64,000 nt of DNA from a virus: positions 64,001 through 128,000 of the IMG/VR virus record IMGVR_UViG_3300027976_000007; one strand, written 5' to 3'. Below, one piece after another: positions 1 through 64,000 of this stretch (positions are counted from its first letter, which is position 1; each line of letters starts with the position of its first letter). A model generated the notes under the pieces. The model was given only the letters and a program-made list of their open reading frames with translations. It was not told where the DNA came from and did no database searches. The translations under genes were made by a program, and so were the position numbers.

Positions 1-753
1 AGAACATATATCCTCTAATGTTGTCTTCTTTGAGGTTAATGTAGGAAAGAGTTTAAATAGTTTTTTAGGACCTAAACCTTTAACTCCTTTTAGTTTATCG
101 GAGGTATCCCCCATTAATGTTTTATATATAAGAAAATTTTCAGGGTAAACATTAAATTTATCTTTTACAGATTCCTTAGTATAGAATTCTTTCTCTATAG
201 GTCTATAGACTGTGACATTTGAATTTATAAGTTGGAGGAAATCTTGGTCTGAGGAAACTATGAATATTTTATCCTTTGGTTTTTTAGGGAGGTTGGTACT
301 TAGGAATGCTATAACATCATCAGCTTCAACTTTATCTATTATTATAGTTTTCACTGGGAGGGTTTTTAAATAATGTGTTATTCTTACTATTTGGTCTATT
401 TTGGAATCGTTTTCCTCATCTCGATCATCAAATACAAAAGTATTAACTCTCATAGTATCTCTTCCTGATTTATATTCAGATATTAAATTTTTTCTGCTTT
501 TAGAGGAATCTAAACCATCAAAAACTACATAGACCTCATACGGGTCCATAGTTTTTATCAGAAACCCTAAAGACCTAAAAAAACCCCCAAGACCTCCTAT
601 ATGAGAACCTTGAGGGTTTACCATATTTAATACTGCAAAATTCCTGAAAAATAAATTCAAACCATCAATAATGAGAACTCTTTTCCCTTCAACAGTCTCT
701 TTTCCTTCTTCCTTAACGTTATTAAGGAGATTAAATAAATTTTTTTTGTTCAT
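1..753 (-). CDS. 5'-3' exonuclease / RNase H-like flap endonuclease (PolI N-terminal domain type); partial, runs off the window start
   Basis: Not in the ORF track. Manual translation from ATG at 753 gives MNKKNLFNLL..VLIIDGLNLFFRNF..VYVVFDG..SRKNLISEYKSGR..VEADDVIA..IVSSDQDFLQL..LMGDTSDKLKGVKGLGPK, the standard 5'-3' exonuclease and helix-hairpin-helix motifs. Confidence 0.92.
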   Translation of the reverse strand, partial: MNKKNLFNLLNNVKEEGKETVEGKRVLIIDGLNLFFRNFAVLNMVNPQGSHIGGLGGFFRSLGFLIKTMDPYEVYVVFDGLDSSKSRKNLISEYKSGRDTMRVNTFVFDDRDEENDSKIDQIVRITHYLKTLPVKTIIIDKVEADDVIAFLSTNLPKKPKDKIFIVSSDQDFLQLINSNVTVYRPIEKEFYTKESVKDKFNVYPENFLIYKTLMGDTSDKLKGVKGLGPKKLFKLFPTLTSKKTTLEDICS

Positions 754-772
754 AAAATGTTTTGTATATTGA

Positions 773-804
773 TAAATATATAAAACTCTTATAGTAAAGC
801 CAAT
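773..804 (-). promoter_or_regulatory. Bacteroidetes-type housekeeping promoter (-33/-7)
   Basis: Minus strand reads ATTG-N20-TATATTTA upstream of the exonuclease start. Confidence 0.6.
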
Positions 805-1887
805 TTATTCAGGTTCAGAAGTAAAAGAATCTATATTATCATCATATTGATCATCCTCTTCCACTATATTAAAATCTCCCCCACCTAAGATAGCGGCCCA
901 AGTTTCAGAGTTGTCATCTTTATATTTTTTAAGGGATTTTTCATTATCTAAAATAAAACCATGAGGGGTCATTACTATTTTACCTCTAGTAGTAACTCCA
1001 TTTATGTGATTCTTATCAATTTGGATATTTACTCTTTTAGCGAATTCCACCTGTTTCCCGCTTTTGATAGCTTTTATTTTAGAAGTACCAGCATTTGATA
1101 TATTTCCAAAAGTAACTACAAAGGCAGCATCAAACCACATAGCAAAACCTCCTTTATTCATCAGCTTAGGTTTACCCATAGGAGATTCAGCCTTAGCGGT
1201 CCATACTTTGTTTATACAGACTAGGGTGTTTATGTAAGGATAGGATTCCTTTCGAGATAGTACTATTCTTTGGTTAACATTGTTCCCAAATTGAGTAGAC
1301 ATAGCTCCAGCATTCCATTCATTGTTGTTTTTGTTAGATCTTAGAGAAAGTTCACAAGGAACTGATCCTATTGAATCCCAAAGAAATAATAAATCCCAAG
1401 GTAGATTTCCTTTCTTTTGTTCATCTATCAAATCCAATATAAAGATAGCAACATCCTCTATGGAATTTATACTTTCTCTATCTATATAAATAAAATCCCC
1501 AGTATAGTCTACAATTTCTCCAGTATCAGGATCTTTTACTTCATTTACTTCGAGACCCATTTGGATAGCATGTTCCCAATTCCACTTCATCTCCGTAATA
1601 ATAAATACAGGTAGTACTTTTCTTTTCTGGGCAGACACCGCCGCCTCTAAAAGGGCGGTTGTTTTTCCCGTATCCGAATGACCTCTGAGCAAACTAATTT
1701 GCCCTTGAGGGATTCCTGGGGTTGATGTTATTTCTTGATAGGCTTCAGAAAGAGGGATCCAAGTTTGTTCTTTAAATTTGGAATTTGAAGCTAGACCCTT
1801 CTTATTCTTAAAACTATCTAAATTAAATTTATTTTTAATTTCTGAAGAAATAGCTTTTTTTAAATCTTGTGATTGTTTTTTAGCCAT
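805..1887 (-). CDS. uvsX: RecA/UvsX-like recombinase
   Basis: Walker A GHSDTGKT, Walker B LLFLWDSIGS, GG..MWFDA motif, KNHING. Confidence 0.88.
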   Translation of the reverse strand: MAKKQSQDLKKAISSEIKNKFNLDSFKNKKGLASNSKFKEQTWIPLSEAYQEITSTPGIPQGQISLLRGHSDTGKTTALLEAAVSAQKRKVLPVFIITEMKWNWEHAIQMGLEVNEVKDPDTGEIVDYTGDFIYIDRESINSIEDVAIFILDLIDEQKKGNLPWDLLFLWDSIGSVPCELSLRSNKNNNEWNAGAMSTQFGNNVNQRIVLSRKESYPYINTLVCINKVWTAKAESPMGKPKLMNKGGFAMWFDAAFVVTFGNISNAGTSKIKAIKSGKQVEFAKRVNIQIDKNHINGVTTRGKIVMTPHGFILDNEKSLKKYKDDNSETWAAILGGGDFNIVEEDDQYDDNIDSFTSEPE

Positions 1888-1897
1888 TTTTTAAAAA

Positions 1898-2704
1898 TTA
1901 AAAGGGTAGATCATCTTCTGGTGTTCCCTCCACATCATTTCCTTTAAATAAAGAATTGAATTTTTCGGAATCAGAGGATTTCTTTTTAAGATTATAATTA
2001 GTTGGGGGGGCTGTTTCTGTCACTAATTCACTATCATCATCTTCATCAGGTTGTAACCATTCTTCTAGAGAAGCTTTCATTTCGTCAAAAGAGTAAGCTT
2101 TAAATACAGACAAAGGATCTGTTTGTTCTTCTAAGAACTTTTCCACTTCTTCTTTTTTAGCTGATAGAGGAGACATTTTTAGGGATGGTGAGATTGTGGT
2201 TTTATTATAAGTGGTACCCGTTATTTCTGGACCTACAGTGTTTAACTTGATATCCCTACCATTTACTATGTCAGTATAGTCTCCTATTTCATCATCAACA
2301 GCCATTGTAAGAAAAGCTTCATAGATTTCTTTTCCAAACTGCCATAATTTAACTCCTTTATCTTCTTCTCCTCTTATGATTACGGGGACAAAAGTTCTTA
2401 CTTTAGCATCCAGTTTTTTAGCTAGTCTCCAATTTTCTTTATCATTACTATTTCTTAAAGATTTAGCGAATTCAAAAATAGGATCTTTATCTCCCCAATT
2501 TAAAGGAGAAGCCATTACTTTTTTACTTCCAATCCCATAGTAAAATTTCATTTCTTTGAAAGGCATTTTAGGGTTGAATTTTGAAGGAACGACTCTTATA
2601 ACCTCTTTCCCTGGAGTAGGTTTCCAAAATAGGTTTTTATCATAACCTCCAGTAGATTGATTGTTCAAAGAATCTAATTTGGTTTTTATTGCTTTTATAT
2701 CCAT
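1898..2704 (-). CDS. gp32-like single-stranded DNA-binding protein
   Basis: FWKP..IRVVP, GVKLWQFGKEIY, GDYTDIVNGRDI motifs and an acidic C-terminal tail ending EDDLPF. Confidence 0.85.
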   Translation of the reverse strand: MDIKAIKTKLDSLNNQSTGGYDKNLFWKPTPGKEVIRVVPSKFNPKMPFKEMKFYYGIGSKKVMASPLNWGDKDPIFEFAKSLRNSNDKENWRLAKKLDAKVRTFVPVIIRGEEDKGVKLWQFGKEIYEAFLTMAVDDEIGDYTDIVNGRDIKLNTVGPEITGTTYNKTTISPSLKMSPLSAKKEEVEKFLEEQTDPLSVFKAYSFDEMKASLEEWLQPDEDDDSELVTETAPPTNYNLKKKSSDSEKFNSLFKGNDVEGTPEDDLPF

Positions 2705-2733
2705 AGCGTATTTATGTTTTATTTATTATATGT

Positions 2734-2765
2734 TAAATATACGAAAGTCTTTTATCCCCGCCAAA
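2734..2765 (-). promoter_or_regulatory. Bacteroidetes-type promoter
   Basis: TTTG-N20-TATATTTA upstream of the SSB gene. Confidence 0.7.
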
Positions 2766-2781
2766 CTATAATGAATCCTTT

Positions 2782-4047
2782 TTAACGCATTTCATCATAA
2801 TTATACCCTTCCTTTACCTTAAATTTAAGATTATGTTTAATGAAAATATCTTTGATTTTATCGATTACCTCTTTGTCCTCATCAAGGGTATCGAATAAAA
2901 AGCTGTCATACGTATAAAGCACTAATTTTGTGGTTTTATCGTATAATATTTGTGACATATCCCATAACAATATCACATTAAGGTCTGTTTCTGTAGCTTG
3001 TAATATATAGTTTAATAGTTTTTGAGGATTCATATCTTTTAAAATAGAATTTTCAAATCTTTTTTTAGATATAGGACATTCTATAAATCCTTCTTTTTCA
3101 AATTTTTCCCATGTAGAATTAATATATTTATCTACTTCTTGGAAGAATTTTAAATGTTGATATTTTTCAAAGACCCCACCATATAACTGTTGGAAAGTTA
3201 TTTCTTTAGCTTTATCATAACTCACTTCATATAAATCCGCAAAATATTGATGAATATCTTTACCTCTAAAATCATAATTTATTATTTTGGAAAGTATTGT
3301 TGGATGATAAGCACTAATATCTATTTCTATAAATTTTTGGTTTTGAGGGATGAAGCTTTCTCTGCTTTTGTTACTTTTGTTTAAAGCCGCATAGTTTATA
3401 TTATTGAAAGAATTAGATGGTCTGCCCGTTGTAGTTTTTAAATTGTAATTAGTATAAATGTGTTTTTCTTCTGTTGGGTAAAAAATATTTGAAAATTTAA
3501 CAGGATCTATTTTAATTCCATTTTTTTCTATAAAGTTAAAAACTACAGATGATTTATTATTTAAAAATGTATTATGTTGTGACTTTATATAGGGTTTAAG
3601 ATCGTTATAGATTTTTTCACAATACTCATAATGTTTTACTATGGGGATTATTAAATTGAGGTCCTTTTTATTTTCATATTTTCTTTGGAAGAAATTATAA
3701 ACTGTGGGGAGAGTTAATTTATAATTTATATTATGGAAGGTTAAATCCATTATTTTAGGATGAATAATGTAATGTAAAAATTCCTTTTTATCTCTTACAT
3801 ATAAGGTTGAGAATGTTTCTAAAATTGAGATTGGAATCTCTTCTGACAGTAAAAAAGCCTCACTATGGTTAATGGGAAATATAAACCCCTTAGTAGAATT
3901 TAAAGGTCTTATATAAATTAGAGAAATAGAGTTAGTTATAGGATGTTGGAATGAGTTATAAGGAATAATTTCTACAAAACCTTCCTTATACCCTTCAGAC
4001 TTAAAATTTTTTACTTGTTCCTCTGTCTCTACTAACCAATACATCAA
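2782..4047 (-). CDS. polA: Compact family A DNA polymerase (likely start ATG at 4044)
   Basis: TTTGRPS, motif A EIDISAYHP, motif B KAKEITFQQLYG, LNYILQATETD, motif C LYTYDSFLFD. Confidence 0.85.
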   Translation of the reverse strand: MMYWLVETEEQVKNFKSEGYKEGFVEIIPYNSFQHPITNSISLIYIRPLNSTKGFIFPINHSEAFLLSEEIPISILETFSTLYVRDKKEFLHYIIHPKIMDLTFHNINYKLTLPTVYNFFQRKYENKKDLNLIIPIVKHYEYCEKIYNDLKPYIKSQHNTFLNNKSSVVFNFIEKNGIKIDPVKFSNIFYPTEEKHIYTNYNLKTTTGRPSNSFNNINYAALNKSNKSRESFIPQNQKFIEIDISAYHPTILSKIINYDFRGKDIHQYFADLYEVSYDKAKEITFQQLYGGVFEKYQHLKFFQEVDKYINSTWEKFEKEGFIECPISKKRFENSILKDMNPQKLLNYILQATETDLNVILLWDMSQILYDKTTKLVLYTYDSFLFDTLDEDKEVIDKIKDIFIKHNLKFKVKEGYNYDEMR

Positions 4048-4063
4048 TATAGGATTTATACTT

Positions 4064-4095
4064 TAAATATATAATCCTTTAAACTAAAAACCAAA
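4064..4095 (-). promoter_or_regulatory. Bacteroidetes-type promoter
   Basis: TTTG-N20-TATATTTA upstream of polA. Confidence 0.7.
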
Positions 4096-4096
4096 C

Positions 4097-6253
4097 TTAA
4101 CCATCACCATCAACTATAGTCCAAAAATGATCATTTCTTAAGGAGGCTCGAGCTGTTATTCCCTTACCTGATGGGGTTGATGATCCACCATGAAAGGTGA
4201 CATTCTTTAATACAGATTGAGATTCCCAACCAACCAATGTAGAATTATAATTAACAGTGGATAATGAATTACTTGTAAACATGGATTCAGCATTTTCTAG
4301 TAAAGTTACGATCCAGTTTCCTAAACTATAATTAAATATTATATTAAAAGCAAACATGAAGCTTGTATTCTCTAAGGCGGGAGTGTTCCATATTCCTATA
4401 TCTTGGTTAAATTTTAAAGCATTGGAAAACATATAAGCCATACTCTCCACTTTAATAGTATTCCATAAAGTTATGTCTTGGTTAAATTCAAGAGCAGCAA
4501 AAAACATATTACTCATTGTTATAACCTCAGCAGTATCCCATCCTCCTATATAAATGTCAAATATCGCAGCTCCAGCGAACATTCCCCCCATATTATTTAC
4601 CTTTGAGGTTATCCAGTTTGTTATTAAAGAATTAAACTTTGTAGTTATCCCAAAGGTACCTTCCATATTAACCACTTCTGAAGTATTCCAACTATTTAAA
4701 TTTTGGTTAAAGTCAACCGCACTATAAAACATGTAAGAAATGTTGAGGTTTTTTGACATATCCCAACTGTCCATAGGTTTATTATACTTTCTAGCATTTA
4801 TAAACATATAAGAGGTACTTAACAGAGCAGAAGTAATCCAGTTTTCTATAGATTGATTGTATATTAAAGCATTGTTAAACATCGAAACCATATATTTAAC
4901 TTTACGTACATCCCAATCCCCTATATATTGGTTATATTCCCAACATAGATAAAACATGGAACTCATATCTATAACATTCGAAGTATTCCAATCCCCTATA
5001 TATTGATTGAACTTTTTGCACCCCGAAAACATATAAGCCATATCAAGACAGGCTACGGTATTGAAACCATTAATACCATTAAATTCATTTAATATAAAAC
5101 AGTTTAGGAACATACTATTTAGGGAAGTAGCTTCATCTACTGAAAGGAAATCATTAGTTTCCACAGTCATGTTACTGCATCCATTAAATACATTAACCCC
5201 ATCTATTCCTATATCTAGGCAACCCCAATTTAGGATTTTTCTTACTTTTAAAGAATCAGCCACTCCCTCGAATTTCAAACCTCTTAAAATCCCTGTTATC
5301 CTTATAATATAAGTACCTTCTGTATCGTATGTATGGGTTTTAGATAGGTCTGAATGGGAAGTAACTGTACCTGTAGTGGAATCCCCCCAATTTACTATAA
5401 AATTATATGAGCTGTCTATTCCAGGAGTTGTAGGTATGGTAAAATCTAAACTTGAATTATTTACTTGTACCTCAAACATAAAGGATGAGGGATCAAATGG
5501 AGGGTTTAAGTTAGGGATATAAACTTCAAAAATTTCAGGTATATCAGGAGAATTGTTTGTTTTTTTAGAAAAAATTTCCTTAGATATTATAGGAGGTTTC
5601 CAAAATTTTAACCAATTATTGTTTAAAAAAGTAGAAAGGTTTGATTGTTTAAGCCTTCTTTCTTGGAGAAGTGTTATTTTTCTATTTACATTATATACTT
5701 CTTCCCTTTCCCCTACTATGGTCCAAGGCATGAAAAAAGTATTATATACCCCCCAATACCAATTTGGGTCTTGATCATTTAATTTATCATAGGTTTCCTT
5801 ACTAATTTCAGTATATATAGGTTGGTTTATTTTAAGGCAAAAAAATCTGTTAATAGATCCCTTCTCATAACTATCATCAGTAGGGGAAGGATAATATTGA
5901 GGGGGTAATAATTTATTTGTAGGCCTTAGGAGATTTATATTTTTTAAAAAAACATAATCTAATATTTCTTTTTGATTGTACCCCATAGTATCTAACGAAT
6001 CAAATACCGTAGGGAAATCCCCATAAGCTATTTGAGTTTGTAAGGTTTGGGGTTGGAAACTCTCCTCTACATTTGAAGGAAATGTTATAGGAAGGTTAGG
6101 AGGAGAATCAGGAGAAACCCCAGTAAAAAATTTTCCATTGGAAGTTTTATAATAAGGTCCTATATAAGGGATTTGACTTCCTTCATATACTAAAAAGTTA
6201 TTATTACTGCTAAATAAACCAGTAGTTATTTTATTTTTGGGAGTATAAGCCAT
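4097..6253 (-). CDS. Probable virion/baseplate protein fused to a PKD-like domain and BspA/DUF285 leucine-rich repeats
   Basis: N-terminal ~220-aa phage-type domain, Pro-rich linker, VNWGD..HTY..GTYIIRI (PKD-like), then about a dozen ~25-aa repeats of the form W(N/D)TSNVxxMxxMF..A..FNQ.IG. It is the last gene of the tail operon. Confidence 0.75.
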   Translation of the reverse strand: MAYTPKNKITTGLFSSNNNFLVYEGSQIPYIGPYYKTSNGKFFTGVSPDSPPNLPITFPSNVEESFQPQTLQTQIAYGDFPTVFDSLDTMGYNQKEILDYVFLKNINLLRPTNKLLPPQYYPSPTDDSYEKGSINRFFCLKINQPIYTEISKETYDKLNDQDPNWYWGVYNTFFMPWTIVGEREEVYNVNRKITLLQERRLKQSNLSTFLNNNWLKFWKPPIISKEIFSKKTNNSPDIPEIFEVYIPNLNPPFDPSSFMFEVQVNNSSLDFTIPTTPGIDSSYNFIVNWGDSTTGTVTSHSDLSKTHTYDTEGTYIIRITGILRGLKFEGVADSLKVRKILNWGCLDIGIDGVNVFNGCSNMTVETNDFLSVDEATSLNSMFLNCFILNEFNGINGFNTVACLDMAYMFSGCKKFNQYIGDWNTSNVIDMSSMFYLCWEYNQYIGDWDVRKVKYMVSMFNNALIYNQSIENWITSALLSTSYMFINARKYNKPMDSWDMSKNLNISYMFYSAVDFNQNLNSWNTSEVVNMEGTFGITTKFNSLITNWITSKVNNMGGMFAGAAIFDIYIGGWDTAEVITMSNMFFAALEFNQDITLWNTIKVESMAYMFSNALKFNQDIGIWNTPALENTSFMFAFNIIFNYSLGNWIVTLLENAESMFTSNSLSTVNYNSTLVGWESQSVLKNVTFHGGSSTPSGKGITARASLRNDHFWTIVDGDG

Positions 6254-8109
6254 TAGGTTGAAGGTGCTTTAAATATATAAAAATCCCAAAAATTACTATC
6301 TGTTGAACCATATATAAATTCAGCTCCATAATTAAGTCGAAGAGAAGAAGACCATTGAACTGGATTTATGTCTCCCACACATATTTGAGTGTGGCCAAGC
6401 TCTCTATGGCTTCCCTCTCCATCATTAGCATAATATACTACAACATCTCCATATTCATAATAATAAGGGGGATTAATAAGGGCTGCTAATCTTTCTTTAG
6501 ATATATTAGTACCAATTTTATGTTGAGTATATCCTATCTTTGTTAGGTTGGACCAATATTCTAAATTTTGATTAGCAGCCCCTCCGGAGGGTATTTGGGT
6601 CATTGGTGGGAATTGATCTTTCAGGAACCTAACATAGTTATAAGCCATATTATAGGTCCATCTAGCACACCACCCTTTCTTCTCTCCGTCTCTCTTGAAT
6701 ACAAAATTATAACTTTTTTGCATGGCATCTCTTCTATTCTGTGAAAATAGTGCTGATGGGAGAGAAGGAACAATTTTATAAAGATCGGAATTTTCACTGG
6801 TAGGTAGTAGGTTATTTTCTCTTATAGAAGCTTTTGGATTTATGTTAGACATTAAAGGAGAAATAGGCGGTAATTTACCTTTAGTAAAAGAAGGAGTTGC
6901 TAAGGTATCAATAGAAGTAATCCAAGAACTAGAATCTACTTTATGAGAAACGCTACTAACTATAATATCTATCTCTTTTGAATCATAAGATTTAGGGAGG
7001 ACACTATCGGACATTTTGAATTTTTGGTATAATTTAATTCCCGCCAGTCCATCTAAGTCTAAAGAGAGGTTGAAAGGGAGAAAGAATGGTCCCGCTATTT
7101 GCTGAGATGGGCCGGGTGTTGATAATTCTCCTATTTTATATTGAGAGTATTCTTGGTAATTAGATTTTAAACTATCTATATTTTCATCATTGAAATGGAT
7201 CCCTCCTCCATCATGGAGAAGATATGTTTTAGATATTAAATTTTTGAGGGTTTTTTCTGTTTTAAGGGGGGTCTTCTTCGATGTATCTTGCGTTCCCGGG
7301 GCTTCAGAGTAATTTATTTTTTCTGGGATTATTCTATCTATTAATCCTTTACTATAATTAGAGAAGGAGAGAGCATTTCCCCCTACTTGGTTGGAGTTTG
7401 ATTGGGCCCCTATCACAGCTAAAGCTTTCATATCATTAGGTATTTCAGAGGATAAGTTTATTTTTCTAATAAAACTTCCCTCCAACGATGAATTGGATTC
7501 TTTTATTCCGTATATATTAAATATAGAGTATTCTGGATCTGGGGTTTTGTTTTCTTTAGGGGTTTTTTCTATAAAATTTATTTTATTTCTATCTACTTGA
7601 ATCGAAATATCATTTATACCTCCCAAAGATTCAGTTATCCCCGCATTTATGGTTTTTAAAAATTCTAATATAGTAAAGGAATCTTTATTATTATTAATAT
7701 TTTCTGATGTTATGTTACTCAACCAATCTATATTTAGGTATAAATTAAATAATCTCCCCTGAAATATATCAGATGTGGTAAAATGGTTAGGGAGATTTAA
7801 TTCCTTTAAAGTTAAACATATTCTTGGATCAGAGGATATACTTCCTTCATATGTTAAAATATAATTTTCATCAGATTCTAAATTTTCAAAATCTATATTA
7901 AACCTCAAACAAGGGATGTCTCGATCATATAGCAAAAGTCTTGATTGAATTTGAGATAAGAGATAACCGTATTTTATATAGGTTTTAGGGTTACTTGAAG
8001 AATCATCTCCCCCAGAGGATGGGATCTTAATTATAGCATCTTTTATAATAAAAGTCTTACCCTCAAGAGATATCTTTTTAGGAAAGGTTGTATATACGCT
8101 GTTATCCAT
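6253..8109 (-). CDS. Baseplate hub-like protein with C-terminal CHAP/NlpC-type amidase domain
   Basis: Position in the baseplate cluster; LSLDLDGLAGIKLYQKF..VSHKV..WITSI hub-like motif; C-terminal GWCARWT..GDVVVY..GHTQI (Cys/His pair). Confidence 0.55.
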   Translation of the reverse strand: MDNSVYTTFPKKISLEGKTFIIKDAIIKIPSSGGDDSSSNPKTYIKYGYLLSQIQSRLLLYDRDIPCLRFNIDFENLESDENYILTYEGSISSDPRICLTLKELNLPNHFTTSDIFQGRLFNLYLNIDWLSNITSENINNNKDSFTILEFLKTINAGITESLGGINDISIQVDRNKINFIEKTPKENKTPDPEYSIFNIYGIKESNSSLEGSFIRKINLSSEIPNDMKALAVIGAQSNSNQVGGNALSFSNYSKGLIDRIIPEKINYSEAPGTQDTSKKTPLKTEKTLKNLISKTYLLHDGGGIHFNDENIDSLKSNYQEYSQYKIGELSTPGPSQQIAGPFFLPFNLSLDLDGLAGIKLYQKFKMSDSVLPKSYDSKEIDIIVSSVSHKVDSSSWITSIDTLATPSFTKGKLPPISPLMSNINPKASIRENNLLPTSENSDLYKIVPSLPSALFSQNRRDAMQKSYNFVFKRDGEKKGWCARWTYNMAYNYVRFLKDQFPPMTQIPSGGAANQNLEYWSNLTKIGYTQHKIGTNISKERLAALINPPYYYEYGDVVVYYANDGEGSHRELGHTQICVGDINPVQWSSSLRLNYGAEFIYGSTDSNFWDFYIFKAPST

Positions 8110-8111
8110 TA

Positions 8112-9176
8112 CTATTTTGCCTCTATAACTTTATTATTACGTTTTAATTTTTCTGTTGAATATTGGGGGATTAATTGGGATGCATCATATAGTAATTTAT
8201 CTATAAAAGATCTATCTCGATTAGATATTAAAACATTATCTTCATCTTCCTTATCTTCATCTTCCCCCCAACCCACATTTATTCCTGCTTTTAAAGACTC
8301 AATAATATCCCCTACAGAAGTAATAGTTATTTCACAACTATAACTCCCATCATTATCTAAAGCCCAACTGAAGTTAGAAACTTTCCCTAATATAGCCTCA
8401 TAGTTTCCTTTCTTATCTTTCTTTTCCACATCTATAACCTCATACATTTCATCTTGATTTATCCCTTTTAAGAATTTTATAAGAGGGTCTGAATGGAAAG
8501 TGTCCATTTTTTGTATAGTGTTATTTTTATCGAAAAAATGACTCCATCCAAATTCTAAAAGTAAAGTATATCCCGGTCTCATATATAATATATCTATAAT
8601 TTGGAGTTGGTTTTTACTAAAACATTTTATACTTATAGTGGATTCTGCTAATGTCCCATTATTTAGATATTTTGTAGTAGCTTGAGTTATACCAGGTAAA
8701 GGGATATATCCTCTTTCACTTGTTCCTAACCACCCATAAGATCCTTGGTTATTAAATTCCTGAGAATTTATCCCGGAATTTAACCCTAAATATTTATATT
8801 CTCCATTATTAAGGCCATCAGATACAGCCCCCCCAAATAATATACAGTTTCGGGCTAAATCACTTCCTTCAACCACAGGCCAATTTTCACTTAAAAGTTT
8901 TTGAATTATAGATGAAGGATCATTCACCTTAGGGGTAGGGGTTAAATTCGCGAAACTATAGTTTGAGTTGGGTATTATGTTGATGGAAAAAGGATTATGA
9001 TCATAGTGGTATAAAGAAGTATTAGAGAGATTTATAGAACTGGCCAACCTAATCCAAGGGGTTTTGGTGTTATATACTTGCAAGTTATGAGGATCTGTTG
9101 AGGTTCCTAATATCTTCTGTCTAGTTTCTATTTGTTCCTTTACCCAAGGGCTAAAAGGCTCTCCGAATATACTCAT
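8112..9176 (-). CDS. Baseplate hub/tail structural protein
   Basis: PWIRLASS, PLPGI, YMRPGYTLLLEFGWS, YEAILGKVSNFSW..DGSYSC; follows the LysM/gp53-like gene. Confidence 0.55.
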   Translation of the reverse strand: MSIFGEPFSPWVKEQIETRQKILGTSTDPHNLQVYNTKTPWIRLASSINLSNTSLYHYDHNPFSINIIPNSNYSFANLTPTPKVNDPSSIIQKLLSENWPVVEGSDLARNCILFGGAVSDGLNNGEYKYLGLNSGINSQEFNNQGSYGWLGTSERGYIPLPGITQATTKYLNNGTLAESTISIKCFSKNQLQIIDILYMRPGYTLLLEFGWSHFFDKNNTIQKMDTFHSDPLIKFLKGINQDEMYEVIDVEKKDKKGNYEAILGKVSNFSWALDNDGSYSCEITITSVGDIIESLKAGINVGWGEDEDKEDEDNVLISNRDRSFIDKLLYDASQLIPQYSTEKLKRNNKVIEAK

Positions 9177-9179
9177 TTT

Positions 9180-9503
9180 TTAAAGACCATTTAATAATTT
9201 ATAGTTTGTAAGGATTGAATTTAAGTTTGTAGGGATCCTTATTTGGGATCCTTCTAATATAGAAAGAGAACCGAAGTTAATAATATCAGGATTAGCTATA
9301 GATATTATCCAATATAAAGTGACATCTTTATAGAATTGTTGAGCTAAAATATCTAACCTGTCTCCAAATTCGGTTATTACATATATATCATTTTCATCTA
9401 ATGGAACTGTTGGATATTTTACTCCCTTATATGCAAGAGAATTACCACCCCTTAAGTCTTCATTTAGGTTCCTTATTTGTTTTATGTTAGAATATCTATT
9501 CAT
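9180..9503 (-). CDS. LysM-like baseplate wedge/tail protein (gp53 / tail-X-like)
   Basis: GDRLDILAQQFYKDVTLYWIISIANP..GSQIRIP. Confidence 0.8.
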   Translation of the reverse strand: MNRYSNIKQIRNLNEDLRGGNSLAYKGVKYPTVPLDENDIYVITEFGDRLDILAQQFYKDVTLYWIISIANPDIINFGSLSILEGSQIRIPTNLNSILTNYKLLNGL

Positions 9504-9505
9504 TA

Positions 9506-12037
9506 TTATAGATTAGGAAGGGATATATATCTTTCTAAGGAATTGTTTAGGTTTTTAACCTTTTGAGGAAGGAAGTTATGGATTGGGACAAATGAAAAAC
9601 CACTTACTTCTATTCTGTGAGGTAGTTCTGTTAGATCTTTGTCTTTACCACCTTCTTCATTTATACCTATTTCCCAAGTAGTATCATCAGGAATTGTATA
9701 TGTTAAGGATTTTATAAAACCCGGCTGTTCATATATATAACCTCCTACAGTTAGTTTCACTAAAGTACCTCTCATAAACCCTGAGGCTGAATAGTCTGGG
9801 GCTAAGATAGAAGCTAAATAATTTAATTTTTTATACATTGGGATAAGCTCTGGTCTAGATTGAGCCATCACCGTAAAAGATAATGAAATGTCTCTATCAA
9901 ATCCACTATAGTTGTATAAAGTATCCCCTCTACCTACATAGTTTACAGCATCCCATTTAGCCCCGTAACTATCTGAAAAACCCTTTATTAAGGCTCTGAA
10001 GTGGAGATTTATAGATTCTCCATTTACATCGTCGTTGTTTATAGTTGATATTTTAAATTTAACTAAATCACTAATAGATTCAGGGGACGGAGGGTTTGAA
10101 GATGGATAAGGTAATAATGAAGTGATTTTATCTAAAGCATCTTTAGAAGTTTGAGATGAATATTTGTATACGTTTTTAGATGTACCTTGATTATTATTCC
10201 ATAATCCGGGATCCCCTAAATTTACCCTATTTTCTATGTTTTTCCCATTACTGGGTAAGTATGAAGGAGATAAAGAAATTATTTTACTTATACCCTCTTC
10301 TACATTAATTTTTTTTCTAAAATCCTCTTTTACTCCTTGCCCTATCTCAGATTCAGAAATAATCTTAGAAGTATCTTGGATTTTTTTAGTTCCCTGCCAA
10401 TATTCTCCACCCAAAGGGATACCATTAAGGATGAGAGTATTATTTACCCCCGTTAAATTCCCTCCATTATCAGGGATGGGGTTATGTGTTTTTAGGTACT
10501 CTATATAAGAATCTAAAGATTTTTTATCTTCTGCTGATATTAAACTAGATGAAGTAGCCGTTTTAGTAACTCCTAATATTTTATTGGATATTAGTTTTTC
10601 AGTACTGAATATTGGATCTAATTTAGGATCAAACTCAGGGTTGTTTATCCCTGTTCTTTGATCTGTAAAGGGAATTATTGTTGATCCTATCCCTAATATA
10701 GATCCGGGACCTCCTGGATATTCTCTTATATTGTTATTATTTTTCTTTATCTGGGAAGTGTACCATATATTTAATAGTCTGTTTGAGAAACCCGCACCTA
10801 AAGATGATTTAATAATAGTAATATAAGAATTATTAGGATTATATTCGGATCCTAATATTTGAGGTGAATCTAATAGAAATTCATCTTTAATTATTTCTTT
10901 AGTAAAAGTTAAAGGAAGTTTTTCTAGGTCTTCTTCTTTTTGAGTTTTTATTATACTAGAATAGGAGTTTATCCCTAGACCAGGAAAAGAAGAATTATTC
11001 GTAATAGGTATTATCCCTAAGTGGTTTAAATGGCCCCCAAAAGAAGAAATACCAGATTGGGCTATAGTAGATAAGGGAGAATAAATTCCTTGATTTATAT
11101 TCCCCCCACCATATCCTATCCCTTTAGAAGCTTCCGTTTTTACTGCAGTCCTAGATAAAATATTCTCTTTTAGGGTGAAAAGAAGTCCTTTTAGTTTTTC
11201 AGTACTGAATATTGGATCTAATTTAGGATCAAACTTAGGGTTGTTTACCCCTGTTCTTTGATCTGTAAAGGGAATTATTGTTGATCCTATCCCTAATATA
11301 GATCCGGGACCTCCTGAATATTCTAATATATTGTTATTATTTTTCTCTATCTGGGAAGTGTACCATATATTTAATAGTCTGTTTGAGAAACCCGCACCTA
11401 AAGATGATTTAATAATAGTAATATAAGGATTATTAGGATTATATTCGGATCCTAATATTTGAGGTGAATCTAATAGAAATTCATCTTTAATTATTTCTTT
11501 AGTAAAAGTTAAAGGAAGTTTTTCTAGGTCTTCTTCTTTTTGAGTTTTTATTATACTAGAATAGGAGTTTATCCCTAGACCAGGAAAAGAAGAATTATTC
11601 GTAATAGGTATTATCCCTAAGTGGTTTAAATGGCCCCCAAAAGAAGAAATACCAGATTGGGCTATAGTAGATAAGGGAGAATAAATTCCTTGATTTATAT
11701 TCCCCCCACCATATCCTATCCCTTTAGAAGCTTCCGTTTTTACTGCAGTCCTAGATAAAATATTCTCTTTTAGGGTGAAAAGAAGTCCTTGTGGTGATTT
11801 TAGATCGAAAAACATTTGAGTTAATCTACTTACATCCTCTACAGATTTGAAATGTAGCTTAGGTGAAAGTAAACCCCCGCTTAATAAAACATCAGGACCT
11901 CCAGTGCTTAAAATTCCAGACCCTTCTCCTTCAGGGATAGATTTTTGAATATAAGGTTGATTGCTCGAACCTCCATATTTTTTATCTCTCCCATATTTAA
12001 GGGATTTTAGATCTGTTTTAAGTTCAATTAAAGCCAT
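9506..12037 (-). CDS. Baseplate / tail-tube-initiator-like protein with an internal 200-aa duplication
   Basis: C-terminal FRALIKGFSDSYGAKW..YVGRG..YSGFDRDISLSF..KLTVG..PGFIKSL domain; located between tape measure and LysM genes. Confidence 0.6.
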   Translation of the reverse strand: MALIELKTDLKSLKYGRDKKYGGSSNQPYIQKSIPEGEGSGILSTGGPDVLLSGGLLSPKLHFKSVEDVSRLTQMFFDLKSPQGLLFTLKENILSRTAVKTEASKGIGYGGGNINQGIYSPLSTIAQSGISSFGGHLNHLGIIPITNNSSFPGLGINSYSSIIKTQKEEDLEKLPLTFTKEIIKDEFLLDSPQILGSEYNPNNPYITIIKSSLGAGFSNRLLNIWYTSQIEKNNNNILEYSGGPGSILGIGSTIIPFTDQRTGVNNPKFDPKLDPIFSTEKLKGLLFTLKENILSRTAVKTEASKGIGYGGGNINQGIYSPLSTIAQSGISSFGGHLNHLGIIPITNNSSFPGLGINSYSSIIKTQKEEDLEKLPLTFTKEIIKDEFLLDSPQILGSEYNPNNSYITIIKSSLGAGFSNRLLNIWYTSQIKKNNNNIREYPGGPGSILGIGSTIIPFTDQRTGINNPEFDPKLDPIFSTEKLISNKILGVTKTATSSSLISAEDKKSLDSYIEYLKTHNPIPDNGGNLTGVNNTLILNGIPLGGEYWQGTKKIQDTSKIISESEIGQGVKEDFRKKINVEEGISKIISLSPSYLPSNGKNIENRVNLGDPGLWNNNQGTSKNVYKYSSQTSKDALDKITSLLPYPSSNPPSPESISDLVKFKISTINNDDVNGESINLHFRALIKGFSDSYGAKWDAVNYVGRGDTLYNYSGFDRDISLSFTVMAQSRPELIPMYKKLNYLASILAPDYSASGFMRGTLVKLTVGGYIYEQPGFIKSLTYTIPDDTTWEIGINEEGGKDKDLTELPHRIEVSGFSFVPIHNFLPQKVKNLNNSLERYISLPNL
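10591..11790. repeat. In-frame tandem duplication, 2 x 600 bp, 7 mismatches
   Basis: 10591-11190 versus 11191-11790 compared line by line; differences at 10636, 10648, 10717, 10725, 10726, 10747 and 10828. Confidence 0.97.
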
Positions 12038-12151
12038 TTAAGGTTTTGGTTTAAAAATGTCGCCTTTTATCGCATTAAATAAAATAGGTATATAAGGTAT
12101 TGAATCATATAAGACTATTAATATAATACGTTAATCCTCCGTTAATATGAA

Positions 12152-12376
12152 TTAAAATGACGCACCCTCGGGTGAATTATCTCTATAATTATATGAAGGA
12201 ACTTGTCCATTTAAATCTAGATTTGAAGGTTGCCTTAATGACACATTATCCGGAATACCGTTTAAAGAATAACTATAATGTAGTTTTGAATCTATACTAA
12301 CAGTTACTGGAGGGGTAGACCCATTGAAGGTTGAAAGGTTAGATCCTTGTGATTGAAGTTTATTAAGTAATGGCAT
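12152..12376 (-). CDS. Small hypothetical (probably virion) protein
   Basis: 74-aa ORF preceded by its own ATATTTATAA motif (12397-12406). Confidence 0.65.
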   Translation of the reverse strand: MPLLNKLQSQGSNLSTFNGSTPPVTVSIDSKLHYSYSLNGIPDNVSLRQPSNLDLNGQVPSYNYRDNSPEGASF

Positions 12377-12405
12377 TTGTTTAAAATTTTATTTTGTTAT
12401 AAATA

Positions 12406-14937
12406 TTAACCCATTCTAGAAGTATTTAGGGCTAAAGATTTTCCTACTTTATTTCCATCTAAATAAACATCCCCTTCCATTTTTACTGCGGCTATTAGCT
12501 CATCTAATTTAGAATATAATTTTTCTAAAGATATAGCTGGGGATGTTGTGTTTTGAGATTGTTGGGTCTTATTAGATAATAAATTTGGAGCCGCTATTAA
12601 ATCATCATTGGGGGATAGTTCAAATAAACCTCCTTCTTTAGTAGACACTCGAGTTTTGCCTTTTGAGGGGGACATTACATCACCTGCTTTATCATAAACT
12701 ATTTTTCCTATCCCTGCAGCCAATCCTATTCCTACCAAAGCCGCTACAGGGTGTGCTATAGTATAGGCTACAGCCTGGGCTACCATTTGAGCTAATTTAC
12801 TTTTCCCTAATATTAAACTTAACTTCTCAGTTATCAATTTACGTTTTTCTATAGTTTCTATTGCGAAAGACATATTTCTCGTAGCTTTCATAGTCCCATA
12901 AAGTGTGGCTAAGGTTAATACTACCCCACCAAGAGTTGCCTCCCAACCCTTAATACCTTCAAGGTTCCCTTCTATTAATCCTCCTATAATTTTGAAGGCT
13001 GAAGTTATAGGAGTCAACAACAAACCTATTCCTGCGATAGCGGGTGCTAGCATACTAACTATAGGGTTAATTATATCCATTAAAGGAATAGCCATGCTTG
13101 TAAAAACGTCTTTTAATTTTTCTGTAGATTCTCTTATTTTATCTGAATTGGAAGCTTGTTCTCTTAATCCTTCAAGTTTTTTATCTTGGAGTTCAGCTAA
13201 GGCTCCCTCTTGACCTAGAATATCTATTCGAGATTGGAGGATTTTAGCATCTTTTTCAGCTTGTTCTCCAGTAGCTCCTTTTAATTGTTCCCTGATAAAT
13301 AATGAATCTGCTAATTGATCTTTAGTCATTCCAACAGCTTTAGCTAAAGCTTCTTGTTCTATTCTATTTAAGTTTCCAAACGCAGCGGCTGTCCCTACTT
13401 GTTTCGCTATTTCAGAGGCTACACCCGCCAGATTATTATCTAAAGCATATTGTCGTGCTTTTTCCAAGTTAAGATTTCTTCCTAATATCAACTCCGCACT
13501 CATTTCAGCTTGTATGGAATCTTGGAAGTTTAATAAACTATCAGCTATGGAATTTACCTGGTCTAACTCCATACCTAAAGACTTTGCTGTAGCTACGGCC
13601 TCAGCTATAAGCCCTGGATTTTGACCTAATGAAAGAGTGATTGAAGATGAAACTTTTCCTATCCCTTTTAATAATTCTTTTTCGTTTAATAATACTCCGT
13701 TTTTAAGGGAAGCGATTTTAGCTTGAGCCATAAACTCCTTAGTAATATCGTTTACAGGTTTTCCAGAACTTATTGAGATTTTACCTAAAGCAATCATTTC
13801 TTCGTTAGTGAATCCTGCCATGTCTTTTAAGGCACTCATCTGTACTAACATATCTTTATTTAACATGACTCCGGTTCCTAAGGAATCATTCATTTTTGTT
13901 AACATTTCAGAAAGGTCTTTGGATGATACAAAGTTTTCTCCTGAAGCTTTTGCCGCCTCGTTAAGTTCTTTATGGAATCCAGTAGCTTCTTTATATGAAA
14001 CCCCCATCCCTTTAGCCATACTTCCTACGACTTGATCTACTTCCATTATAGAAGAAACCAATAACCCTAATAAGGCTATGGGTCCTAAGGCGGTCATTAA
14101 ATTAGCTCCAAGACTCTTAACTCCTGCCATAAGAGGGGATAGAGATTTAACATCTGGGATGTTTATTATAGATTCCTCCCCCGCCTGGGACGCAGCCTCT
14201 TGAGAGGTCATTCCTTCTTTTCTTTTTTCTTTATATAATCTCTTTTTTTCCTCCCACCTCCTCTCTAATGTTATTTTTTTAGCGGTTTCAGAACTAATGC
14301 CTTTAATATCTCCAAATGCTTCTTTATTATATATAGCTTGTTGTCTAGAAGCTTCAGCCGCTTCTCCAAAGGAGGTGGAATATGATCTTAATCCAGGGAT
14401 GCTTTTAGCTATATCATTAAAAGCCGCAAAGGAACCTACCCCAAAACTTCTTTGAATTTCTTCAGAATGGCTTTCTATGATAGCCAATTCGTTTCTAGTA
14501 CGAACTATATTAGCTAATTGCTCCTCAATATTTTGAGCTTGAATGTCTGACCCTTCTACCCCAGACATAAGAAATTTAGCCTGAAGTTGATCCAGAAGTT
14601 GGGCTTGTTTAGTTAAGGATAATCTTTTTTCTGTTAATTGGTTTTTTGTAGATTCTAATCCTAAACTATCTTTTTGGATTGAATATACAGATTCAATTTC
14701 TTTAGTTATTTTGGAAGTAAGGGAAGATAAGGATCTTTGTTCGGTATTTAACCTTTTCGCAAATTTTGATTGGCTTTTAATAGAATTATTAATATCCTGT
14801 TGGGTATCTAAAACTGTTGAAGAAATACCAGCCCTTTCTCTTAATATCTCAAGTATAGCTTTACCTATCTCATGTTCCTCCGTTAAGGAATTGTTAAGAT
14901 TTTCTTGATCATTTATATTCTCCGGGGTTACTGCCAT
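12406..14937 (-). CDS. Tail tape measure protein
   Basis: Long Ala/Leu/Gly-rich helical protein after tube and chaperone; LLNFQDSIQAEMSAELILGRNLNLEKAR; C-terminal VYLDGNKVG. Confidence 0.85.
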   Translation of the reverse strand: MAVTPENINDQENLNNSLTEEHEIGKAILEILRERAGISSTVLDTQQDINNSIKSQSKFAKRLNTEQRSLSSLTSKITKEIESVYSIQKDSLGLESTKNQLTEKRLSLTKQAQLLDQLQAKFLMSGVEGSDIQAQNIEEQLANIVRTRNELAIIESHSEEIQRSFGVGSFAAFNDIAKSIPGLRSYSTSFGEAAEASRQQAIYNKEAFGDIKGISSETAKKITLERRWEEKKRLYKEKRKEGMTSQEAASQAGEESIINIPDVKSLSPLMAGVKSLGANLMTALGPIALLGLLVSSIMEVDQVVGSMAKGMGVSYKEATGFHKELNEAAKASGENFVSSKDLSEMLTKMNDSLGTGVMLNKDMLVQMSALKDMAGFTNEEMIALGKISISSGKPVNDITKEFMAQAKIASLKNGVLLNEKELLKGIGKVSSSITLSLGQNPGLIAEAVATAKSLGMELDQVNSIADSLLNFQDSIQAEMSAELILGRNLNLEKARQYALDNNLAGVASEIAKQVGTAAAFGNLNRIEQEALAKAVGMTKDQLADSLFIREQLKGATGEQAEKDAKILQSRIDILGQEGALAELQDKKLEGLREQASNSDKIRESTEKLKDVFTSMAIPLMDIINPIVSMLAPAIAGIGLLLTPITSAFKIIGGLIEGNLEGIKGWEATLGGVVLTLATLYGTMKATRNMSFAIETIEKRKLITEKLSLILGKSKLAQMVAQAVAYTIAHPVAALVGIGLAAGIGKIVYDKAGDVMSPSKGKTRVSTKEGGLFELSPNDDLIAAPNLLSNKTQQSQNTTSPAISLEKLYSKLDELIAAVKMEGDVYLDGNKVGKSLALNTSRMG

Positions 14938-14955
14938 TTATTTTGTTTATACATA

Positions 14956-15198
14956 TTAAGGTTTAGGGTTTTTTATAAAATTCCCGTCACTATCAAAAAA
15001 ATCTTTACCTTTAGGTTTTGATGATGGGATATCTTCTTTATTAAAATCCTGGATTTGTTTTAAAGTATAATTCCTTAACCAAATAGGCATATTATATAGG
15101 ATTTCATAAGAGAAACCTCCCCTACCATGAAATGTTATTTCATGAAGGGTTTTAAAAAGGTTTTGCCTAAAAATTTGGAGATTTTCAATAGTCAGGCC
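14956..15198 (-). CDS. Frameshift extension of the tail assembly chaperone (GT-type; gp51-like part)
   Basis: 80-codon open frame GLTIENLQIFRQNLFKTLHEITFHGRGGFSYEILYNMPIWLRNYTL..KP* with no ATG/GTG/TTG near its 5' end. It overlaps the upstream gene at a T7 run. Confidence 0.7.
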   Translation of the reverse strand, partial: GLTIENLQIFRQNLFKTLHEITFHGRGGFSYEILYNMPIWLRNYTLKQIQDFNKEDIPSSKPKGKDFFDSDGNFIKNPKP

Positions 15199-15913
15199 AA
15201 AAAAAGTTGAGCCCTATAGGGAGACTCACCTCCTTTCCTTTATTAGATATATATGTTAAATTGACATCGGGTTGAGTTTGTTTTATATGTCCTCTAAAGG
15301 CTCTAGAATCCATAGCTAAAAACCTATTATCTACAAATTCCCTTATATGTTTAGGTTCAGAATTTTCTTCTACTGAAAGGATCATATGTTTAAGTCTAGT
15401 GGTCAATTCTGGGGATTCGTTTGGATTTAATTTCTTTAATCCCTCTAATTCTCTAGTTATAGCCTTTTCATCCTTCCCAGTTAATAATTTATATTTAATT
15501 TCTACACCTGTTGAAGGTAAGGTGAAAGAAAAAGAATTTAAACCTAAGGTTATTGAAGTTTCATCAAACTCTTTATTTTCCAATGTAGTCAAATCTATAA
15601 CTTGGGATTCTCCTCCTACATCAAATTCATAATTTTTACCATATCCTAAAACTCTAGATGCTATAAATAGAGCGTTTTTATCTCCTACTATAAGATCATC
15701 TACTTTAATTTTTTTATTTACAATTAAAGATTCCAAAAGCTTATCTAAAACTATTCCTTTCTCTATATAAGATTGGTTAGATAGGATATCTTCCTCTTTA
15801 GCTGTCATATATTTTATTTCAATTTTCCCTGATCTTAAAGGGTTATTTTCTTCATATATTAATCCTTTAGAAGGAAGTTCTATTTCTTCTGTAGGGAACA
15901 TTTTTTCAACCAT
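15185..15913 (-). CDS. Tail assembly chaperone / baseplate hub assembly catalyst (T4 gp26-like)
   Basis: IELPSKGLIY..IKYMTAKEEDIL..GDKNALFIASRVLGYG..FFWP; located between the tube and tape measure genes. Confidence 0.8.
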   Translation of the reverse strand: MVEKMFPTEEIELPSKGLIYEENNPLRSGKIEIKYMTAKEEDILSNQSYIEKGIVLDKLLESLIVNKKIKVDDLIVGDKNALFIASRVLGYGKNYEFDVGGESQVIDLTTLENKEFDETSITLGLNSFSFTLPSTGVEIKYKLLTGKDEKAITRELEGLKKLNPNESPELTTRLKHMILSVEENSEPKHIREFVDNRFLAMDSRAFRGHIKQTQPDVNLTYISNKGKEVSLPIGLNFFWPDY

Positions 15914-15945
15914 AATATTTGTTTATTTGTTATAAATATAAAAAT

Positions 15946-15975
15946 AAAAAAAGAGCTTGACAAAGCCAAACTCCT
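15946..15975 (-). terminator. Rho-independent terminator after the tail tube gene
   Basis: Minus strand GAGTTTGGC-TTT-GTCAAGCTC stem (two G-U pairs) followed by a T7 run. Confidence 0.7.
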
Positions 15976-15997
15976 TTCTAAGGTAAAATCTTTTGAA

Positions 15998-16486
15998 TTA
16001 GAAATTCAAGACACAATAATCCATCCCAATTGATAATTTTATGTTAAGGGCTTCATTTTCAGTATCCCAATTAAAATCTCCAAAATTTGCAGATTTAATA
16101 AAGGCTCCTTTTATGATCCATTCCGACACTGTATCATTGACAGGTCCTAGTACATTTATAGTTAAATCTTTTTTATAAAAATCGGAATAACCATCTCTGC
16201 CCGTAACAGATTCGTGGTGCAATCTTACCCACTCCATAACGGATTGGGCTCCTGATGGGGTGATTGGATCAAATAACTCCAAATCAAGATCATTCCATTT
16301 TAATTTACCTTTTACTTTACGGTAAATATTAATATGGTTAAGAGTTATTTCATCTTGGGAAAAACCTAACCCACTGACCCCTTTGATGAGATATGAAGGA
16401 ACCCCGTCTACATACATTACGAATCTATTTGCTTGTTTAGGTTCCCATGCGGTGAAGAAGCTTTCGTTTGGATTTAATACTGCCAT
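15998..16486 (-). CDS. Tail tube protein (gp19-like)
   Basis: EPKQANRF, GKLKWNDL..FDPITPSGAQSVMEW, YKKDLTINVLGP..W.IKGAF; follows the sheath gene. Confidence 0.9.
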   Translation of the reverse strand: MAVLNPNESFFTAWEPKQANRFVMYVDGVPSYLIKGVSGLGFSQDEITLNHINIYRKVKGKLKWNDLDLELFDPITPSGAQSVMEWVRLHHESVTGRDGYSDFYKKDLTINVLGPVNDTVSEWIIKGAFIKSANFGDFNWDTENEALNIKLSIGMDYCVLNF

Positions 16487-16527
16487 TTTGTTATTTTATT
16501 ATAAATATGTAAGAAATGAATTTTTAA

Positions 16528-18237
16528 TTAAGAAGGAAATTCTGCCCCTGTGGGAAGGATGTTGAAATCTAGGTAAATAAATTCTGATGTTCTTGTAGGT
16601 TGAATGTAAATAGCTCCTCTCAATTCATTTCTATCTATTACATCTGGAGTATTATTACTATCATCCATAACTACTTTAAAAGCATATAACCCTTGTCTTT
16701 GTTGTACACTTTCCATTCTTGGATTTACTTGACTTAAGAAGGTATTTCTTGTGGCCACTGTATTCTGTTCGAATACTAGAGTATCAGCTATTTGACCTAT
16801 CCAGCCTTTTAGGTCAATCAATAATCTTCTAACGTTAATTCTATCTAATGAGCTTGCTTGGGATTGTAATGTTTTATTACCAAACACTACTATTCCTCTT
16901 CCAGGAAAGGTGGCTAATGGGTTTACTTTACCTGCATATAAAGAGTTTCTATCAGAGTTTATTAATTTTCTTTCTGTTTGGATTACATTCTTTAATCCTC
17001 CTCTGCTTATTCCTGCGGGAGCAAACCAAGGTTCAGATTTTTTATCACTAGAAGCATACATACCAGGAACTAAAGTTGAGGTAGGAACCCATACATTTTG
17101 TCTTGTATCTGGGTCTACTATTTGCACCCAAGGCCAATATGAAGCACAATAAGATGAGTCTAATGTAGCTGCTGTTCCTATAGCAGCTGTTATAGTAGAA
17201 TCATATCCTTCTAGATCTAGAGGTATTATAGCGTCTCCTCTTCCCTCTATGTTAGAAATTAAAGTATTCAAGGAGGTTGCATGAGATGCAAAAGAATAAA
17301 TAAGTCCAGGGGTAGAGATTACATTAAATCTAAATTCATCTTTATTAGCTAGTAAGTTTAAAGCAATAGTATAATTGTCTCCTACTAATCCCTGTGAATC
17401 TGTGTTTGTTATATTGTGGTAATATTTTCCCGTTCCTGTAAGTATGGTTCCAGTTGCTCCTGAAAAAGAACCACTTTGAACTGTAGGCATTGATCCTGTA
17501 TATTGATCTTGAGCTATTCCATTATTATTAAAATACCCAGGAGTTGGAAGTAATACTGAATCTACTCTTATATATCTTGAAGAGTTAGGATACGAACCTG
17601 ATGATTGTAAGTATACTTCAGTTCCAGATCCTCTCAAAGTTTGGGTTTGGTCACCTATAATCCTAGAAATATAGTTGGGAGCTGTTGGATCTAAAGATAA
17701 GTTATTAAATACTTCTAATACTGATTTTGATTTAGTATTATCGTTTCCATTTCTTACTATCAGACTAAATGTACCGGATGAAGATGAAGGGCTTACTATT
17801 TCCCATCTAATATTATTGGCTGAACCACTAGCTAAGGACCCCTTGGAATTTAATGAAGAGGAACTGTTCATGATTATCCCTTCACCTAGAGTTTTTAAGG
17901 TGAAAGCTACAGTACCTAAAGAAGAGGATATACCACTTGAAGCGGGGGTAAATGAACCTGATGCTACTCTAGTTACTAATAAAGAATCTCCACCATTTTT
18001 GAAATAATTATAAGCTGAGATAGATGTAAAGAAAGTATTTTGTTGGGATCCTGTTATAAAGGTAGAACCAAAAGCAGAAACATATTCACTATATGATGTT
18101 ATTACTTTAGGTATGTTAACTTGACCTTTTACCGTAGGGCCTACTAAAGCCGCCCCAACCTGGATGGGTTGAGAAAGTATTTGGGATTGATCATTTTCTC
18201 TAGCAAGAACGCCTGGAGATATTAAAGTTTCAGCCAT
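16528..18237 (-). CDS. Tail sheath protein (gp18-like)
   Basis: SPGVLARENDQS, YWPWV, PWFAPAG.SRG, VNPLATFPG.GIVVFGNKTL, DRINVRRLLI, DSNNTPDVIDRNEL. Confidence 0.95.
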   Translation of the reverse strand: MAETLISPGVLARENDQSQILSQPIQVGAALVGPTVKGQVNIPKVITSYSEYVSAFGSTFITGSQQNTFFTSISAYNYFKNGGDSLLVTRVASGSFTPASSGISSSLGTVAFTLKTLGEGIIMNSSSSLNSKGSLASGSANNIRWEIVSPSSSSGTFSLIVRNGNDNTKSKSVLEVFNNLSLDPTAPNYISRIIGDQTQTLRGSGTEVYLQSSGSYPNSSRYIRVDSVLLPTPGYFNNNGIAQDQYTGSMPTVQSGSFSGATGTILTGTGKYYHNITNTDSQGLVGDNYTIALNLLANKDEFRFNVISTPGLIYSFASHATSLNTLISNIEGRGDAIIPLDLEGYDSTITAAIGTAATLDSSYCASYWPWVQIVDPDTRQNVWVPTSTLVPGMYASSDKKSEPWFAPAGISRGGLKNVIQTERKLINSDRNSLYAGKVNPLATFPGRGIVVFGNKTLQSQASSLDRINVRRLLIDLKGWIGQIADTLVFEQNTVATRNTFLSQVNPRMESVQQRQGLYAFKVVMDDSNNTPDVIDRNELRGAIYIQPTRTSEFIYLDFNILPTGAEFPS

Positions 18238-18286
18238 TTTGTTTTTTATTTAATTTTGTTATAAATATAATAAATACTGTTAAAGG

Positions 18287-18544
18287 TTAATCTAAAGGAT
18301 GAAATTCCCCTGTATCTAATGATATTCTTCCTTTACCATGCTCTTTTGTTATTTTGTCTATCAAATCCTTTTCCCTTTTCTCTAAAGAATAAAATTTTTC
18401 CTTTATTTCTTTTTTAATTTTTTTAAGGGAGAGGATTTGTAAACCTATATTTCCCATTTCATAGGTTATAGTAGATAATTCTTCTCTTAATTCTTTTATA
18501 GAAGTTTGAAGTTCTAAGCTTAAGGTTTGTTGTTTGTTTTTCAT
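18287..18544 (-). CDS. Small coiled-coil hypothetical protein
   Basis: 85-aa ORF with heptad pattern; C-terminal HGKGRISLDTGEF. Confidence 0.6.
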   Translation of the reverse strand: MKNKQQTLSLELQTSIKELREELSTITYEMGNIGLQILSLKKIKKEIKEKFYSLEKREKDLIDKITKEHGKGRISLDTGEFHPLD

Positions 18545-19974
18545 AATAATGATGGTGTTGTCGTCAGGTAGTATGATTCTGCTACATATAAATTATCGAA
18601 AGTAACTGCAGCGTTTCCACCTTTAAAAGAATTTTGACCTGTGATTTCTGGCCAAAAGGTTTGGGATGATAAGTCTATATTTATATTTTGGGGTGGATGG
18701 AGTAGTTGCCAAGAATCTATGTTATCCCAATATGAAAATGTTAAAATTTTATTAATCCTATCTATATTCATTCTACATCTAGGATATGTAACTATAGAAA
18801 CTGAAATATTATCTATAGAAATTAAACCTGTACTATCCCTCCATAAAACCCTGTAGTTTCTTTGATCTGTTGAAGCCGCCATTATAGAAGCAAACATGAG
18901 ATTTCCTGCGACATTTACCGTTCCTCTTAATATTAACCTAGGAATAACATCCACCTCTAAATTATTTCCATAGATATCACATTGCATGGATAGATTATCA
19001 CGTTCTGAAGATATTGTTGGATATTTTATATTATGGGTAGATGGCGATATTGATCCTGCAGTACCGCTAAAAGTTAAAACACATCGGGAACCATTATTAC
19101 TCCAACTATCTCCCGTTACTACCCCATTACCATTACTTCCATTAAAATTTTCATAGTATATTAATTTAGAATAGGTAGCAAATGAAGGTATTATGTCGGC
19201 CGTGGTTATTCCAACACTTGGTAAATTTTTTGGTACTACTTCATCTAAAAGGTTTGCTATGGAACCTGATACCGATTCTCTTTCTCCAAACCTATATAAA
19301 GATTTTAAATTTGGTAAAGAGGTATAAAGTTTTCTTGGATCTCTAATATTTCTATTATTATAAATCTCTAAAAGTTCCTGGTGTGTTAATAATTTATCCC
19401 AATAAGCCATCATTGAGATTGTAGACTTTAAACCTCCACTGGAACTCCCTAAAGCGTTGGCTGATATGTTTGCTTTAGTCAAAACTGAAACATCCCCAAA
19501 CCAACTACCATTATTTGCAGAAGCCCCCCCGAAGGATAAGGACGTTGATATTGTATAATACTCTCCATTGATCCATATTTTATATTCACTTCCTGTTGTT
19601 TGAAAAGCAACAACATAGGTAGAGCCTACATTTATTGAAGGTCCAGCAAATATTACGTTAGTAGTAGTAACAGGGTCACCCCTCCAACTAATACCAAATC
19701 TACTTTCATTATTAGTTTCATCGGCTAATCTGAATATGCCTATTATAAGTGCCCCACCAAGGCTCAAATCACTTTTTCTAGCCTGTAATATATTATATCC
19801 GTTTGTAGATTCAACCACTAATGTATTTATTTCTATAGAAAATAAAATTGTTTTTCCTCCATCTTTCACATCACCTAAAAAAGATAAACCATCACCTATA
19901 ATATATTTTCCCGTGTTACCATCTAAATTTATTTTCTTTTTGAGTTGGGTATTATGTTGTGCGTATTGGTTCAT
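18541..19974 (-). CDS. Concanavalin A/LamG-like lectin-domain virion protein
   Basis: Beta-rich; YKIWINGE..ISMMAYWDKLLTHQELLEIYN..LKSLYRFGE LamG-like signature; coupled to the tail terminator gene. Confidence 0.6.
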   Translation of the reverse strand: MNQYAQHNTQLKKKINLDGNTGKYIIGDGLSFLGDVKDGGKTILFSIEINTLVVESTNGYNILQARKSDLSLGGALIIGIFRLADETNNESRFGISWRGDPVTTTNVIFAGPSINVGSTYVVAFQTTGSEYKIWINGEYYTISTSLSFGGASANNGSWFGDVSVLTKANISANALGSSSGGLKSTISMMAYWDKLLTHQELLEIYNNRNIRDPRKLYTSLPNLKSLYRFGERESVSGSIANLLDEVVPKNLPSVGITTADIIPSFATYSKLIYYENFNGSNGNGVVTGDSWSNNGSRCVLTFSGTAGSISPSTHNIKYPTISSERDNLSMQCDIYGNNLEVDVIPRLILRGTVNVAGNLMFASIMAASTDQRNYRVLWRDSTGLISIDNISVSIVTYPRCRMNIDRINKILTFSYWDNIDSWQLLHPPQNINIDLSSQTFWPEITGQNSFKGGNAAVTFDNLYVAESYYLTTTPSLL

Positions 19975-22328
19975 TATGATGGTGTCATTAATATGTAAAC
20001 AATTAATCCCTTTCCTGAATCTCCTGTACCTACAGTGTCTATATCAACTTGGAATTCATCATCAGCAGTTATGGAGGTTGCTGATAAAACTGAAGGAATA
20101 GCAGCCCCTACTGTAGTTCTAGAGTTAATATCTATTGTAGGTTTAGTTGAGAATATAGTGGTTCCATTTTTTTTTATATTCACCGTTACTTCGGCCCCTG
20201 TGGAGGCTTGTATTAATGATGCTCCCACTCCTGTTATAGTCCCAGCTAGTGGAATTCTTTTATATGAAGCTGTTGCTAAGGGGGCTAATGTGGAGACAAA
20301 ATCAGAACAAGCAAATTCAAATACTCTAGTAGCTACCCCCTTACCGTCACCACTGCCAGTGTTAATTGTTACAGGGAAGGTTGAACCATCACCCTTGGTA
20401 AAGGTGATAGTGTTAACGTTTACTGAAGCTGTGGTTAGGAGTGAACCTGTTGGGGTAGTTCCCCCTCCACCACTGCCCGTGTTAATTGTTATAGGGAAGG
20501 TGGTTCCATTTCCTTTAGTGAAAGTTATAGTGTTAGCTTTTACTGAGGCCGTGGTTACAAATGAACCAGTGTTTCTATCAGTTAATATATAAGACCATAA
20601 TAAACCTCCCTCGATATCATAAGCATCTGTTATTTTTAGTCTGTTATAGTTACCATCATCAGGGAAATACTTAACACCATCAGATTCAAACATAACATAA
20701 CCTGGACTATATTTATGGAACTCCCCAGGACTCCCTACAACACCATCACCATCTATATTCCAACGCTTCTCATTATCAGGGTCTGCTATAGGAAGTTGTA
20801 TTCCTCTATATTTATTAAAAACCGTAGATAAAACATCATCAGAGGTAAATGAATTAATAACATATTCGTTATATTCTATAACTGAAGGAGTCTCGGAATA
20901 AAATTCTCTTAAATAAGAACCTCCATTATTACTATATATTTGGAATCTAGAGTTATTTAAAAGTAACTGTCGGTTTGATGATGAGACTTCAAGGTCACTA
21001 TTTCCTATATTAAAATCTTCAAAAGATCCTGTTGAAATTGTTATAGGGAAGGTGGTTCCATTTCCTTTAGTGAAAGTTATAGTGTTGGCGGACACTGAGG
21101 CTGTGGTTAGGAGTGAACCTGTTGGGGTAGTTCCCCCTCCACCACTACCAGTGTTAATTGTTACAGGGAAGGTTGAACCATCACCCTTGGTAAAGGTGAT
21201 AGTGTTAACGTTTACTGAAGCTGTGGTTAGGAGTGAACTTGTTGAAACTTGACTGCTCGTTGAGATTTCTAAAGAAAAAGAATCCCCATTAGATTTTACA
21301 AAATTAAATATTGAGCTTGATAAAGAACTCGTAACCGAACCTGTAACCATATACACCCCAGTATTACCCCCACCCCCACCAGATATGCTAGGGAAAGGAG
21401 GGTAAGTGAAAGTTGAAAATTCTCTAGGGCCCGCTATTTCTGTTCTAGAAGGGACTGAAGTATTATTTATGTTAGGAACCGTCTCTAAAGTAAATATAGT
21501 CTTAGCTTTAGAATTAAACTTTTTAAGAGAATTTAATTGTTTTTGAGTAGTATCAGGTATTACATAACCGTAAAGTTTTAATGTAAAATTACATTTAACC
21601 GACCTTTCCCCTGATGATGAAACTTCTACCGGAGTAGAGAATGAGTCTACTGTAGCCTTAAACTTAAAACTTTCAGGATCTCCCCAATAGGAGTCTGAAG
21701 CATAATTTATGGCTTCTACTAATTTGTTTAATTGTTCTATATAATAAGTAGATATAGAGAAATCATATGTTACTGTAACATAGTCGGGTACTACTACAGC
21801 ATAATGTTGTTTTACAGGTATTCTATTATTTAATATGCTAAAATTATCATATGTGTTTTTTGGGCTATATGTTTTAGTAAATATCTGGGTATTGATGGGG
21901 CTGTTAGCATCCATCTTATTTGTAAGGTTCTTTATCTTTTCTATGTTGCTTCTTTTAAAAACTATCACGGGCATCATTAGAGCCCCATTTTTGTCTCTAT
22001 AATATCCATCTTTTTGGATTTGTTTCCATCTTTCCGAATTACCATATAGGACAGGAACTTTTATTACATTCCCGTTTTGGACTACTGTGGGTTTGATTAT
22101 GTTTTCTATGTAATAGAAAATGGCTTCATCTATTTCTTTAAAACCTAAACTTATGGGTTTTGTATTATCCTCTTTAAAGGATAATTGTTCCCCTCTATTG
22201 ATTTCTGAATCAATATCATTTGGGTTACCCTTACTTTCTCCAGTGTCAGGGTTAGTGTAAGGGGAATGTAGAGACTTGCTTATATCCTTTTGGGATTTAG
22301 GTGTAGGTTTTTTTCCTTTTTTAGCCAT
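19974..22328 (-). CDS. Tail terminator/completion protein (gp15-like) with long C-terminal repeat/fibre extension
   Basis: N-terminal IKVPVLYG..ERW..PDYVTVTYD..LNKLVE..LKLYGYVIP domain after the gp13/gp14-like genes, then four TTASV..NTITFTKG.G.TFP repeats. Confidence 0.7.
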   Translation of the reverse strand: MAKKGKKPTPKSQKDISKSLHSPYTNPDTGESKGNPNDIDSEINRGEQLSFKEDNTKPISLGFKEIDEAIFYYIENIIKPTVVQNGNVIKVPVLYGNSERWKQIQKDGYYRDKNGALMMPVIVFKRSNIEKIKNLTNKMDANSPINTQIFTKTYSPKNTYDNFSILNNRIPVKQHYAVVVPDYVTVTYDFSISTYYIEQLNKLVEAINYASDSYWGDPESFKFKATVDSFSTPVEVSSSGERSVKCNFTLKLYGYVIPDTTQKQLNSLKKFNSKAKTIFTLETVPNINNTSVPSRTEIAGPREFSTFTYPPFPSISGGGGGNTGVYMVTGSVTSSLSSSIFNFVKSNGDSFSLEISTSSQVSTSSLLTTASVNVNTITFTKGDGSTFPVTINTGSGGGGTTPTGSLLTTASVSANTITFTKGNGTTFPITISTGSFEDFNIGNSDLEVSSSNRQLLLNNSRFQIYSNNGGSYLREFYSETPSVIEYNEYVINSFTSDDVLSTVFNKYRGIQLPIADPDNEKRWNIDGDGVVGSPGEFHKYSPGYVMFESDGVKYFPDDGNYNRLKITDAYDIEGGLLWSYILTDRNTGSFVTTASVKANTITFTKGNGTTFPITINTGSGGGGTTPTGSLLTTASVNVNTITFTKGDGSTFPVTINTGSGDGKGVATRVFEFACSDFVSTLAPLATASYKRIPLAGTITGVGASLIQASTGAEVTVNIKKNGTTIFSTKPTIDINSRTTVGAAIPSVLSATSITADDEFQVDIDTVGTGDSGKGLIVYILMTPS
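20351..21238. repeat. Four ~96-bp repeat units of two types, ordered A-B-[insert]-B-A along the protein
   Basis: Type A (GDGSTFPVT) near 21143-21238 and 20351-20446; type B (GNGTTFPIT) near 21036-21110 and 20481-20557; near-identical linker SGGGGTTPTGSLL in both pairs. Confidence 0.9.
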
Positions 22329-22332
22329 TATC

Positions 22333-22887
22333 TTATATTAAATTATTAACCTTAGAAATTCCTAAACGGTTTGGAGGTACCATATGGGTAGTACATATAA
22401 CAGAAACATTATACCCAAAATCTTCTAATCCAGGGTTTATAGGATTGGGTGAATTAGGATAATCTGGATCTTTACCCATAAAAAATTGGTTAGATTCTAT
22501 CTTTGATATTTCGAAATAATTCTCTTGGTAGAGAATAATATCTCCGATTTCCGGATATATGTTAGCTCCATGGGAAGAAGTAGAATTAAAGTCTAAAGAG
22601 TTAGGTAATAAATCATCTCTGAGGATTTTAAATAAAGTATCCCAAGTAACGTCTATATTATAGTCATTAGAAGTCACATCTTGGGGTTTTCTTTCTACTA
22701 AACAATTAACTAATATAGGACCTTCATAATATTTTTCATCAGAAGCCTCCCCATATAAATTAAACTTTGTAGAATTTAATCCCAGTTTATAAAAGGCACA
22801 TTGTTGGGTTATAATATCCCCCATTAGTTCCCTATTAATTTTTCTTATGAGACTAATGTCCCTTGATGATCCAAATAAAGCACACAT
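22333..22887 (-). CDS. Neck protein (gp14-like)
   Basis: NLYGEA..YPEIGDIILY..YFEI; follows the gp13-like gene. Confidence 0.7.
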   Translation of the reverse strand: MCALFGSSRDISLIRKINRELMGDIITQQCAFYKLGLNSTKFNLYGEASDEKYYEGPILVNCLVERKPQDVTSNDYNIDVTWDTLFKILRDDLLPNSLDFNSTSSHGANIYPEIGDIILYQENYFEISKIESNQFFMGKDPDYPNSPNPINPGLEDFGYNVSVICTTHMVPPNRLGISKVNNLI

Positions 22888-22890
22888 AGG

Positions 22891-24036
22891 TTAAAATATA
22901 TATATTGGAAAGGGAACATTATTAAGTTCTTTTTGGAGAATCTCACTCTCTCTTCCTCTTCGTTCTAATAATTTATCTTTTGAAGTCTCATTTAAGAAAT
23001 CTCTTAGGCTTTCTATTAAACTAGTTTTATCAGCAGTTGCAGAAGATATTAAATCACTTTGGTTAAGTTGAACATTATCTCCTGGAATTGGGATTGAACC
23101 GTATTTCCCTCTAATATAACCTAACATTTCTTTACATAGAGCTAAAGTATATTCAAATACCCAACTCCTTCCTACTGAATTCATTTGAGAGTATATAGGA
23201 TTATTAAAAGGGACATTAGATACATTGGTTATTAAAGATGGAGAAGATACAACACTATTAGCAGCTCTTTCTGATTTTAATATGAAATGGAAGTATAATT
23301 TTTCTACACTACCATTAGGAATGGGAAATATCCTAAGGTTATTGTTCTGTATTTCGAAGGAATAATTAGATTTTCTTATAGTATCATTTAATTCTATTTG
23401 TTGTAATACTTGTAAATCATAATTTAGAGGCATTAAAACGAAAGACATTGCGGGTGATGAGTTCCCAAAACCAAATTGGCTTCTTAAACCTCCACCATGT
23501 GACCCCACTAAGGGATCATAGAATTTAAGAATTGCAGGTGGGGATGAATGGAAAATCCTTTTTATTTCTAAATCTGAAGAGGTAAAACCTTCATCAACCG
23601 CCCAGGCATTTAAATCATAAGTTTGGATTGAGCTTGTTAGGTTGATGGAACCTGTCTTCCATGTAACATTTCCCCCGGTCCCCGCCTCGGATCCATATTG
23701 TTGTGCTTCCTTTATTAAATTTCCTAAATTAGGAGTAATGATAGCCGAATTTATTGAGGATCCTGTTGATGATCCCTCTAATGATAAATAATCCTGTCTT
23801 ATTTTATAAGCATATAATTCATTACCATAAGTAGTGACTGCCTGTTCAAAAGCTGTGAAGAAATTTTTGTCTTGAAGTTCTATACTTACTATAGGAAATC
23901 CTAAACGTTGAGCACAAAAATTAGCCACTTTTACCGCGTCACTCTGAAACGTCACATCGTTATCGTAAAAACCAAAGGGAGTTGAAGAACCGGAAGTAAA
24001 TACCGGTAAACCGTCATATATTTGTATGTTAGCCAT
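22891..24036 (-). CDS. Neck protein / head-tail adaptor (gp13-like)
   Basis: RLGFPIVSIEL, WVFEYTLALCKEMLGYIRGKY..IPG..LN. Confidence 0.8.
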   Translation of the reverse strand: MANIQIYDGLPVFTSGSSTPFGFYDNDVTFQSDAVKVANFCAQRLGFPIVSIELQDKNFFTAFEQAVTTYGNELYAYKIRQDYLSLEGSSTGSSINSAIITPNLGNLIKEAQQYGSEAGTGGNVTWKTGSINLTSSIQTYDLNAWAVDEGFTSSDLEIKRIFHSSPPAILKFYDPLVGSHGGGLRSQFGFGNSSPAMSFVLMPLNYDLQVLQQIELNDTIRKSNYSFEIQNNNLRIFPIPNGSVEKLYFHFILKSERAANSVVSSPSLITNVSNVPFNNPIYSQMNSVGRSWVFEYTLALCKEMLGYIRGKYGSIPIPGDNVQLNQSDLISSATADKTSLIESLRDFLNETSKDKLLERRGRESEILQKELNNVPFPIYIF

Positions 24037-24077
24037 GTTGAATTTTATTATAAATATGTAACTTTAAAAATTTATTA

Positions 24078-24782
24078 TTATTTTGATGGAGTTTGTTTTT
24101 CTCTTTCATCCTCATAAGCTTTAATTATATCATCTACTATAGGATCCCTATGATTATGAATTAAAGTTATGCTTTCCATATTCTTTATCTTTTTGGCGGC
24201 GGAATATATGAATCTAAATCCTGAGTCTCTTCTTGATTTTAAATCAACTTGATGGTCATCTCCGCATATCATCATTTTTGATCTAATTCCTATTCTAGTA
24301 GTAATCATTTCCATCTGTTCATGAGTAACATTTTGGGCTTCATCTACTACTATACATGAATCTAGAAAAGTGCGACCACGCATGAATGATAGAGGAACTA
24401 TTTCTACTATCCCATCAGCTATTAGTTTTTCTATTTTAGTTTTATCATATAGTAAAAACATATTTTGGTATATAGGTTGGATCCAGGGATCCATCTTTTC
24501 TCTTAGATCCCCAGGCAAGAAACCTATTTCCTCCTTTGATACTGTAGGTCGGGTGATGATTATTTTACTATATTCTTTTCTAAACAACCCATCTAATGCT
24601 ACTTGACATGCTAATAAGGTTTTACCTGATCCAGCTTTACCTGCTAATATAGTTAAAGTGTTGTTTAAGATTTTATCTTTAGCTTCCTTCTGTTCTTGGT
24701 TTAAGTTGATTTTAAATTTTATAGGGTTCTTAATAATTTTTTTGCTTTTAAAAATTTCGTCATCATGATGATTAGAGGCCAT
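24078..24782 (-). CDS. phoH: PhoH family ATPase
   Basis: GKAGSGKT, IIITRP, IGFLPGDL.EKM.PW, FMRGRTF, DEAQN, TRIG, GD..Q.DL. Confidence 0.95.
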   Translation of the reverse strand: MASNHHDDEIFKSKKIIKNPIKFKINLNQEQKEAKDKILNNTLTILAGKAGSGKTLLACQVALDGLFRKEYSKIIITRPTVSKEEIGFLPGDLREKMDPWIQPIYQNMFLLYDKTKIEKLIADGIVEIVPLSFMRGRTFLDSCIVVDEAQNVTHEQMEMITTRIGIRSKMMICGDDHQVDLKSRRDSGFRFIYSAAKKIKNMESITLIHNHRDPIVDDIIKAYEDEREKQTPSK

Positions 24783-24800
24783 ATATTTTTTTTATATTAT

Positions 24801-26150
24801 TCAATTATACATATTAGAATTCCATTCAAATTTTAGATTTCCCGTATTCCATACTCGGTAATATCCTCTATTTAACATAATCTCATATTCTGTAAGTTTG
24901 GGGTCTTCTCCTTGTTTTACTAATAGATCTTTTCTGAAGTTAAATCTATTATATTTTATTTTTGATTTAAACCAATGATATCCTGGAGTAGTAGGTTTTA
25001 AGGGGTTCATATTCAATTTATTGTATAAACCCCCATCACTCCAATCTCTGTTGGCATAAGATATTACTTTTATAGGGGAATGGAGGGTTATAAATTTCTT
25101 AAATAGTTTAGATGCTCCCCCTATAACATTATAGTATTTTTTATTACAAAATCTTAACAATTCAAAATGACCTTCGATATTATTTTGTTTTAAATTTTTT
25201 CGTAATTTACTAAAGGTCATTACTGAAACTAATCCATCATTATAGAATAACCCTAAACTGTATTTACATATAGCATTTCCCTGTAGATGGTTTTCTTTTA
25301 AGAAAGAAGTACTTTCTTTATTTGAAATGTTTTTTACAACACATTTTCTAGCATAAATTGAATTTGGAGTAATACTCAATTGGTTTTTGAGTATTGATTT
25401 GATAATATCGCTTTTTTGGATCCAATCACTATCCCAAATATGTATTAATTTTACCCCTAAAGAGTTACATTCTTTTGTTTTTTTTAGATGGTATGATTTG
25501 TCTTTTTTAAAGAGATCGGAATGATAATAAGTTCCATTAAATTCTATAGCTAATTTTAATTCAGGTAGATATATATCTATTTCTTTCCCATTTAATAATT
25601 CTGTATCATTATTAATTATTTTATCTTTATATTCGTTTTTAATGAAAGAAAGTAGTTCTTTTTCTAGTTTGGATACTCCCTTAAATAATCCTTTTTCTTT
25701 TTCTATTCTCTTTATAGCACTTTTTCTCATTTGGTTTTTTGTTTCTATTGAGTGGGTGTTATATCCAGGTTTTACCCAATCCCAATGACCTTTAATATAG
25801 GAAGAAAACCAGTTCTTTTTGTCATATTTAATAAAAGTAGTTTCACCTTTACATCCACATTTACATAATGGAGGTTTATTATTAAATTTATGCTTTAGTA
25901 TATAATTTTTGAAGGATATGTTATGTTCTTTAGAAATATGGAACATTAAATTCCTATAATCTTTTACATTAACACCACATTCCATACATTCCATTTTATA
26001 GGTTTTAGAGTCTTTTATTTCTTTGATTTTTTTGATTCTAAATTCCCCGTACTTCGAAAGGTATTCCTCCGTCTTTATTGAATGGTTCCATCTCAGATGC
26101 ATCGCTAAGGACCTAGCGGTTATTTCTTCATTACATATATTACATTTCAT
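24801..26150 (-). mobile_element. Free-standing homing endonuclease (Hef/DUF559-Vsr-like) with zinc fingers and a NUMOD3-like motif
   Basis: CxxC..HxxxxH fingers, PLCKCGC, HSIETKNQMR, EIDIYLPELKLAIEFNGTYYH, YARKC, ELLRFC, ISYANRDWS.G; lies between the capsid gene and phoH. Confidence 0.75.
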
Positions 26151-26191
26151 GCTAATTAGGCTTTAAGTCCTGAATTTTATAATAAATATAT

Positions 26192-26224
26192 AAAAAAAAT
26201 CCTGAAGTAAAAAACTTCAGGATT
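26192..26224 (-). terminator. Rho-independent terminator after the major capsid gene
   Basis: Perfect 11-bp stem (26198-26208 / 26214-26224), 5-nt loop, followed by a T run on the minus strand. Confidence 0.85.
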
Positions 26225-26248
26225 CTTCTTTTAACTATTAATTAGTTA

Positions 26249-27877
26249 TTACAGTGTGTTCAATCCACTTACTAGGATCTTACCGTAAAATTCTGGTCTC
26301 ACAACTTTCTTAGCGTATCTAGTCATCAAACCTTTACTTGGTACGTAAGTGTCTGGATCATATACAAGAGGTGTCATAATCAACGGAACATAAGGGGCGA
26401 AAACCGCTCCGGCTTCTAGGAATTGACCTCCTCTGAATCCCATAAGGATTACATTTTCAGTCATATAAGGGTTTTTATACACCGTATATCTTGAATTCAT
26501 AGTTCCTGCTTTTTCAACTCCAAAAGCATATGTTTGTTTAGTAACATCACCGTCTGAATTAGAAGCAAATCCTGGGATAGACTCTAAAATAGTTCCTACT
26601 GCAGGAGAACAAACTATGAAGTTAGCTCCTCCTCTTAAGGTTCTTTGGTGAATTATATTAGACAATTTTTGCATTTTAGTTCCAAGTGTTTGGAACCATT
26701 GTCCTTGGGAATTAAAGAATCCTAAATCAGAATTTAATACACCAGCAGCACCTATTGAAAGGTTATTAACCGCTGACCAATATTCGGTACCAGCCGCTGC
26801 TGACTCAATCAACATATCAAGTATTTCTAAGTCTATATCTAAGGCGATATGTTCACTCATAATACTTGTTAATTCTGCTTCAGCATCCAAACTTTGGTAA
26901 GCATCAAGGTCTTGAGCGAACTCAGGAGTCCATTTAGCTTTAAGTTTTCTAGTTTTAGCAATTATACCTTCACTTCTCATTGAAATGTTAATTTCAGGGA
27001 TAGAAATAGGATCATTACTACCATTAAGGTTAGTATTTCCTTCTTCGTAATCTCCTCTATTAGCATCTGTAGGTTGTAGAGTATAAGTTATAGTAACGTT
27101 AGATCCTTCAACAGGAGCTTGAGTTGAACTTACTACGAATCTCAAAGTAGAGCCTGAAGCCTTTGTAAAAGCGGACAATTGGATAGGTCCTGTTATAGAT
27201 CCAGTACTCAATTGGAAACTTCTGATTGCTTCAGCATCATAGTTAGGGATTGCAGAGGTAGGAATCATTACTACTTTCAAACCACCAGCAGAAACAGAAG
27301 CAGAATATGCTGAGTCAGCATTTATGTCTGTAAACCAGTTAGTAGATGAAGCCGTAGTAGCTGAAGAGATAGAAGCTGTGTTGTTAATTGAATAACCATA
27401 TCTTCCAGCACCATAAGATCCACCTGTTGTAGAGTTCCCGAAAGGACCAGTACCGTCAGCAGCTAAAGTCCCATATAAAGACTCACCAGCAGTGAAAGGG
27501 GTTTTTGAAGTTCCATATTGGAAATCAAGGAAGAATACTAAACCTGCAGGCAGGTTCATAGGTTGTACAGAGACAAACTCCTTAGTGGAGATTTGACCCA
27601 TGATTTTTCTAACCATAGGAAGAGCTATTCCAGCCCATTGTGCTCCTGTACCAGTTGAGAAACTACCAGCACCAGCACCTCCACCAGTTGTAGAGTTTTC
27701 TACTACTAATTGTTTTGACTGGTTCTCAAGGATCATAGACATATTGTTTCTTTCTGTTTCAGAATCAATACCTTCTAATAGTCCTGTAGTCTTCCATTTT
27801 TTGGCTAGTCTTGAAGCATCACTTTGTAGTGATTTATAAGGACTAGCACTTTCTAAAAGTGATTGTAATTTTGACAT
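26249..27877 (-). CDS. Major capsid protein (T4 gp23-like)
   Basis: VSVQPMNLPAGLVF, AKTRKLKAKWTPEFAQDL, DAEAELTSI, GANFIVCSP, FAPYVPL, GLMTRYA. Confidence 0.97.
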   Translation of the reverse strand: MSKLQSLLESASPYKSLQSDASRLAKKWKTTGLLEGIDSETERNNMSMILENQSKQLVVENSTTGGGAGAGSFSTGTGAQWAGIALPMVRKIMGQISTKEFVSVQPMNLPAGLVFFLDFQYGTSKTPFTAGESLYGTLAADGTGPFGNSTTGGSYGAGRYGYSINNTASISSATTASSTNWFTDINADSAYSASVSAGGLKVVMIPTSAIPNYDAEAIRSFQLSTGSITGPIQLSAFTKASGSTLRFVVSSTQAPVEGSNVTITYTLQPTDANRGDYEEGNTNLNGSNDPISIPEINISMRSEGIIAKTRKLKAKWTPEFAQDLDAYQSLDAEAELTSIMSEHIALDIDLEILDMLIESAAAGTEYWSAVNNLSIGAAGVLNSDLGFFNSQGQWFQTLGTKMQKLSNIIHQRTLRGGANFIVCSPAVGTILESIPGFASNSDGDVTKQTYAFGVEKAGTMNSRYTVYKNPYMTENVILMGFRGGQFLEAGAVFAPYVPLIMTPLVYDPDTYVPSKGLMTRYAKKVVRPEFYGKILVSGLNTL

Positions 27878-27909
27878 ATTATTTTATGTTAATTTGTTGT
27901 TTTTATTAA

Positions 27910-28842
27910 TTAAATTTTAATACCAGCTAGTTTTTGGAATCTTGCAACCATAGGGTCAACCTCTATAATAGAAGTTTTAGATTCATTTAAATTGGCTAAT
28001 GATTTTGAAGCAGAACCCATTTTGTTTTCTCTGATTGGAGCTTTTCCTCTAGGAGTTATGCTTTTTATCAAAGTCTCATATATGACTTTTGCTTCTGATG
28101 TTGTGGATGCCTTATCGAAAGATTCTAGAACTTGGATTTTTTGAGATTCTCTTAAATTGTTAACTTTAAAAATCTTATTTGTGTAAATAAGTTTAGCATT
28201 TAATAAATTAATTTCATTAAGTTCATTTCTAAGAATTTTTACTGTTTTATAAGCTTCAAAAAGTTCTTTGTGATAATCAACTTCATCTTCTACTTCAGCT
28301 TCACCTTCAACAGGGAAATCTGATTCGGATTCTAATTCACCATCTTGGTTCATTTCGTCTATAACGGAAGCTACAAAAGCTTTAAATTCTTCTTCAGTCA
28401 TATCCCCTACATCGAAATCTTCTTCGTCTTCAGTTTCATCCTCCGTTTCTTTTTCTTCTTCTTCAGTTTCTTTTTCTTCTTCTTCAGTTTCTTCTTCTTC
28501 AGTTTCTTCTTCTTCAGTTTCTTCTTCAGTTATAGCTTCAGTTTCATCATCCATTTCTCTTTCGATTTCTGCTAGGATTTCGTCTAAGTTGAATTCCTCT
28601 TCTTCTTCTTCTGTAAAAGAGCTCTCTAAATCTTCTTCTTCTTCTTTCATTGTATCGTATTCTTCTTCTACATTTTCCTCCTCTTCTTCTTCTCCTAATT
28701 CGATTTCTTCTAACTTTGCAGCTAACATTGATTTCAAATGAGGGGTGAAGGCTTCTTCCAATGCTAGTTTAGCATTTTCAATAGCGGATTCTTTTATAGT
28801 CTTAGCATCAGCGATAGCATCTTCTAATATATTTCGTTTCAT
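27910..28842 (-). CDS. Prohead scaffolding protein (gp22-like)
   Basis: Highly acidic coiled coil directly upstream of the capsid gene; many (I/L)xE sites; EEET microrepeats around 28446-28530; C-terminal RFQKLAGI. Confidence 0.85.
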   Translation of the reverse strand: MKRNILEDAIADAKTIKESAIENAKLALEEAFTPHLKSMLAAKLEEIELGEEEEEENVEEEYDTMKEEEEDLESSFTEEEEEEFNLDEILAEIEREMDDETEAITEEETEEEETEEEETEEEEKETEEEEKETEDETEDEEDFDVGDMTEEEFKAFVASVIDEMNQDGELESESDFPVEGEAEVEDEVDYHKELFEAYKTVKILRNELNEINLLNAKLIYTNKIFKVNNLRESQKIQVLESFDKASTTSEAKVIYETLIKSITPRGKAPIRENKMGSASKSLANLNESKTSIIEVDPMVARFQKLAGIKI

Positions 28843-28965
28843 GTTCCTAAATTTGTTTTGGAAAATACGTTTATTGTAAACGTAATAGTTTTTTTGATAT
28901 ATAATCTTACCATCATATAGAAAATGATGTATTGTTGATGATACATATGTGAAGGAAATTCAAAG

Positions 28966-29010
28966 TAAAAAAAGACCCTAATGCTGATCTTACGGTAAAC
29001 AGTTAGGGTA
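28966..29010 (-). terminator. Probable terminator after the prohead protease gene
   Basis: Minus strand ACCCTAA-CTG...CAG-CA-TTAGGGT followed by C and a T7 run. Confidence 0.55.
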
Positions 29011-29039
29011 CATTTAGTTTAGTAGGGGTAATAGTACTT

Positions 29040-29651
29040 TTAGTTTAAAGGACAAGATCCATTACCGCATAAAATATCTATGATTATAGAATTTATTACC
29101 CCATACTGGTTATAGTATTTAGATTCAGTAATGTTTTCTCTAAGAGGTTTCATAAAGGAGTTTGGATTGGATGGGGTGCTTACAAAATCCCAACATAACA
29201 ATTCAAAATCATCTTGAACCTCCATTATTCCACCTTCTTCTTTAAGAGATCCCATACCTCTAGAAGACACACCAACACGAATATTGTTTTCTATTAAAGC
29301 TTTTAAAATATTACCTGATGGGGTAGGAAGGATTTCTATTTTCCCTATAATTTCATCCCCATCCCATCTATATTCTATAATATTATGTGATACGTTTTTT
29401 AAATTTACAGTTTGGGATTCTGGATGGTCTAGTTCTCCAGTTGCTCCATTACTTTTAATTAGTTCATCATACTTCTTCATTTCCCTAACCCAAAGCTCCC
29501 TGGAATAATATCTACCGTTACCGTTTTTGATTTCCGCTGTGGCTAGTATCCCTTCAACTACAAGATTTCCCCTAGCTGATAGTTTACCCTCTGTAATGAC
29601 AGGAGAGATTGTAGGTTTAAAGGTGGAAGTCTCTATTAATAGTTGTTTCAT
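29040..29651 (-). CDS. Prohead core protease (T4 gp21-like, peptidase U9/S77)
   Basis: KNGNGRYY, GELDHP, VSHNI, ILPTPSG, VGVSSRGMGS, WDFVSTPS. Confidence 0.95.
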   Translation of the reverse strand: MKQLLIETSTFKPTISPVITEGKLSARGNLVVEGILATAEIKNGNGRYYSRELWVREMKKYDELIKSNGATGELDHPESQTVNLKNVSHNIIEYRWDGDEIIGKIEILPTPSGNILKALIENNIRVGVSSRGMGSLKEEGGIMEVQDDFELLCWDFVSTPSNPNSFMKPLRENITESKYYNQYGVINSIIIDILCGNGSCPLN

Positions 29652-29654
29652 AAT

Positions 29655-31352
29655 TTATAGGGAATTTTTTCTTTTTAGAGGTCTTTTTCTTTCTTCAATA
29701 TTATTATCTTCAATAGTATCACCACTAACTATTTCAGTTGGAGGAGAATAAGAACATCCTGCGGTTTTTTCGTACACTTTAACCATGGTGGCTTTTTTCT
29801 TTTCTAAAAGCTTTATTTCCTTCTCCATCTCCTTGATCTTTTTCTTGTCAACAAGTTCAGATAAACTTTCATCTTCAGAAACCATAGATAATCTTTTACT
29901 TTTTGAATCAATAGCGTGTGATATAGCTTCTATTTGAAATTCTATAGTCGCAATCTTCCCTTGGTTTTCTATCTCCGATAATTTACTATCAAGGGTAGGT
30001 TTTTTCTCTTTTTTAGGTTTAGGGGATGGTTTTTCTCCTAAGGGGAGTTGTTCTTTTATAAGGTTTATCAGTTTTATGTGTTTCATATTTTTTTTACTTT
30101 CTGAGAATTGTCTTCCATCTTCAAATGATGCTACTGTGGATTCAGAATCATACCAATCCTCTACTCTATAATCAATATTACCTTTCCCGTCATCTATTCT
30201 ATTTACATGCTGGGTAACTCTTTCTGATTTTGATATATCTCTTGCTTTGTTAATAGCTCTAGTTTTAAGGTCTTCACCCTCACCAGCATCGAACCCAAAC
30301 CAAACATCATCAGGGAATTCATTAAAATCATCTTGAGTATATTCTCTGCTATCAGCTTCAGGTGGGTTGAAATTATCATTATCATAAGGGGCTTTTAAAG
30401 GTTGTTTATTTGATACCCCTTCCTTCAATTTAACTTTAACCATTTGGTCTGTTTTTGAAGCTTTTAATCCAGGTAAGTCGTCTCTATATCCTAATCCTTT
30501 TACCCCAAATTGACCATCCTTAACATAATGAAGTCTATCTTTAGTTAAGTTTTTAGCTACTATGTCTTTTATTTGTTCAACAGTTTTTTCGGAGTTCTTA
30601 GGATCTTTCATTTCACAATAATAACCTGACAAGAATTCTTGTCCAAAGATATTATCAATGTTTTTTATATCTTTATAATCATATCCTTTAACCTCCATAT
30701 CAATTACTTCTTTGGGGGTTTTCTTCTCTTCAGCTTTAGCTCCTTTTGCTTCTTTTGCTTCTTTTACAAAAGTTCTTCCACATTCTCTTAATCTTTTCAA
30801 TTTATCGTCTATTGAATTTAAAGCATCACCAAATCTGCCAGCGACTTCTCCTCCTTGAGGTTCAGCTTCTTGTTCCATATCTCTAGTAATTTGGGCTCTT
30901 TCATCCTCAAGTTCATATCTTTCTAAACCTTGTTGGGTTTTATCAACATGAAATCCTTTAGAATATTTAGGTTCACCATCTACTTGGTTTTTAAATCTGT
31001 CCCTTGATGTTCTAGCTCTCATTAAAGGGGAATCATTTACATCTTCTATTTCTTTTATTGAACTTTTAGATGTTGCGGCCGATATTTTACGATCCTCAAA
31101 ATCTGAATATTTCTTTTCCTTTTCATTTAATTTAGATTTAAATATAGAAAAGAAATCTGAATCTTCAGATTTAGTATTTTCATGGGAGTGAATTATATTA
31201 TTTCTTTTTAAACTATTTATTGTTTCTTTTATATCCGCCGCATTACGGATAATAGAAGGGAATAGTTTCTTAGCAGTTTTTTTGAAAATTTCAACATTAC
31301 CTTTTCCTTTAAGGATCAAATTATATTGTTCTTGTAAAGTTTTTTGTTTCAT
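29655..31352 (-). CDS. Prohead core/internal head protein
   Basis: Charged protein between portal and protease; repeated (L/I/V)xE linkers; internal MKHIKLINLIKEQ. Confidence 0.55.
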   Translation of the reverse strand: MKQKTLQEQYNLILKGKGNVEIFKKTAKKLFPSIIRNAADIKETINSLKRNNIIHSHENTKSEDSDFFSIFKSKLNEKEKKYSDFEDRKISAATSKSSIKEIEDVNDSPLMRARTSRDRFKNQVDGEPKYSKGFHVDKTQQGLERYELEDERAQITRDMEQEAEPQGGEVAGRFGDALNSIDDKLKRLRECGRTFVKEAKEAKGAKAEEKKTPKEVIDMEVKGYDYKDIKNIDNIFGQEFLSGYYCEMKDPKNSEKTVEQIKDIVAKNLTKDRLHYVKDGQFGVKGLGYRDDLPGLKASKTDQMVKVKLKEGVSNKQPLKAPYDNDNFNPPEADSREYTQDDFNEFPDDVWFGFDAGEGEDLKTRAINKARDISKSERVTQHVNRIDDGKGNIDYRVEDWYDSESTVASFEDGRQFSESKKNMKHIKLINLIKEQLPLGEKPSPKPKKEKKPTLDSKLSEIENQGKIATIEFQIEAISHAIDSKSKRLSMVSEDESLSELVDKKKIKEMEKEIKLLEKKKATMVKVYEKTAGCSYSPPTEIVSGDTIEDNNIEERKRPLKRKNSL

Positions 31353-32212
31353 AGGTTGTTTATTTTAAAAAGCTCTTCCATTAAATTCTGATATTGTAGT
31401 AAATTAACTAAATGGTTATTAGTTATTTTCTCTTTAGAATTAACTTCTTGGAGAAGTTTTGATATTTCTTTTATTTTTATTTTTAATGTTGGGTCTTTAA
31501 CTTTAAATATTTCTTTTTTTAAGGAAGTTTTCAGTTCTAAAATCTCTTTATTATAAAAATCTTTAAGTTTAGAAGAATTATCTACAGATTCTATAAACTC
31601 CCTTAATATTTCTTTTTGTTTAGAGTTTAATGATGAATATTTAGTATTAAATTTCTCTAATAAAACATGGTATGTAAGAATTCTTAAATCTTTATCATAG
31701 GTTCTAAACTCAGACATTACATCGGTTTTGATTTTCCCTTTATTTATTTCTTTGGTAGAAGTAAGATATTCTAGTACTAGTATTTTGTTATCTATTATCT
31801 GAGTGGGGAGAACTTTATTGGAGGTATTGTAGATTTCAAATAAAGTATAAAAGGAAGCTAGTTCCTTATAGTTAGAGATGTTAGACTTAAATAATTCATC
31901 TACATCATAGATTTCCTTCAATTCCTTTATAAGGTTATATTTTTCTTTTCTTAACTTAGTTCTATTGAGACTTTTTGAAGCTTTTAATATAGTATCTATT
32001 ACCGTAGAAGCTTTACCTTCACTAAGGTTTTTATATTTAGATAGTATTTCATATAATTTATATTCCTTACCCAACTCTGTATTAGAGAAGTATTTTTTTA
32101 ATAGAGGAAGGGATTTTGATTTTACCCCTGAGATAGTATCTGATGTTATTTTTTTCGTTAATAACTCAAATAGAATTCCTGTATTTTTAAATTTAGAATG
32201 TTTTATATTCAT
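31349..32212 (-). CDS. Prohead core protein
   Basis: KHSKFKNTGILFELL..EKYNLIKEL..EKFN.KY..L..KQK; directly downstream of portal; preceded by the late motif. Confidence 0.6.
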   Translation of the reverse strand: MNIKHSKFKNTGILFELLTKKITSDTISGVKSKSLPLLKKYFSNTELGKEYKLYEILSKYKNLSEGKASTVIDTILKASKSLNRTKLRKEKYNLIKELKEIYDVDELFKSNISNYKELASFYTLFEIYNTSNKVLPTQIIDNKILVLEYLTSTKEINKGKIKTDVMSEFRTYDKDLRILTYHVLLEKFNTKYSSLNSKQKEILREFIESVDNSSKLKDFYNKEILELKTSLKKEIFKVKDPTLKIKIKEISKLLQEVNSKEKITNNHLVNLLQYQNLMEELFKINNL

Positions 32213-32247
32213 TTCTATAGTTTCTTATAAATATGTAAAAGAGGATG

Positions 32248-34152
32248 TTATTTAATATTAGATTCATCTAAAAGCGGAGACGTATCTTCGGGAGATTCAA
32301 CTAACAAACGAGTTTTTTCTTGAGGGATTAACTCTAAAGTATCCTTGTAAGATAAATAATGGGATGTTTGTGATTCTAAAGCTAATGGAGATCCACCTTT
32401 GGGTTTATATTTTAATGGTGATTTTTCATTATTATAATCATTTTTCATCCCTTTCGAACCTAATCTATCATTCCCAAAATTGTCGGCTTGAGTATTTCGT
32501 TTAGTTTCACTATTCTTAGGTCTACCTAAAGTTTCAGATTTGTTTTCATCATATCCCGGAGGAACGGATCCCGGAACCATTCTTCCTGGACCATACAGAC
32601 TAGCCAGATCATGAGGAGTACCATAAGATTTTCCTGTTTCTAGGGGATCATTACCTTCAGATTCAATTTGAGCCAATCTAAATTTACGATGTGAGTCCTG
32701 CATAATCAAATCTCTATATTCATCATATTGATCCTCACTCAAATGGAAAATATGTTCATAAATAAAGTCAGTAGGGAATAAGTTTTGTTCTATCATGCTA
32801 GCAGCTAACTCTACCTTAGATTTTAATAATTCTATTCTCTCTTGATCATATATTATTGATGGGGTAGTTAATGAAATTTCAAAGTTTCCTAAATTCTCAT
32901 CTCTATATCCTTGCGTGTATAAATGAATAATAGCTATTTTATACAATTCAGAAATAGTTATTCTTTGGATCCTTTCTATTGTTCTAGCGAATCTAATATC
33001 TTGGGCTGCCAATGTAGCTTTACCATCAGTATTTTCATCATATCCCATGAAAGCTTTAGGTACTTTTAAAGCCGCGAATAATTTGTCTCTAAAATATTCT
33101 ACGTCTACTATCCCATCCCATTGCATCCCTTGAGCCGTATCTATTTTTGTTGATGAGTCATTTCCCCTTACGGGGATGTAATAATCTTCTAGTAGGTTTT
33201 GAAGATTGAATCTTAAATTATAATCTCCAGTTTCTGGATTTATATGGGGAGTTCGTTTCATAGTAGAAACTGTTTTTTCCATAAAAGCATCTACCTCATT
33301 TGGAGGGATTGATCCTACATTTAAATAAAATATTCTTTTTTCTGGTGCTCTTACTATCCTATGGATTAACATAGCATCCTCCATTAGTGTATATTGTTTA
33401 AATAATTTTCTTGCAGGTTCTATATAAGAACGGCCATAAGGTAAATAATTAACATCCGCAAGTAGTCTAAAGTGAGCAATTTCGTAATTATCAAATAAAT
33501 TGTCGGTTGAACCATTATCCTTTGAAGGTTTATAGTTATAGGAAGTATTGGGGCCTTCGGGACTATATCTAAATTGAATTTTGGTAGGGTTTTCTCTATC
33601 TCTTCCTTCTAATCTCTCTATATTAAATGCGGTATAAGGTATTACATTATATACTCCAAATTTTTCAGCAATTTCTAATTTTAGGAAAAAGTCTCCATAT
33701 TTACACATATTTCTTATCCAAGGCCATAAATTGAATTCTATGTTTAAAACATCATAGAATAAATTATATAAGATTTTTTGAATATCTTCATCGGTAGATT
33801 TTATTTGTAGCACCTCCCCCATATCATTTTTTAAAGTAGATTCATCTGCTATAATATCTAAAGCAGAAGCTACTATTGCATCTGTATCCATAGAATCATA
33901 ATCTGAATATAGTTGTGTTCTTATATTCTGGTGGTTTTGGTGGAGTTGATTTCCATATATTGAAGTACCATTTCCTGATGTAAATACTTTGTTGAATCTA
34001 TCGATTACAGTATTAGTAGCTACTTGGCCTGATTGTTGTATTTGGTTTATGTCAAATACTTTTAATTGATTTTCCCCATTATTTCTTATGATAACATCAG
34101 TAGAGAATAATCTTCTAAGTCTTGAGAATAAATCTTTTTTTATAGGATCCAT
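32248..34152 (-). CDS. Portal protein (T4 gp20-like)
   Basis: IVASALDIIADE, YGRSYIEPARK, LMEDAMLIHRIVRAPEKRIFY, EDYYIPVRG, LFAALKVPK, DIRFARTIERIQ. Confidence 0.95.
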   Translation of the reverse strand: MDPIKKDLFSRLRRLFSTDVIIRNNGENQLKVFDINQIQQSGQVATNTVIDRFNKVFTSGNGTSIYGNQLHQNHQNIRTQLYSDYDSMDTDAIVASALDIIADESTLKNDMGEVLQIKSTDEDIQKILYNLFYDVLNIEFNLWPWIRNMCKYGDFFLKLEIAEKFGVYNVIPYTAFNIERLEGRDRENPTKIQFRYSPEGPNTSYNYKPSKDNGSTDNLFDNYEIAHFRLLADVNYLPYGRSYIEPARKLFKQYTLMEDAMLIHRIVRAPEKRIFYLNVGSIPPNEVDAFMEKTVSTMKRTPHINPETGDYNLRFNLQNLLEDYYIPVRGNDSSTKIDTAQGMQWDGIVDVEYFRDKLFAALKVPKAFMGYDENTDGKATLAAQDIRFARTIERIQRITISELYKIAIIHLYTQGYRDENLGNFEISLTTPSIIYDQERIELLKSKVELAASMIEQNLFPTDFIYEHIFHLSEDQYDEYRDLIMQDSHRKFRLAQIESEGNDPLETGKSYGTPHDLASLYGPGRMVPGSVPPGYDENKSETLGRPKNSETKRNTQADNFGNDRLGSKGMKNDYNNEKSPLKYKPKGGSPLALESQTSHYLSYKDTLELIPQEKTRLLVESPEDTSPLLDESNIK

Positions 34153-34180
34153 TTTTAATTTTGATTTTAATTTTAGTTTT

Positions 34181-35758
34181 TTATAACAACCATTTAAGGT
34201 CTATATTATGTTCACCTATCTGGGATTTATAGGGGTTTGGGGTATTGGAATTAATAAAACCTCCAGTATATGTGGTTTTATTGGTTCTAATAGAATTTAA
34301 AGTAGCCTTAGCCATATCTAACCCCTGTTGTTGAAATCTTAATGATGTATCTCTTAAAAACATACCTATAGCATAAGATATGACCAAATCATCGTTGTTC
34401 CCCGTTCTAGCTTGAGGCTTCCCATTTTTCCATATAAATACTTTCATTTCACCTAATAATCTTCTAGACCTTATAATAGTGCCTCCATCTTTAACACATT
34501 CGACAAATTTACTTATACATAAAGGACGAGTTCTGGTGGACATTGTAAACCCAGGAACCATATCAGAACTAGAGTCATAGGATCTTAAATAAGATTCAGA
34601 TGTAAGTTTCTCTCCTTTAGGGGAATAGTATAAATTTTTATAATTTAACTCTAATACAGTTTCAATAGTAGCCCAACCTACATTAGCATTTTCTATTACT
34701 AATAAAGCGTTATTATATTCAGTACCTAAAGAAGTTACAAAATGTCCTAACTCTTTAGGGGAAAGTCTTCCCCTATATTCGGCTACTTGGGTATTTGTCT
34801 CTATATCTATAACATGAGCTGCCGAATTATCCTTCCCATCTCCTCGGGCTACATCAACTAATATTATGTAGTCTTTAGAGTAATCAGGATATTCCCATAT
34901 CCACAAATCCTTAGTAGCCCCTCTATATTCTATGGGGTCTTTTATAGTTTCTTTTTCTATTATTTCAAGGAACTCCGCAATGAAAACCGTGTCTCCAGAG
35001 TTATTAAAGTCACAATCACATTCTTGGGCGGCGGTTTTTTCTCCTAACAGATCATCTTGTTCATCTCTCCAAGTTTGGTTTCTTTCAGGATGGACAAACC
35101 AAGGGAGTTTGATGGGTAAAAATTTACCTGTTCCCTTCTTTTGACCTTGTACAGCATCTTCCCACATATCGGAAAACCAATTTCCTATCCCATTTGGGGT
35201 TGATAAAACTATACATCCTCCCCCGGTAGCTAGAGTTTGTTGAGCCGACCCCCAAGTTTCTTCTATATTATCTATAAAAGCAGCCTCATCTATTACTAGT
35301 AGAGATACAGCTTCAGATCGGGCGGAATCGCTGTTTGATGATTTGGCTTGGATTTTGGATCCATTAGATAGTCTAAGGGATAATTTATTGTTTTCTACAG
35401 AGTCTACTTTCAACCATGAAGGAAGGTTTTCCCACATAAATTGAACTTTAGTTACTAAGTTTTTTGCTGTTATTTGTGTAGTTGCTAGGGCCAGTATATT
35501 TTTATCTTTATGGAAAGTCATTAACCATAAACTATAACCTGATATTAGGGTGGAGATTCCTAATTGTCTTGATTTTAAAATAAAAACATAAGGGTTATCT
35601 TTTACTAAATTTAGAGCTTTTTCTTGGAATGGATATAAACCAAACTTAATACGACCCGCTTGAGGATGTTGAATATAGCAGTATTTTTTCATGAAATGGG
35701 TCGGATCTTTCGCACATTTCAAATATTCCTCTCGTATGGCTCTCTTTATATCACTCAT
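34181..35758 (-). CDS. terL: Terminase large subunit (T4 gp17-like)
   Basis: LYPFQ, LKSRQLGIST, LLVIDEAAF, LSTPNG, QECDC, VDVARG.G.D.SA, DDLV. Confidence 0.96.
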   Translation of the reverse strand: MSDIKRAIREEYLKCAKDPTHFMKKYCYIQHPQAGRIKFGLYPFQEKALNLVKDNPYVFILKSRQLGISTLISGYSLWLMTFHKDKNILALATTQITAKNLVTKVQFMWENLPSWLKVDSVENNKLSLRLSNGSKIQAKSSNSDSARSEAVSLLVIDEAAFIDNIEETWGSAQQTLATGGGCIVLSTPNGIGNWFSDMWEDAVQGQKKGTGKFLPIKLPWFVHPERNQTWRDEQDDLLGEKTAAQECDCDFNNSGDTVFIAEFLEIIEKETIKDPIEYRGATKDLWIWEYPDYSKDYIILVDVARGDGKDNSAAHVIDIETNTQVAEYRGRLSPKELGHFVTSLGTEYNNALLVIENANVGWATIETVLELNYKNLYYSPKGEKLTSESYLRSYDSSSDMVPGFTMSTRTRPLCISKFVECVKDGGTIIRSRRLLGEMKVFIWKNGKPQARTGNNDDLVISYAIGMFLRDTSLRFQQQGLDMAKATLNSIRTNKTTYTGGFINSNTPNPYKSQIGEHNIDLKWLL

Positions 35759-35767
35759 AGAGGTTTT

Positions 35768-36685
35768 TTATAGAGAACCTTCTAACTTCTTCTTGGTTTT
35801 GGTTAGATCCTTTAGCTGGTTTAAGTATTTTTCTTTTTTATCCCCTTCAGAACTTTTATATAGTTTAGCTATTTTCTTCATTTTTTCTACCGCAGATTGG
35901 AGTTGTAAAGCGGTATTTGAAGTGGAATCCTTTTTGAAATCTTTCTTTGTTGGTTCTTTTTCGAATTCAGAAGAATCATCATCTTTATCTGCTTTATAAT
36001 AGTTATCTTCTATTTCTTCACCCCCATCGTCTTGGTTTTTCTTTTTCCTACCTTCAAACCTCAAAGCTGTAGCTATTTTCCTCATTTTTTCTACCGCAGA
36101 TTGGAGTTGTAAAGCGGTATTTGAAGTGGAATCCTTTTTGAAATCTTTCTTTGTTGGTTTTTTTTCGAATTCAGAAGAATCATCATCTTTATCTGCTTTA
36201 TAATAGTTATCTTCTATTTCTTCACCCCCATCGTCTTGGTTTTTCTTTTTCCTACCTTCAAACCTCAAAGCTGTACCGGCACCGGCACCCATATCTTGGA
36301 GCAATTTAACAAGTTTGTCTAAGAAAGGTTTGGATTTTTTTCCTGCTCTTACTATAGCTTTTATTAATTCGTTCTCATCCGTTATCTCTGGACCGTGTGT
36401 TTCTTCAATGTTTATATCTTTGGTAATTTTTGAAGTTTTTTCAAGTTCCTTATTTAATTCTTTTTGGTTTATTACTTCTTCTTTGGTAGCTTCTTCTAAA
36501 TCATATTTACCTTCTCCAAATTTACCTTTTATCCTATTCATTATACCCTCTATAGCTGTAAAAGAATCATATGGGCTGTATCCATTACGTATAGCTATTT
36601 TTTGGATAAATTTTATTACTATTTGTTCTAAAGAACCATTAATATTGGATTCTTTGATGGAAGATTTTTTGGAAAGATGTTTCAT
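35768..36685 (-). CDS. Probable internal head protein with a 68-aa duplication
   Basis: Late motif at 36711; SIKES, DLEEA, NIEET linkers; highly charged. Confidence 0.5.
   Translation of the reverse strand: MKHLSKKSSIKESNINGSLEQIVIKFIQKIAIRNGYSPYDSFTAIEGIMNRIKGKFGEGKYDLEEATKEEVINQKELNKELEKTSKITKDINIEETHGPEITDENELIKAIVRAGKKSKPFLDKLVKLLQDMGAGAGTALRFEGRKKKNQDDGGEEIEDNYYKADKDDDSSEFEKKPTKKDFKKDSTSNTALQLQSAVEKMRKIATALRFEGRKKKNQDDGGEEIEDNYYKADKDDDSSEFEKEPTKKDFKKDSTSNTALQLQSAVEKMKKIAKLYKSSEGDKKEKYLNQLKDLTKTKKKLEGSL
35866..36275. repeat. In-frame tandem duplication, 2 x 204 bp, 2 mismatches
   Basis: Direct comparison; K/E and R/K differences. Confidence 0.95.
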
Positions 36686-36719
36686 AGTTTATTGTAAAAA
36701 TTAAAGTTTATTATAAATA

Positions 36720-37250
36720 TTACAGAGAGAGTGCATGTTTAATAGAAGATATTCTATCCTCCATACTTCCTTCTATCTTATAGAAGTTTTTGATTCGGTG
36801 TTTGTATATGTTGATTATCCTTTGGATGCTATGGTCTATTTCTTCCCTATATTCAGCATCAGTTTCCCTGACTCCATTATCTTCTATATTTACCCCTTCA
36901 GGTGAAACATAAAATATATAATCATATTCAGATATGAGATTTTTAGCCATTATACAAAAATCGTCCTTATCATTTGGAGGGATTGATTTGGATAGAAGGG
37001 AAAATGCCATTACATCTATAATAGTTCTATCGGTAATTATGTTTTCTTCAAGAAGTTCCCTTGACCTTTCTGCGGCAAATATTATTTGTCCTTTAAGGGT
37101 TGAGTCTGTATTTAAGGGTATTCCTAAATCCCTTAAATATTTAGATCTTTCTGTTGTGAATTTATAATGAGAAAATTCTGGGAGTGATTTTAATTCATTC
37201 ACCAATGAAGTTTTCCCTACAGAAACTGTTCCACAAAATCCTATTTTCAT
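36720..37250 (-). CDS. P-loop kinase/ATPase, NadR/Ttd14 (AAA_28)-like
   Basis: GTVSVGKT, ITDRTIID, YDYIFYV..IEDNGVR. Confidence 0.75.
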   Translation of the reverse strand: MKIGFCGTVSVGKTSLVNELKSLPEFSHYKFTTERSKYLRDLGIPLNTDSTLKGQIIFAAERSRELLEENIITDRTIIDVMAFSLLSKSIPPNDKDDFCIMAKNLISEYDYIFYVSPEGVNIEDNGVRETDAEYREEIDHSIQRIINIYKHRIKNFYKIEGSMEDRISSIKHALSL

Positions 37251-37253
37251 TAT

Positions 37254-37478
37254 TTATACATTTTGACAATAAATGATAAAGTCATCTATTACTTCTTTAC
37301 CATGAGAATTTAAACCTGTTTTATAGGATTCTAAGGTAAGTATAGAATTTTTAGACTCCAAAAGTAAAGGTTTAATATCTAACAGAATAGATTCGTTTAT
37401 GGATAATTGGTCTAAAGTATCCCCTGAATATGATATGCTATCATTTATATAATCTTCTATATGATCCGAGTATTTCAT
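37254..37478 (-). CDS. Hypothetical protein
   Basis: 74-aa ORF within the operon. Confidence 0.55.
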   Translation of the reverse strand: MKYSDHIEDYINDSISYSGDTLDQLSINESILLDIKPLLLESKNSILTLESYKTGLNSHGKEVIDDFIIYCQNV

Positions 37479-37932
37479 TTAATAAGGTAGTTAGTTTGAT
37501 GAATGTTTCTTTTATTTGAGAATTAAGCCATTGGAGTCTTTCTCCCATCCTTTTCCCTTCCATAGGTTTCTCAATATTTTTTTCAGGGATGTATAAAGTT
37601 AGGGGTTTTATATATTCACTCCCCACAAGAAATATAAATTTATCTTTTTTTAAATCTATACCTTTTTTTATCATTTGGGATGCTACTTTTTTACCCCACT
37701 TCTCTTTTTCTTCTTTAGACATATCCTTTAAAGTAAGATCATAAGGGCCTAATTTCATATCATATGGAACCAAATGATGTTTAGCAGATAATATAAACTT
37801 TTTATTAGGTTTCAAAGACTCACCATAAGCCAAAGTTTTTTGAAACATTGGGGATGGGGAATATAAATCTACAGCTTTAGATACTTTGTCTAGTTTAGAT
37901 TTAGTACAACTTAATAATACAATTCGGGCCAT
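37441..37932 (-). CDS. DUF6884-like (YaaA-related) protein
   Basis: IVLLSCTKSK..AVDLY.PS..F..ILSAKHHLV..PYDLTL..W..FLVG..Y..G.RMGERLQWL. Confidence 0.75.
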   Translation of the reverse strand: MARIVLLSCTKSKLDKVSKAVDLYSPSPMFQKTLAYGESLKPNKKFILSAKHHLVPYDMKLGPYDLTLKDMSKEEKEKWGKKVASQMIKKGIDLKKDKFIFLVGSEYIKPLTLYIPEKNIEKPMEGKRMGERLQWLNSQIKETFIKLTTLLNEILGSYRRLYK

Positions 37933-37952
37933 ATGTTTTTATTATAAATATA

Positions 37953-38156
37953 TTAAGATACTTTTTCAATCAAATTCATAAAAGTCTTCATAATTTGAAC
38001 TTCATTTATGAATAACTCTACATTAATCCCTCTAACCCCAACACAAACTGTTGGGGTTTTGTTTGTAGTTAAATTTTTATTTAATCCACTTAGAAAAACC
38101 CCATAAAAGGGTTCTTCCTTTATTGACCGTTTACCAGCTTGAATTATTTCTTCCAA
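37953..38156 (-). pseudogene. Truncated N-terminus of a DUF2201-type (VWA-associated metallopeptidase) gene
   Basis: EEPFYGVFLSGLNK..TPTVCVG..GINVELFIN matches the family N-terminus, but the ORF stops after 67 aa, before any HExxH motif. Confidence 0.55.
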
Positions 38157-38167
38157 ACCATATAGAT

Positions 38168-38431
38168 TTAGTTTCTGGTATCAGACAACTTGCCTTTCAT
38201 AGATGAATTTTTGTAGTAAGGCAAACCCTCTCTTTGAGATCTTGCTTCTTTCCATTCATCTTTAGTTTTTTGAAGGCCATAGAGATAATATTCAGCTTTC
38301 TTGCTGTTTCCTTCAGGGGTCAAAGCGGGGCCATCCCATCTGTGAAGTTTTCCATCCCAGATATAAGCTATAGTCCCATCTGCTTTTCTTAATTTCCTAC
38401 TTTGAGGGAATGGTGTTCTTTCCTGTGTCAT
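38168..38431 (-). CDS. Small protein with an LHR.DGPA repeat unit (start probably MTQE at 38431)
   Basis: WDGKLHRWDGPAL..EYYLYG; the promoter at 38453-38484 overlaps the longer start given in the track. Confidence 0.65.
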   Translation of the reverse strand: MTQERTPFPQSRKLRKADGTIAYIWDGKLHRWDGPALTPEGNSKKAEYYLYGLQKTKDEWKEARSQREGLPYYKNSSMKGKLSDTRN

Positions 38432-38452
38432 ATATACATTTTTGATTATACA

Positions 38453-38484
38453 TAAATATAACATCCTTTCCCCGGGAGGCCAAA
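38453..38484 (-). promoter_or_regulatory. Bacteroidetes-type promoter
   Basis: TTTG-N20-TATATTTA. Confidence 0.7.
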
Positions 38485-38500
38485 CAGGGGGGGAAATTTG

Positions 38501-39853
38501 TTATATATCCTTTAATATTGATTCGGCTGAGTAAATACCTTGGCTCCCACTAACCGTAATACCCCTAGCAGATAAAGCATCACCAACGAAATGAATATTA
38601 GGATATTTAGTTAAGGATAAATCTTTATAGCTGACCAAAGGTTCAGGAGAAAGATATTTGACCTCTGGCATGTATATCCCATAGTCATTCCCTAAGGTTG
38701 GGAATACTTCTTTCATATCTTCTATAAATCCCTCAATGTAAAGGGCATAGTCTCCTAAAGCATCATATAAAGGCTGGATTGAATTAACCACATTACATTT
38801 TAAATATTCCCCTTCTGAATTTTTGGAAGGTTGGCGGTTGTTGTTGGGGGAATAAAATGAACCCATTCCTTTATTTTGGAGAGTTTTTACAGCAGTTCTG
38901 GAATACTCAAAGGGGTTTTCTATGTTTTGAATTTCCATCAATATCCCAAAATTAGTCATATTATTACGATGAGCTTCATCTTTTTTGGCATGTCCATTAT
39001 AAGAATGATCCCCGTATGTTTCTTCTATGGCTATATAAGCTGCGTTGTTGTTCGTACAAAAAGTTCTTAACGAAACTCCTTTATCTTCAAATTTTCTATA
39101 TAATTTGAAATCATAACTAATATCAATTAACTTTTGGAAATGATGTTGAGGTGCCTCAAAACGGATCCCTATTTGTACTGATTTAGGTTCAGTTGGTAGG
39201 TCGTATTTTTCTGCTAATTTTTTTCCAAAGTCTATGCCGGATTTACCTACACCAAATATAAGTGTATCGTATTTTAATATCACATTATTGGCCCATTTCA
39301 TACCTTCGGGTAAGCTCTCACTATCCATTTTTGCTGTTTTAGGATAATATACTTTATTATTTTCAAAATCAATATCCGTTACTTTAGTCTCCCATTCAAA
39401 GTGGACACCTTTTCCAACTAAATAATCATACCAGTTCTTTGCAATTTCAGATAAGTAATCTGTCCCTATATGCCAAACAGGAAATAACCTTAAACCAAAA
39501 TAAGGTTTAATGAAATCAGGTTCTGTTTCTGGGTTTGAACAATGGACTTCTTTAGGGTTAGGGTGGAATCGTTTGAAATTATTTATCACCTGATCCATCA
39601 ATTCCATTGCTTTTTCTTCACCACAATATTTAGATAGTTGACCTCCTATTGAAGTATGATAAGTTAATTTACCATCACTCCAACCTCCAGCTCCTAACAT
39701 ACCTTCCATTACCTCACTAGGTAACCTATCATATGGGCCTTTACCCATATCTATTATGGTTATTAGTTCCCCCGGGTAACCATTATCTATTAATTTAGTG
39801 GCAGCATTGATTCCTGAGACTCCGGCTCCTACAATTACTATTTTTTTATCCAT
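38501..39853 (-). CDS. FAD-dependent oxidoreductase (COG2509-like uncharacterised dehydrogenase)
   Basis: IVIVGAGVSG, GAGGWSDGKL, HIGTD, VQIGIRFE, RTFC.N, NGH, TNFGIL, PEVKY, VGDA..RGI. Confidence 0.85.
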   Translation of the reverse strand: MDKKIVIVGAGVSGINAATKLIDNGYPGELITIIDMGKGPYDRLPSEVMEGMLGAGGWSDGKLTYHTSIGGQLSKYCGEEKAMELMDQVINNFKRFHPNPKEVHCSNPETEPDFIKPYFGLRLFPVWHIGTDYLSEIAKNWYDYLVGKGVHFEWETKVTDIDFENNKVYYPKTAKMDSESLPEGMKWANNVILKYDTLIFGVGKSGIDFGKKLAEKYDLPTEPKSVQIGIRFEAPQHHFQKLIDISYDFKLYRKFEDKGVSLRTFCTNNNAAYIAIEETYGDHSYNGHAKKDEAHRNNMTNFGILMEIQNIENPFEYSRTAVKTLQNKGMGSFYSPNNNRQPSKNSEGEYLKCNVVNSIQPLYDALGDYALYIEGFIEDMKEVFPTLGNDYGIYMPEVKYLSPEPLVSYKDLSLTKYPNIHFVGDALSARGITVSGSQGIYSAESILKDI

Positions 39854-39873
39854 TATTTATTATTTATTATTTA

Positions 39874-39905
39874 TTAATATACGAAAAAAAAATGTGGTCT
39901 CCAAA
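39874..39905 (-). promoter_or_regulatory. Bacteroidetes-type promoter
   Basis: TTTG-N20-TATATTAA. Confidence 0.65.
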
Positions 39906-39915
39906 TTCTGATTTT

Positions 39916-40833
39916 TTATTTTATTATATCTGATATTATGTCTTGTAATATAGTATGAACTTCTTTACCTTTGATTAATGATTTAATTGTATATAATCCC
40001 CCTTTAATATAACTAGCACTTTTAATATATTTTATTCCATCTCCCCCGGCTTGTCCTGCCATCAATAATATTACAATGGCATATAAAACATCAGATATAT
40101 TTTTTTTATATTTTTCATTCTTAGTAAACAAACCAACTACTTTTTTTATTGGGGCCTTAAAGGCTTGTTCATTCTTATGAGTGAAATGTTCTATTTTTTT
40201 AGCGGCCTCTTCCCCCTTTCCAAAATTATGTTTAGCAAATTGGTTTTTAGCAAACTTAGACAGCATATGGGCTACCGTGTTAGATAGAAGAATATAACCT
40301 AAAATTCCTATTAAAGATTCATTAAGATCTTTTTTACCTTCTAATTCTTTTTTGATAGCATCCGCTAATTCATCTCCTAAGTCAGCAAATTCATCTCCTA
40401 AGTCAGCAAATTCATTTTCTCTTTCGAATTGTAGGGGTTGAATTCCATTTATGTTCGAAGGGGTGTGTTTCATATTTTTAACACTTAGGGAACCCCCCTC
40501 AAGGTTAGAAAACATTTCATGTAAACATTTTTTAATTTTATTTTTTTCAAAATCTTTATATGAAGATAAATTTAAATCTCTATTTTCTAAAACTTTTTTA
40601 TTTTTCCCTCCTACATCAAGTAAACCTCTAGAATATAAATATCGTGCTTCATCTATCATTTTTAGATACTCATATTTAGACATATGACCTTTATATGAGG
40701 TTAACGGTAAATTAGCGCCTATATAACGCTTAAGTGTAGGGGTCAATATTATGGGTGAAATCAGATTTTCATTTAAAGAAATCGCATACTTTTTAATGGA
40801 GCAGGGACCACATTTATGATTATTATTGCACAT
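39916..40833 (-). CDS. Probable internal virion protein with two hydrophobic helices
   Basis: Cys-rich N-terminus; LNE/LHE linkers; hydrophobic segments LIGILGYILL and VLYAIVILLMAG; 21-bp tandem duplication at 40367-40415. Confidence 0.5.
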   Translation of the reverse strand: MCNNNHKCGPCSIKKYAISLNENLISPIILTPTLKRYIGANLPLTSYKGHMSKYEYLKMIDEARYLYSRGLLDVGGKNKKVLENRDLNLSSYKDFEKNKIKKCLHEMFSNLEGGSLSVKNMKHTPSNINGIQPLQFERENEFADLGDEFADLGDELADAIKKELEGKKDLNESLIGILGYILLSNTVAHMLSKFAKNQFAKHNFGKGEEAAKKIEHFTHKNEQAFKAPIKKVVGLFTKNEKYKKNISDVLYAIVILLMAGQAGGDGIKYIKSASYIKGGLYTIKSLIKGKEVHTILQDIISDIIK

Positions 40834-40834
40834 A

Positions 40835-41932
40835 TTATTTCATTATTTCTTTATAGGTCAATTCTATCTTATTTCCTGATAAATCTCCTTTAGGGTACAC
40901 CTGCTTTTTAGGAACTACTGTAGCTCTTAAACCTCCAGTAATATTCCTTGTAGAATCATGTCTTATATTTAATAATGGTTCCAAATCATACTCTTCTATA
41001 TCTACCATATTTTCTAACACTTTGGAAACCTCAACATATATTGTATCTCCTTTTAGGGTGAAATCTTGAGGTGAATAGGTTTTATATATAACTACAGAAT
41101 TATCTGACCCGAATATTATTAATTCTTCTTCAGATTCAGGTAAATCCAATACTATTACTCCTGAAACTTTGCTTTTTGTTTCTTTATTATACATAGTATA
41201 TATTCCTTTCTTTTTATTCCCTAACTTATCTAGGAAAGGTTTGAAAGTTAATTGTGGGGCAAATCCTCCATTTTGGATTTTGGTGAATAATGCATTTACT
41301 AATTCTCTATATCTAGAGTCTGAACTTTCCCAGAAACCTGCATTGTCTTTTTTTATTGATATAGGATAATCTTTTTTACCTTTTAATATTATATCTGCTT
41401 TTTTACCTCCTTGAGTATCATAACCCACACTTTCTACTTTATTGATATTTTTAACAGTATAAGTTTTATTTTCCCCTTTAAATTTTATAGTTTTAGGACC
41501 ATCCTCTAAATATTTATTTAATTCATCTACTATGATGTCTTCATTTCCTGTACCCGCAGAAGATCTGCCTTGAGAGTTATCAGGTTTAACTACAAAAGTA
41601 ACGGTTTTATATTTTATGGCTCCTGTTGAAGATCCTGGGGCGTTAGGGTCAAAGTTAAAATCTTTTAATTTAGAGATTTTTTCAATATAATCAAACCTTT
41701 CGGTTCTGGGAACTAATATTTTATATTTCTTAGAAGAAATTTTAGCGAAATTTTCATCCCCAAACCCAATTTTTGATTTTAGAATTTGTATAGCATTATA
41801 CATATCATCTTCTTTTAACATACCTTCTATTAATGAATTAAATAAGTTAATGTCTTCAGGGGATGAGGGGTCTAAATATCCTTTGGGGAATTTATAACCG
41901 TACTTTCGTATTAGTTTTTCTATTATTTCCAT
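40835..41932 (-). CDS. PD-(D/E)XK-type nuclease-like protein with a cleavable-looking N-terminal leader
   Basis: AGTGNE..KKADIIL..PISIKK restriction-like motif; leader ends in MLKE. Confidence 0.55.
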   Translation of the reverse strand: MEIIEKLIRKYGYKFPKGYLDPSSPEDINLFNSLIEGMLKEDDMYNAIQILKSKIGFGDENFAKISSKKYKILVPRTERFDYIEKISKLKDFNFDPNAPGSSTGAIKYKTVTFVVKPDNSQGRSSAGTGNEDIIVDELNKYLEDGPKTIKFKGENKTYTVKNINKVESVGYDTQGGKKADIILKGKKDYPISIKKDNAGFWESSDSRYRELVNALFTKIQNGGFAPQLTFKPFLDKLGNKKKGIYTMYNKETKSKVSGVIVLDLPESEEELIIFGSDNSVVIYKTYSPQDFTLKGDTIYVEVSKVLENMVDIEEYDLEPLLNIRHDSTRNITGGLRATVVPKKQVYPKGDLSGNKIELTYKEIMK

Positions 41933-42771
41933 TAAAACCGCATTCCATCAATAATATTTTCTATTTGATCTTTTAGATCTTCCATATAAGAAATTATATC
42001 TGATTTTTGATCTCCAGCCAAAGCATAGGCGCCTCTTCTGGCGTTTTTGATTTCGTAATCTAACTTAGCTACGGAAGATGTAAAACCCAATAATCCCAAA
42101 TCTTCAAAATATTCTTCTTTCCAACCATCATTTGAATATGATTCCTCTTCAAAGTTATCATCAGGTCCTTGTCCTTTATAGACTTCTAATATTAGTTTTT
42201 TTAGTTTAGATTTTTTCATTTTTGTTTCTTGTATTTCTTCGGGTTCAATATCAAAGTTATCATCAGGTCCTTGTCCCTTATAGACTTCTAATATTAGTTT
42301 TTTTAGTTTAGATTTTTTCATTTTTGTTTCTTGTATTTCTTCGGGTTCAATATCATCGATTTCTACATCTTCTGTTTCTTCAGGTTCATCTAAAGGTTCA
42401 GTTTCTTCTTTTGCCCCATATCTTAATATTCGGGAGATGGCTTCTACCGCTCTATGCTCCTCTGGTAGATTTAATAAATAATATTTTTTACCTTCTATTT
42501 GAGCTATCCAACTTCTACCATTATATACTAAGTAAAAACTTTGATCGTTTTTTAGATTAATTCTAAATGTAGTAGGTTTTGGAGAAACCCAGTCTATAGA
42601 ATCTAGAAAGCTATTAAAATCTAAAGATAACAAATCTACAATTATCTTTTTTAATTCTGGGAATTTAGTTATTTCATCATATTCTATAGAACTGTCATCT
42701 ACCTTTTTTATATCTTTTAAGATAGTAGGGATTATAGATTTGACTTTAGATTTTAATTCTTCCTTGTTCAT
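41932..42771 (-). CDS. Probable internal head protein with a duplicated MKKSKLKKLILE segment
   Basis: PKPTTFRINLKN..W.AQIEGKKYYL domain, acidic linker, 34-aa duplication. Confidence 0.55.
   Translation of the reverse strand: MNKEELKSKVKSIIPTILKDIKKVDDSSIEYDEITKFPELKKIIVDLLSLDFNSFLDSIDWVSPKPTTFRINLKNDQSFYLVYNGRSWIAQIEGKKYYLLNLPEEHRAVEAISRILRYGAKEETEPLDEPEETEDVEIDDIEPEEIQETKMKKSKLKKLILEVYKGQGPDDNFDIEPEEIQETKMKKSKLKKLILEVYKGQGPDDNFEEESYSNDGWKEEYFEDLGLLGFTSSVAKLDYEIKNARRGAYALAGDQKSDIISYMEDLKDQIENIIDGMRF
42149..42355. repeat. In-frame tandem duplication, 2 x 102 bp, 1 synonymous mismatch
   Basis: Direct comparison. Confidence 0.95.
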
Positions 42772-42772
42772 T

Positions 42773-42979
42773 TTATTGTAATAAATCGGTTAGAGACCCT
42801 ATTAGGAGATCTATTTGATTATTTATTTTAGGAGTAGAAAATTTTTCAGATTTGAAGTTTTGTAACCTTATAATCGTTCTATTTACTTCCTCCTTCATTT
42901 CCTTTTTAGGGGAGTCTCTTTTTTCATGTTGGGGGTTCAGAGATTCTCTAATTATATTTTTTAATTCGGATTTTTTTAT
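42773..42979 (-). CDS. 68-aa protein starting at ATA: (M)KKSELKNIIRES...
   Basis: Not in the track. The frame is open from ATA (42979), which overlaps the TAA of the upstream gene, to TAA at 42773, one base before the next ATG. Confidence 0.6.
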   Translation of the reverse strand: MKKSELKNIIRESLNPQHEKRDSPKKEMKEEVNRTIIRLQNFKSEKFSTPKINNQIDLLIGSLTDLLQ

Positions 42980-43131
42980 TTGTGGTTTCTTTTAAAATCA
43001 GCAGATAGTTGCTTTATTTTAGTAGCAGCAGCTCTACACCTTTGTTTTGCAACCGCTGTTGATTTTTCTATTTCTGTTTCTATTAATATGATTTGTTCTT
43101 TAATTCCTTCTAATAATTCTTTAGTTTCCAT
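42976..43131 (-). CDS. Histone H1-like (Hc1-family) small basic protein, 51 aa
   Basis: Not in the track. METKELLEGIKEQIILIETEIEKSTAVAKQRCRAAATKIKQLSADFKRNHK resembles the Bacteroidetes Hc1-like pattern (AA..RAR.A...L..L..EFRK). Confidence 0.6.
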   Translation of the reverse strand: METKELLEGIKEQIILIETEIEKSTAVAKQRCRAAATKIKQLSADFKRNHK

Positions 43132-43156
43132 AATTGTTTTTTATTTTTATAATTGT

Positions 43157-43735
43157 TTATTTTATTATTCCTGCTATTACTTGCATTCTTCTTTTGAAGT
43201 CAGATTCTTGCAGTCTTTCGGATTCGGTGATTTCTCTATTTCTTCTCCTTTCCCTCTCTTTAGCAAAGTCTTCATTTGGATATTCTGTATTTATAAAGGG
43301 GGTTGATTTATTTAATTCATTATCATAAGGGGTATCATCTATATTCAAATTGTCTCTAGGAGATCCTACTTCTTTTACAACATGCTGTCTGGTGAAAAAG
43401 GTTAATGAGTTACCTATTTGTTTAGTTAACTTGTCATCTCCTAATTGCCTAGCTCCTTCTAAAGCGGCTTCTAGATTGTTTTGTATATCACCTGATATTC
43501 CAGAAAGTTCTGTTTCCGCATCTTGGTATATGTGCATTTTGTCACCCCCTCCTTCTAAATCGTAAAAATTCTCTAAATCTTCGATTTCTTCATCATCCTT
43601 GATTTCTTCATCTTCAACTTCTTCTTCCTCTTCCTCTTTATCCTTTTTCTTAGTTTCCATAAGTTTAGAATAAAAAGCTTCCTTAAGGTATGGGGGTTTA
43701 ACTGGTAATTTTTTTACTGTTTTTTTCATTTTCAA
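43157..43735 (-). CDS. Acidic internal head protein with a scaffold-like C-terminal motif
   Basis: Late motif at 43745; YLKE, LMET, VKE, ITE, LQE linkers; ends RRMQVIAGIIK. Confidence 0.55.
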   Translation of the reverse strand: MKMKKTVKKLPVKPPYLKEAFYSKLMETKKKDKEEEEEEVEDEEIKDDEEIEDLENFYDLEGGGDKMHIYQDAETELSGISGDIQNNLEAALEGARQLGDDKLTKQIGNSLTFFTRQHVVKEVGSPRDNLNIDDTPYDNELNKSTPFINTEYPNEDFAKERERRRNREITESERLQESDFKRRMQVIAGIIK

Positions 43736-43766
43736 TTTCGTTTATTATAAATATTAAATCCTACGT

Positions 43767-44066
43767 TTAAGATACATCCATCTCATCTTCATCGGCTTCA
43801 AACCCTTTAGATCTTAAAGAATTTATAATTTCTTCAGAGTTGTATTTGTCCCCTACTCCCCCTTCAACCTCAATCCCTATCCTTTTTAGGAAAGCATTCG
43901 TTTCGTCTTTGTTTAAAGTTTTTCTTTCTCCGTTTTTTAGGTAAAAGTATGCTTTATAAAAACGTGACCCTGGATAAGTATAAGATATCAAGATTCTTTT
44001 GATTTTTATAGCATCCCTTAGAGATAATTCTTCCTTTATTAATTTTTTTAGTTCAAATTTTTTCAT
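43767..44066 (-). CDS. Small protein with N-terminal MKKFELKKLIKEE tag
   Basis: ORF plus the shared tag. Confidence 0.6.
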   Translation of the reverse strand: MKKFELKKLIKEELSLRDAIKIKRILISYTYPGSRFYKAYFYLKNGERKTLNKDETNAFLKRIGIEVEGGVGDKYNSEEIINSLRSKGFEADEDEMDVS

Positions 44067-44623
44067 TTTTTTAATTTTTCTAAGTTTTCTATAGTTTTGT
44101 TAAGACTATCTAATATTTTTTCTTTATCTACCCCACCAATCCAATTTTCTAAATCTCCATTTTCGGAGATGAAGGAATTGGAAGTTTCATTTATTTGTTC
44201 TAAAACCCAATTTTTATATCCTTTAATAAAACCTTCTAAATCAGCATTATGGATATTTTTTTCATATTGAACATATAGACCTGCCTTTTTTAAGTCATGT
44301 TCAAAATCAATAACACAGTCAAAACACATTTTATGTACTTTATAATAATCAGGGTCGAACCTCTTTTTCATCAGGTTAGTACAGTTAGGGCAAAATAAAG
44401 GTGGAATATTTAAGGCCCTTGCCTTATCTAATTTAGTTATGTTTTGTTTTATTCCTTCTTTTATAGTCCATTTCCTTCCATCTTCTTCCCAAATGTCTCC
44501 TTCAGAATAGAATTCTTTTGGTTTACTGTATCCTGAACTTGATCCTGTTTTCTCTTCAGATTTACCTTGGATGAGATTTCTCATCCTTTGAACTTCCTTT
44601 TTATTAAATTCTTTTTTTAACAT
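44063..44623 (-). CDS. Zinc-finger hypothetical protein
   Basis: GDIWEEDGRKWTIKEGIKQN; CPNC..CFDC. Confidence 0.65.
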   Translation of the reverse strand: MLKKEFNKKEVQRMRNLIQGKSEEKTGSSSGYSKPKEFYSEGDIWEEDGRKWTIKEGIKQNITKLDKARALNIPPLFCPNCTNLMKKRFDPDYYKVHKMCFDCVIDFEHDLKKAGLYVQYEKNIHNADLEGFIKGYKNWVLEQINETSNSFISENGDLENWIGGVDKEKILDSLNKTIENLEKLKK

Positions 44624-46839
44624 TATAATCCTAATTCTTTTAATTCCTTAATAGTTTGGGTCGTTGATTTAAATAATATACCAATACCCCCGGCCTTATT
44701 CCAATTTATTATGGTTTCCTCCCTATCATCGATTAATATATCATTGGAGGTTAATTTAGGTTTTATTAAATGTTTTTCCTTAGCAGGTTTCATATTCATT
44801 TTAGGTTTTGAAGGGAAAAGACCTTTGTTAACCCATATATCTAACCAAGCTTTTTTACCTTCTACTGATTGTTCTTTGATAGAAGGAGCAGTAAGAAGTT
44901 CATAATTATATTTAGATACAAACTTAATTAATTTTTTAGCTTCAGGCAGGGGAGGAATTCCTTTCCAGAACACCATTTTATTAGGACCTTCATCTATAAA
45001 ATCCCAAAAAGCTTTAACCCCAAATTCATCTCTATAATCCCCAGGACTTATACCTTGAGATAATTCAGTAAATCTTCCATCAAAATCTGCTATTACCCCA
45101 TCCATATCAACATATATCATAGGGTTATCCAATTTAAAAGATTCAAATAAAGGCAAAGATAAAGATTTAGATCTAGTTCTCCATTTGGAAAGTATTTTAT
45201 CCTTTTGCAAAGAAGTGAGTTCTTGGTCTTCTAGATAAGCATCAATAACATCCTTCATTGGTTTTTTTGATTTTTTAGCTTGAGTATACATCCCATATAA
45301 CATAGCATCTATCTCTGTAGGTAAAGTGAAATATTTCCAATATGGATTTTTTCCTGTTTCTATTTTATCTCTAAGATCATTGTCTTTGTCTAAGTCAAAA
45401 TCTTTGGATGGGGTTTTATTAAGACCATCCTGAGTAAGATGTTCTATTTCATGTCTAAGTATGTCAGAGACTGCATAGGATACTTTTTCCCATATTTGGG
45501 GGAAATCTTCTTTGGGGACTTTAAAAATAAGTTGGATTTTGGCAGGTTTTGAAGCAAATGATCCACCTTCATCATAAAATTCATATGATTTAGTATTTAG
45601 GGATGCTTCTAGATTGAATTTTAACCCTGATTCTTCAACTTTAAATTTTAGTTTAGAAAGTTGATTACCTTCTTCAACATCATACTTCCAACCTTTAATT
45701 ACCTGGTTAGTAAGTTTGGTTACTAGACTATCATATTTACCTTCCTTTAAGTTTATTACTTCGTGGAAAAAAGATATTGCTTTTTCATTCAAACCAAATA
45801 TGTCTTTTGATTCCTTTACATCCCAATTCTTATTAACGGTTTCTAAATCTCCTTTTTCCGTTTGAGATAACAGTTCATCATAGGAAATAGATTCATTTAA
45901 ACTATCAGTCCAATTTCTAAAATTCATATTTCCATTTAAATATGCTTCTTTTTCTAATTCCACTAAACCCTCATCTTCGTTAGTGTTGGTTGTTTGTATA
46001 TTACCTAATCGGTTTTCTAAATCTTGCAAATAATGAATAATCTCATGGGAATAAGATCTAATTAAATCTTTAGGATGTCTTCCTTCAGTATATAAAACTA
46101 TAGTTTGATTTGTAGGATCATAATAAGCAGTTTTTCCAAAGAAATCTTTTGCGTTTTTTACATCTCCATGTTTGAATATAACTTTAGGGAGGGTTTTGAT
46201 TTCTGGATGTTTATTTAAGAACCATTTAGTGAGGGATTTTATTTGGGATTTATAGTCTATCTCTTTAGAGTAAGTAGCATCCTCGTTTAGTTCCTCTAGG
46301 GTTTTGTTATCTAGAATATTAAATATTTCTTCCTTTTCATTCTCAGATAATTCGCTAGGTAAATATTTTGAAAATTCTTCAATACCTTGTTTTAATGCCT
46401 TTCTAGCATTTGATCCGCTCATACTTCCATCTGGGGTTGATATTATCTTGAGAACCATATTAGGGTATTTTGAATCTATATTTTTGGTTCTCTGTTTAAT
46501 ATCCAATTCGTCATCTTCCCTACCCTCTCTACTCCCTATAACAAAATATATTAGGCCTTGGGGGTTGTTTTTTGCTAGTCTTAATATTTCCCCTATAGGG
46601 GCATGGGCGGGGATAAGTTTTACTTTAGAAGGGAGATATTTTAAATATATTTCCCATATTTTTATAGATAATTCTTGAGATATACCACCCCTTTCTCCAC
46701 CCCCAACATAAATTATAAACTCACCAACGTTTGGGAGTGCTTCTAATGCTTTTTTAACTACAGAAAGATGGCCTGCGGTTGGAGGTTTGAAGGACCCTCC
46801 AAAAACTGCTGTAGGGTTCTTTTGAGTTGGTGAAGTCAT
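44623..46839 (-). CDS. Multidomain protein: HxGH-type nucleotidyltransferase + two HExxH domains + HAD 5'(3')-nucleotidase
   Basis: AVFGGSFKPPTAGH and MSGSNAR; SHEIIHYLQ; RHEIEHLTQ..EIDA; IYVDMDGVIADF..LLTAP..LIDDR. Confidence 0.8.
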   Translation of the reverse strand: MTSPTQKNPTAVFGGSFKPPTAGHLSVVKKALEALPNVGEFIIYVGGGERGGISQELSIKIWEIYLKYLPSKVKLIPAHAPIGEILRLAKNNPQGLIYFVIGSREGREDDELDIKQRTKNIDSKYPNMVLKIISTPDGSMSGSNARKALKQGIEEFSKYLPSELSENEKEEIFNILDNKTLEELNEDATYSKEIDYKSQIKSLTKWFLNKHPEIKTLPKVIFKHGDVKNAKDFFGKTAYYDPTNQTIVLYTEGRHPKDLIRSYSHEIIHYLQDLENRLGNIQTTNTNEDEGLVELEKEAYLNGNMNFRNWTDSLNESISYDELLSQTEKGDLETVNKNWDVKESKDIFGLNEKAISFFHEVINLKEGKYDSLVTKLTNQVIKGWKYDVEEGNQLSKLKFKVEESGLKFNLEASLNTKSYEFYDEGGSFASKPAKIQLIFKVPKEDFPQIWEKVSYAVSDILRHEIEHLTQDGLNKTPSKDFDLDKDNDLRDKIETGKNPYWKYFTLPTEIDAMLYGMYTQAKKSKKPMKDVIDAYLEDQELTSLQKDKILSKWRTRSKSLSLPLFESFKLDNPMIYVDMDGVIADFDGRFTELSQGISPGDYRDEFGVKAFWDFIDEGPNKMVFWKGIPPLPEAKKLIKFVSKYNYELLTAPSIKEQSVEGKKAWLDIWVNKGLFPSKPKMNMKPAKEKHLIKPKLTSNDILIDDREETIINWNKAGGIGILFKSTTQTIKELKELGL

Positions 46840-47633
46840 TTTAAAAATTGGTTTATTTTAGATTGGGCTTCTTCTTTTGATACGGAAGAAGCAATTATAT
46901 TTTGAGTTTTGTCTGATTGAAGAAATGATTGGAGATCTTTATTCAGTTTTTCTTTATTCTTTTCGTCTCTTAACTTTTCTTTATCTGTTTTATCCCTCCC
47001 ATCTCGGGGAATGAAGGGGTATATATAATTTTTTAAAATATCTTCTACAGACTTCATAGTTTCTTTTTTTCCTAAATTGGAAACAGACACAAAATTGGAG
47101 AATGATTTTTTATATATAGGAAAGTTTTCTGAAACTTTTAACCATGTTTGGAGGATTGAGGAGGGAACTAAACTCCTATCTTTTCCTTTACTTTTTTCAA
47201 ATCGATTTTGGTTTCTCTTTAGGGATGTTTCTAGGTCTGTATAGACATATAACATCATAACATCATATCCGGATTCTTGAAGTTTATTTTTTAATTCTAA
47301 TGTTGGTTCTGATGATGAAGAGGTTCCGTCTAATATGAAAGACTCCTTGTTTGCTATTATTTTAGGCAATTGTTCTTGTTTGAGTTTTTTTGAAGCATTT
47401 TGCATGGCTTTCATAAATTTACTCCTATCTTTAGCACTGGTATCTTTTTGATTGAGTGAAAAATTTTCTATTTTGGATAAAGCTAAAATATTATCATCAA
47501 CATTTAGTATAGTTAATCCTTTTAAATCCAAATCTTGTAAAATAGAACCTTTTCCTGAACCTGGAGCCCCCGCAAGAATGAGGGCTTTAGGATTGGAAAG
47601 GGATTCTTTTAAAAGCTGAATTAACGATATCAT
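46836..47633 (-). CDS. P-loop kinase (zeta toxin / AAA_33 / Pnk-kinase-like)
   Basis: ILAGAPGSGKG, LNVDD, FILDGT, GYDVMMLYVYTDLETSLKRN..R; leader MISLIQLLKES. Confidence 0.75.
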   Translation of the reverse strand: MISLIQLLKESLSNPKALILAGAPGSGKGSILQDLDLKGLTILNVDDNILALSKIENFSLNQKDTSAKDRSKFMKAMQNASKKLKQEQLPKIIANKESFILDGTSSSSEPTLELKNKLQESGYDVMMLYVYTDLETSLKRNQNRFEKSKGKDRSLVPSSILQTWLKVSENFPIYKKSFSNFVSVSNLGKKETMKSVEDILKNYIYPFIPRDGRDKTDKEKLRDEKNKEKLNKDLQSFLQSDKTQNIIASSVSKEEAQSKINQFLK

Positions 47634-47685
47634 TGTTTATGGTTTTTGTTATAAATATATTAAACAAATTGAGGATATATTAAAT

Positions 47686-48456
47686 TCAAGTAATCCTTTT
47701 AGCTGAAGTTTTGGAGCTGTTAGTAATAGGTTTTGGGTTTGGGTTTTCAAGGTCAAATAATTTCTTTACAGTTAAATAAATATCAAAATTTTCTTCTTGT
47801 GATCTAGAAGATTCATACATTTCCCAACCTTTTCCTTGCATTTTACCTACCGAAGCCTTTCTTTTGTTAGAGTTTAACCATAACACTCCTGATCTTTTGG
47901 GTTTTATACCATAACATTCCTCATAACATTGGCTGTAGGCTGAAGTTTGTAGATCATATGTTATTTGAAGGTGGTTTGAGGTTTTATAATCTATAATCCA
48001 TAATTCATGATCTATTTCACATACCATATCGCAAGTTCCTGCTATTTTATATTTATCTGAAAATAAATGTACTTCTGTTTCTATTAAAGTAGGTTTATAT
48101 AATTCCCACCATTCAACAAACCTTATAAACATATTCCAGGAATCTATAGGATATTTTAACTCATCATTTTTTAATAAGGTTAATTCTTCCCCATCCAAAT
48201 ATTTTTCTATCATCTCATGAACCTGGGTTCCTCTTTTTCCTGCTTCCTTTACTATATGATTAGCTGAATATCCTACTTTTTTTAACCAATCTTCAAAATA
48301 TATTCCCTTTGGATAGTATGATAATATATGAGTAATACTAGGATAATATAAACCATTTCGTCTATAAAACCTTGAATCAGGCATGGTTATTTGTTTAGAA
48401 TCTGGGGAGATTTCTAATACCCTATTATAGGATTTTTTTATTAATTTACTTTTCAT
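47686..48456 (-). CDS. PD-(D/E)XK exonuclease
   Basis: YPSITHIL, RGTQVHE, IAGTCD, IIDYKTS, LQTSAY. Confidence 0.85.
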   Translation of the reverse strand: MKSKLIKKSYNRVLEISPDSKQITMPDSRFYRRNGLYYPSITHILSYYPKGIYFEDWLKKVGYSANHIVKEAGKRGTQVHEMIEKYLDGEELTLLKNDELKYPIDSWNMFIRFVEWWELYKPTLIETEVHLFSDKYKIAGTCDMVCEIDHELWIIDYKTSNHLQITYDLQTSAYSQCYEECYGIKPKRSGVLWLNSNKRKASVGKMQGKGWEMYESSRSQEENFDIYLTVKKLFDLENPNPKPITNSSKTSAKRIT

Positions 48457-49403
48457 AGTATTTGTATCTGTCTTTTTAATAACCCTGACATAGATAATGG
48501 GGGAGTTTTTTGTATTATATGGGTAAAATGACGAAAACCTAACTTAGATGGGTCTTTTTCATTTATGTCTACTATATATACTTCTTTACCCATTTTCATA
48601 AAATATTCAGCATGTACTAGACAATGTTTTAAAGCATCTTTATCTAGAGCCAAATATATTTGTTTTACATCAGAAGTAATTATTTTTTTTATTAAGGAAT
48701 CTTGGATTTTATTACTTAACAAAGGGATAGCATTTCTCTTAATAGCCATAGCATCAAAAAATCCTTCACATAATATTATAGGTAAATCCCAATTTATAAA
48801 CAAATCGAAAGCTATAATATCTCTGGAAATCTTAGGGTTAAGATAAGGGAGAAATTTATTATTCATAAAGGATCTACCAGTAAAATAATTAAGTTCTCCT
48901 AGGGAGTTATATGAAGGGATAATTATTCTATTAGCATATTCCCCATATTCACAATATCCTATATTATGTTTATCAATATCCTCCTGAGTTATATTTCTTT
49001 CTTTTAGATAATTGAAAGCATGCCTCATTATTAAATCCCTAGGGGTTTTGAAATTTTTAAATTCTTTAGGGAGAGATAAAGAATATTCTACCATATCCGG
49101 TAGAGAGGAATATAGGTTTGGTGATGATTTGGATGTTAGGTTTTTAAGCTCTAGCCTTAATTTCTTTTCTACTTTTAAGGATTTGAATAGATTTTCAATT
49201 TTAGTCCCTTTAAACCCATGTTTTAGAGAACCACATACCCAACAACTATATTGTCCTGTAGTAATATTTACTTCTAATTTATTCTTTATAGGATGGCAAA
49301 AGTTAGGACATTTAAATGAATAATTCCCTCCATTTTTCTTATATCCTGGACCTAATACTCTAGTTAATAAATTTAAAACAAGTTCTTCATTCATATAAGA
49401 CAT
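48453..49403 (-). CDS. DNA primase (zinc finger + TOPRIM)
   Basis: CPNFCH..CWVC, YLKER.I, RIIIP, ILCEGFFDA, LALDKDA, KDP. Confidence 0.9.
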   Translation of the reverse strand: MSYMNEELVLNLLTRVLGPGYKKNGGNYSFKCPNFCHPIKNKLEVNITTGQYSCWVCGSLKHGFKGTKIENLFKSLKVEKKLRLELKNLTSKSSPNLYSSLPDMVEYSLSLPKEFKNFKTPRDLIMRHAFNYLKERNITQEDIDKHNIGYCEYGEYANRIIIPSYNSLGELNYFTGRSFMNNKFLPYLNPKISRDIIAFDLFINWDLPIILCEGFFDAMAIKRNAIPLLSNKIQDSLIKKIITSDVKQIYLALDKDALKHCLVHAEYFMKMGKEVYIVDINEKDPSKLGFRHFTHIIQKTPPLSMSGLLKRQIQIL

Positions 49404-49411
49404 TTAATATT

Positions 49412-49443
49412 AAAATATAACATCAAAATTTAGGGAAAACAAA
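49412..49443 (-). promoter_or_regulatory. Bacteroidetes-type promoter
   Basis: TTTG-N20-TATATTTT upstream of the primase gene. Confidence 0.6.
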
Positions 49444-49884
49444 TTATAGAATAATATCCCTGTAAAAGAATCTTCCTTGGATAGAATCATTATAATATTG
49501 TTCAGGATATTCTATAACTGAATTCGAAAATAAGGCTTTGTTTTCAAAATATGTTAATTGTTTTTTAGTATAATGGACTGAAATGATGGTCTTTATTATA
49601 TCATCCCCCTTTTCTATGTCTTTGAGAAGACCTTTATGAGAACCACAATAAGTTTTCCAATCAGATTCTTTTCTGTTTTGTTTGAATTTTATAGGGCGGC
49701 CTTTAGAACCTTGAAGTTCTTTAAGTTCTTTTTTCCCTAATTTCATTTTTCGGTTAAAAAATAGCACTTTCTTTCCTATATAAATCTTACCATTAGATAG
49801 GTTTTTTATTTTATAAATAAACCCATAAACCTCTTCAGGGAAGTCCTCTATTGATTTAAAATTAACACCTTCAAATACCCACAT
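49444..49884 (-). CDS. GIY-YIG nuclease-family protein
   Basis: GFIYKIKNLSNGKIYIGKK..ESDWKTYCGS..E..YYN. Confidence 0.75.
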   Translation of the reverse strand: MWVFEGVNFKSIEDFPEEVYGFIYKIKNLSNGKIYIGKKVLFFNRKMKLGKKELKELQGSKGRPIKFKQNRKESDWKTYCGSHKGLLKDIEKGDDIIKTIISVHYTKKQLTYFENKALFSNSVIEYPEQYYNDSIQGRFFYRDIIL

Positions 49885-50810
49885 TATATGTCAAAGTTTA
49901 TTATTATATTGGTATCTATGTCTTGAGATTTTGGTAAAGGTTGAGATAATTTACCTACGGCTATAAGTTCAGAATTTCTATTATATAGCCCTATAGTAGT
50001 TATATAAGGTGAAAATGAAGAACCTGTAACAAAACCATAATACTCATTAGTATCATTAACTAGTAAAGAAGGATTCTGTGAGTAATTAAACTCATTAGCT
50101 CTTATTGAACATTGGTATTGGTTCTCATATAACGTAATTGTTGATGAAAAAGACATAGTAATAGCCTCTAAATACGAAGATGTATTATATACTCTATCTC
50201 CTATCTCTCTACTGTTTATATTTCCTATAGGGAGAATTACTAAACCATGGGAATAAAAAATATTACCTGATTTAAGGTTGGAGCTTAAAGAATTTAAAAC
50301 ATTTCCCTCACCATCATCATACAGAGAACTAGAAGCTAAATTATTATCTATCAAAGCAAAGCTGGAAGGGACAATATTTTCTCCAAATAATCTTTGAGGA
50401 ATAGAAACCACTGTTTGGTTATAGGTAGAAGATGATGAAAGAGTTCTAGATTGGGTTATATCTGTTTGTAAGTAATTATCATATCTGGGAGCATTTACTT
50501 CACCATAATATTTGTCATCTTTAACAAAATATCCAGGTATTAATGAAGGTAAAGGAACTTCATCCCCTCTACTAGAAGACCTATAATTGGAATAATATAA
50601 TTGCTTTACTCCATTCCATAATGAATATTTATCATATTCTAAAGATAAACCTGAAGAACTAACCCCATAAGATCCCGGGTTTTCTATAGCGAAAATATTA
50701 ATCCCCACATCACTCCCTGTAATCTCATTTCCGTAAAAAATGAATTCTTTATTTACTTCAAAGGGAGTTATAGTTACATCATTAGTATTGAATTGTTTAT
50801 AAGCACTCAT
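49884..50810 (-). CDS. Virion structural (baseplate) protein
   Basis: GNIFYSHG..NEFNYSQNPS..PYITTIGLYN..ELIAVGKLSQPL. Confidence 0.65.
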   Translation of the reverse strand: MSAYKQFNTNDVTITPFEVNKEFIFYGNEITGSDVGINIFAIENPGSYGVSSSGLSLEYDKYSLWNGVKQLYYSNYRSSSRGDEVPLPSLIPGYFVKDDKYYGEVNAPRYDNYLQTDITQSRTLSSSSTYNQTVVSIPQRLFGENIVPSSFALIDNNLASSSLYDDGEGNVLNSLSSNLKSGNIFYSHGLVILPIGNINSREIGDRVYNTSSYLEAITMSFSSTITLYENQYQCSIRANEFNYSQNPSLLVNDTNEYYGFVTGSSFSPYITTIGLYNRNSELIAVGKLSQPLPKSQDIDTNIIINFDI

Positions 50811-50826
50811 CTAATGTTGTTGTAGG

Positions 50827-51840
50827 TTAAAATGTTAATTTCGCTCTAATCAATAGCTCTCTAGTAAAGTCTTTTAATAAAGGTCTTGAAAGTTTAGCTA
50901 CGGCTAGAAGTTCTTGATTTGAATTATATAATCCTATGGTAGTTATATAAGTTTGAGGGTTGTCTATAAAAGAGTTATATAATATAGTTCCAGTTGAACC
51001 CGATATGAATGAAGGGTTTGTAGAGTAATTATATTCATTATTTCTACCTCTCACAAATATATAATCTGAAGATAATGTTTCTTTACTGTTAAGAGTAAAT
51101 TCACCAGAGGCATTTAAGGCTTCATATAAAAGTTGAGGGTTATTATTGTTAGTATTTGAATTTCTCAAAGTACTTAAACCAACACCTCCGGCGGCAATAG
51201 AACCATTTAAAGCTTCTCCACTTAATATAATTAAGCCTACATCTGGTAATAACCAACCGTAAGAACCTGAATTTATAGTCCAACCATTATTATTAACTCC
51301 AGTATAAATTGTTCCTGATGATCCCGATACTATATTATATCTTCTTCCCGCGTCTGTAAATACAGCACTTCCATTGAGAGAGCTATCATCTGTAAGAGAT
51401 ATTTCATTTGCGGAACCAGAGAGTTTTAATGTCATGGTTCCGGGTAATATTGATTCTTTGTATCCTGCTCTCTCTATGGGTAAAGCATAAAAATATCCAG
51501 ATGTTTGGTTTCCAAATACAAAGCTAGAATTTTCATCCCCTAAGACTAAGGTTCTATATTGACCATAATTGGTTTTTGAAGGGGAAGCCCCATTAACTGC
51601 GGCGTTATAAAGACTACTTCCACTACCCTGAGAATCACAATAAGCTATACTAAATTGGCTTAATCCTTCTGTTCCTACTGTAGCATAAATGTTATAGTAG
51701 AATCTTCCGGTATTACTAGCCTCCTGAGTGGAGGATGTAAAGAATGAAGTTAATGTTGGGGAGTTTCCCTCCCATACTGTTGTAGTTATAGGTTCAGAGG
51801 CTATTAATAAATCTCTAGGGTCAAATTGGGTAAATGCCAT
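50827..51840 (-). CDS. Virion structural (baseplate) protein, paralog of the adjacent gene
   Basis: NNEYNYSTNPSF..YITTIGLYN..ELLAVAKLSRPL. Confidence 0.65.
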   Translation of the reverse strand: MAFTQFDPRDLLIASEPITTTVWEGNSPTLTSFFTSSTQEASNTGRFYYNIYATVGTEGLSQFSIAYCDSQGSGSSLYNAAVNGASPSKTNYGQYRTLVLGDENSSFVFGNQTSGYFYALPIERAGYKESILPGTMTLKLSGSANEISLTDDSSLNGSAVFTDAGRRYNIVSGSSGTIYTGVNNNGWTINSGSYGWLLPDVGLIILSGEALNGSIAAGGVGLSTLRNSNTNNNNPQLLYEALNASGEFTLNSKETLSSDYIFVRGRNNEYNYSTNPSFISGSTGTILYNSFIDNPQTYITTIGLYNSNQELLAVAKLSRPLLKDFTRELLIRAKLTF

Positions 51841-51858
51841 ATTGTTATTTGTTTTTTA

Positions 51859-52542
51859 TTATGAAACTGTTTGGGTTGTGATTTTAGATATAGTAATTGG
51901 GATTTGAAGTCTAGCCCCACTATCTCTACCTATTACAGTTAAAGTACTATATAAAGAAGTGTCACTCCCAAATAAACTATTAACCCCAGTAGCTATAAGA
52001 GTTAAAGAAGTTCCTATAACAGCTCTAGAAATATTAGTTCCTATGGTTGATGAAGATTGGATTTGAGAATTATCCGTGGCTTTTCTTCCTATATTAACTC
52101 CTGTTCCTGTGATAGTGCTAAATAATCTAGCGTCTCCTACTATAAATTGATATCCTGAAGATTCATGAGTTGAATTATTTCCTAAATATGAAAGTGTTTG
52201 AGGTGTAATAGTTTTTTCTGAAGTTTGGAGCATAGTAATATTACCCTGACCAATAGATAAAGTAGGCATTTTTGAAGTCCCTCTAGGTAAAGTAGTAAGT
52301 TTATACTTCATTATCTGATTCTCATCGGGGAATGCTTCCAATAAAGGCATATTTTCTATGGCTTCTCCATAATATGCTGATCCTGAGGGATGTGTAGGGT
52401 TGAATAGAGTATAGTCTATTTCATCATCTGATAATGCGAATTGAGTAATTTTAAAAGTTCCATCACCTCTAGCCAGAAGTTCTCTTCCTTTTTTTGTTAA
52501 TATCGCGTCTACAGTTATGAGTTGATTGTTAAGATAGCCCAT
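51859..52542 (-). CDS. Virion structural (baseplate) protein
   Basis: VDAILTKKGRELLA..FKITQFALSDDEIDY; late motif at 52569. Confidence 0.65.
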   Translation of the reverse strand: MGYLNNQLITVDAILTKKGRELLARGDGTFKITQFALSDDEIDYTLFNPTHPSGSAYYGEAIENMPLLEAFPDENQIMKYKLTTLPRGTSKMPTLSIGQGNITMLQTSEKTITPQTLSYLGNNSTHESSGYQFIVGDARLFSTITGTGVNIGRKATDNSQIQSSSTIGTNISRAVIGTSLTLIATGVNSLFGSDTSLYSTLTVIGRDSGARLQIPITISKITTQTVS

Positions 52543-52593
52543 GAATTTTTTATTTAATTGTTAATTTATTATAAATATGCGTTTTTGTTTTTT

Positions 52594-55500
52594 TCAACCA
52601 AATGAATTTTTCTCTTTTAATATATCAATTAAACCTTGTATATTATTCTTTTGTGTTATAGAGAAATCATTTGGTATTATAAATCCTCCCCCTGTTATAT
52701 TATTATTACCTAATACTCCTTGGGGGGGTGTTTGGTATATTATTATTCTATTATCTTTTTCTTCTCTTCTTCTGATAATAATGTTATCTATTTCCCCATT
52801 TGCTATGTTTAAGGTTGAAGGATCAGGAGATACATTTATTTTATTGAATAAGGAAGAAGAATGTATAGTGTTTGTAGGGTTGGTAGGGCTGGAACCTGAA
52901 TATTGGTATAGAGATCCTACCCCATCTTCACTTGATACTGAAGTTACTATGAATTCTTGAGTTATATGAGGCTGTTTAGCGCTCCCCCCCATTGGGAGAT
53001 AAGTAATTTGTATTTCATCATTCTGTTTTATGATAAAAGGTAAAAGTTGGGTAGAATATCCAGCAATACTAGAAGAAGAAAAATTAAAGGTATGATAATT
53101 TTTATAATCCCCTTTTGAAGTTGAGAGAGATAATGAACTGTTTATAGGAAAACCTAATATATACCCTTCACCTAAAGAATAAGTTGTAGGTTGGTTTAAC
53201 TCTAATACTGTATTAATAGAATTGATTAGACCTAATCCTGGACCATAAAAACTACATACTTCTCCTGTGGTGATATTTAATGATTGAGATACTTTTATAT
53301 TACTTCCCCCTAATATAAAGCTATTGCTTGAGGTTATTAATAAGGGACCGTAAACTGTATTACCTATGGTATAACTTAATTCAAATCTATAAGTTTCTTG
53401 GAAGGATGAAGTCGTAAAGGACATTGCAGGGCTTGAATTAGGGAAATTATTAGGGGAAGGACCATATAGTCCTGTAGTAGTAGCCCCAATAATGTTATAC
53501 TGTATTCCCCCTTGGAAAATTTTAGATTTTTTCTCTTTTAAAGTACTATAATTAATACTACTTGATATGTTAGAATCATATAAAATTAAAGAATCTCTAT
53601 TTTTCTCAAACGCGCTGCTTACTATTTGCAAGAAATCTGAATTCCCTTTTGTTTTTAATGTAGGTGTGTTTATTTTAAAATTTGTAACGTTTATATCTTC
53701 TTGTGGTGATTCTATTAGGGTATCGATTTCAAAAATATAAGTTCCTTCTAGAGCTAAATTTGAATATGAACTTTTAAAGTGAGCAAAATATCTAGGGTAG
53801 GAATTTATAACAGATTCATTTCCATAAGAAACATCTCCATCCCAACTTCCACTATCACCATTTATAAAGGAGATTGATGAAGATCGGGGGGTATAATAAT
53901 TATAATTTACACTTTTAAGCTTAGACCCTAAATATCGAGGTTGGGTGAAGGACTTCTGATGATAGTTACTATCTGGAGTCTCTACTCTAGAGGCTTTATT
54001 TTGTTTTATGAGATTTAGGTTAGAAGGAAGATGCATACCCGATTGATATTCTATAGATTGGATATGTTTACTTTTTCTTATCCCTTCATCATTATTAAGG
54101 AGGGCGTTGAAGTCTGAATTTGAAAATATAAAGTCTGAAGGAAGAATAGGAGAGAAGTTATAAAGCACGTTGGATGTTGTGGTTAAAGAGAAATCTGAAG
54201 ATCCACTGTTTATTCTTCCATCAATATTATATTGGAAATATGTATTAGTATCGTCTGTGCTTTCTCCTTGGGATTCTATTAAATTATATTCATTATTTAT
54301 GATAGATCCAGATAAGTTATATACCCCTTGAGATTGAGGGGTTCCATTATAATCTAAAGTTATTTGAAAGGTAGGGTTATTTGCTAAAGTATTAATATTA
54401 TTAATAGTATCTCCCCCATTAAGACTTAACCTATTGAATATGAAAGAGGTAGGGATCCATTTAGCTATATCACTCCCTGAATTAAAGTATGTTAGGGGGT
54501 ACATATTTACACTCGCCGTCCCTATATTATATATATTTTTAATATGGAAATCTCTTTGGGTTTTAAATGATCCTAAATATAAAGTTTTGGAGGCAAAACC
54601 ACCTGAAGGAGTAACCAAACTAAAACTTGATCTGAAAAGTCTTCTATCTTTTTGATATTTGAATATTCTGTATTGTTTCGTATTTTGAACCCATAATTTA
54701 TCATCTGTTGGGATGCCTAATAAGGAAGATGCTATTTTACCTGAAGAGGGGGTTCCCGGGAGGTAGGGGTCTACATTTCCTGTTTCTAAATCAAAATAAA
54801 AATAAGGTGCTCTTACATTTTGGGGGTATTTCTTTTCATTAGGGTATAAATAATCCCCCCATCCGGGAATTGTAGGGTTATCTCTTCCATCTAGAGTTTC
54901 AGGTTTGTTTTTTGTCCAAAGAGCTATTGAAGCTAAAGAATAAGTAGGGGCGGTGCGTGCTAAATATAAAGATAGTATTACAGCATCTGTTTCTGGTGGG
55001 GGATTATTTGTCATTAATTCTTCTATCTCTAAAGCTGACGTATAATCACTACTCACGTAATAATGGATATCTACTGAATATGAAGGGTAATTTATACTTG
55101 AAGTTATTAGAGTATGATAGAATATAGGTTCACCTTTAAAGGAAGAATATGGGTTATTAAAGAGAGATTGGGTTGTTATAGGAAGTTCAGTTCCTTCATA
55201 TTCTCCATTATAAAATTCTTTTTGTGTATCTTCAATTTTTTCTATTATTCCTATAGGCGTATGTTGGGATGAAGTATAAGATTGATTAAATGAAGGATTA
55301 TTATAAGGATTTAATACCCCCCCAGGGCCTTCAGTAAAGGAATAAATTTCTGTAGGAGGGATTGAGGCTGTTATTTCAATATTTTTAAATGATATAGATT
55401 CATTCATCGATGAAGACGAATTAGTTGCCACCTTAGTATTTATAGTAAATTGGGTGGGGTGGACTCTATTTCTTTCTAATAAATGTTGTTTAATTATTAT

Positions 55501-58500
55501 ACCAGTATTAACTTTAGTTCTGGCGGGGGTATAGGCTTTTATTGAAGAAAATAAGGAATTATCATAATATTTGATAAGACGTATATAGTCCTGTAAATTA
55601 CCTTTTGAGTATTTTTTAAAGTATTCCTTGGCTATTACTCTAAGTTGAGGGTAAAATACTGAACCTGTAGTCATGAATCTAGGATCTCCTAAAGTATCTG
55701 ATATAAAGTTATATCCAAGAGATTGGATAATATCATCATTCACTTCATCTTGAGGGGAGAATCCTACCTCTAACATCGTTGTATCTTCTACATAACTCCT
55801 ACTTACTTGATAATCTTGTTGTATAGAAGTTTCTCTAGATAATAGATTTCCATAATATGGATTATTCTTTATTTGGATTTTATTTGAAATCTTATTATTA
55901 ACCCCAGAAGAAGGTTGGTTCATAAAATAAACCTCAACATTAGAAGTACTTAAATCCCCACTAGAAGTTAATTCTGAAGTTAATGAATACCCTGATGTTA
56001 CTACTCCATCATATATGAAAGAGCCTGTAATTAAAGAAGGAACTTCATTATATGTAGAAGGATGTGATGAAGAATAGTATGTAGTACTAACCCCTGAAGG
56101 TAAAGTGAATTTAGTTTCAAGTTCGTTTCCTAAAGGGGCTCTAAAAGCCAACATATCAAAAGAACTTTCTGGACCTGTAACAGAATTACCTTCTATAGAT
56201 TCAGGGTTCATTACAAAACTATTAAAAGAATTTCCGTTCAGAGGTTTTGTGTAATATCTAAGTTCTTGGAAAGATCCTGTGAATTGTACCCCTGAGACAT
56301 TTAATATTTTAGTAGTACCTTTTATTTGAGTACCATCTTTCCCTCCACCTAACAATAAACCTACACCAGCACCAGAAGATGTAGATTCAAACATGGTATT
56401 ATATAATTGAGCCCCCGCATCAGAACTACCTGTAATTATGAAACTAGCAGAAGCTTGGAATCCTAAAGAATTTCCATCAGAACCATTATATTGTTTATTT
56501 TTAGCATATAAAGTATAAGTAATATCATTAGCACTACCTTTAGTAGTAGCTCCTTCTCGTTTCAATAATACACTCCACCATCCCTTATCGAAGAAGGGTA
56601 AATAAATATCATCACTTTCTATAAAATTCCCACTATTATCCCCTAATACAAAATTTAAAGTTCCATATTCACCGTAAGGGTTTGAACCTGTACCTTGATA
56701 GTTCCCTAAAGATTGAGTTGCATAATTTAAAGTTATACCAAAACCACATCCATCAGAAGTTGAAGAATTTAAGTTAGATATTAAAGATTGAGTGAAATGA
56801 GATTCATCAGGAATTCCTAAAGTTTGAAATCTAAAAGCTATAGATGAAGGTACATTTCTTTCCCCTTTAAGGAATGAACTATAAGTTTCTTCCCATGGGG
56901 TTATTAAAGTATAATATGAAGCATTAGAATTAGTTTTAAAAGCATAACTAAATCTGTTATACCAATCATCATAATCATTGTCATTATCTTTATTCTTACC
57001 TCCGAATTCATTTATTCTAAGAATAGTATTAGGTATTCCCCAAACGTTTATAAGCTGTCTTAACCCCGAAATTGTACCTTTTTTCTTTATTAAATATGAA
57101 AGGTTATGATAAAGACGTTTTAAAATTTCTTTATTTATTTTATCTAAAGCGTAAGGAAATGATTGGATTATATTAGGGGTACTTCCACTTACATTTACGG
57201 CTATATAATCATTTATAAATTCACTCCCCGTGGAGGGGGCATAATATCCATCATTTTCCCCTATTAACCCTATGAAATTATCTGTATTTTTTGATGTGAC
57301 TGAAGTAAATCCTAAACTGTCTATAGCATCTTTTATTAACCCTAAAGGAAGACCTTGGTCTAGATTGTTAGTTGTATTATATCTTTCACTTAAAGCTTTA
57401 GTATACATCCAAACTTCATCAAAATGTTGACCTACCATATTAGAAAATTCTATATATTGGTTATTGTCATCATTGTCTCTTATAAATTCTGGTATTGTAT
57501 AATATAACCAGTTTTGGTTTTTATTATCATAAAGAGATGCTGATAAAATATATCCTCCATAATATTGATGGTTTTCTATATCATTTCCCATCCAGGTTAA
57601 CACTTGGGTACTTCCTGTATTTAAAAGAGTATAGGGGTAATTAGACCCAGTTTTAGGATATGAAAATGAAGAACTGTTATAATATTGATAGTATTCAAAA
57701 TCATCAAAGTTCTTTATAGTATTTTCTATCCTAGAATAAAAAGAATTTATTGTAGGAGAAGAGGAAGTTGTTGAGGTTAATAGGCTAATTTGATCCTCCC
57801 AACCTTGTATATTTGATACTTTTTTATAAAAATTATTTATTCTTGATTTAGCAGAAGAAAAGTTAACAAACTCATTGAAAGTACCATATGAATAATTAGG
57901 GGTGATTTTAACCCCCTCATCTTTTAATATTTTTAAGAGGTTGAATTTTGAAGCTGAAGAATTGGTTTCCATCAAATCATTTTCTGATTTCAATTCAGTT
58001 GATGGGTTCTGTTTAGCTTTGAAATCAAGGTTTGTGTTTGGGCCTTGTAAATATGTTATATTTTTTCGTTGTGAGGGGTCTGTAGATAGAAATGTAACTT
58101 CATAAGCTTTACTCTCACCTACTTTTATAACTACATTAAGTTCATCTTTAACATTATAGTTTGAGGGAAGGGGTTGGTATAATTTAACTATAACTTTCCC
58201 ATCATCTTCATTTCCTACATAATCTATATTAATACCTATAGAATAATTATTATCCCCTAAATTAAGATAAAACTCATCAAAATAAGGACTTAAACCTTTT
58301 AAAACTTGGGAACCAGATTGAATATTTTCTAATTCTTCCTTCAGGGTTTTTACTAAAGGAATTATATTCTTTGAATTTATATAATTACTCTTTAAAGATA
58401 CCTCTGTTCTATCCGAAGATATTTCGTTTATATAATATTTTTTGTCTTGAGATGATCCTAATTTATATTTAATGAAATTATAAACCCCATAAAGTTTACC

Positions 58501-58797
58501 TCTATCGAATCCCAATCTAGATAAATCATAGTCAGGAGATACTATTATAGAATTGGTATTGGTTTTTCCCTTTATGCTAGTATTAGAACCATCAACCGAC
58601 CAACCTGTATATGAATAGTCTGAGTGTAGGGTTTCTTTGTTAGAATCATAAACATGAAATTCCATAGTATCTTCCCCTGGATCATAAGACCCTTCCAATT
58701 CATAGTTCGGAATTAGGGTTTGATCAATATTATTAAAACCCCCTTTAGATAAAAGATAGGGATTAATAGTATTTATTGAAGAAGAAATATTATTCAT
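52594..58797 (-). CDS. Large baseplate protein (2067 aa)
   Basis: IPEFIRD..MVGQHFDEVW.Y..YLIKKKGT..GLRQLI..WGIP (wedge gp7 / P2 gpI-like motif); Ser/Thr/Gly-rich; located in the baseplate cluster. Confidence 0.65.
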   Translation of the reverse strand: MNNISSSINTINPYLLSKGGFNNIDQTLIPNYELEGSYDPGEDTMEFHVYDSNKETLHSDYSYTGWSVDGSNTSIKGKTNTNSIIVSPDYDLSRLGFDRGKLYGVYNFIKYKLGSSQDKKYYINEISSDRTEVSLKSNYINSKNIIPLVKTLKEELENIQSGSQVLKGLSPYFDEFYLNLGDNNYSIGINIDYVGNEDDGKVIVKLYQPLPSNYNVKDELNVVIKVGESKAYEVTFLSTDPSQRKNITYLQGPNTNLDFKAKQNPSTELKSENDLMETNSSASKFNLLKILKDEGVKITPNYSYGTFNEFVNFSSAKSRINNFYKKVSNIQGWEDQISLLTSTTSSSPTINSFYSRIENTIKNFDDFEYYQYYNSSSFSYPKTGSNYPYTLLNTGSTQVLTWMGNDIENHQYYGGYILSASLYDNKNQNWLYYTIPEFIRDNDDNNQYIEFSNMVGQHFDEVWMYTKALSERYNTTNNLDQGLPLGLIKDAIDSLGFTSVTSKNTDNFIGLIGENDGYYAPSTGSEFINDYIAVNVSGSTPNIIQSFPYALDKINKEILKRLYHNLSYLIKKKGTISGLRQLINVWGIPNTILRINEFGGKNKDNDNDYDDWYNRFSYAFKTNSNASYYTLITPWEETYSSFLKGERNVPSSIAFRFQTLGIPDESHFTQSLISNLNSSTSDGCGFGITLNYATQSLGNYQGTGSNPYGEYGTLNFVLGDNSGNFIESDDIYLPFFDKGWWSVLLKREGATTKGSANDITYTLYAKNKQYNGSDGNSLGFQASASFIITGSSDAGAQLYNTMFESTSSGAGVGLLLGGGKDGTQIKGTTKILNVSGVQFTGSFQELRYYTKPLNGNSFNSFVMNPESIEGNSVTGPESSFDMLAFRAPLGNELETKFTLPSGVSTTYYSSSHPSTYNEVPSLITGSFIYDGVVTSGYSLTSELTSSGDLSTSNVEVYFMNQPSSGVNNKISNKIQIKNNPYYGNLLSRETSIQQDYQVSRSYVEDTTMLEVGFSPQDEVNDDIIQSLGYNFISDTLGDPRFMTTGSVFYPQLRVIAKEYFKKYSKGNLQDYIRLIKYYDNSLFSSIKAYTPARTKVNTGIIIKQHLLERNRVHPTQFTINTKVATNSSSSMNESISFKNIEITASIPPTEIYSFTEGPGGVLNPYNNPSFNQSYTSSQHTPIGIIEKIEDTQKEFYNGEYEGTELPITTQSLFNNPYSSFKGEPIFYHTLITSSINYPSYSVDIHYYVSSDYTSALEIEELMTNNPPPETDAVILSLYLARTAPTYSLASIALWTKNKPETLDGRDNPTIPGWGDYLYPNEKKYPQNVRAPYFYFDLETGNVDPYLPGTPSSGKIASSLLGIPTDDKLWVQNTKQYRIFKYQKDRRLFRSSFSLVTPSGGFASKTLYLGSFKTQRDFHIKNIYNIGTASVNMYPLTYFNSGSDIAKWIPTSFIFNRLSLNGGDTINNINTLANNPTFQITLDYNGTPQSQGVYNLSGSIINNEYNLIESQGESTDDTNTYFQYNIDGRINSGSSDFSLTTTSNVLYNFSPILPSDFIFSNSDFNALLNNDEGIRKSKHIQSIEYQSGMHLPSNLNLIKQNKASRVETPDSNYHQKSFTQPRYLGSKLKSVNYNYYTPRSSSISFINGDSGSWDGDVSYGNESVINSYPRYFAHFKSSYSNLALEGTYIFEIDTLIESPQEDINVTNFKINTPTLKTKGNSDFLQIVSSAFEKNRDSLILYDSNISSSINYSTLKEKKSKIFQGGIQYNIIGATTTGLYGPSPNNFPNSSPAMSFTTSSFQETYRFELSYTIGNTVYGPLLITSSNSFILGGSNIKVSQSLNITTGEVCSFYGPGLGLINSINTVLELNQPTTYSLGEGYILGFPINSSLSLSTSKGDYKNYHTFNFSSSSIAGYSTQLLPFIIKQNDEIQITYLPMGGSAKQPHITQEFIVTSVSSEDGVGSLYQYSGSSPTNPTNTIHSSSLFNKINVSPDPSTLNIANGEIDNIIIRRREEKDNRIIIYQTPPQGVLGNNNITGGGFIIPNDFSITQKNNIQGLIDILKEKNSFG

Positions 58798-59155
58798 TGT
58801 TTATTATAGTATTAGTAAATTCCTCTATTAAGGATGCAGTTTCTTTTCTTAGTTCTAAGTTTTCATTTCTTAAATTATCTATTTCTTCTAAAAGGGCGTT
58901 AATTTCATCTTGGTTTGGGGTGAAATCTATATGTTCAGTACTTTCTTTTACCAAATATTCGTGTGAATTATTATCCCCATATTTAGGGATCTCGAAAAAG
59001 AGCTTGTTATATAAGGTAAAAAAGTCCTCTACGTTAGCCAAGTTGACATCGAAAAAATTAGGGTCTTTAACTTCCTTTAACTCTTTAAATGAAGCATCTA
59101 CTGTCTTATAGAATTTTGATTTATCAAAAACGTTTCTATTTAATTTTATATCCAT
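58790..59155 (-). CDS. Small coiled-coil baseplate-cluster protein
   Basis: FF.LYN.LFFEIP..G..NSHEYLV; C-terminal heptads. Confidence 0.6.
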   Translation of the reverse strand: MDIKLNRNVFDKSKFYKTVDASFKELKEVKDPNFFDVNLANVEDFFTLYNKLFFEIPKYGDNNSHEYLVKESTEHIDFTPNQDEINALLEEIDNLRNENLELRKETASLIEEFTNTIINNE

Positions 59156-59156
59156 A

Positions 59157-60293
59157 TCACTTTTCTATTTTAAATCTAATATCTTCATTAAAAGTTTTTG
59201 TTACTCCATCTAATGTAGTCTTTATCAGTATTGTATATTCTCTATAAGGTTCTAACCCATCCATATAAACATCAAAATAACTAGATACAGGATCTGAGCT
59301 TATTTTGGTATATAAATTATCAAATTCTACAACAAATTCATTAGTCCCAGTATCTTTTATAGCATACCAAGATGAATTACCTGGTAAGTAATAATTTTGA
59401 GAATAGAAAGAAGAGGTTGAAAAAGTTCTTGTTGGGTATTTTGGAGTTGCAGATACTCTAAATCTAACTATATCTTCCATATAGTATACTTTTTCATTAT
59501 TATATATAGAAATAAAGGATTGAGGATCACTTAAAATTGTTTGAGTAGATGAACCAGTATTAAAGGAGTAATCATCCCATCTAAATTCTAGTTCTGGTGG
59601 GTAAATAGTATGTGTATCTATTGAGAAATAACGCATAATTACGTCATTATTTAAATTGTCTATGAATTCATCACTATCTCGTTGTTTTATTAAGAATCCT
59701 TGGTTTAACACGCCATCTGAAGGATTAATAGAATTACTATACCATGTTTGGACTGTTGTAGTTACATCTACTTTTATATCTTTCTCATCAGAATAAGAAA
59801 AGCTTTGGGTTTGTACTAAGTTCAACCCTAAATTAGATCCTGTATACCAGTTTCCTCCTCCAGGAAGAGAAGTTTGGAATGAAGAAGTCACATATTCTGG
59901 TAAACTTGAAGTAGGCCATAGAGAGGACCCTTGATAATCTAAATACCTCCAACTAACACCATTAGTTACTTGAGGGGAATCCCCAAATTGACCCGTACCC
60001 ATACCCCAATCCCCCGATATTGGATAGAAATATAGTTTTTTATCTAAATTCAAACCCGTTAATAAGGCCATTTTGTTTTTCAAATAAACAACAGAGGAAG
60101 ATGAATTGATTTTATTATCTATAATACCTACAATCTCCTCCGTTGAAAATTTTATTAAATACCTGCTAACTTGAGGATATGAATCTCCCATATAAGTTGA
60201 AGCTTCCAATATAGGATCTAACCCTGAATTAGCATCAGGATATTGGGTGTATAATGTAGCATCCTTTTCAGGAAAGATCTTGTAAATTGCCAT
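59157..60293 (-). CDS. Virion structural protein (DNRLRE-like beta domain)
   Basis: PEKDATLY..N.G.D.ILE..SRYLIKF..YFSIDTHTIYPPEL. Confidence 0.55.
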   Translation of the reverse strand: MAIYKIFPEKDATLYTQYPDANSGLDPILEASTYMGDSYPQVSRYLIKFSTEEIVGIIDNKINSSSSVVYLKNKMALLTGLNLDKKLYFYPISGDWGMGTGQFGDSPQVTNGVSWRYLDYQGSSLWPTSSLPEYVTSSFQTSLPGGGNWYTGSNLGLNLVQTQSFSYSDEKDIKVDVTTTVQTWYSNSINPSDGVLNQGFLIKQRDSDEFIDNLNNDVIMRYFSIDTHTIYPPELEFRWDDYSFNTGSSTQTILSDPQSFISIYNNEKVYYMEDIVRFRVSATPKYPTRTFSTSSFYSQNYYLPGNSSWYAIKDTGTNEFVVEFDNLYTKISSDPVSSYFDVYMDGLEPYREYTILIKTTLDGVTKTFNEDIRFKIEK

Positions 60294-60309
60294 TTAAATG
60301 TTTTATGTT

Positions 60310-62172
60310 TTAAAAATTAACTATCCTTCCCTTTATATCATTATTAGGAAACTTCACTTCAAATATCATAGGGTCTATTGAAGGGTAAACCACACCATCT
60401 ATAGCCGCTCCCTTAATATCATATGCAAAATTACTATAACCTAAAACTTCTTCTGTTAAATTGTGGATTTCAACTAATTTTACAGTTTGAACCCCTTCTA
60501 CTTTATCTAAAAGAACATATAAGTCTCTCAATATTATAGGTTCATTTATTTGCCATTTATCTATTTGGAAATGTTCTTGAACTCTGTCTATACATTTAGT
60601 AAGTACTTCACTATTGTTATAAGATGGGAGGGTAATTATATTAAAATTTATACCTATATTAATAATAAAGGCATCTTTAATTCTAATAGAATCATTTATC
60701 ATTCTATATTCTGATAGATATGTTTTTAAGTTGTTTTTAATTAAAGGTGAAGCTATTCTTAAGTTCTTATTATTATCAAAAGTCAGGATATAGAGATCTA
60801 GGACAGTAGGAAGTTCTCCCAACTGGTAGTCTCCTACTTTACTTTGAGCGGTAAAAGCTTTAGCTATAGAACCTAAGTTTGAAGGCATAGATAAAGCCCT
60901 AATTAAATAATCTGAAGTAGTTACACTTCTTAATTGATTTTGGAAATTTCCTAAAGCCTTAACTTTTAAATCCTCAATGGTATCTCCATCAGACCCCCCA
61001 TCTGCTGCTAGGGCATTATTAGATGCTAAAGAATTGAATGTTATGTCAGCTAATGAAGAGTTAGATAAATTAGGATTATTAAAGGTAATATTGCTAGTAT
61101 CCAACACTGATAGAGAACCAGCCTCAACGTTGGAGGTGATTCCTCCCCCTGTAAGATATCTAACAGTTAATGTTATGTTAGAAGGTGATATTCCATAAGT
61201 TTTAGTATACATGAAATTCAATGGAGAGAATGCTGTGGTTAATTTGTCTTTCTCAAAAGGAAGTCCTAAACCTACATTATCAGGGTTTGGGGTGATTTCC
61301 TCATCACTATCCATAAAGGATCCTGCTCCAAATTGGATTTCTAAAGTAGTTGGATTTATAAATCTAGAGGCAAATCTCCTTTGGGTTTGTTTTAGCTGTA
61401 ATATATAAGGGGATGATGGATCGGAAGTATATAGAGGATCATTTACGTTTGTATTTCTTATATAATCAAATACACTTTCTTGGGCCAAGTTTGGTACTTC
61501 ATACCAAGTATTTCCTTCACTATCCACAGCATCTAATATTCCTATTATGTTGGAAGCATTTAGGGTCCTACTATCAAATTTAACTGGAGAGTTAAAGGAA
61601 AATGTAGTTGTATTAATAGTAGAAGAAATAGATTTCCTTGTTTTCTTTAATAAGAAAGATGTAGGATCATCTCCTGATATTTCATATATAGTAGTTTCCG
61701 TAGGGTCGAAAGAAGAAGATGAGGAAAAATCTAAAGGATCCTCAATTATAAATTTAATGTTAGAGTTTGAATTTGAAGATATTTGAGTGTTTTGAGGGAT
61801 AGTAAGACAATATGAAAAGTCTGGTACGTAAGAAGAAGCACTTAATATAGAAGGTAATGTTTGGTAAAAGTCTACATCTACAGAAGAGGCTGTAGTAGTT
61901 TTCGGTTTATATCCTAAAAATTGAGACATTTGATATACATTTTCTATTTGTCTAGAATGTTGTATAAATGTTTCTTGAATTTGGTTATCTAGGTAAAAAG
62001 ATAAAACATCCCCTACATAAGAAGCCATCTCTATAAATAACATCCCCGTTGATGAGGGGGAAAAATCATTATAAGTATCAGAAAAATATGTTTTTGAATA
62101 CTCTATTAAGGAATTCTTAAAACTGTTAAAGTCTTTATTTATATATTTTATGTCTTTAGTAGAATTTGCCAT
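60310..62172 (-). CDS. Baseplate wedge protein (T4 gp6 / baseplate J-like)
   Basis: YINKDFNSFK..YNDFS..GMLFIEMASYVGDVLSFY, QFG.G, RSVT..DY. Confidence 0.9.
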   Translation of the reverse strand: MANSTKDIKYINKDFNSFKNSLIEYSKTYFSDTYNDFSPSSTGMLFIEMASYVGDVLSFYLDNQIQETFIQHSRQIENVYQMSQFLGYKPKTTTASSVDVDFYQTLPSILSASSYVPDFSYCLTIPQNTQISSNSNSNIKFIIEDPLDFSSSSSFDPTETTIYEISGDDPTSFLLKKTRKSISSTINTTTFSFNSPVKFDSRTLNASNIIGILDAVDSEGNTWYEVPNLAQESVFDYIRNTNVNDPLYTSDPSSPYILQLKQTQRRFASRFINPTTLEIQFGAGSFMDSDEEITPNPDNVGLGLPFEKDKLTTAFSPLNFMYTKTYGISPSNITLTVRYLTGGGITSNVEAGSLSVLDTSNITFNNPNLSNSSLADITFNSLASNNALAADGGSDGDTIEDLKVKALGNFQNQLRSVTTSDYLIRALSMPSNLGSIAKAFTAQSKVGDYQLGELPTVLDLYILTFDNNKNLRIASPLIKNNLKTYLSEYRMINDSIRIKDAFIINIGINFNIITLPSYNNSEVLTKCIDRVQEHFQIDKWQINEPIILRDLYVLLDKVEGVQTVKLVEIHNLTEEVLGYSNFAYDIKGAAIDGVVYPSIDPMIFEVKFPNNDIKGRIVNF

Positions 62173-62173
62173 T

Positions 62174-62581
62174 TTATTTTAAAACGATATTAAATGAATC
62201 TTTTACATCCAACCTAGAGATTTGGTAATCTAATCTAAATTCAATTGTATTAAAATTTGGGGAATTATTAAATGCTATTTTTTCTATTATAACGTCGGGG
62301 AAATATCTCCTTATATCTTCTTGAATTCTTTCCTTTAATTCGTCTGTAGTATAATCTGTTATGTTTTCAAACAGTAAAGTTTTTAAATCAGAACCAAAAT
62401 TAGGGTTAAATACTCTTTCTCTTTTATTAGTTAATAAGTAATTAATCAAATTAGCTTTGGTTTGGTCCTTGGTTTGGTAAGTAGTATTAAAAACGGCATT
62501 CCCGTTTAAAGGGAAGCCAAAACCTATCCCTTTATGTAGAAAAGTATCTATTGGATATTTATTAGGTAAAAGCTGAGCCAT
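62174..62581 (-). CDS. Baseplate wedge subunit (gp25/GPW-like)
   Basis: NLINYLLT.K.ERVFNPNFGSDL..LLFE. Confidence 0.9.
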   Translation of the reverse strand: MAQLLPNKYPIDTFLHKGIGFGFPLNGNAVFNTTYQTKDQTKANLINYLLTNKRERVFNPNFGSDLKTLLFENITDYTTDELKERIQEDIRRYFPDVIIEKIAFNNSPNFNTIEFRLDYQISRLDVKDSFNIVLK

Positions 62582-62898
62582 TATTTCCCAATAAGTTGTT
62601 TAATTACATCCATACTTACCTCGCCTGAAGGTAAAGTCCCATTTATTATATCCATCCCTCCTAAGGGAGAGAATTGTGGAAGATCCTTAGTAGTTAAAGA
62701 TATTTCTGTTTGATCTATCATATCTAGATATAATTTTCTCTTTTCAGATTCAGTTAAGGTTGATTTGCTGATTTCTTTTTTTTCATTAATAGGGGCCTTT
62801 CCTTGGGATAAGGCCTCAATAAGGAAAGTTTTAATTTCCTCTTGAAAAGCTTCTTTAACCGCTTCTTTAATTATTTTTTTAAAAGTTTTTGTTTTCAT
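62581..62898 (-). CDS. Small protein with N-terminal MKTKTFKKIIKEA tag
   Basis: Late motif at 62902; several (I/L/V)xE sites. Confidence 0.6.
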   Translation of the reverse strand: MKTKTFKKIIKEAVKEAFQEEIKTFLIEALSQGKAPINEKKEISKSTLTESEKRKLYLDMIDQTEISLTTKDLPQFSPLGGMDIINGTLPSGEVSMDVIKQLIGK

Positions 62899-62926
62899 TT
62901 GTTATAAATATTAAGTAATTAAATTT

Positions 62927-64000
62927 TTAAATAGGAAGAGATAGCCAATTAATATAATTATTTAAATAAAACTGGAAGGATTGGGATGAAATATTTAAAT
63001 TTAAATCCTCTACCTTATCCCATTTATATAAAGAATCATCCCAAGTGAAAACTCTCTTTCTTATTTCATAGAATAAAACACCGCCTAATTCTTCATAAGT
63101 TATTACTGTTTGGTTGTTTTCCCCAAAATCATTAAAAGGATATAAATTAGGAGTATATGTAACCCATTCATTATTTTGGAATTGATATAAATATGTAGTA
63201 TTAGGAATAGGTCTTATTTCATCTACAAATCCAGGAACACCAAAAGGAACATAAGCATTTAAAGGAATAACTCCAGTTTCAGCCAATACCCTCCCATCAG
63301 ATAAAATACGAAATTCACCTACTATAAAAATATTATTTACTAGTAAAGCATTATATCCAGAAATCCCAATACTATTATATATTTTTTTAAAGGATAACAT
63401 CCATCTACTTAAAGTTGAATTCCAAAGATATCTTCTTATTTCTAGATTTATATTATTATTTACATTTATAGAAGATTCTAAAACCTCATATGTCTCTTTA
63501 ATTTCCCCTTCATATTCACCTGGAAAACTGAATGGATAGTTTGAAGGAGGTATTGTATAATTACCCCCGGAAAGTATTACAGATTCTTCCCAACTGTTGT
63601 GGGATTCATTTATTATATCTTCTAATTCAAATGGAGTTTGAGGGTATGCTAAAGATTTGTCTATAAGATCCCACTTCTTAGTAAAAATATCAAATTTATA
63701 TTTTCTTAAAGTAACTGTATAAGATTGGGGGTTTTCTGTAGTTATGTTAGTATTAGAAACGTTATAGTTACTGATGGTATTTATTATTTGATATAGTTGT
63801 CTTATTTCTAAAGCTGAAGTTCCAGGGGTAGTAAAGGGAAAATAAAAATTTAAATCACCCTCGAAACTTTGATCAACTAACTCATAATCGGTTATAGAAT
63901 CTATCATAAATTTGATCTCGTTAACTAGAACTTCTAATGTTGTAGAATATGAATAGGTTCCTTCTAAAGTATTATATACTATTTCATTGGGGTCTTTCTT
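62927..64000 (-). CDS. Partial protein with degenerate C-terminal repeats; the 5' end lies beyond the window
   Basis: The frame is open from 64000 (KKDPNEIVYNTLEGTYSYSTTLEVLVNEIKF) into the MIDSIT of the track ORF, so the Met at 63907 is probably internal. Confidence 0.7.
   Translation of the reverse strand, partial: KKDPNEIVYNTLEGTYSYSTTLEVLVNEIKFMIDSITDYELVDQSFEGDLNFYFPFTTPGTSALEIRQLYQIINTISNYNVSNTNITTENPQSYTVTLRKYKFDIFTKKWDLIDKSLAYPQTPFELEDIINESHNSWEESVILSGGNYTIPPSNYPFSFPGEYEGEIKETYEVLESSINVNNNINLEIRRYLWNSTLSRWMLSFKKIYNSIGISGYNALLVNNIFIVGEFRILSDGRVLAETGVIPLNAYVPFGVPGFVDEIRPIPNTTYLYQFQNNEWVTYTPNLYPFNDFGENNQTVITYEELGGVLFYEIRKRVFTWDDSLYKWDKVEDLNLNISSQSFQFYLNNYINWLSLPI

Follow-up and report, generated by a model that had tools for sequence, protein, structure and literature searches.

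Do unrelated late genes of a T4-like phage carry one short N-terminal signal that takes their products into the head? The question arises from a 64,000-nt stretch of viral DNA (the window), part of the genome of an uncultured, marine, 142-kb far-T4-like myophage whose host is probably a marine flavobacterium. The initial annotation had picked out seven peptide strings as copies of one basic amphipathic tag ending in (I/L)-x-E, which would load proteins and enzymes into the prohead and be cut off by the prohead protease. All seven strings were found there, on the minus strand, as are all genes located below.

The genome has a G+C content of 31%, with K, I, L, E and N abundant in its proteins. 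A late-promoter-like motif, TATTTATAA, is present in 24 copies on the coding strand vs. 6 on the opposite strand, most of them 12-40 nt 5′ of the start codon of a structural gene or one of its neighbours. Copies in the region lie at 43745-43753 (minus strand), 47649-47657, 36711-36719, 32225-32233 and 62902-62910, and late-motif association inside the window is found at 47657, 43753 and 62910.

A portable N-terminal tag in two forms

An IMG/VR pattern scan independent of head genes matched at least 120 stretches. The tag has two forms, MKKSELKxxIKEEIxxxLxE (class 2) and MDNFDLKKYLxEGxLLKE (class 1). Among the matches listed, 80 of 88 have no ATG in the frame ahead of that of the tag, and 71 distinct tagged proteins fall into at least 41 body clusters, which bears out the proposal of a portable N-terminal tag ending in a gp21-type (I/L)-x-E motif. 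Class-2 conservation, again among the matches listed, amounts to 81% for I14, 80% for L18 and 64% for E20; information content is at background from residue 21 on and conservation ends at L18-x-E20, just as in class 1 it ends at L-L-K-E18. Class 2 also contains an I10-K-E12 site, and the tag has an amphipathic, heptad-like pattern with residues 6, 9/10, 13/14 and 17/18. Since synonymous codons vary at the conserved positions, selection acts on the peptide and not on the DNA, and a DNA-level element such as a promoter or a recombination site is ruled out. The two forms are not unrelated families either: a class-1-tagged and a class-2-tagged protein have a common body (37% identity, E = 8e-32, the alignment starting right after the tags), and the tag at position 44066 of the window is matched better by a merged profile.

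The uncultured T4-like phages that bear the tag span 142-293 kb, and the only cultured carrier found is Flavobacterium phage vB_FspM_immuto, which has both forms in a tandem array. The late motif accompanies 24 of 27 class-2 genes of relatives vs. 175 of 940 other genes, the 27 class-2 genes of the first locus set being one or two ortholog groups adjoining TerL; class-1 genes rarely have a late motif of their own. The protein most often found with a class-2 tag is conserved, charged and helical and adjoins TerL; that it is the small terminase is conceivable, but the idea found no support. Tagged bodies are on average slightly acidic and one of them has hydrophobic, membrane-spanning-looking segments.

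Searches of Pfam and PHROGs with tags and cargo bodies returned sub-threshold matches only: DUF7438 on the second internal repeat described below (E = 1.5e-3), DUF6960 on an array protein and Tox-ART-HYD1 on a protein of another contig (L034:107-739, E = 6e-4). A tblastn search of the 20-residue tags against 50,697 phage records found no match, probably owing to the low-complexity filter. The tag profiles had no significant match in T4, Syn9, S-PM2, HTVC008M, RM378 or Mel-JY01, all of them phages with an S77 protease; tags of this kind had been expected in cyanophages, which these profile searches did not confirm. A full-text literature search for the tag strings found no paper, and a literature search for virion proteomes found none for any tag-bearing phage, immuto included.

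Tagged genes, the head module and the prohead protease

Of the 10 largest contigs with a tag, 7 encode Peptidase_S77 (PF03420), including all 3 of at least 90% completeness, a co-occurrence that could simply reflect lineage. In relatives, tagged genes are found inside the head module. Within a 293-kb record (G001), 9 of 10 class-2 matches lie between scaffold and TerL, flanking the protease, and eight tagged bodies there are mutually unrelated. In a second contig (L010) a class-1-tagged gene comes immediately after the protease.

The phage under study does encode a prohead maturation protease of the T4 gp21 / Peptidase_S77 type (29040-29651; phrog_207, E = 9e-57), as had been proposed, and the N-terminus of the protease, MKQLLIE/T, keeps the LLIE of T4 gp21 (...QLLIE/T). 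An acidic scaffold protein occupies the gp22 position (27910-28842, N-terminus MKRNILE/D) and has the highest [IL]xE density of the genome; in relatives, scaffold homologs come after the protease. For the major capsid protein (26249-27877), alignment with mature T4 gp23* places the propeptide end near ILE51/N or VVE60/N. Homology, the protease's own LLIE and the capsid protein alignment thus point to cleavage after hydrophobic-x-Glu.

Gene order in the window runs from the portal (32248-34152; phrog_213, E = 2e-60) through a 287-aa and a 565-aa protein to the protease, to be set beside 20-67-68-21-22-23 in T4. The 287-aa protein (31349-32212) is conserved, has a late motif upstream and is rich in [IL]xE (12 observed vs. 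6 expected); it is, by position only, a candidate prohead core protein. Neither it nor the 565-aa protein has a PHROG or Pfam family or any detected similarity to gp67/gp68.

We propose, at a probability of about 50%, that the tag is an N-terminal propeptide that docks proteins into the prohead and is removed by the gp21-type protease. The amphipathic helix would dock the tagged protein onto the scaffold core during prohead assembly, the protease would then cut it off after hydrophobic-x-Glu, and the body might stay in the head and be ejected. The T4 capsid targeting sequence (CTS) follows this logic, as do the short propeptides at the N-termini of T4 gp24, gp22, gp67 and gp68.

The T4 CTS is found on IPII and IPIII, with a related version in IPI, and is removed by gp21 (PMC9026906, PMC3012670); within it, targeting depends on residues 4 and 7, and processing on residues 8 and 10 (PMC9026906). 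Like our tag, it starts at residue 1, heads fast-changing proteins that are unrelated in the rest of their sequence, finishes with hydrophobic-x-Glu, has i, i+3, i+4, i+6 spacing (residues 4, 7, 8 and 10 in T4; 6, 9, 10 and 12 here) and belongs to a phage with a gp21-type S77 protease. The T4 N-termini taken from the record are MKTYQEFIAE for the CTS, MAKINELLRE for gp24, MLKEQLIAE for gp22, MEGLIE for gp67 and QLLIE for gp21. There is, however, no detectable homology, the best tag-profile match in T4 (E = 0.03) falling in a 488-aa frame, and, as the resemblance is one of spacing only, the tag is best described as an analogue or very distant relative of the CTS. At 18-20 residues it is also double the length of the CTS, has two hydrophobic-x-Glu sites and comes in two interchangeable forms, and some copies are internal, in fused modular proteins. 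Whereas T4 IP-type proteins are basic (PMC9026906), the tagged bodies tend to the acidic side.

T4 gp67/gp68 are alike in gene position: portal on one side and protease/scaffold on the other enclose the genes of the 287-aa and 565-aa proteins of this phage and, in G001, eight tagged genes. The likeness extends, with gp24, gp22 and gp21 included, to acidic composition and short N-terminal segments ending in hydrophobic-x-Glu, although the 287-aa and 565-aa proteins are larger and modular, with no sequence similarity to gp67/gp68 detected. Many ejection or inner-body proteins of phiKZ, 201phi2-1 and SPN3US are likewise processed at short Glu-ending motifs by an S77-related protease (PMC9026906, PMC5694885). 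For those phages, in contrast, the review (PMC9026906) describes propeptide regions that are cleaved at several sites and does not mention one portable tag at the N-terminus, and the tag-bearing phages here are not phiKZ-like.

The same helix could instead be a portable docking device for some other late partner, such as a chaperone, a membrane, a coiled-coil partner or the packaging machinery, with neither cleavage nor capsid loading. The heptad-like pattern, the membrane-like segments of one body and the place of the commonest class-2 carrier beside TerL would all suit such a partner, and cleavage of the tag is argued by analogy. A docking helix of this kind would not, however, explain why conservation stops exactly at L-x-E, why the spacing of the T4 CTS and gp24 is matched or why, in G001 and L010, tagged genes surround the protease and lie in the stretch from portal to scaffold, and we regard it as unlikely.

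Tagged and tag-derived ORFs in the window

A class-2 profile built from other phages only was run over all six frames of the whole 142-kb genome, and its two top matches were those at 44066 and 42979. The sole intact canonical tag of the window, MKKFELKKLIKEE, is at the true ORF start of a 99-aa ORFan (43767-44066; tag residues 1-13, 44028-44066), with E = 1.4e-3 by the class-2 profile and E = 1.2e-5 by the merged class-1+2 profile in the six-frame genome scan. It retains I-K-E12 and has LRD in place of the second L-x-E site. This gene is the final one of a late-motif operon beginning at the kinase, and its body is homologous to immuto gp094, whose N-terminus is likewise MKKSQLREIIRKE.

The best class-2 match of the genome (E = 2e-4) is a tag-bearing 68-codon frame (42773-42979) that begins (I)KKSELKNIIRES and has no ATG, GTG or TTG start. 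Its first codon is ATA, so that the initial methionine given to this peptide earlier was only assumed, and belongs to the sequence ATAA, where it overlaps the stop of the upstream frame 42976-43131; the arrangement is the usual ATGA overlap except for A in place of G. The frame may be dead; it is either a tagged gene with a lost start or a weakly initiated gene. Programmed frameshifting into it was rejected, there being no slippery site and a single G-to-A start loss being simpler.

Three further strings are internal. In the 279-aa protein (41932-42771), a tagged module has been fused behind a conserved domain of 146 aa; MKKSKLKKLILEV occurs in this protein at 42283-42321 and again at 42181-42219, the result of a 102-bp tandem duplication (42149-42355, copies 99% identical). 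Its orthologs in relatives comprise residues 1-146 only, and in one contig (L068) the ortholog of the 146-aa domain is followed by a separate ORF containing MRKLELKQLIKEALLE. Similarly, the 565-aa modular protein (29655-31352), directly upstream of the protease gene, contains MKHIKLINLIKEQ at residue 423 (30048-30086); from there on it aligns, beginning at residue 1, with the product of a gene that stands free in other phages and has the start MKRSEFRNLIKRE (E = 4e-26 at 52% identity), its C-terminal module thus occurring elsewhere as a free-standing tagged gene. A DMEQEAEPxGGE module is common to the 565-aa protein and one array protein outside the window. Judging from these alignments, the internal copies in both proteins are probably relics of fused tagged genes.

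Upstream of TerL, a 305-aa late gene (35768-36685) occupies the place that relatives give to their conserved class-2-tagged gene, to which it is partly homologous; in this phage the tag is degenerate, MKHLSKKSSIKES, retaining only I10-K-E12. The 105-aa ORFan of the baseplate region (62581-62898; late motif at 62902-62910) starts MKTKTFKKIIKEA, which is not significant by profile and fits only a generic pattern, hydrophobic-x-x-hydrophobic-hydrophobic-x-E; a search of related loci returned no detectable relatives.

The seven strings hence divide: two are profile members, three are relics in fused genes, and the two at the starts of the 105-aa ORFan and the kinase share the generic pattern alone, so the reading of all seven as one tag stood only in part. 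Under the proposed propeptide model, the members or derivatives in the window would be the 43767-44066 protein, the start-less 42979 frame and the modules of the 279-aa and 565-aa proteins.

Enzymes named as cargo

The enzyme part of the earlier cargo list fared worse. The PD-(D/E)XK-type exonuclease (47686-48456; phrog_298, E = 3e-44) is untagged and [IL]xE-poor, and the 738-aa nucleotidyltransferase-HExxH-NT5C fusion (44623-46839) has no N-terminal or internal tag; in this phage neither protein belongs to the tag system. Six orthologs of the fusion in relatives have a 12-20-residue N-terminal extension, e.g. MNKLTKSLLEGLLPE, and two proteins, this phage's and that of a further contig (L079), are without it; the related-locus search with the fusion gave no relatives.

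The P-loop kinase (Zeta_toxin/AAA_33, adenylate-kinase-like; 46836-47633, late motif at 47649-47657) is less clear-cut. Its MISLIQLLKES start follows the generic pattern and is not significant by profile, though it is in the register of the T4 CTS and gp24, with hydrophobic residues at 4, 7 and 8 and E10, MISLIQLLKE having the same register as gp24 MAKINELLRE. All kinase orthologs keep hydrophobic-hydrophobic-x-E at a constant distance from the P-loop while the remaining residues vary, and alignment with adenylate kinase 1 begins at kinase residue 8. Given this conservation and the partial overlap with the native adenylate-kinase N-terminal segment, the N-terminus may belong to the enzyme itself. 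On the other hand, the unrelated immuto gp093 has the N-terminus MISIYNILKEVIS, and the kinase may use a shorter, 10-residue version of the tag; the status of the kinase as tagged cargo is uncertain.

Composition, chance and (I/L)xE statistics

Could most of the listed strings be products of composition and chance? Since a genome of 31% G+C will often show MKK... starts and (I/L)xE triplets, the kinase, the 62898 ORF and the 'domain boundary' sites would then not be tags, an account compatible with the propeptide reading for the canonical members. MISLIQLLKES, MKTKTFKKIIKEA, MKHIKLINLIKEQ and both MKKSKLKKLILEV copies indeed fall below significance with independent profiles, tag strings score about like random internal segments in a BLOSUM scan, TerL fits the generic pattern through a native helix, and the adenylate kinase 1 alignment again touches the kinase start. 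Per 100 aa, the density of [IL]xE is 5.2 in the scaffold, 4.2 in the 287-aa protein and 3.9 in the protease, 2.3 in both the 565-aa and the nucleotidyltransferase/NT5C proteins, and 0.75 in the kinase and 0.39 in the exonuclease vs. 1.3 in primase, both enzymes being under the genome mean of 1.56. The suggested enrichment over replication proteins thus fails for these enzymes, and neither density nor the comparison with primase lends statistical support to LxE sites at domain boundaries.

Chance does not, however, account for the placement of the pattern: in 1,208 genes of related loci it starts at residue 4 in 29 and at residue 6 in 62, with about 3.6 expected per position, an 8-17-fold excess. 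In this genome, too, [IL]xE occurs in the first 12 residues of 27% of proteins vs. 15% of internal windows. Chance is also at odds with the fixed distance between hydrophobic-hydrophobic-x-E and the P-loop in every kinase ortholog, the start of the unrelated gp093 and the free-standing tagged counterparts of the internal tags, and we judge it improbable as the explanation of most strings. That the tag is a leader for a modifying enzyme, with RiPP-like logic, would suit many unrelated small proteins with one leader but is hardly credible, as in the loci read no radical-SAM or other maturase stands consistently beside tagged genes, and what does consistently adjoin or accompany them is the head module, S77 protease included.

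Implications

For this phage, the enzyme toolkit of the initial annotation is largely unsupported. A wider version of the propeptide reading can be put forward tentatively, as a possibility we hold somewhat short of even. The two-site, two-form propeptide of 18-20 residues would load dozens of unrelated ORFans into the prohead core throughout a broad marine T4-like clade, a short form would load the kinase and the nucleotidyltransferase/nucleotidase of sister phages, and the load, including membrane-spanning-looking and perhaps ADP-ribosyltransferase-like bodies, would enter the cell together with the DNA, a takeover or anti-defence kit ready for use.

If the tag is a capsid-loading signal, the repertoire of injected proteins of an abundant marine phage group could be read directly from sequence, and nearly all the proteins so marked are ORFans, which would make them prime anti-defence candidates. 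The T4 strategy would then be old and diversified in tag sequence and length, and flavobacterial phages would offer a natural packaging tag.

A portable N-terminal tag in related phages

Many genes in 80 related phage loci, fetched with the 565-aa protein encoded at 29655-31352 as query, are headed by an 18-20-residue helix that comes in two forms, class 1 (MDNFDLKKYLxEGxLLKE) and class 2 (MKKSELKxxIKEEIxxxLSE). Across these loci, 29 genes have the generic pattern hydrophobic-x-x-hydrophobic-hydrophobic-x-E beginning at residue 4 and 62 have it beginning at residue 6, where ~3.6 per position would be expected. Synonymous codons vary at the conserved tag positions, indicating that the constraint acts on the peptide. 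TerL also fits the generic pattern, via a native helix that aligns with T4 gp17.

An IMG/VR pattern scan independent of head genes returned at least 120 stretches. Among the matches listed, the tag ATG is the first of its frame in 80 of 88. Clustered by body, 71 distinct proteins from this listing form 41 groups, of which one comprises 28 orthologs and almost all the rest have a single member. In the same matches, I14 (81%), L18 (80%) and E20 (64%) are conserved among the positions not forced by the pattern, and class-2 information content is at background from residue 21 onward; in class 1, too, the tag stops with L-L-K-E18. A charged helical protein adjoining TerL is the most frequent carrier of class 2. 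A class-1 protein (L048:9421) and the class-2 protein gp095 of Flavobacterium phage vB_FspM_immuto (immuto) have a common body (37% identity, E 8e-32), aligning from just after the two tags, and the two classes are interchangeable. Immuto, a cultured carrier, holds a tandem array, gp095-gp092, with class-2, class-2, MISIYNILKE and class-1 starts in that order; in our phage, four tandem genes just outside the window start MDNFDLKKYLVEG[KR]LLKE. The tag is absent from T4, Syn9, S-PM2, HTVC008M, RM378 and Mel-JY01 and is thus lineage-limited.

The cargo bodies are almost all ORFans, and one looks membrane-spanning. This body, shared by L048:9421-9963 and L082:13178-13753 (immuto gp095), has hydrophobic stretches such as VGVVGIIGLILLSNTVALML, which would be strange inside a head unless the protein works in the manner of podovirus ejection proteins. 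The class-2-tagged L034:107-739 and L115:8171-8839 continue ...NEGKQVGTLYHFTD; given a sub-threshold match to Tox-ART-HYD1 (E 6e-4), the L034 protein may be a tagged ADP-ribosyltransferase, a candidate reminiscent of T4 Alt.

Other leader-like starts were seen. Outside the window, eleven paralogs of about 86-167 aa (genome positions 3270-5662 and 8859-10861) all share the start M(M)TIAEQLK(I/V/M)TEFPF, which includes I-A-E and, in the majority, a second site of the form hydrophobic-T-E; they may represent another N-terminal leader family or ordinary paralogy. In L058:333-1208, L068:5761-6402 and L048:9296-9421 a tag-like start is followed by a CGCGC/CSCGCGGC cysteine cluster, and the window homologue of this family (39916-40833, MCNNNHKCGPC...) is without the leading helix.

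Tag copies in this genome

The initial annotation had grouped seven peptide strings of this genome as one shared tag. All were found at their named places, and they are not equivalent to one another. The whole genome was scanned in six frames with profiles built solely from other phages' tags. With the class-2 profile, 42976 (E 2e-4) and 44066 (E 1.4e-3) ranked highest. In the ranking by a merged profile the four array genes came first (E 1e-7 to 1e-11), followed by 44066 (E 1.2e-5) and 42976 (E 3e-3). For the other four strings these independent profiles gave no significant match in the same scan.

The string at 44066 is a genuine ORF start. The one at 42941-42979 (-) opens with ATA, within an ATAA overlap with the stop of 42976-43131 (-); since a single G-to-A transition separates this from the customary ATGA overlap, it seems to have cost the 68-codon tagged gene its start. 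Relatives carry at this position a gene of 329-674 aa (MLNE+KLTKAEL...). The 105-aa protein starting at 62898 is an ORFan of the baseplate region and fits the generic pattern only.

The internal strings are the tags of fused genes. That of the 565-aa protein lies at residue 423, and the C-terminal 143 residues from Met423 align from residue 1 of a free-standing 209-aa gene starting MKRSEFRNLIKRE (52% identity, E 4e-26); the same module also lies within a class-1-tagged 480-aa protein of locus L032. An A-rich stretch ahead of Met423 resembles this genome's other initiation regions, so that putative internal initiation there is possible. Both strings within the 279-aa protein (41932-42771) belong to one 102-bp tandem duplication (42149-42355, 99% identical), and orthologs of this protein span only the first 146 of its residues; at locus L068 the ortholog is followed by a separate ORF containing MRKLELKQLIKEALLE. 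The duplication doubles internal tag and acidic linker, and looks recent.

Two further modular features were observed. The module DMEQEAEP(Q/E)GGE(V/I)A.R(F/Y)G..LN (565-aa protein, residues about 147-200) recurs in one array protein (L001:14597-15013) and in many IMG/VR proteins; several of the 333 stretches encoding relatives of the 565-aa protein match this part only. Outside the window, a 348-aa late-motif gene (genome 19256-20302; L089:7257-8303, -) has four internal repeats, ISWGGFNLKKYLEDHSEDD, holding the class-1 core FNLKKYL inside the protein (whole-protein E 7e-7, class-1 profile).

Relation to the head module and to T4

The window covers bases 64001-128000 of a 142,110-bp IMG/VR virus record (88% complete by CheckV; G+C ~31%) with nearly all genes on the minus strand. 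Its head genes encode TerL (34181-35758), portal (32248-34152), a 287-aa protein (31349-32212), the 565-aa protein, a gp21-type protease (29040-29651; phrog_207, E 9e-57), an acidic scaffold (27910-28842) and the major capsid protein (MCP, 26249-27877). The MCP shares 51% identity with its immuto counterpart and 46% with the one from Microcystis phage Mel-JY01; Rhodothermus phage RM378 and T4 have more remote relatives of it. An HNH/homing-endonuclease-like gene (24801-26150; phrog_3339, E 3e-101) separates the capsid gene from a PhoH-like gene.

T4 internal proteins are diverse except for their capsid targeting sequence (CTS) (PMC3012670), whose residues 4 and 7 serve targeting and whose residues 8 and 10 govern processing, gp21 cleaving after L/I-x-E (PMC9026906). 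The T4 record carries the CTS MKTYQEFIAE on IPII and IPIII, and N-terminal segments on gp24 (MAKINELLRE), gp22 (MLKEQLIAE), gp67 (MEGLIE), gp68 (MLLIPE) and gp21 (..QLLIE). Our tag repeats the i, i+3, i+4, i+6 arrangement of the CTS at residues 6, 9, 10 and 12, and the T4 register itself is present in the kinase start MISLIQLLKE. The protease of this phage begins MKQLLIE|T, and, judged by alignment with mature gp23*, the MCP propeptide ends at ILE51 or VVE60.

Among the matches listed in the pattern scan, Peptidase_S77 is encoded by seven of the ten largest tag-bearing contigs, and the three contigs with a completeness of 90% or more all belong to these seven; the link may partly reflect ancestry. 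In a 293-kb record (G001), a 14-kb stretch bounded by scaffold and TerL contains nine of ten class-2 matches, which flank the protease on either side, and eight of the nine tagged proteins have mutually unrelated bodies. Locus L010 has a class-1-tagged gene immediately after that of the protease.

There are 24 copies of the motif TATTTATAA on the coding strand vs 6 on the opposite strand. Most lie 12-40 nt upstream of a gene start, among others those of sheath, tube and head genes; copies at 47657, 43753 and 62910 precede the genes for the kinase, a 190-aa protein and the 105-aa protein, respectively. From the motif's likeness to T4 TATAAATA we infer a late-promoter-like element. In relatives the late motif accompanies 24 of 27 class-2 genes vs 175 of 940 others, the class-2 genes being non-independent since most come from one or two ortholog groups.

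Enzymes proposed as cargo

The kinase (46836-47633; Pfam Zeta_toxin, E 2.5e-17) is AK1-like. Its orthologs all retain hydrophobic-hydrophobic-x-E at a constant spacing to the P-loop, with variation at the other residues, and the unrelated immuto gp093 has only MIS(I/L)..(I/L)LKE in common with it. Adenylate kinase 1 aligns from residue 8, leaving just seven extra residues, so the status of this N-terminus as a tag is uncertain. The kinase gene and its neighbour encoding a nucleotidyltransferase/HExxH/NT5C protein (44623-46839) form a pair that is conserved side by side in many relatives, with domain fusions varying among phages from 438 to 1148 aa; the pair lies behind a late-type motif, unusual timing for nucleotide-metabolism enzymes.

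The initial annotation had this neighbour and the exonuclease (47686-48456) packaged as tagged cargo. In this phage the former bears no N-terminal or internal tag, and the latter is untagged. Head-core proteins are rich in [IL]xE (per 100 aa: scaffold 5.2, 287-aa protein 4.2, protease 3.9); the kinase (0.75) and exonuclease (0.39) have less of it than primase (1.27) or the genome on average (1.56), which by the annotation's own criterion refutes this part of its proposal. An N-terminal extension (e.g., MNKLTKSLLEGLLPE) heads six nucleotidyltransferase/NT5C orthologs and is absent from our phage's protein and from that of locus L079; the stand-alone NT5C genes of L079 and immuto have extensions such as MKQKISELLAEG.

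The tag observation holds up in part, and the enzyme toolkit is mostly unsupported in this phage. The NT5C extensions contradict the cargo claim here and are of interest for sister phages. The central idea, that a portable tag is matched to a T4-type protease, is a plausible hypothesis.
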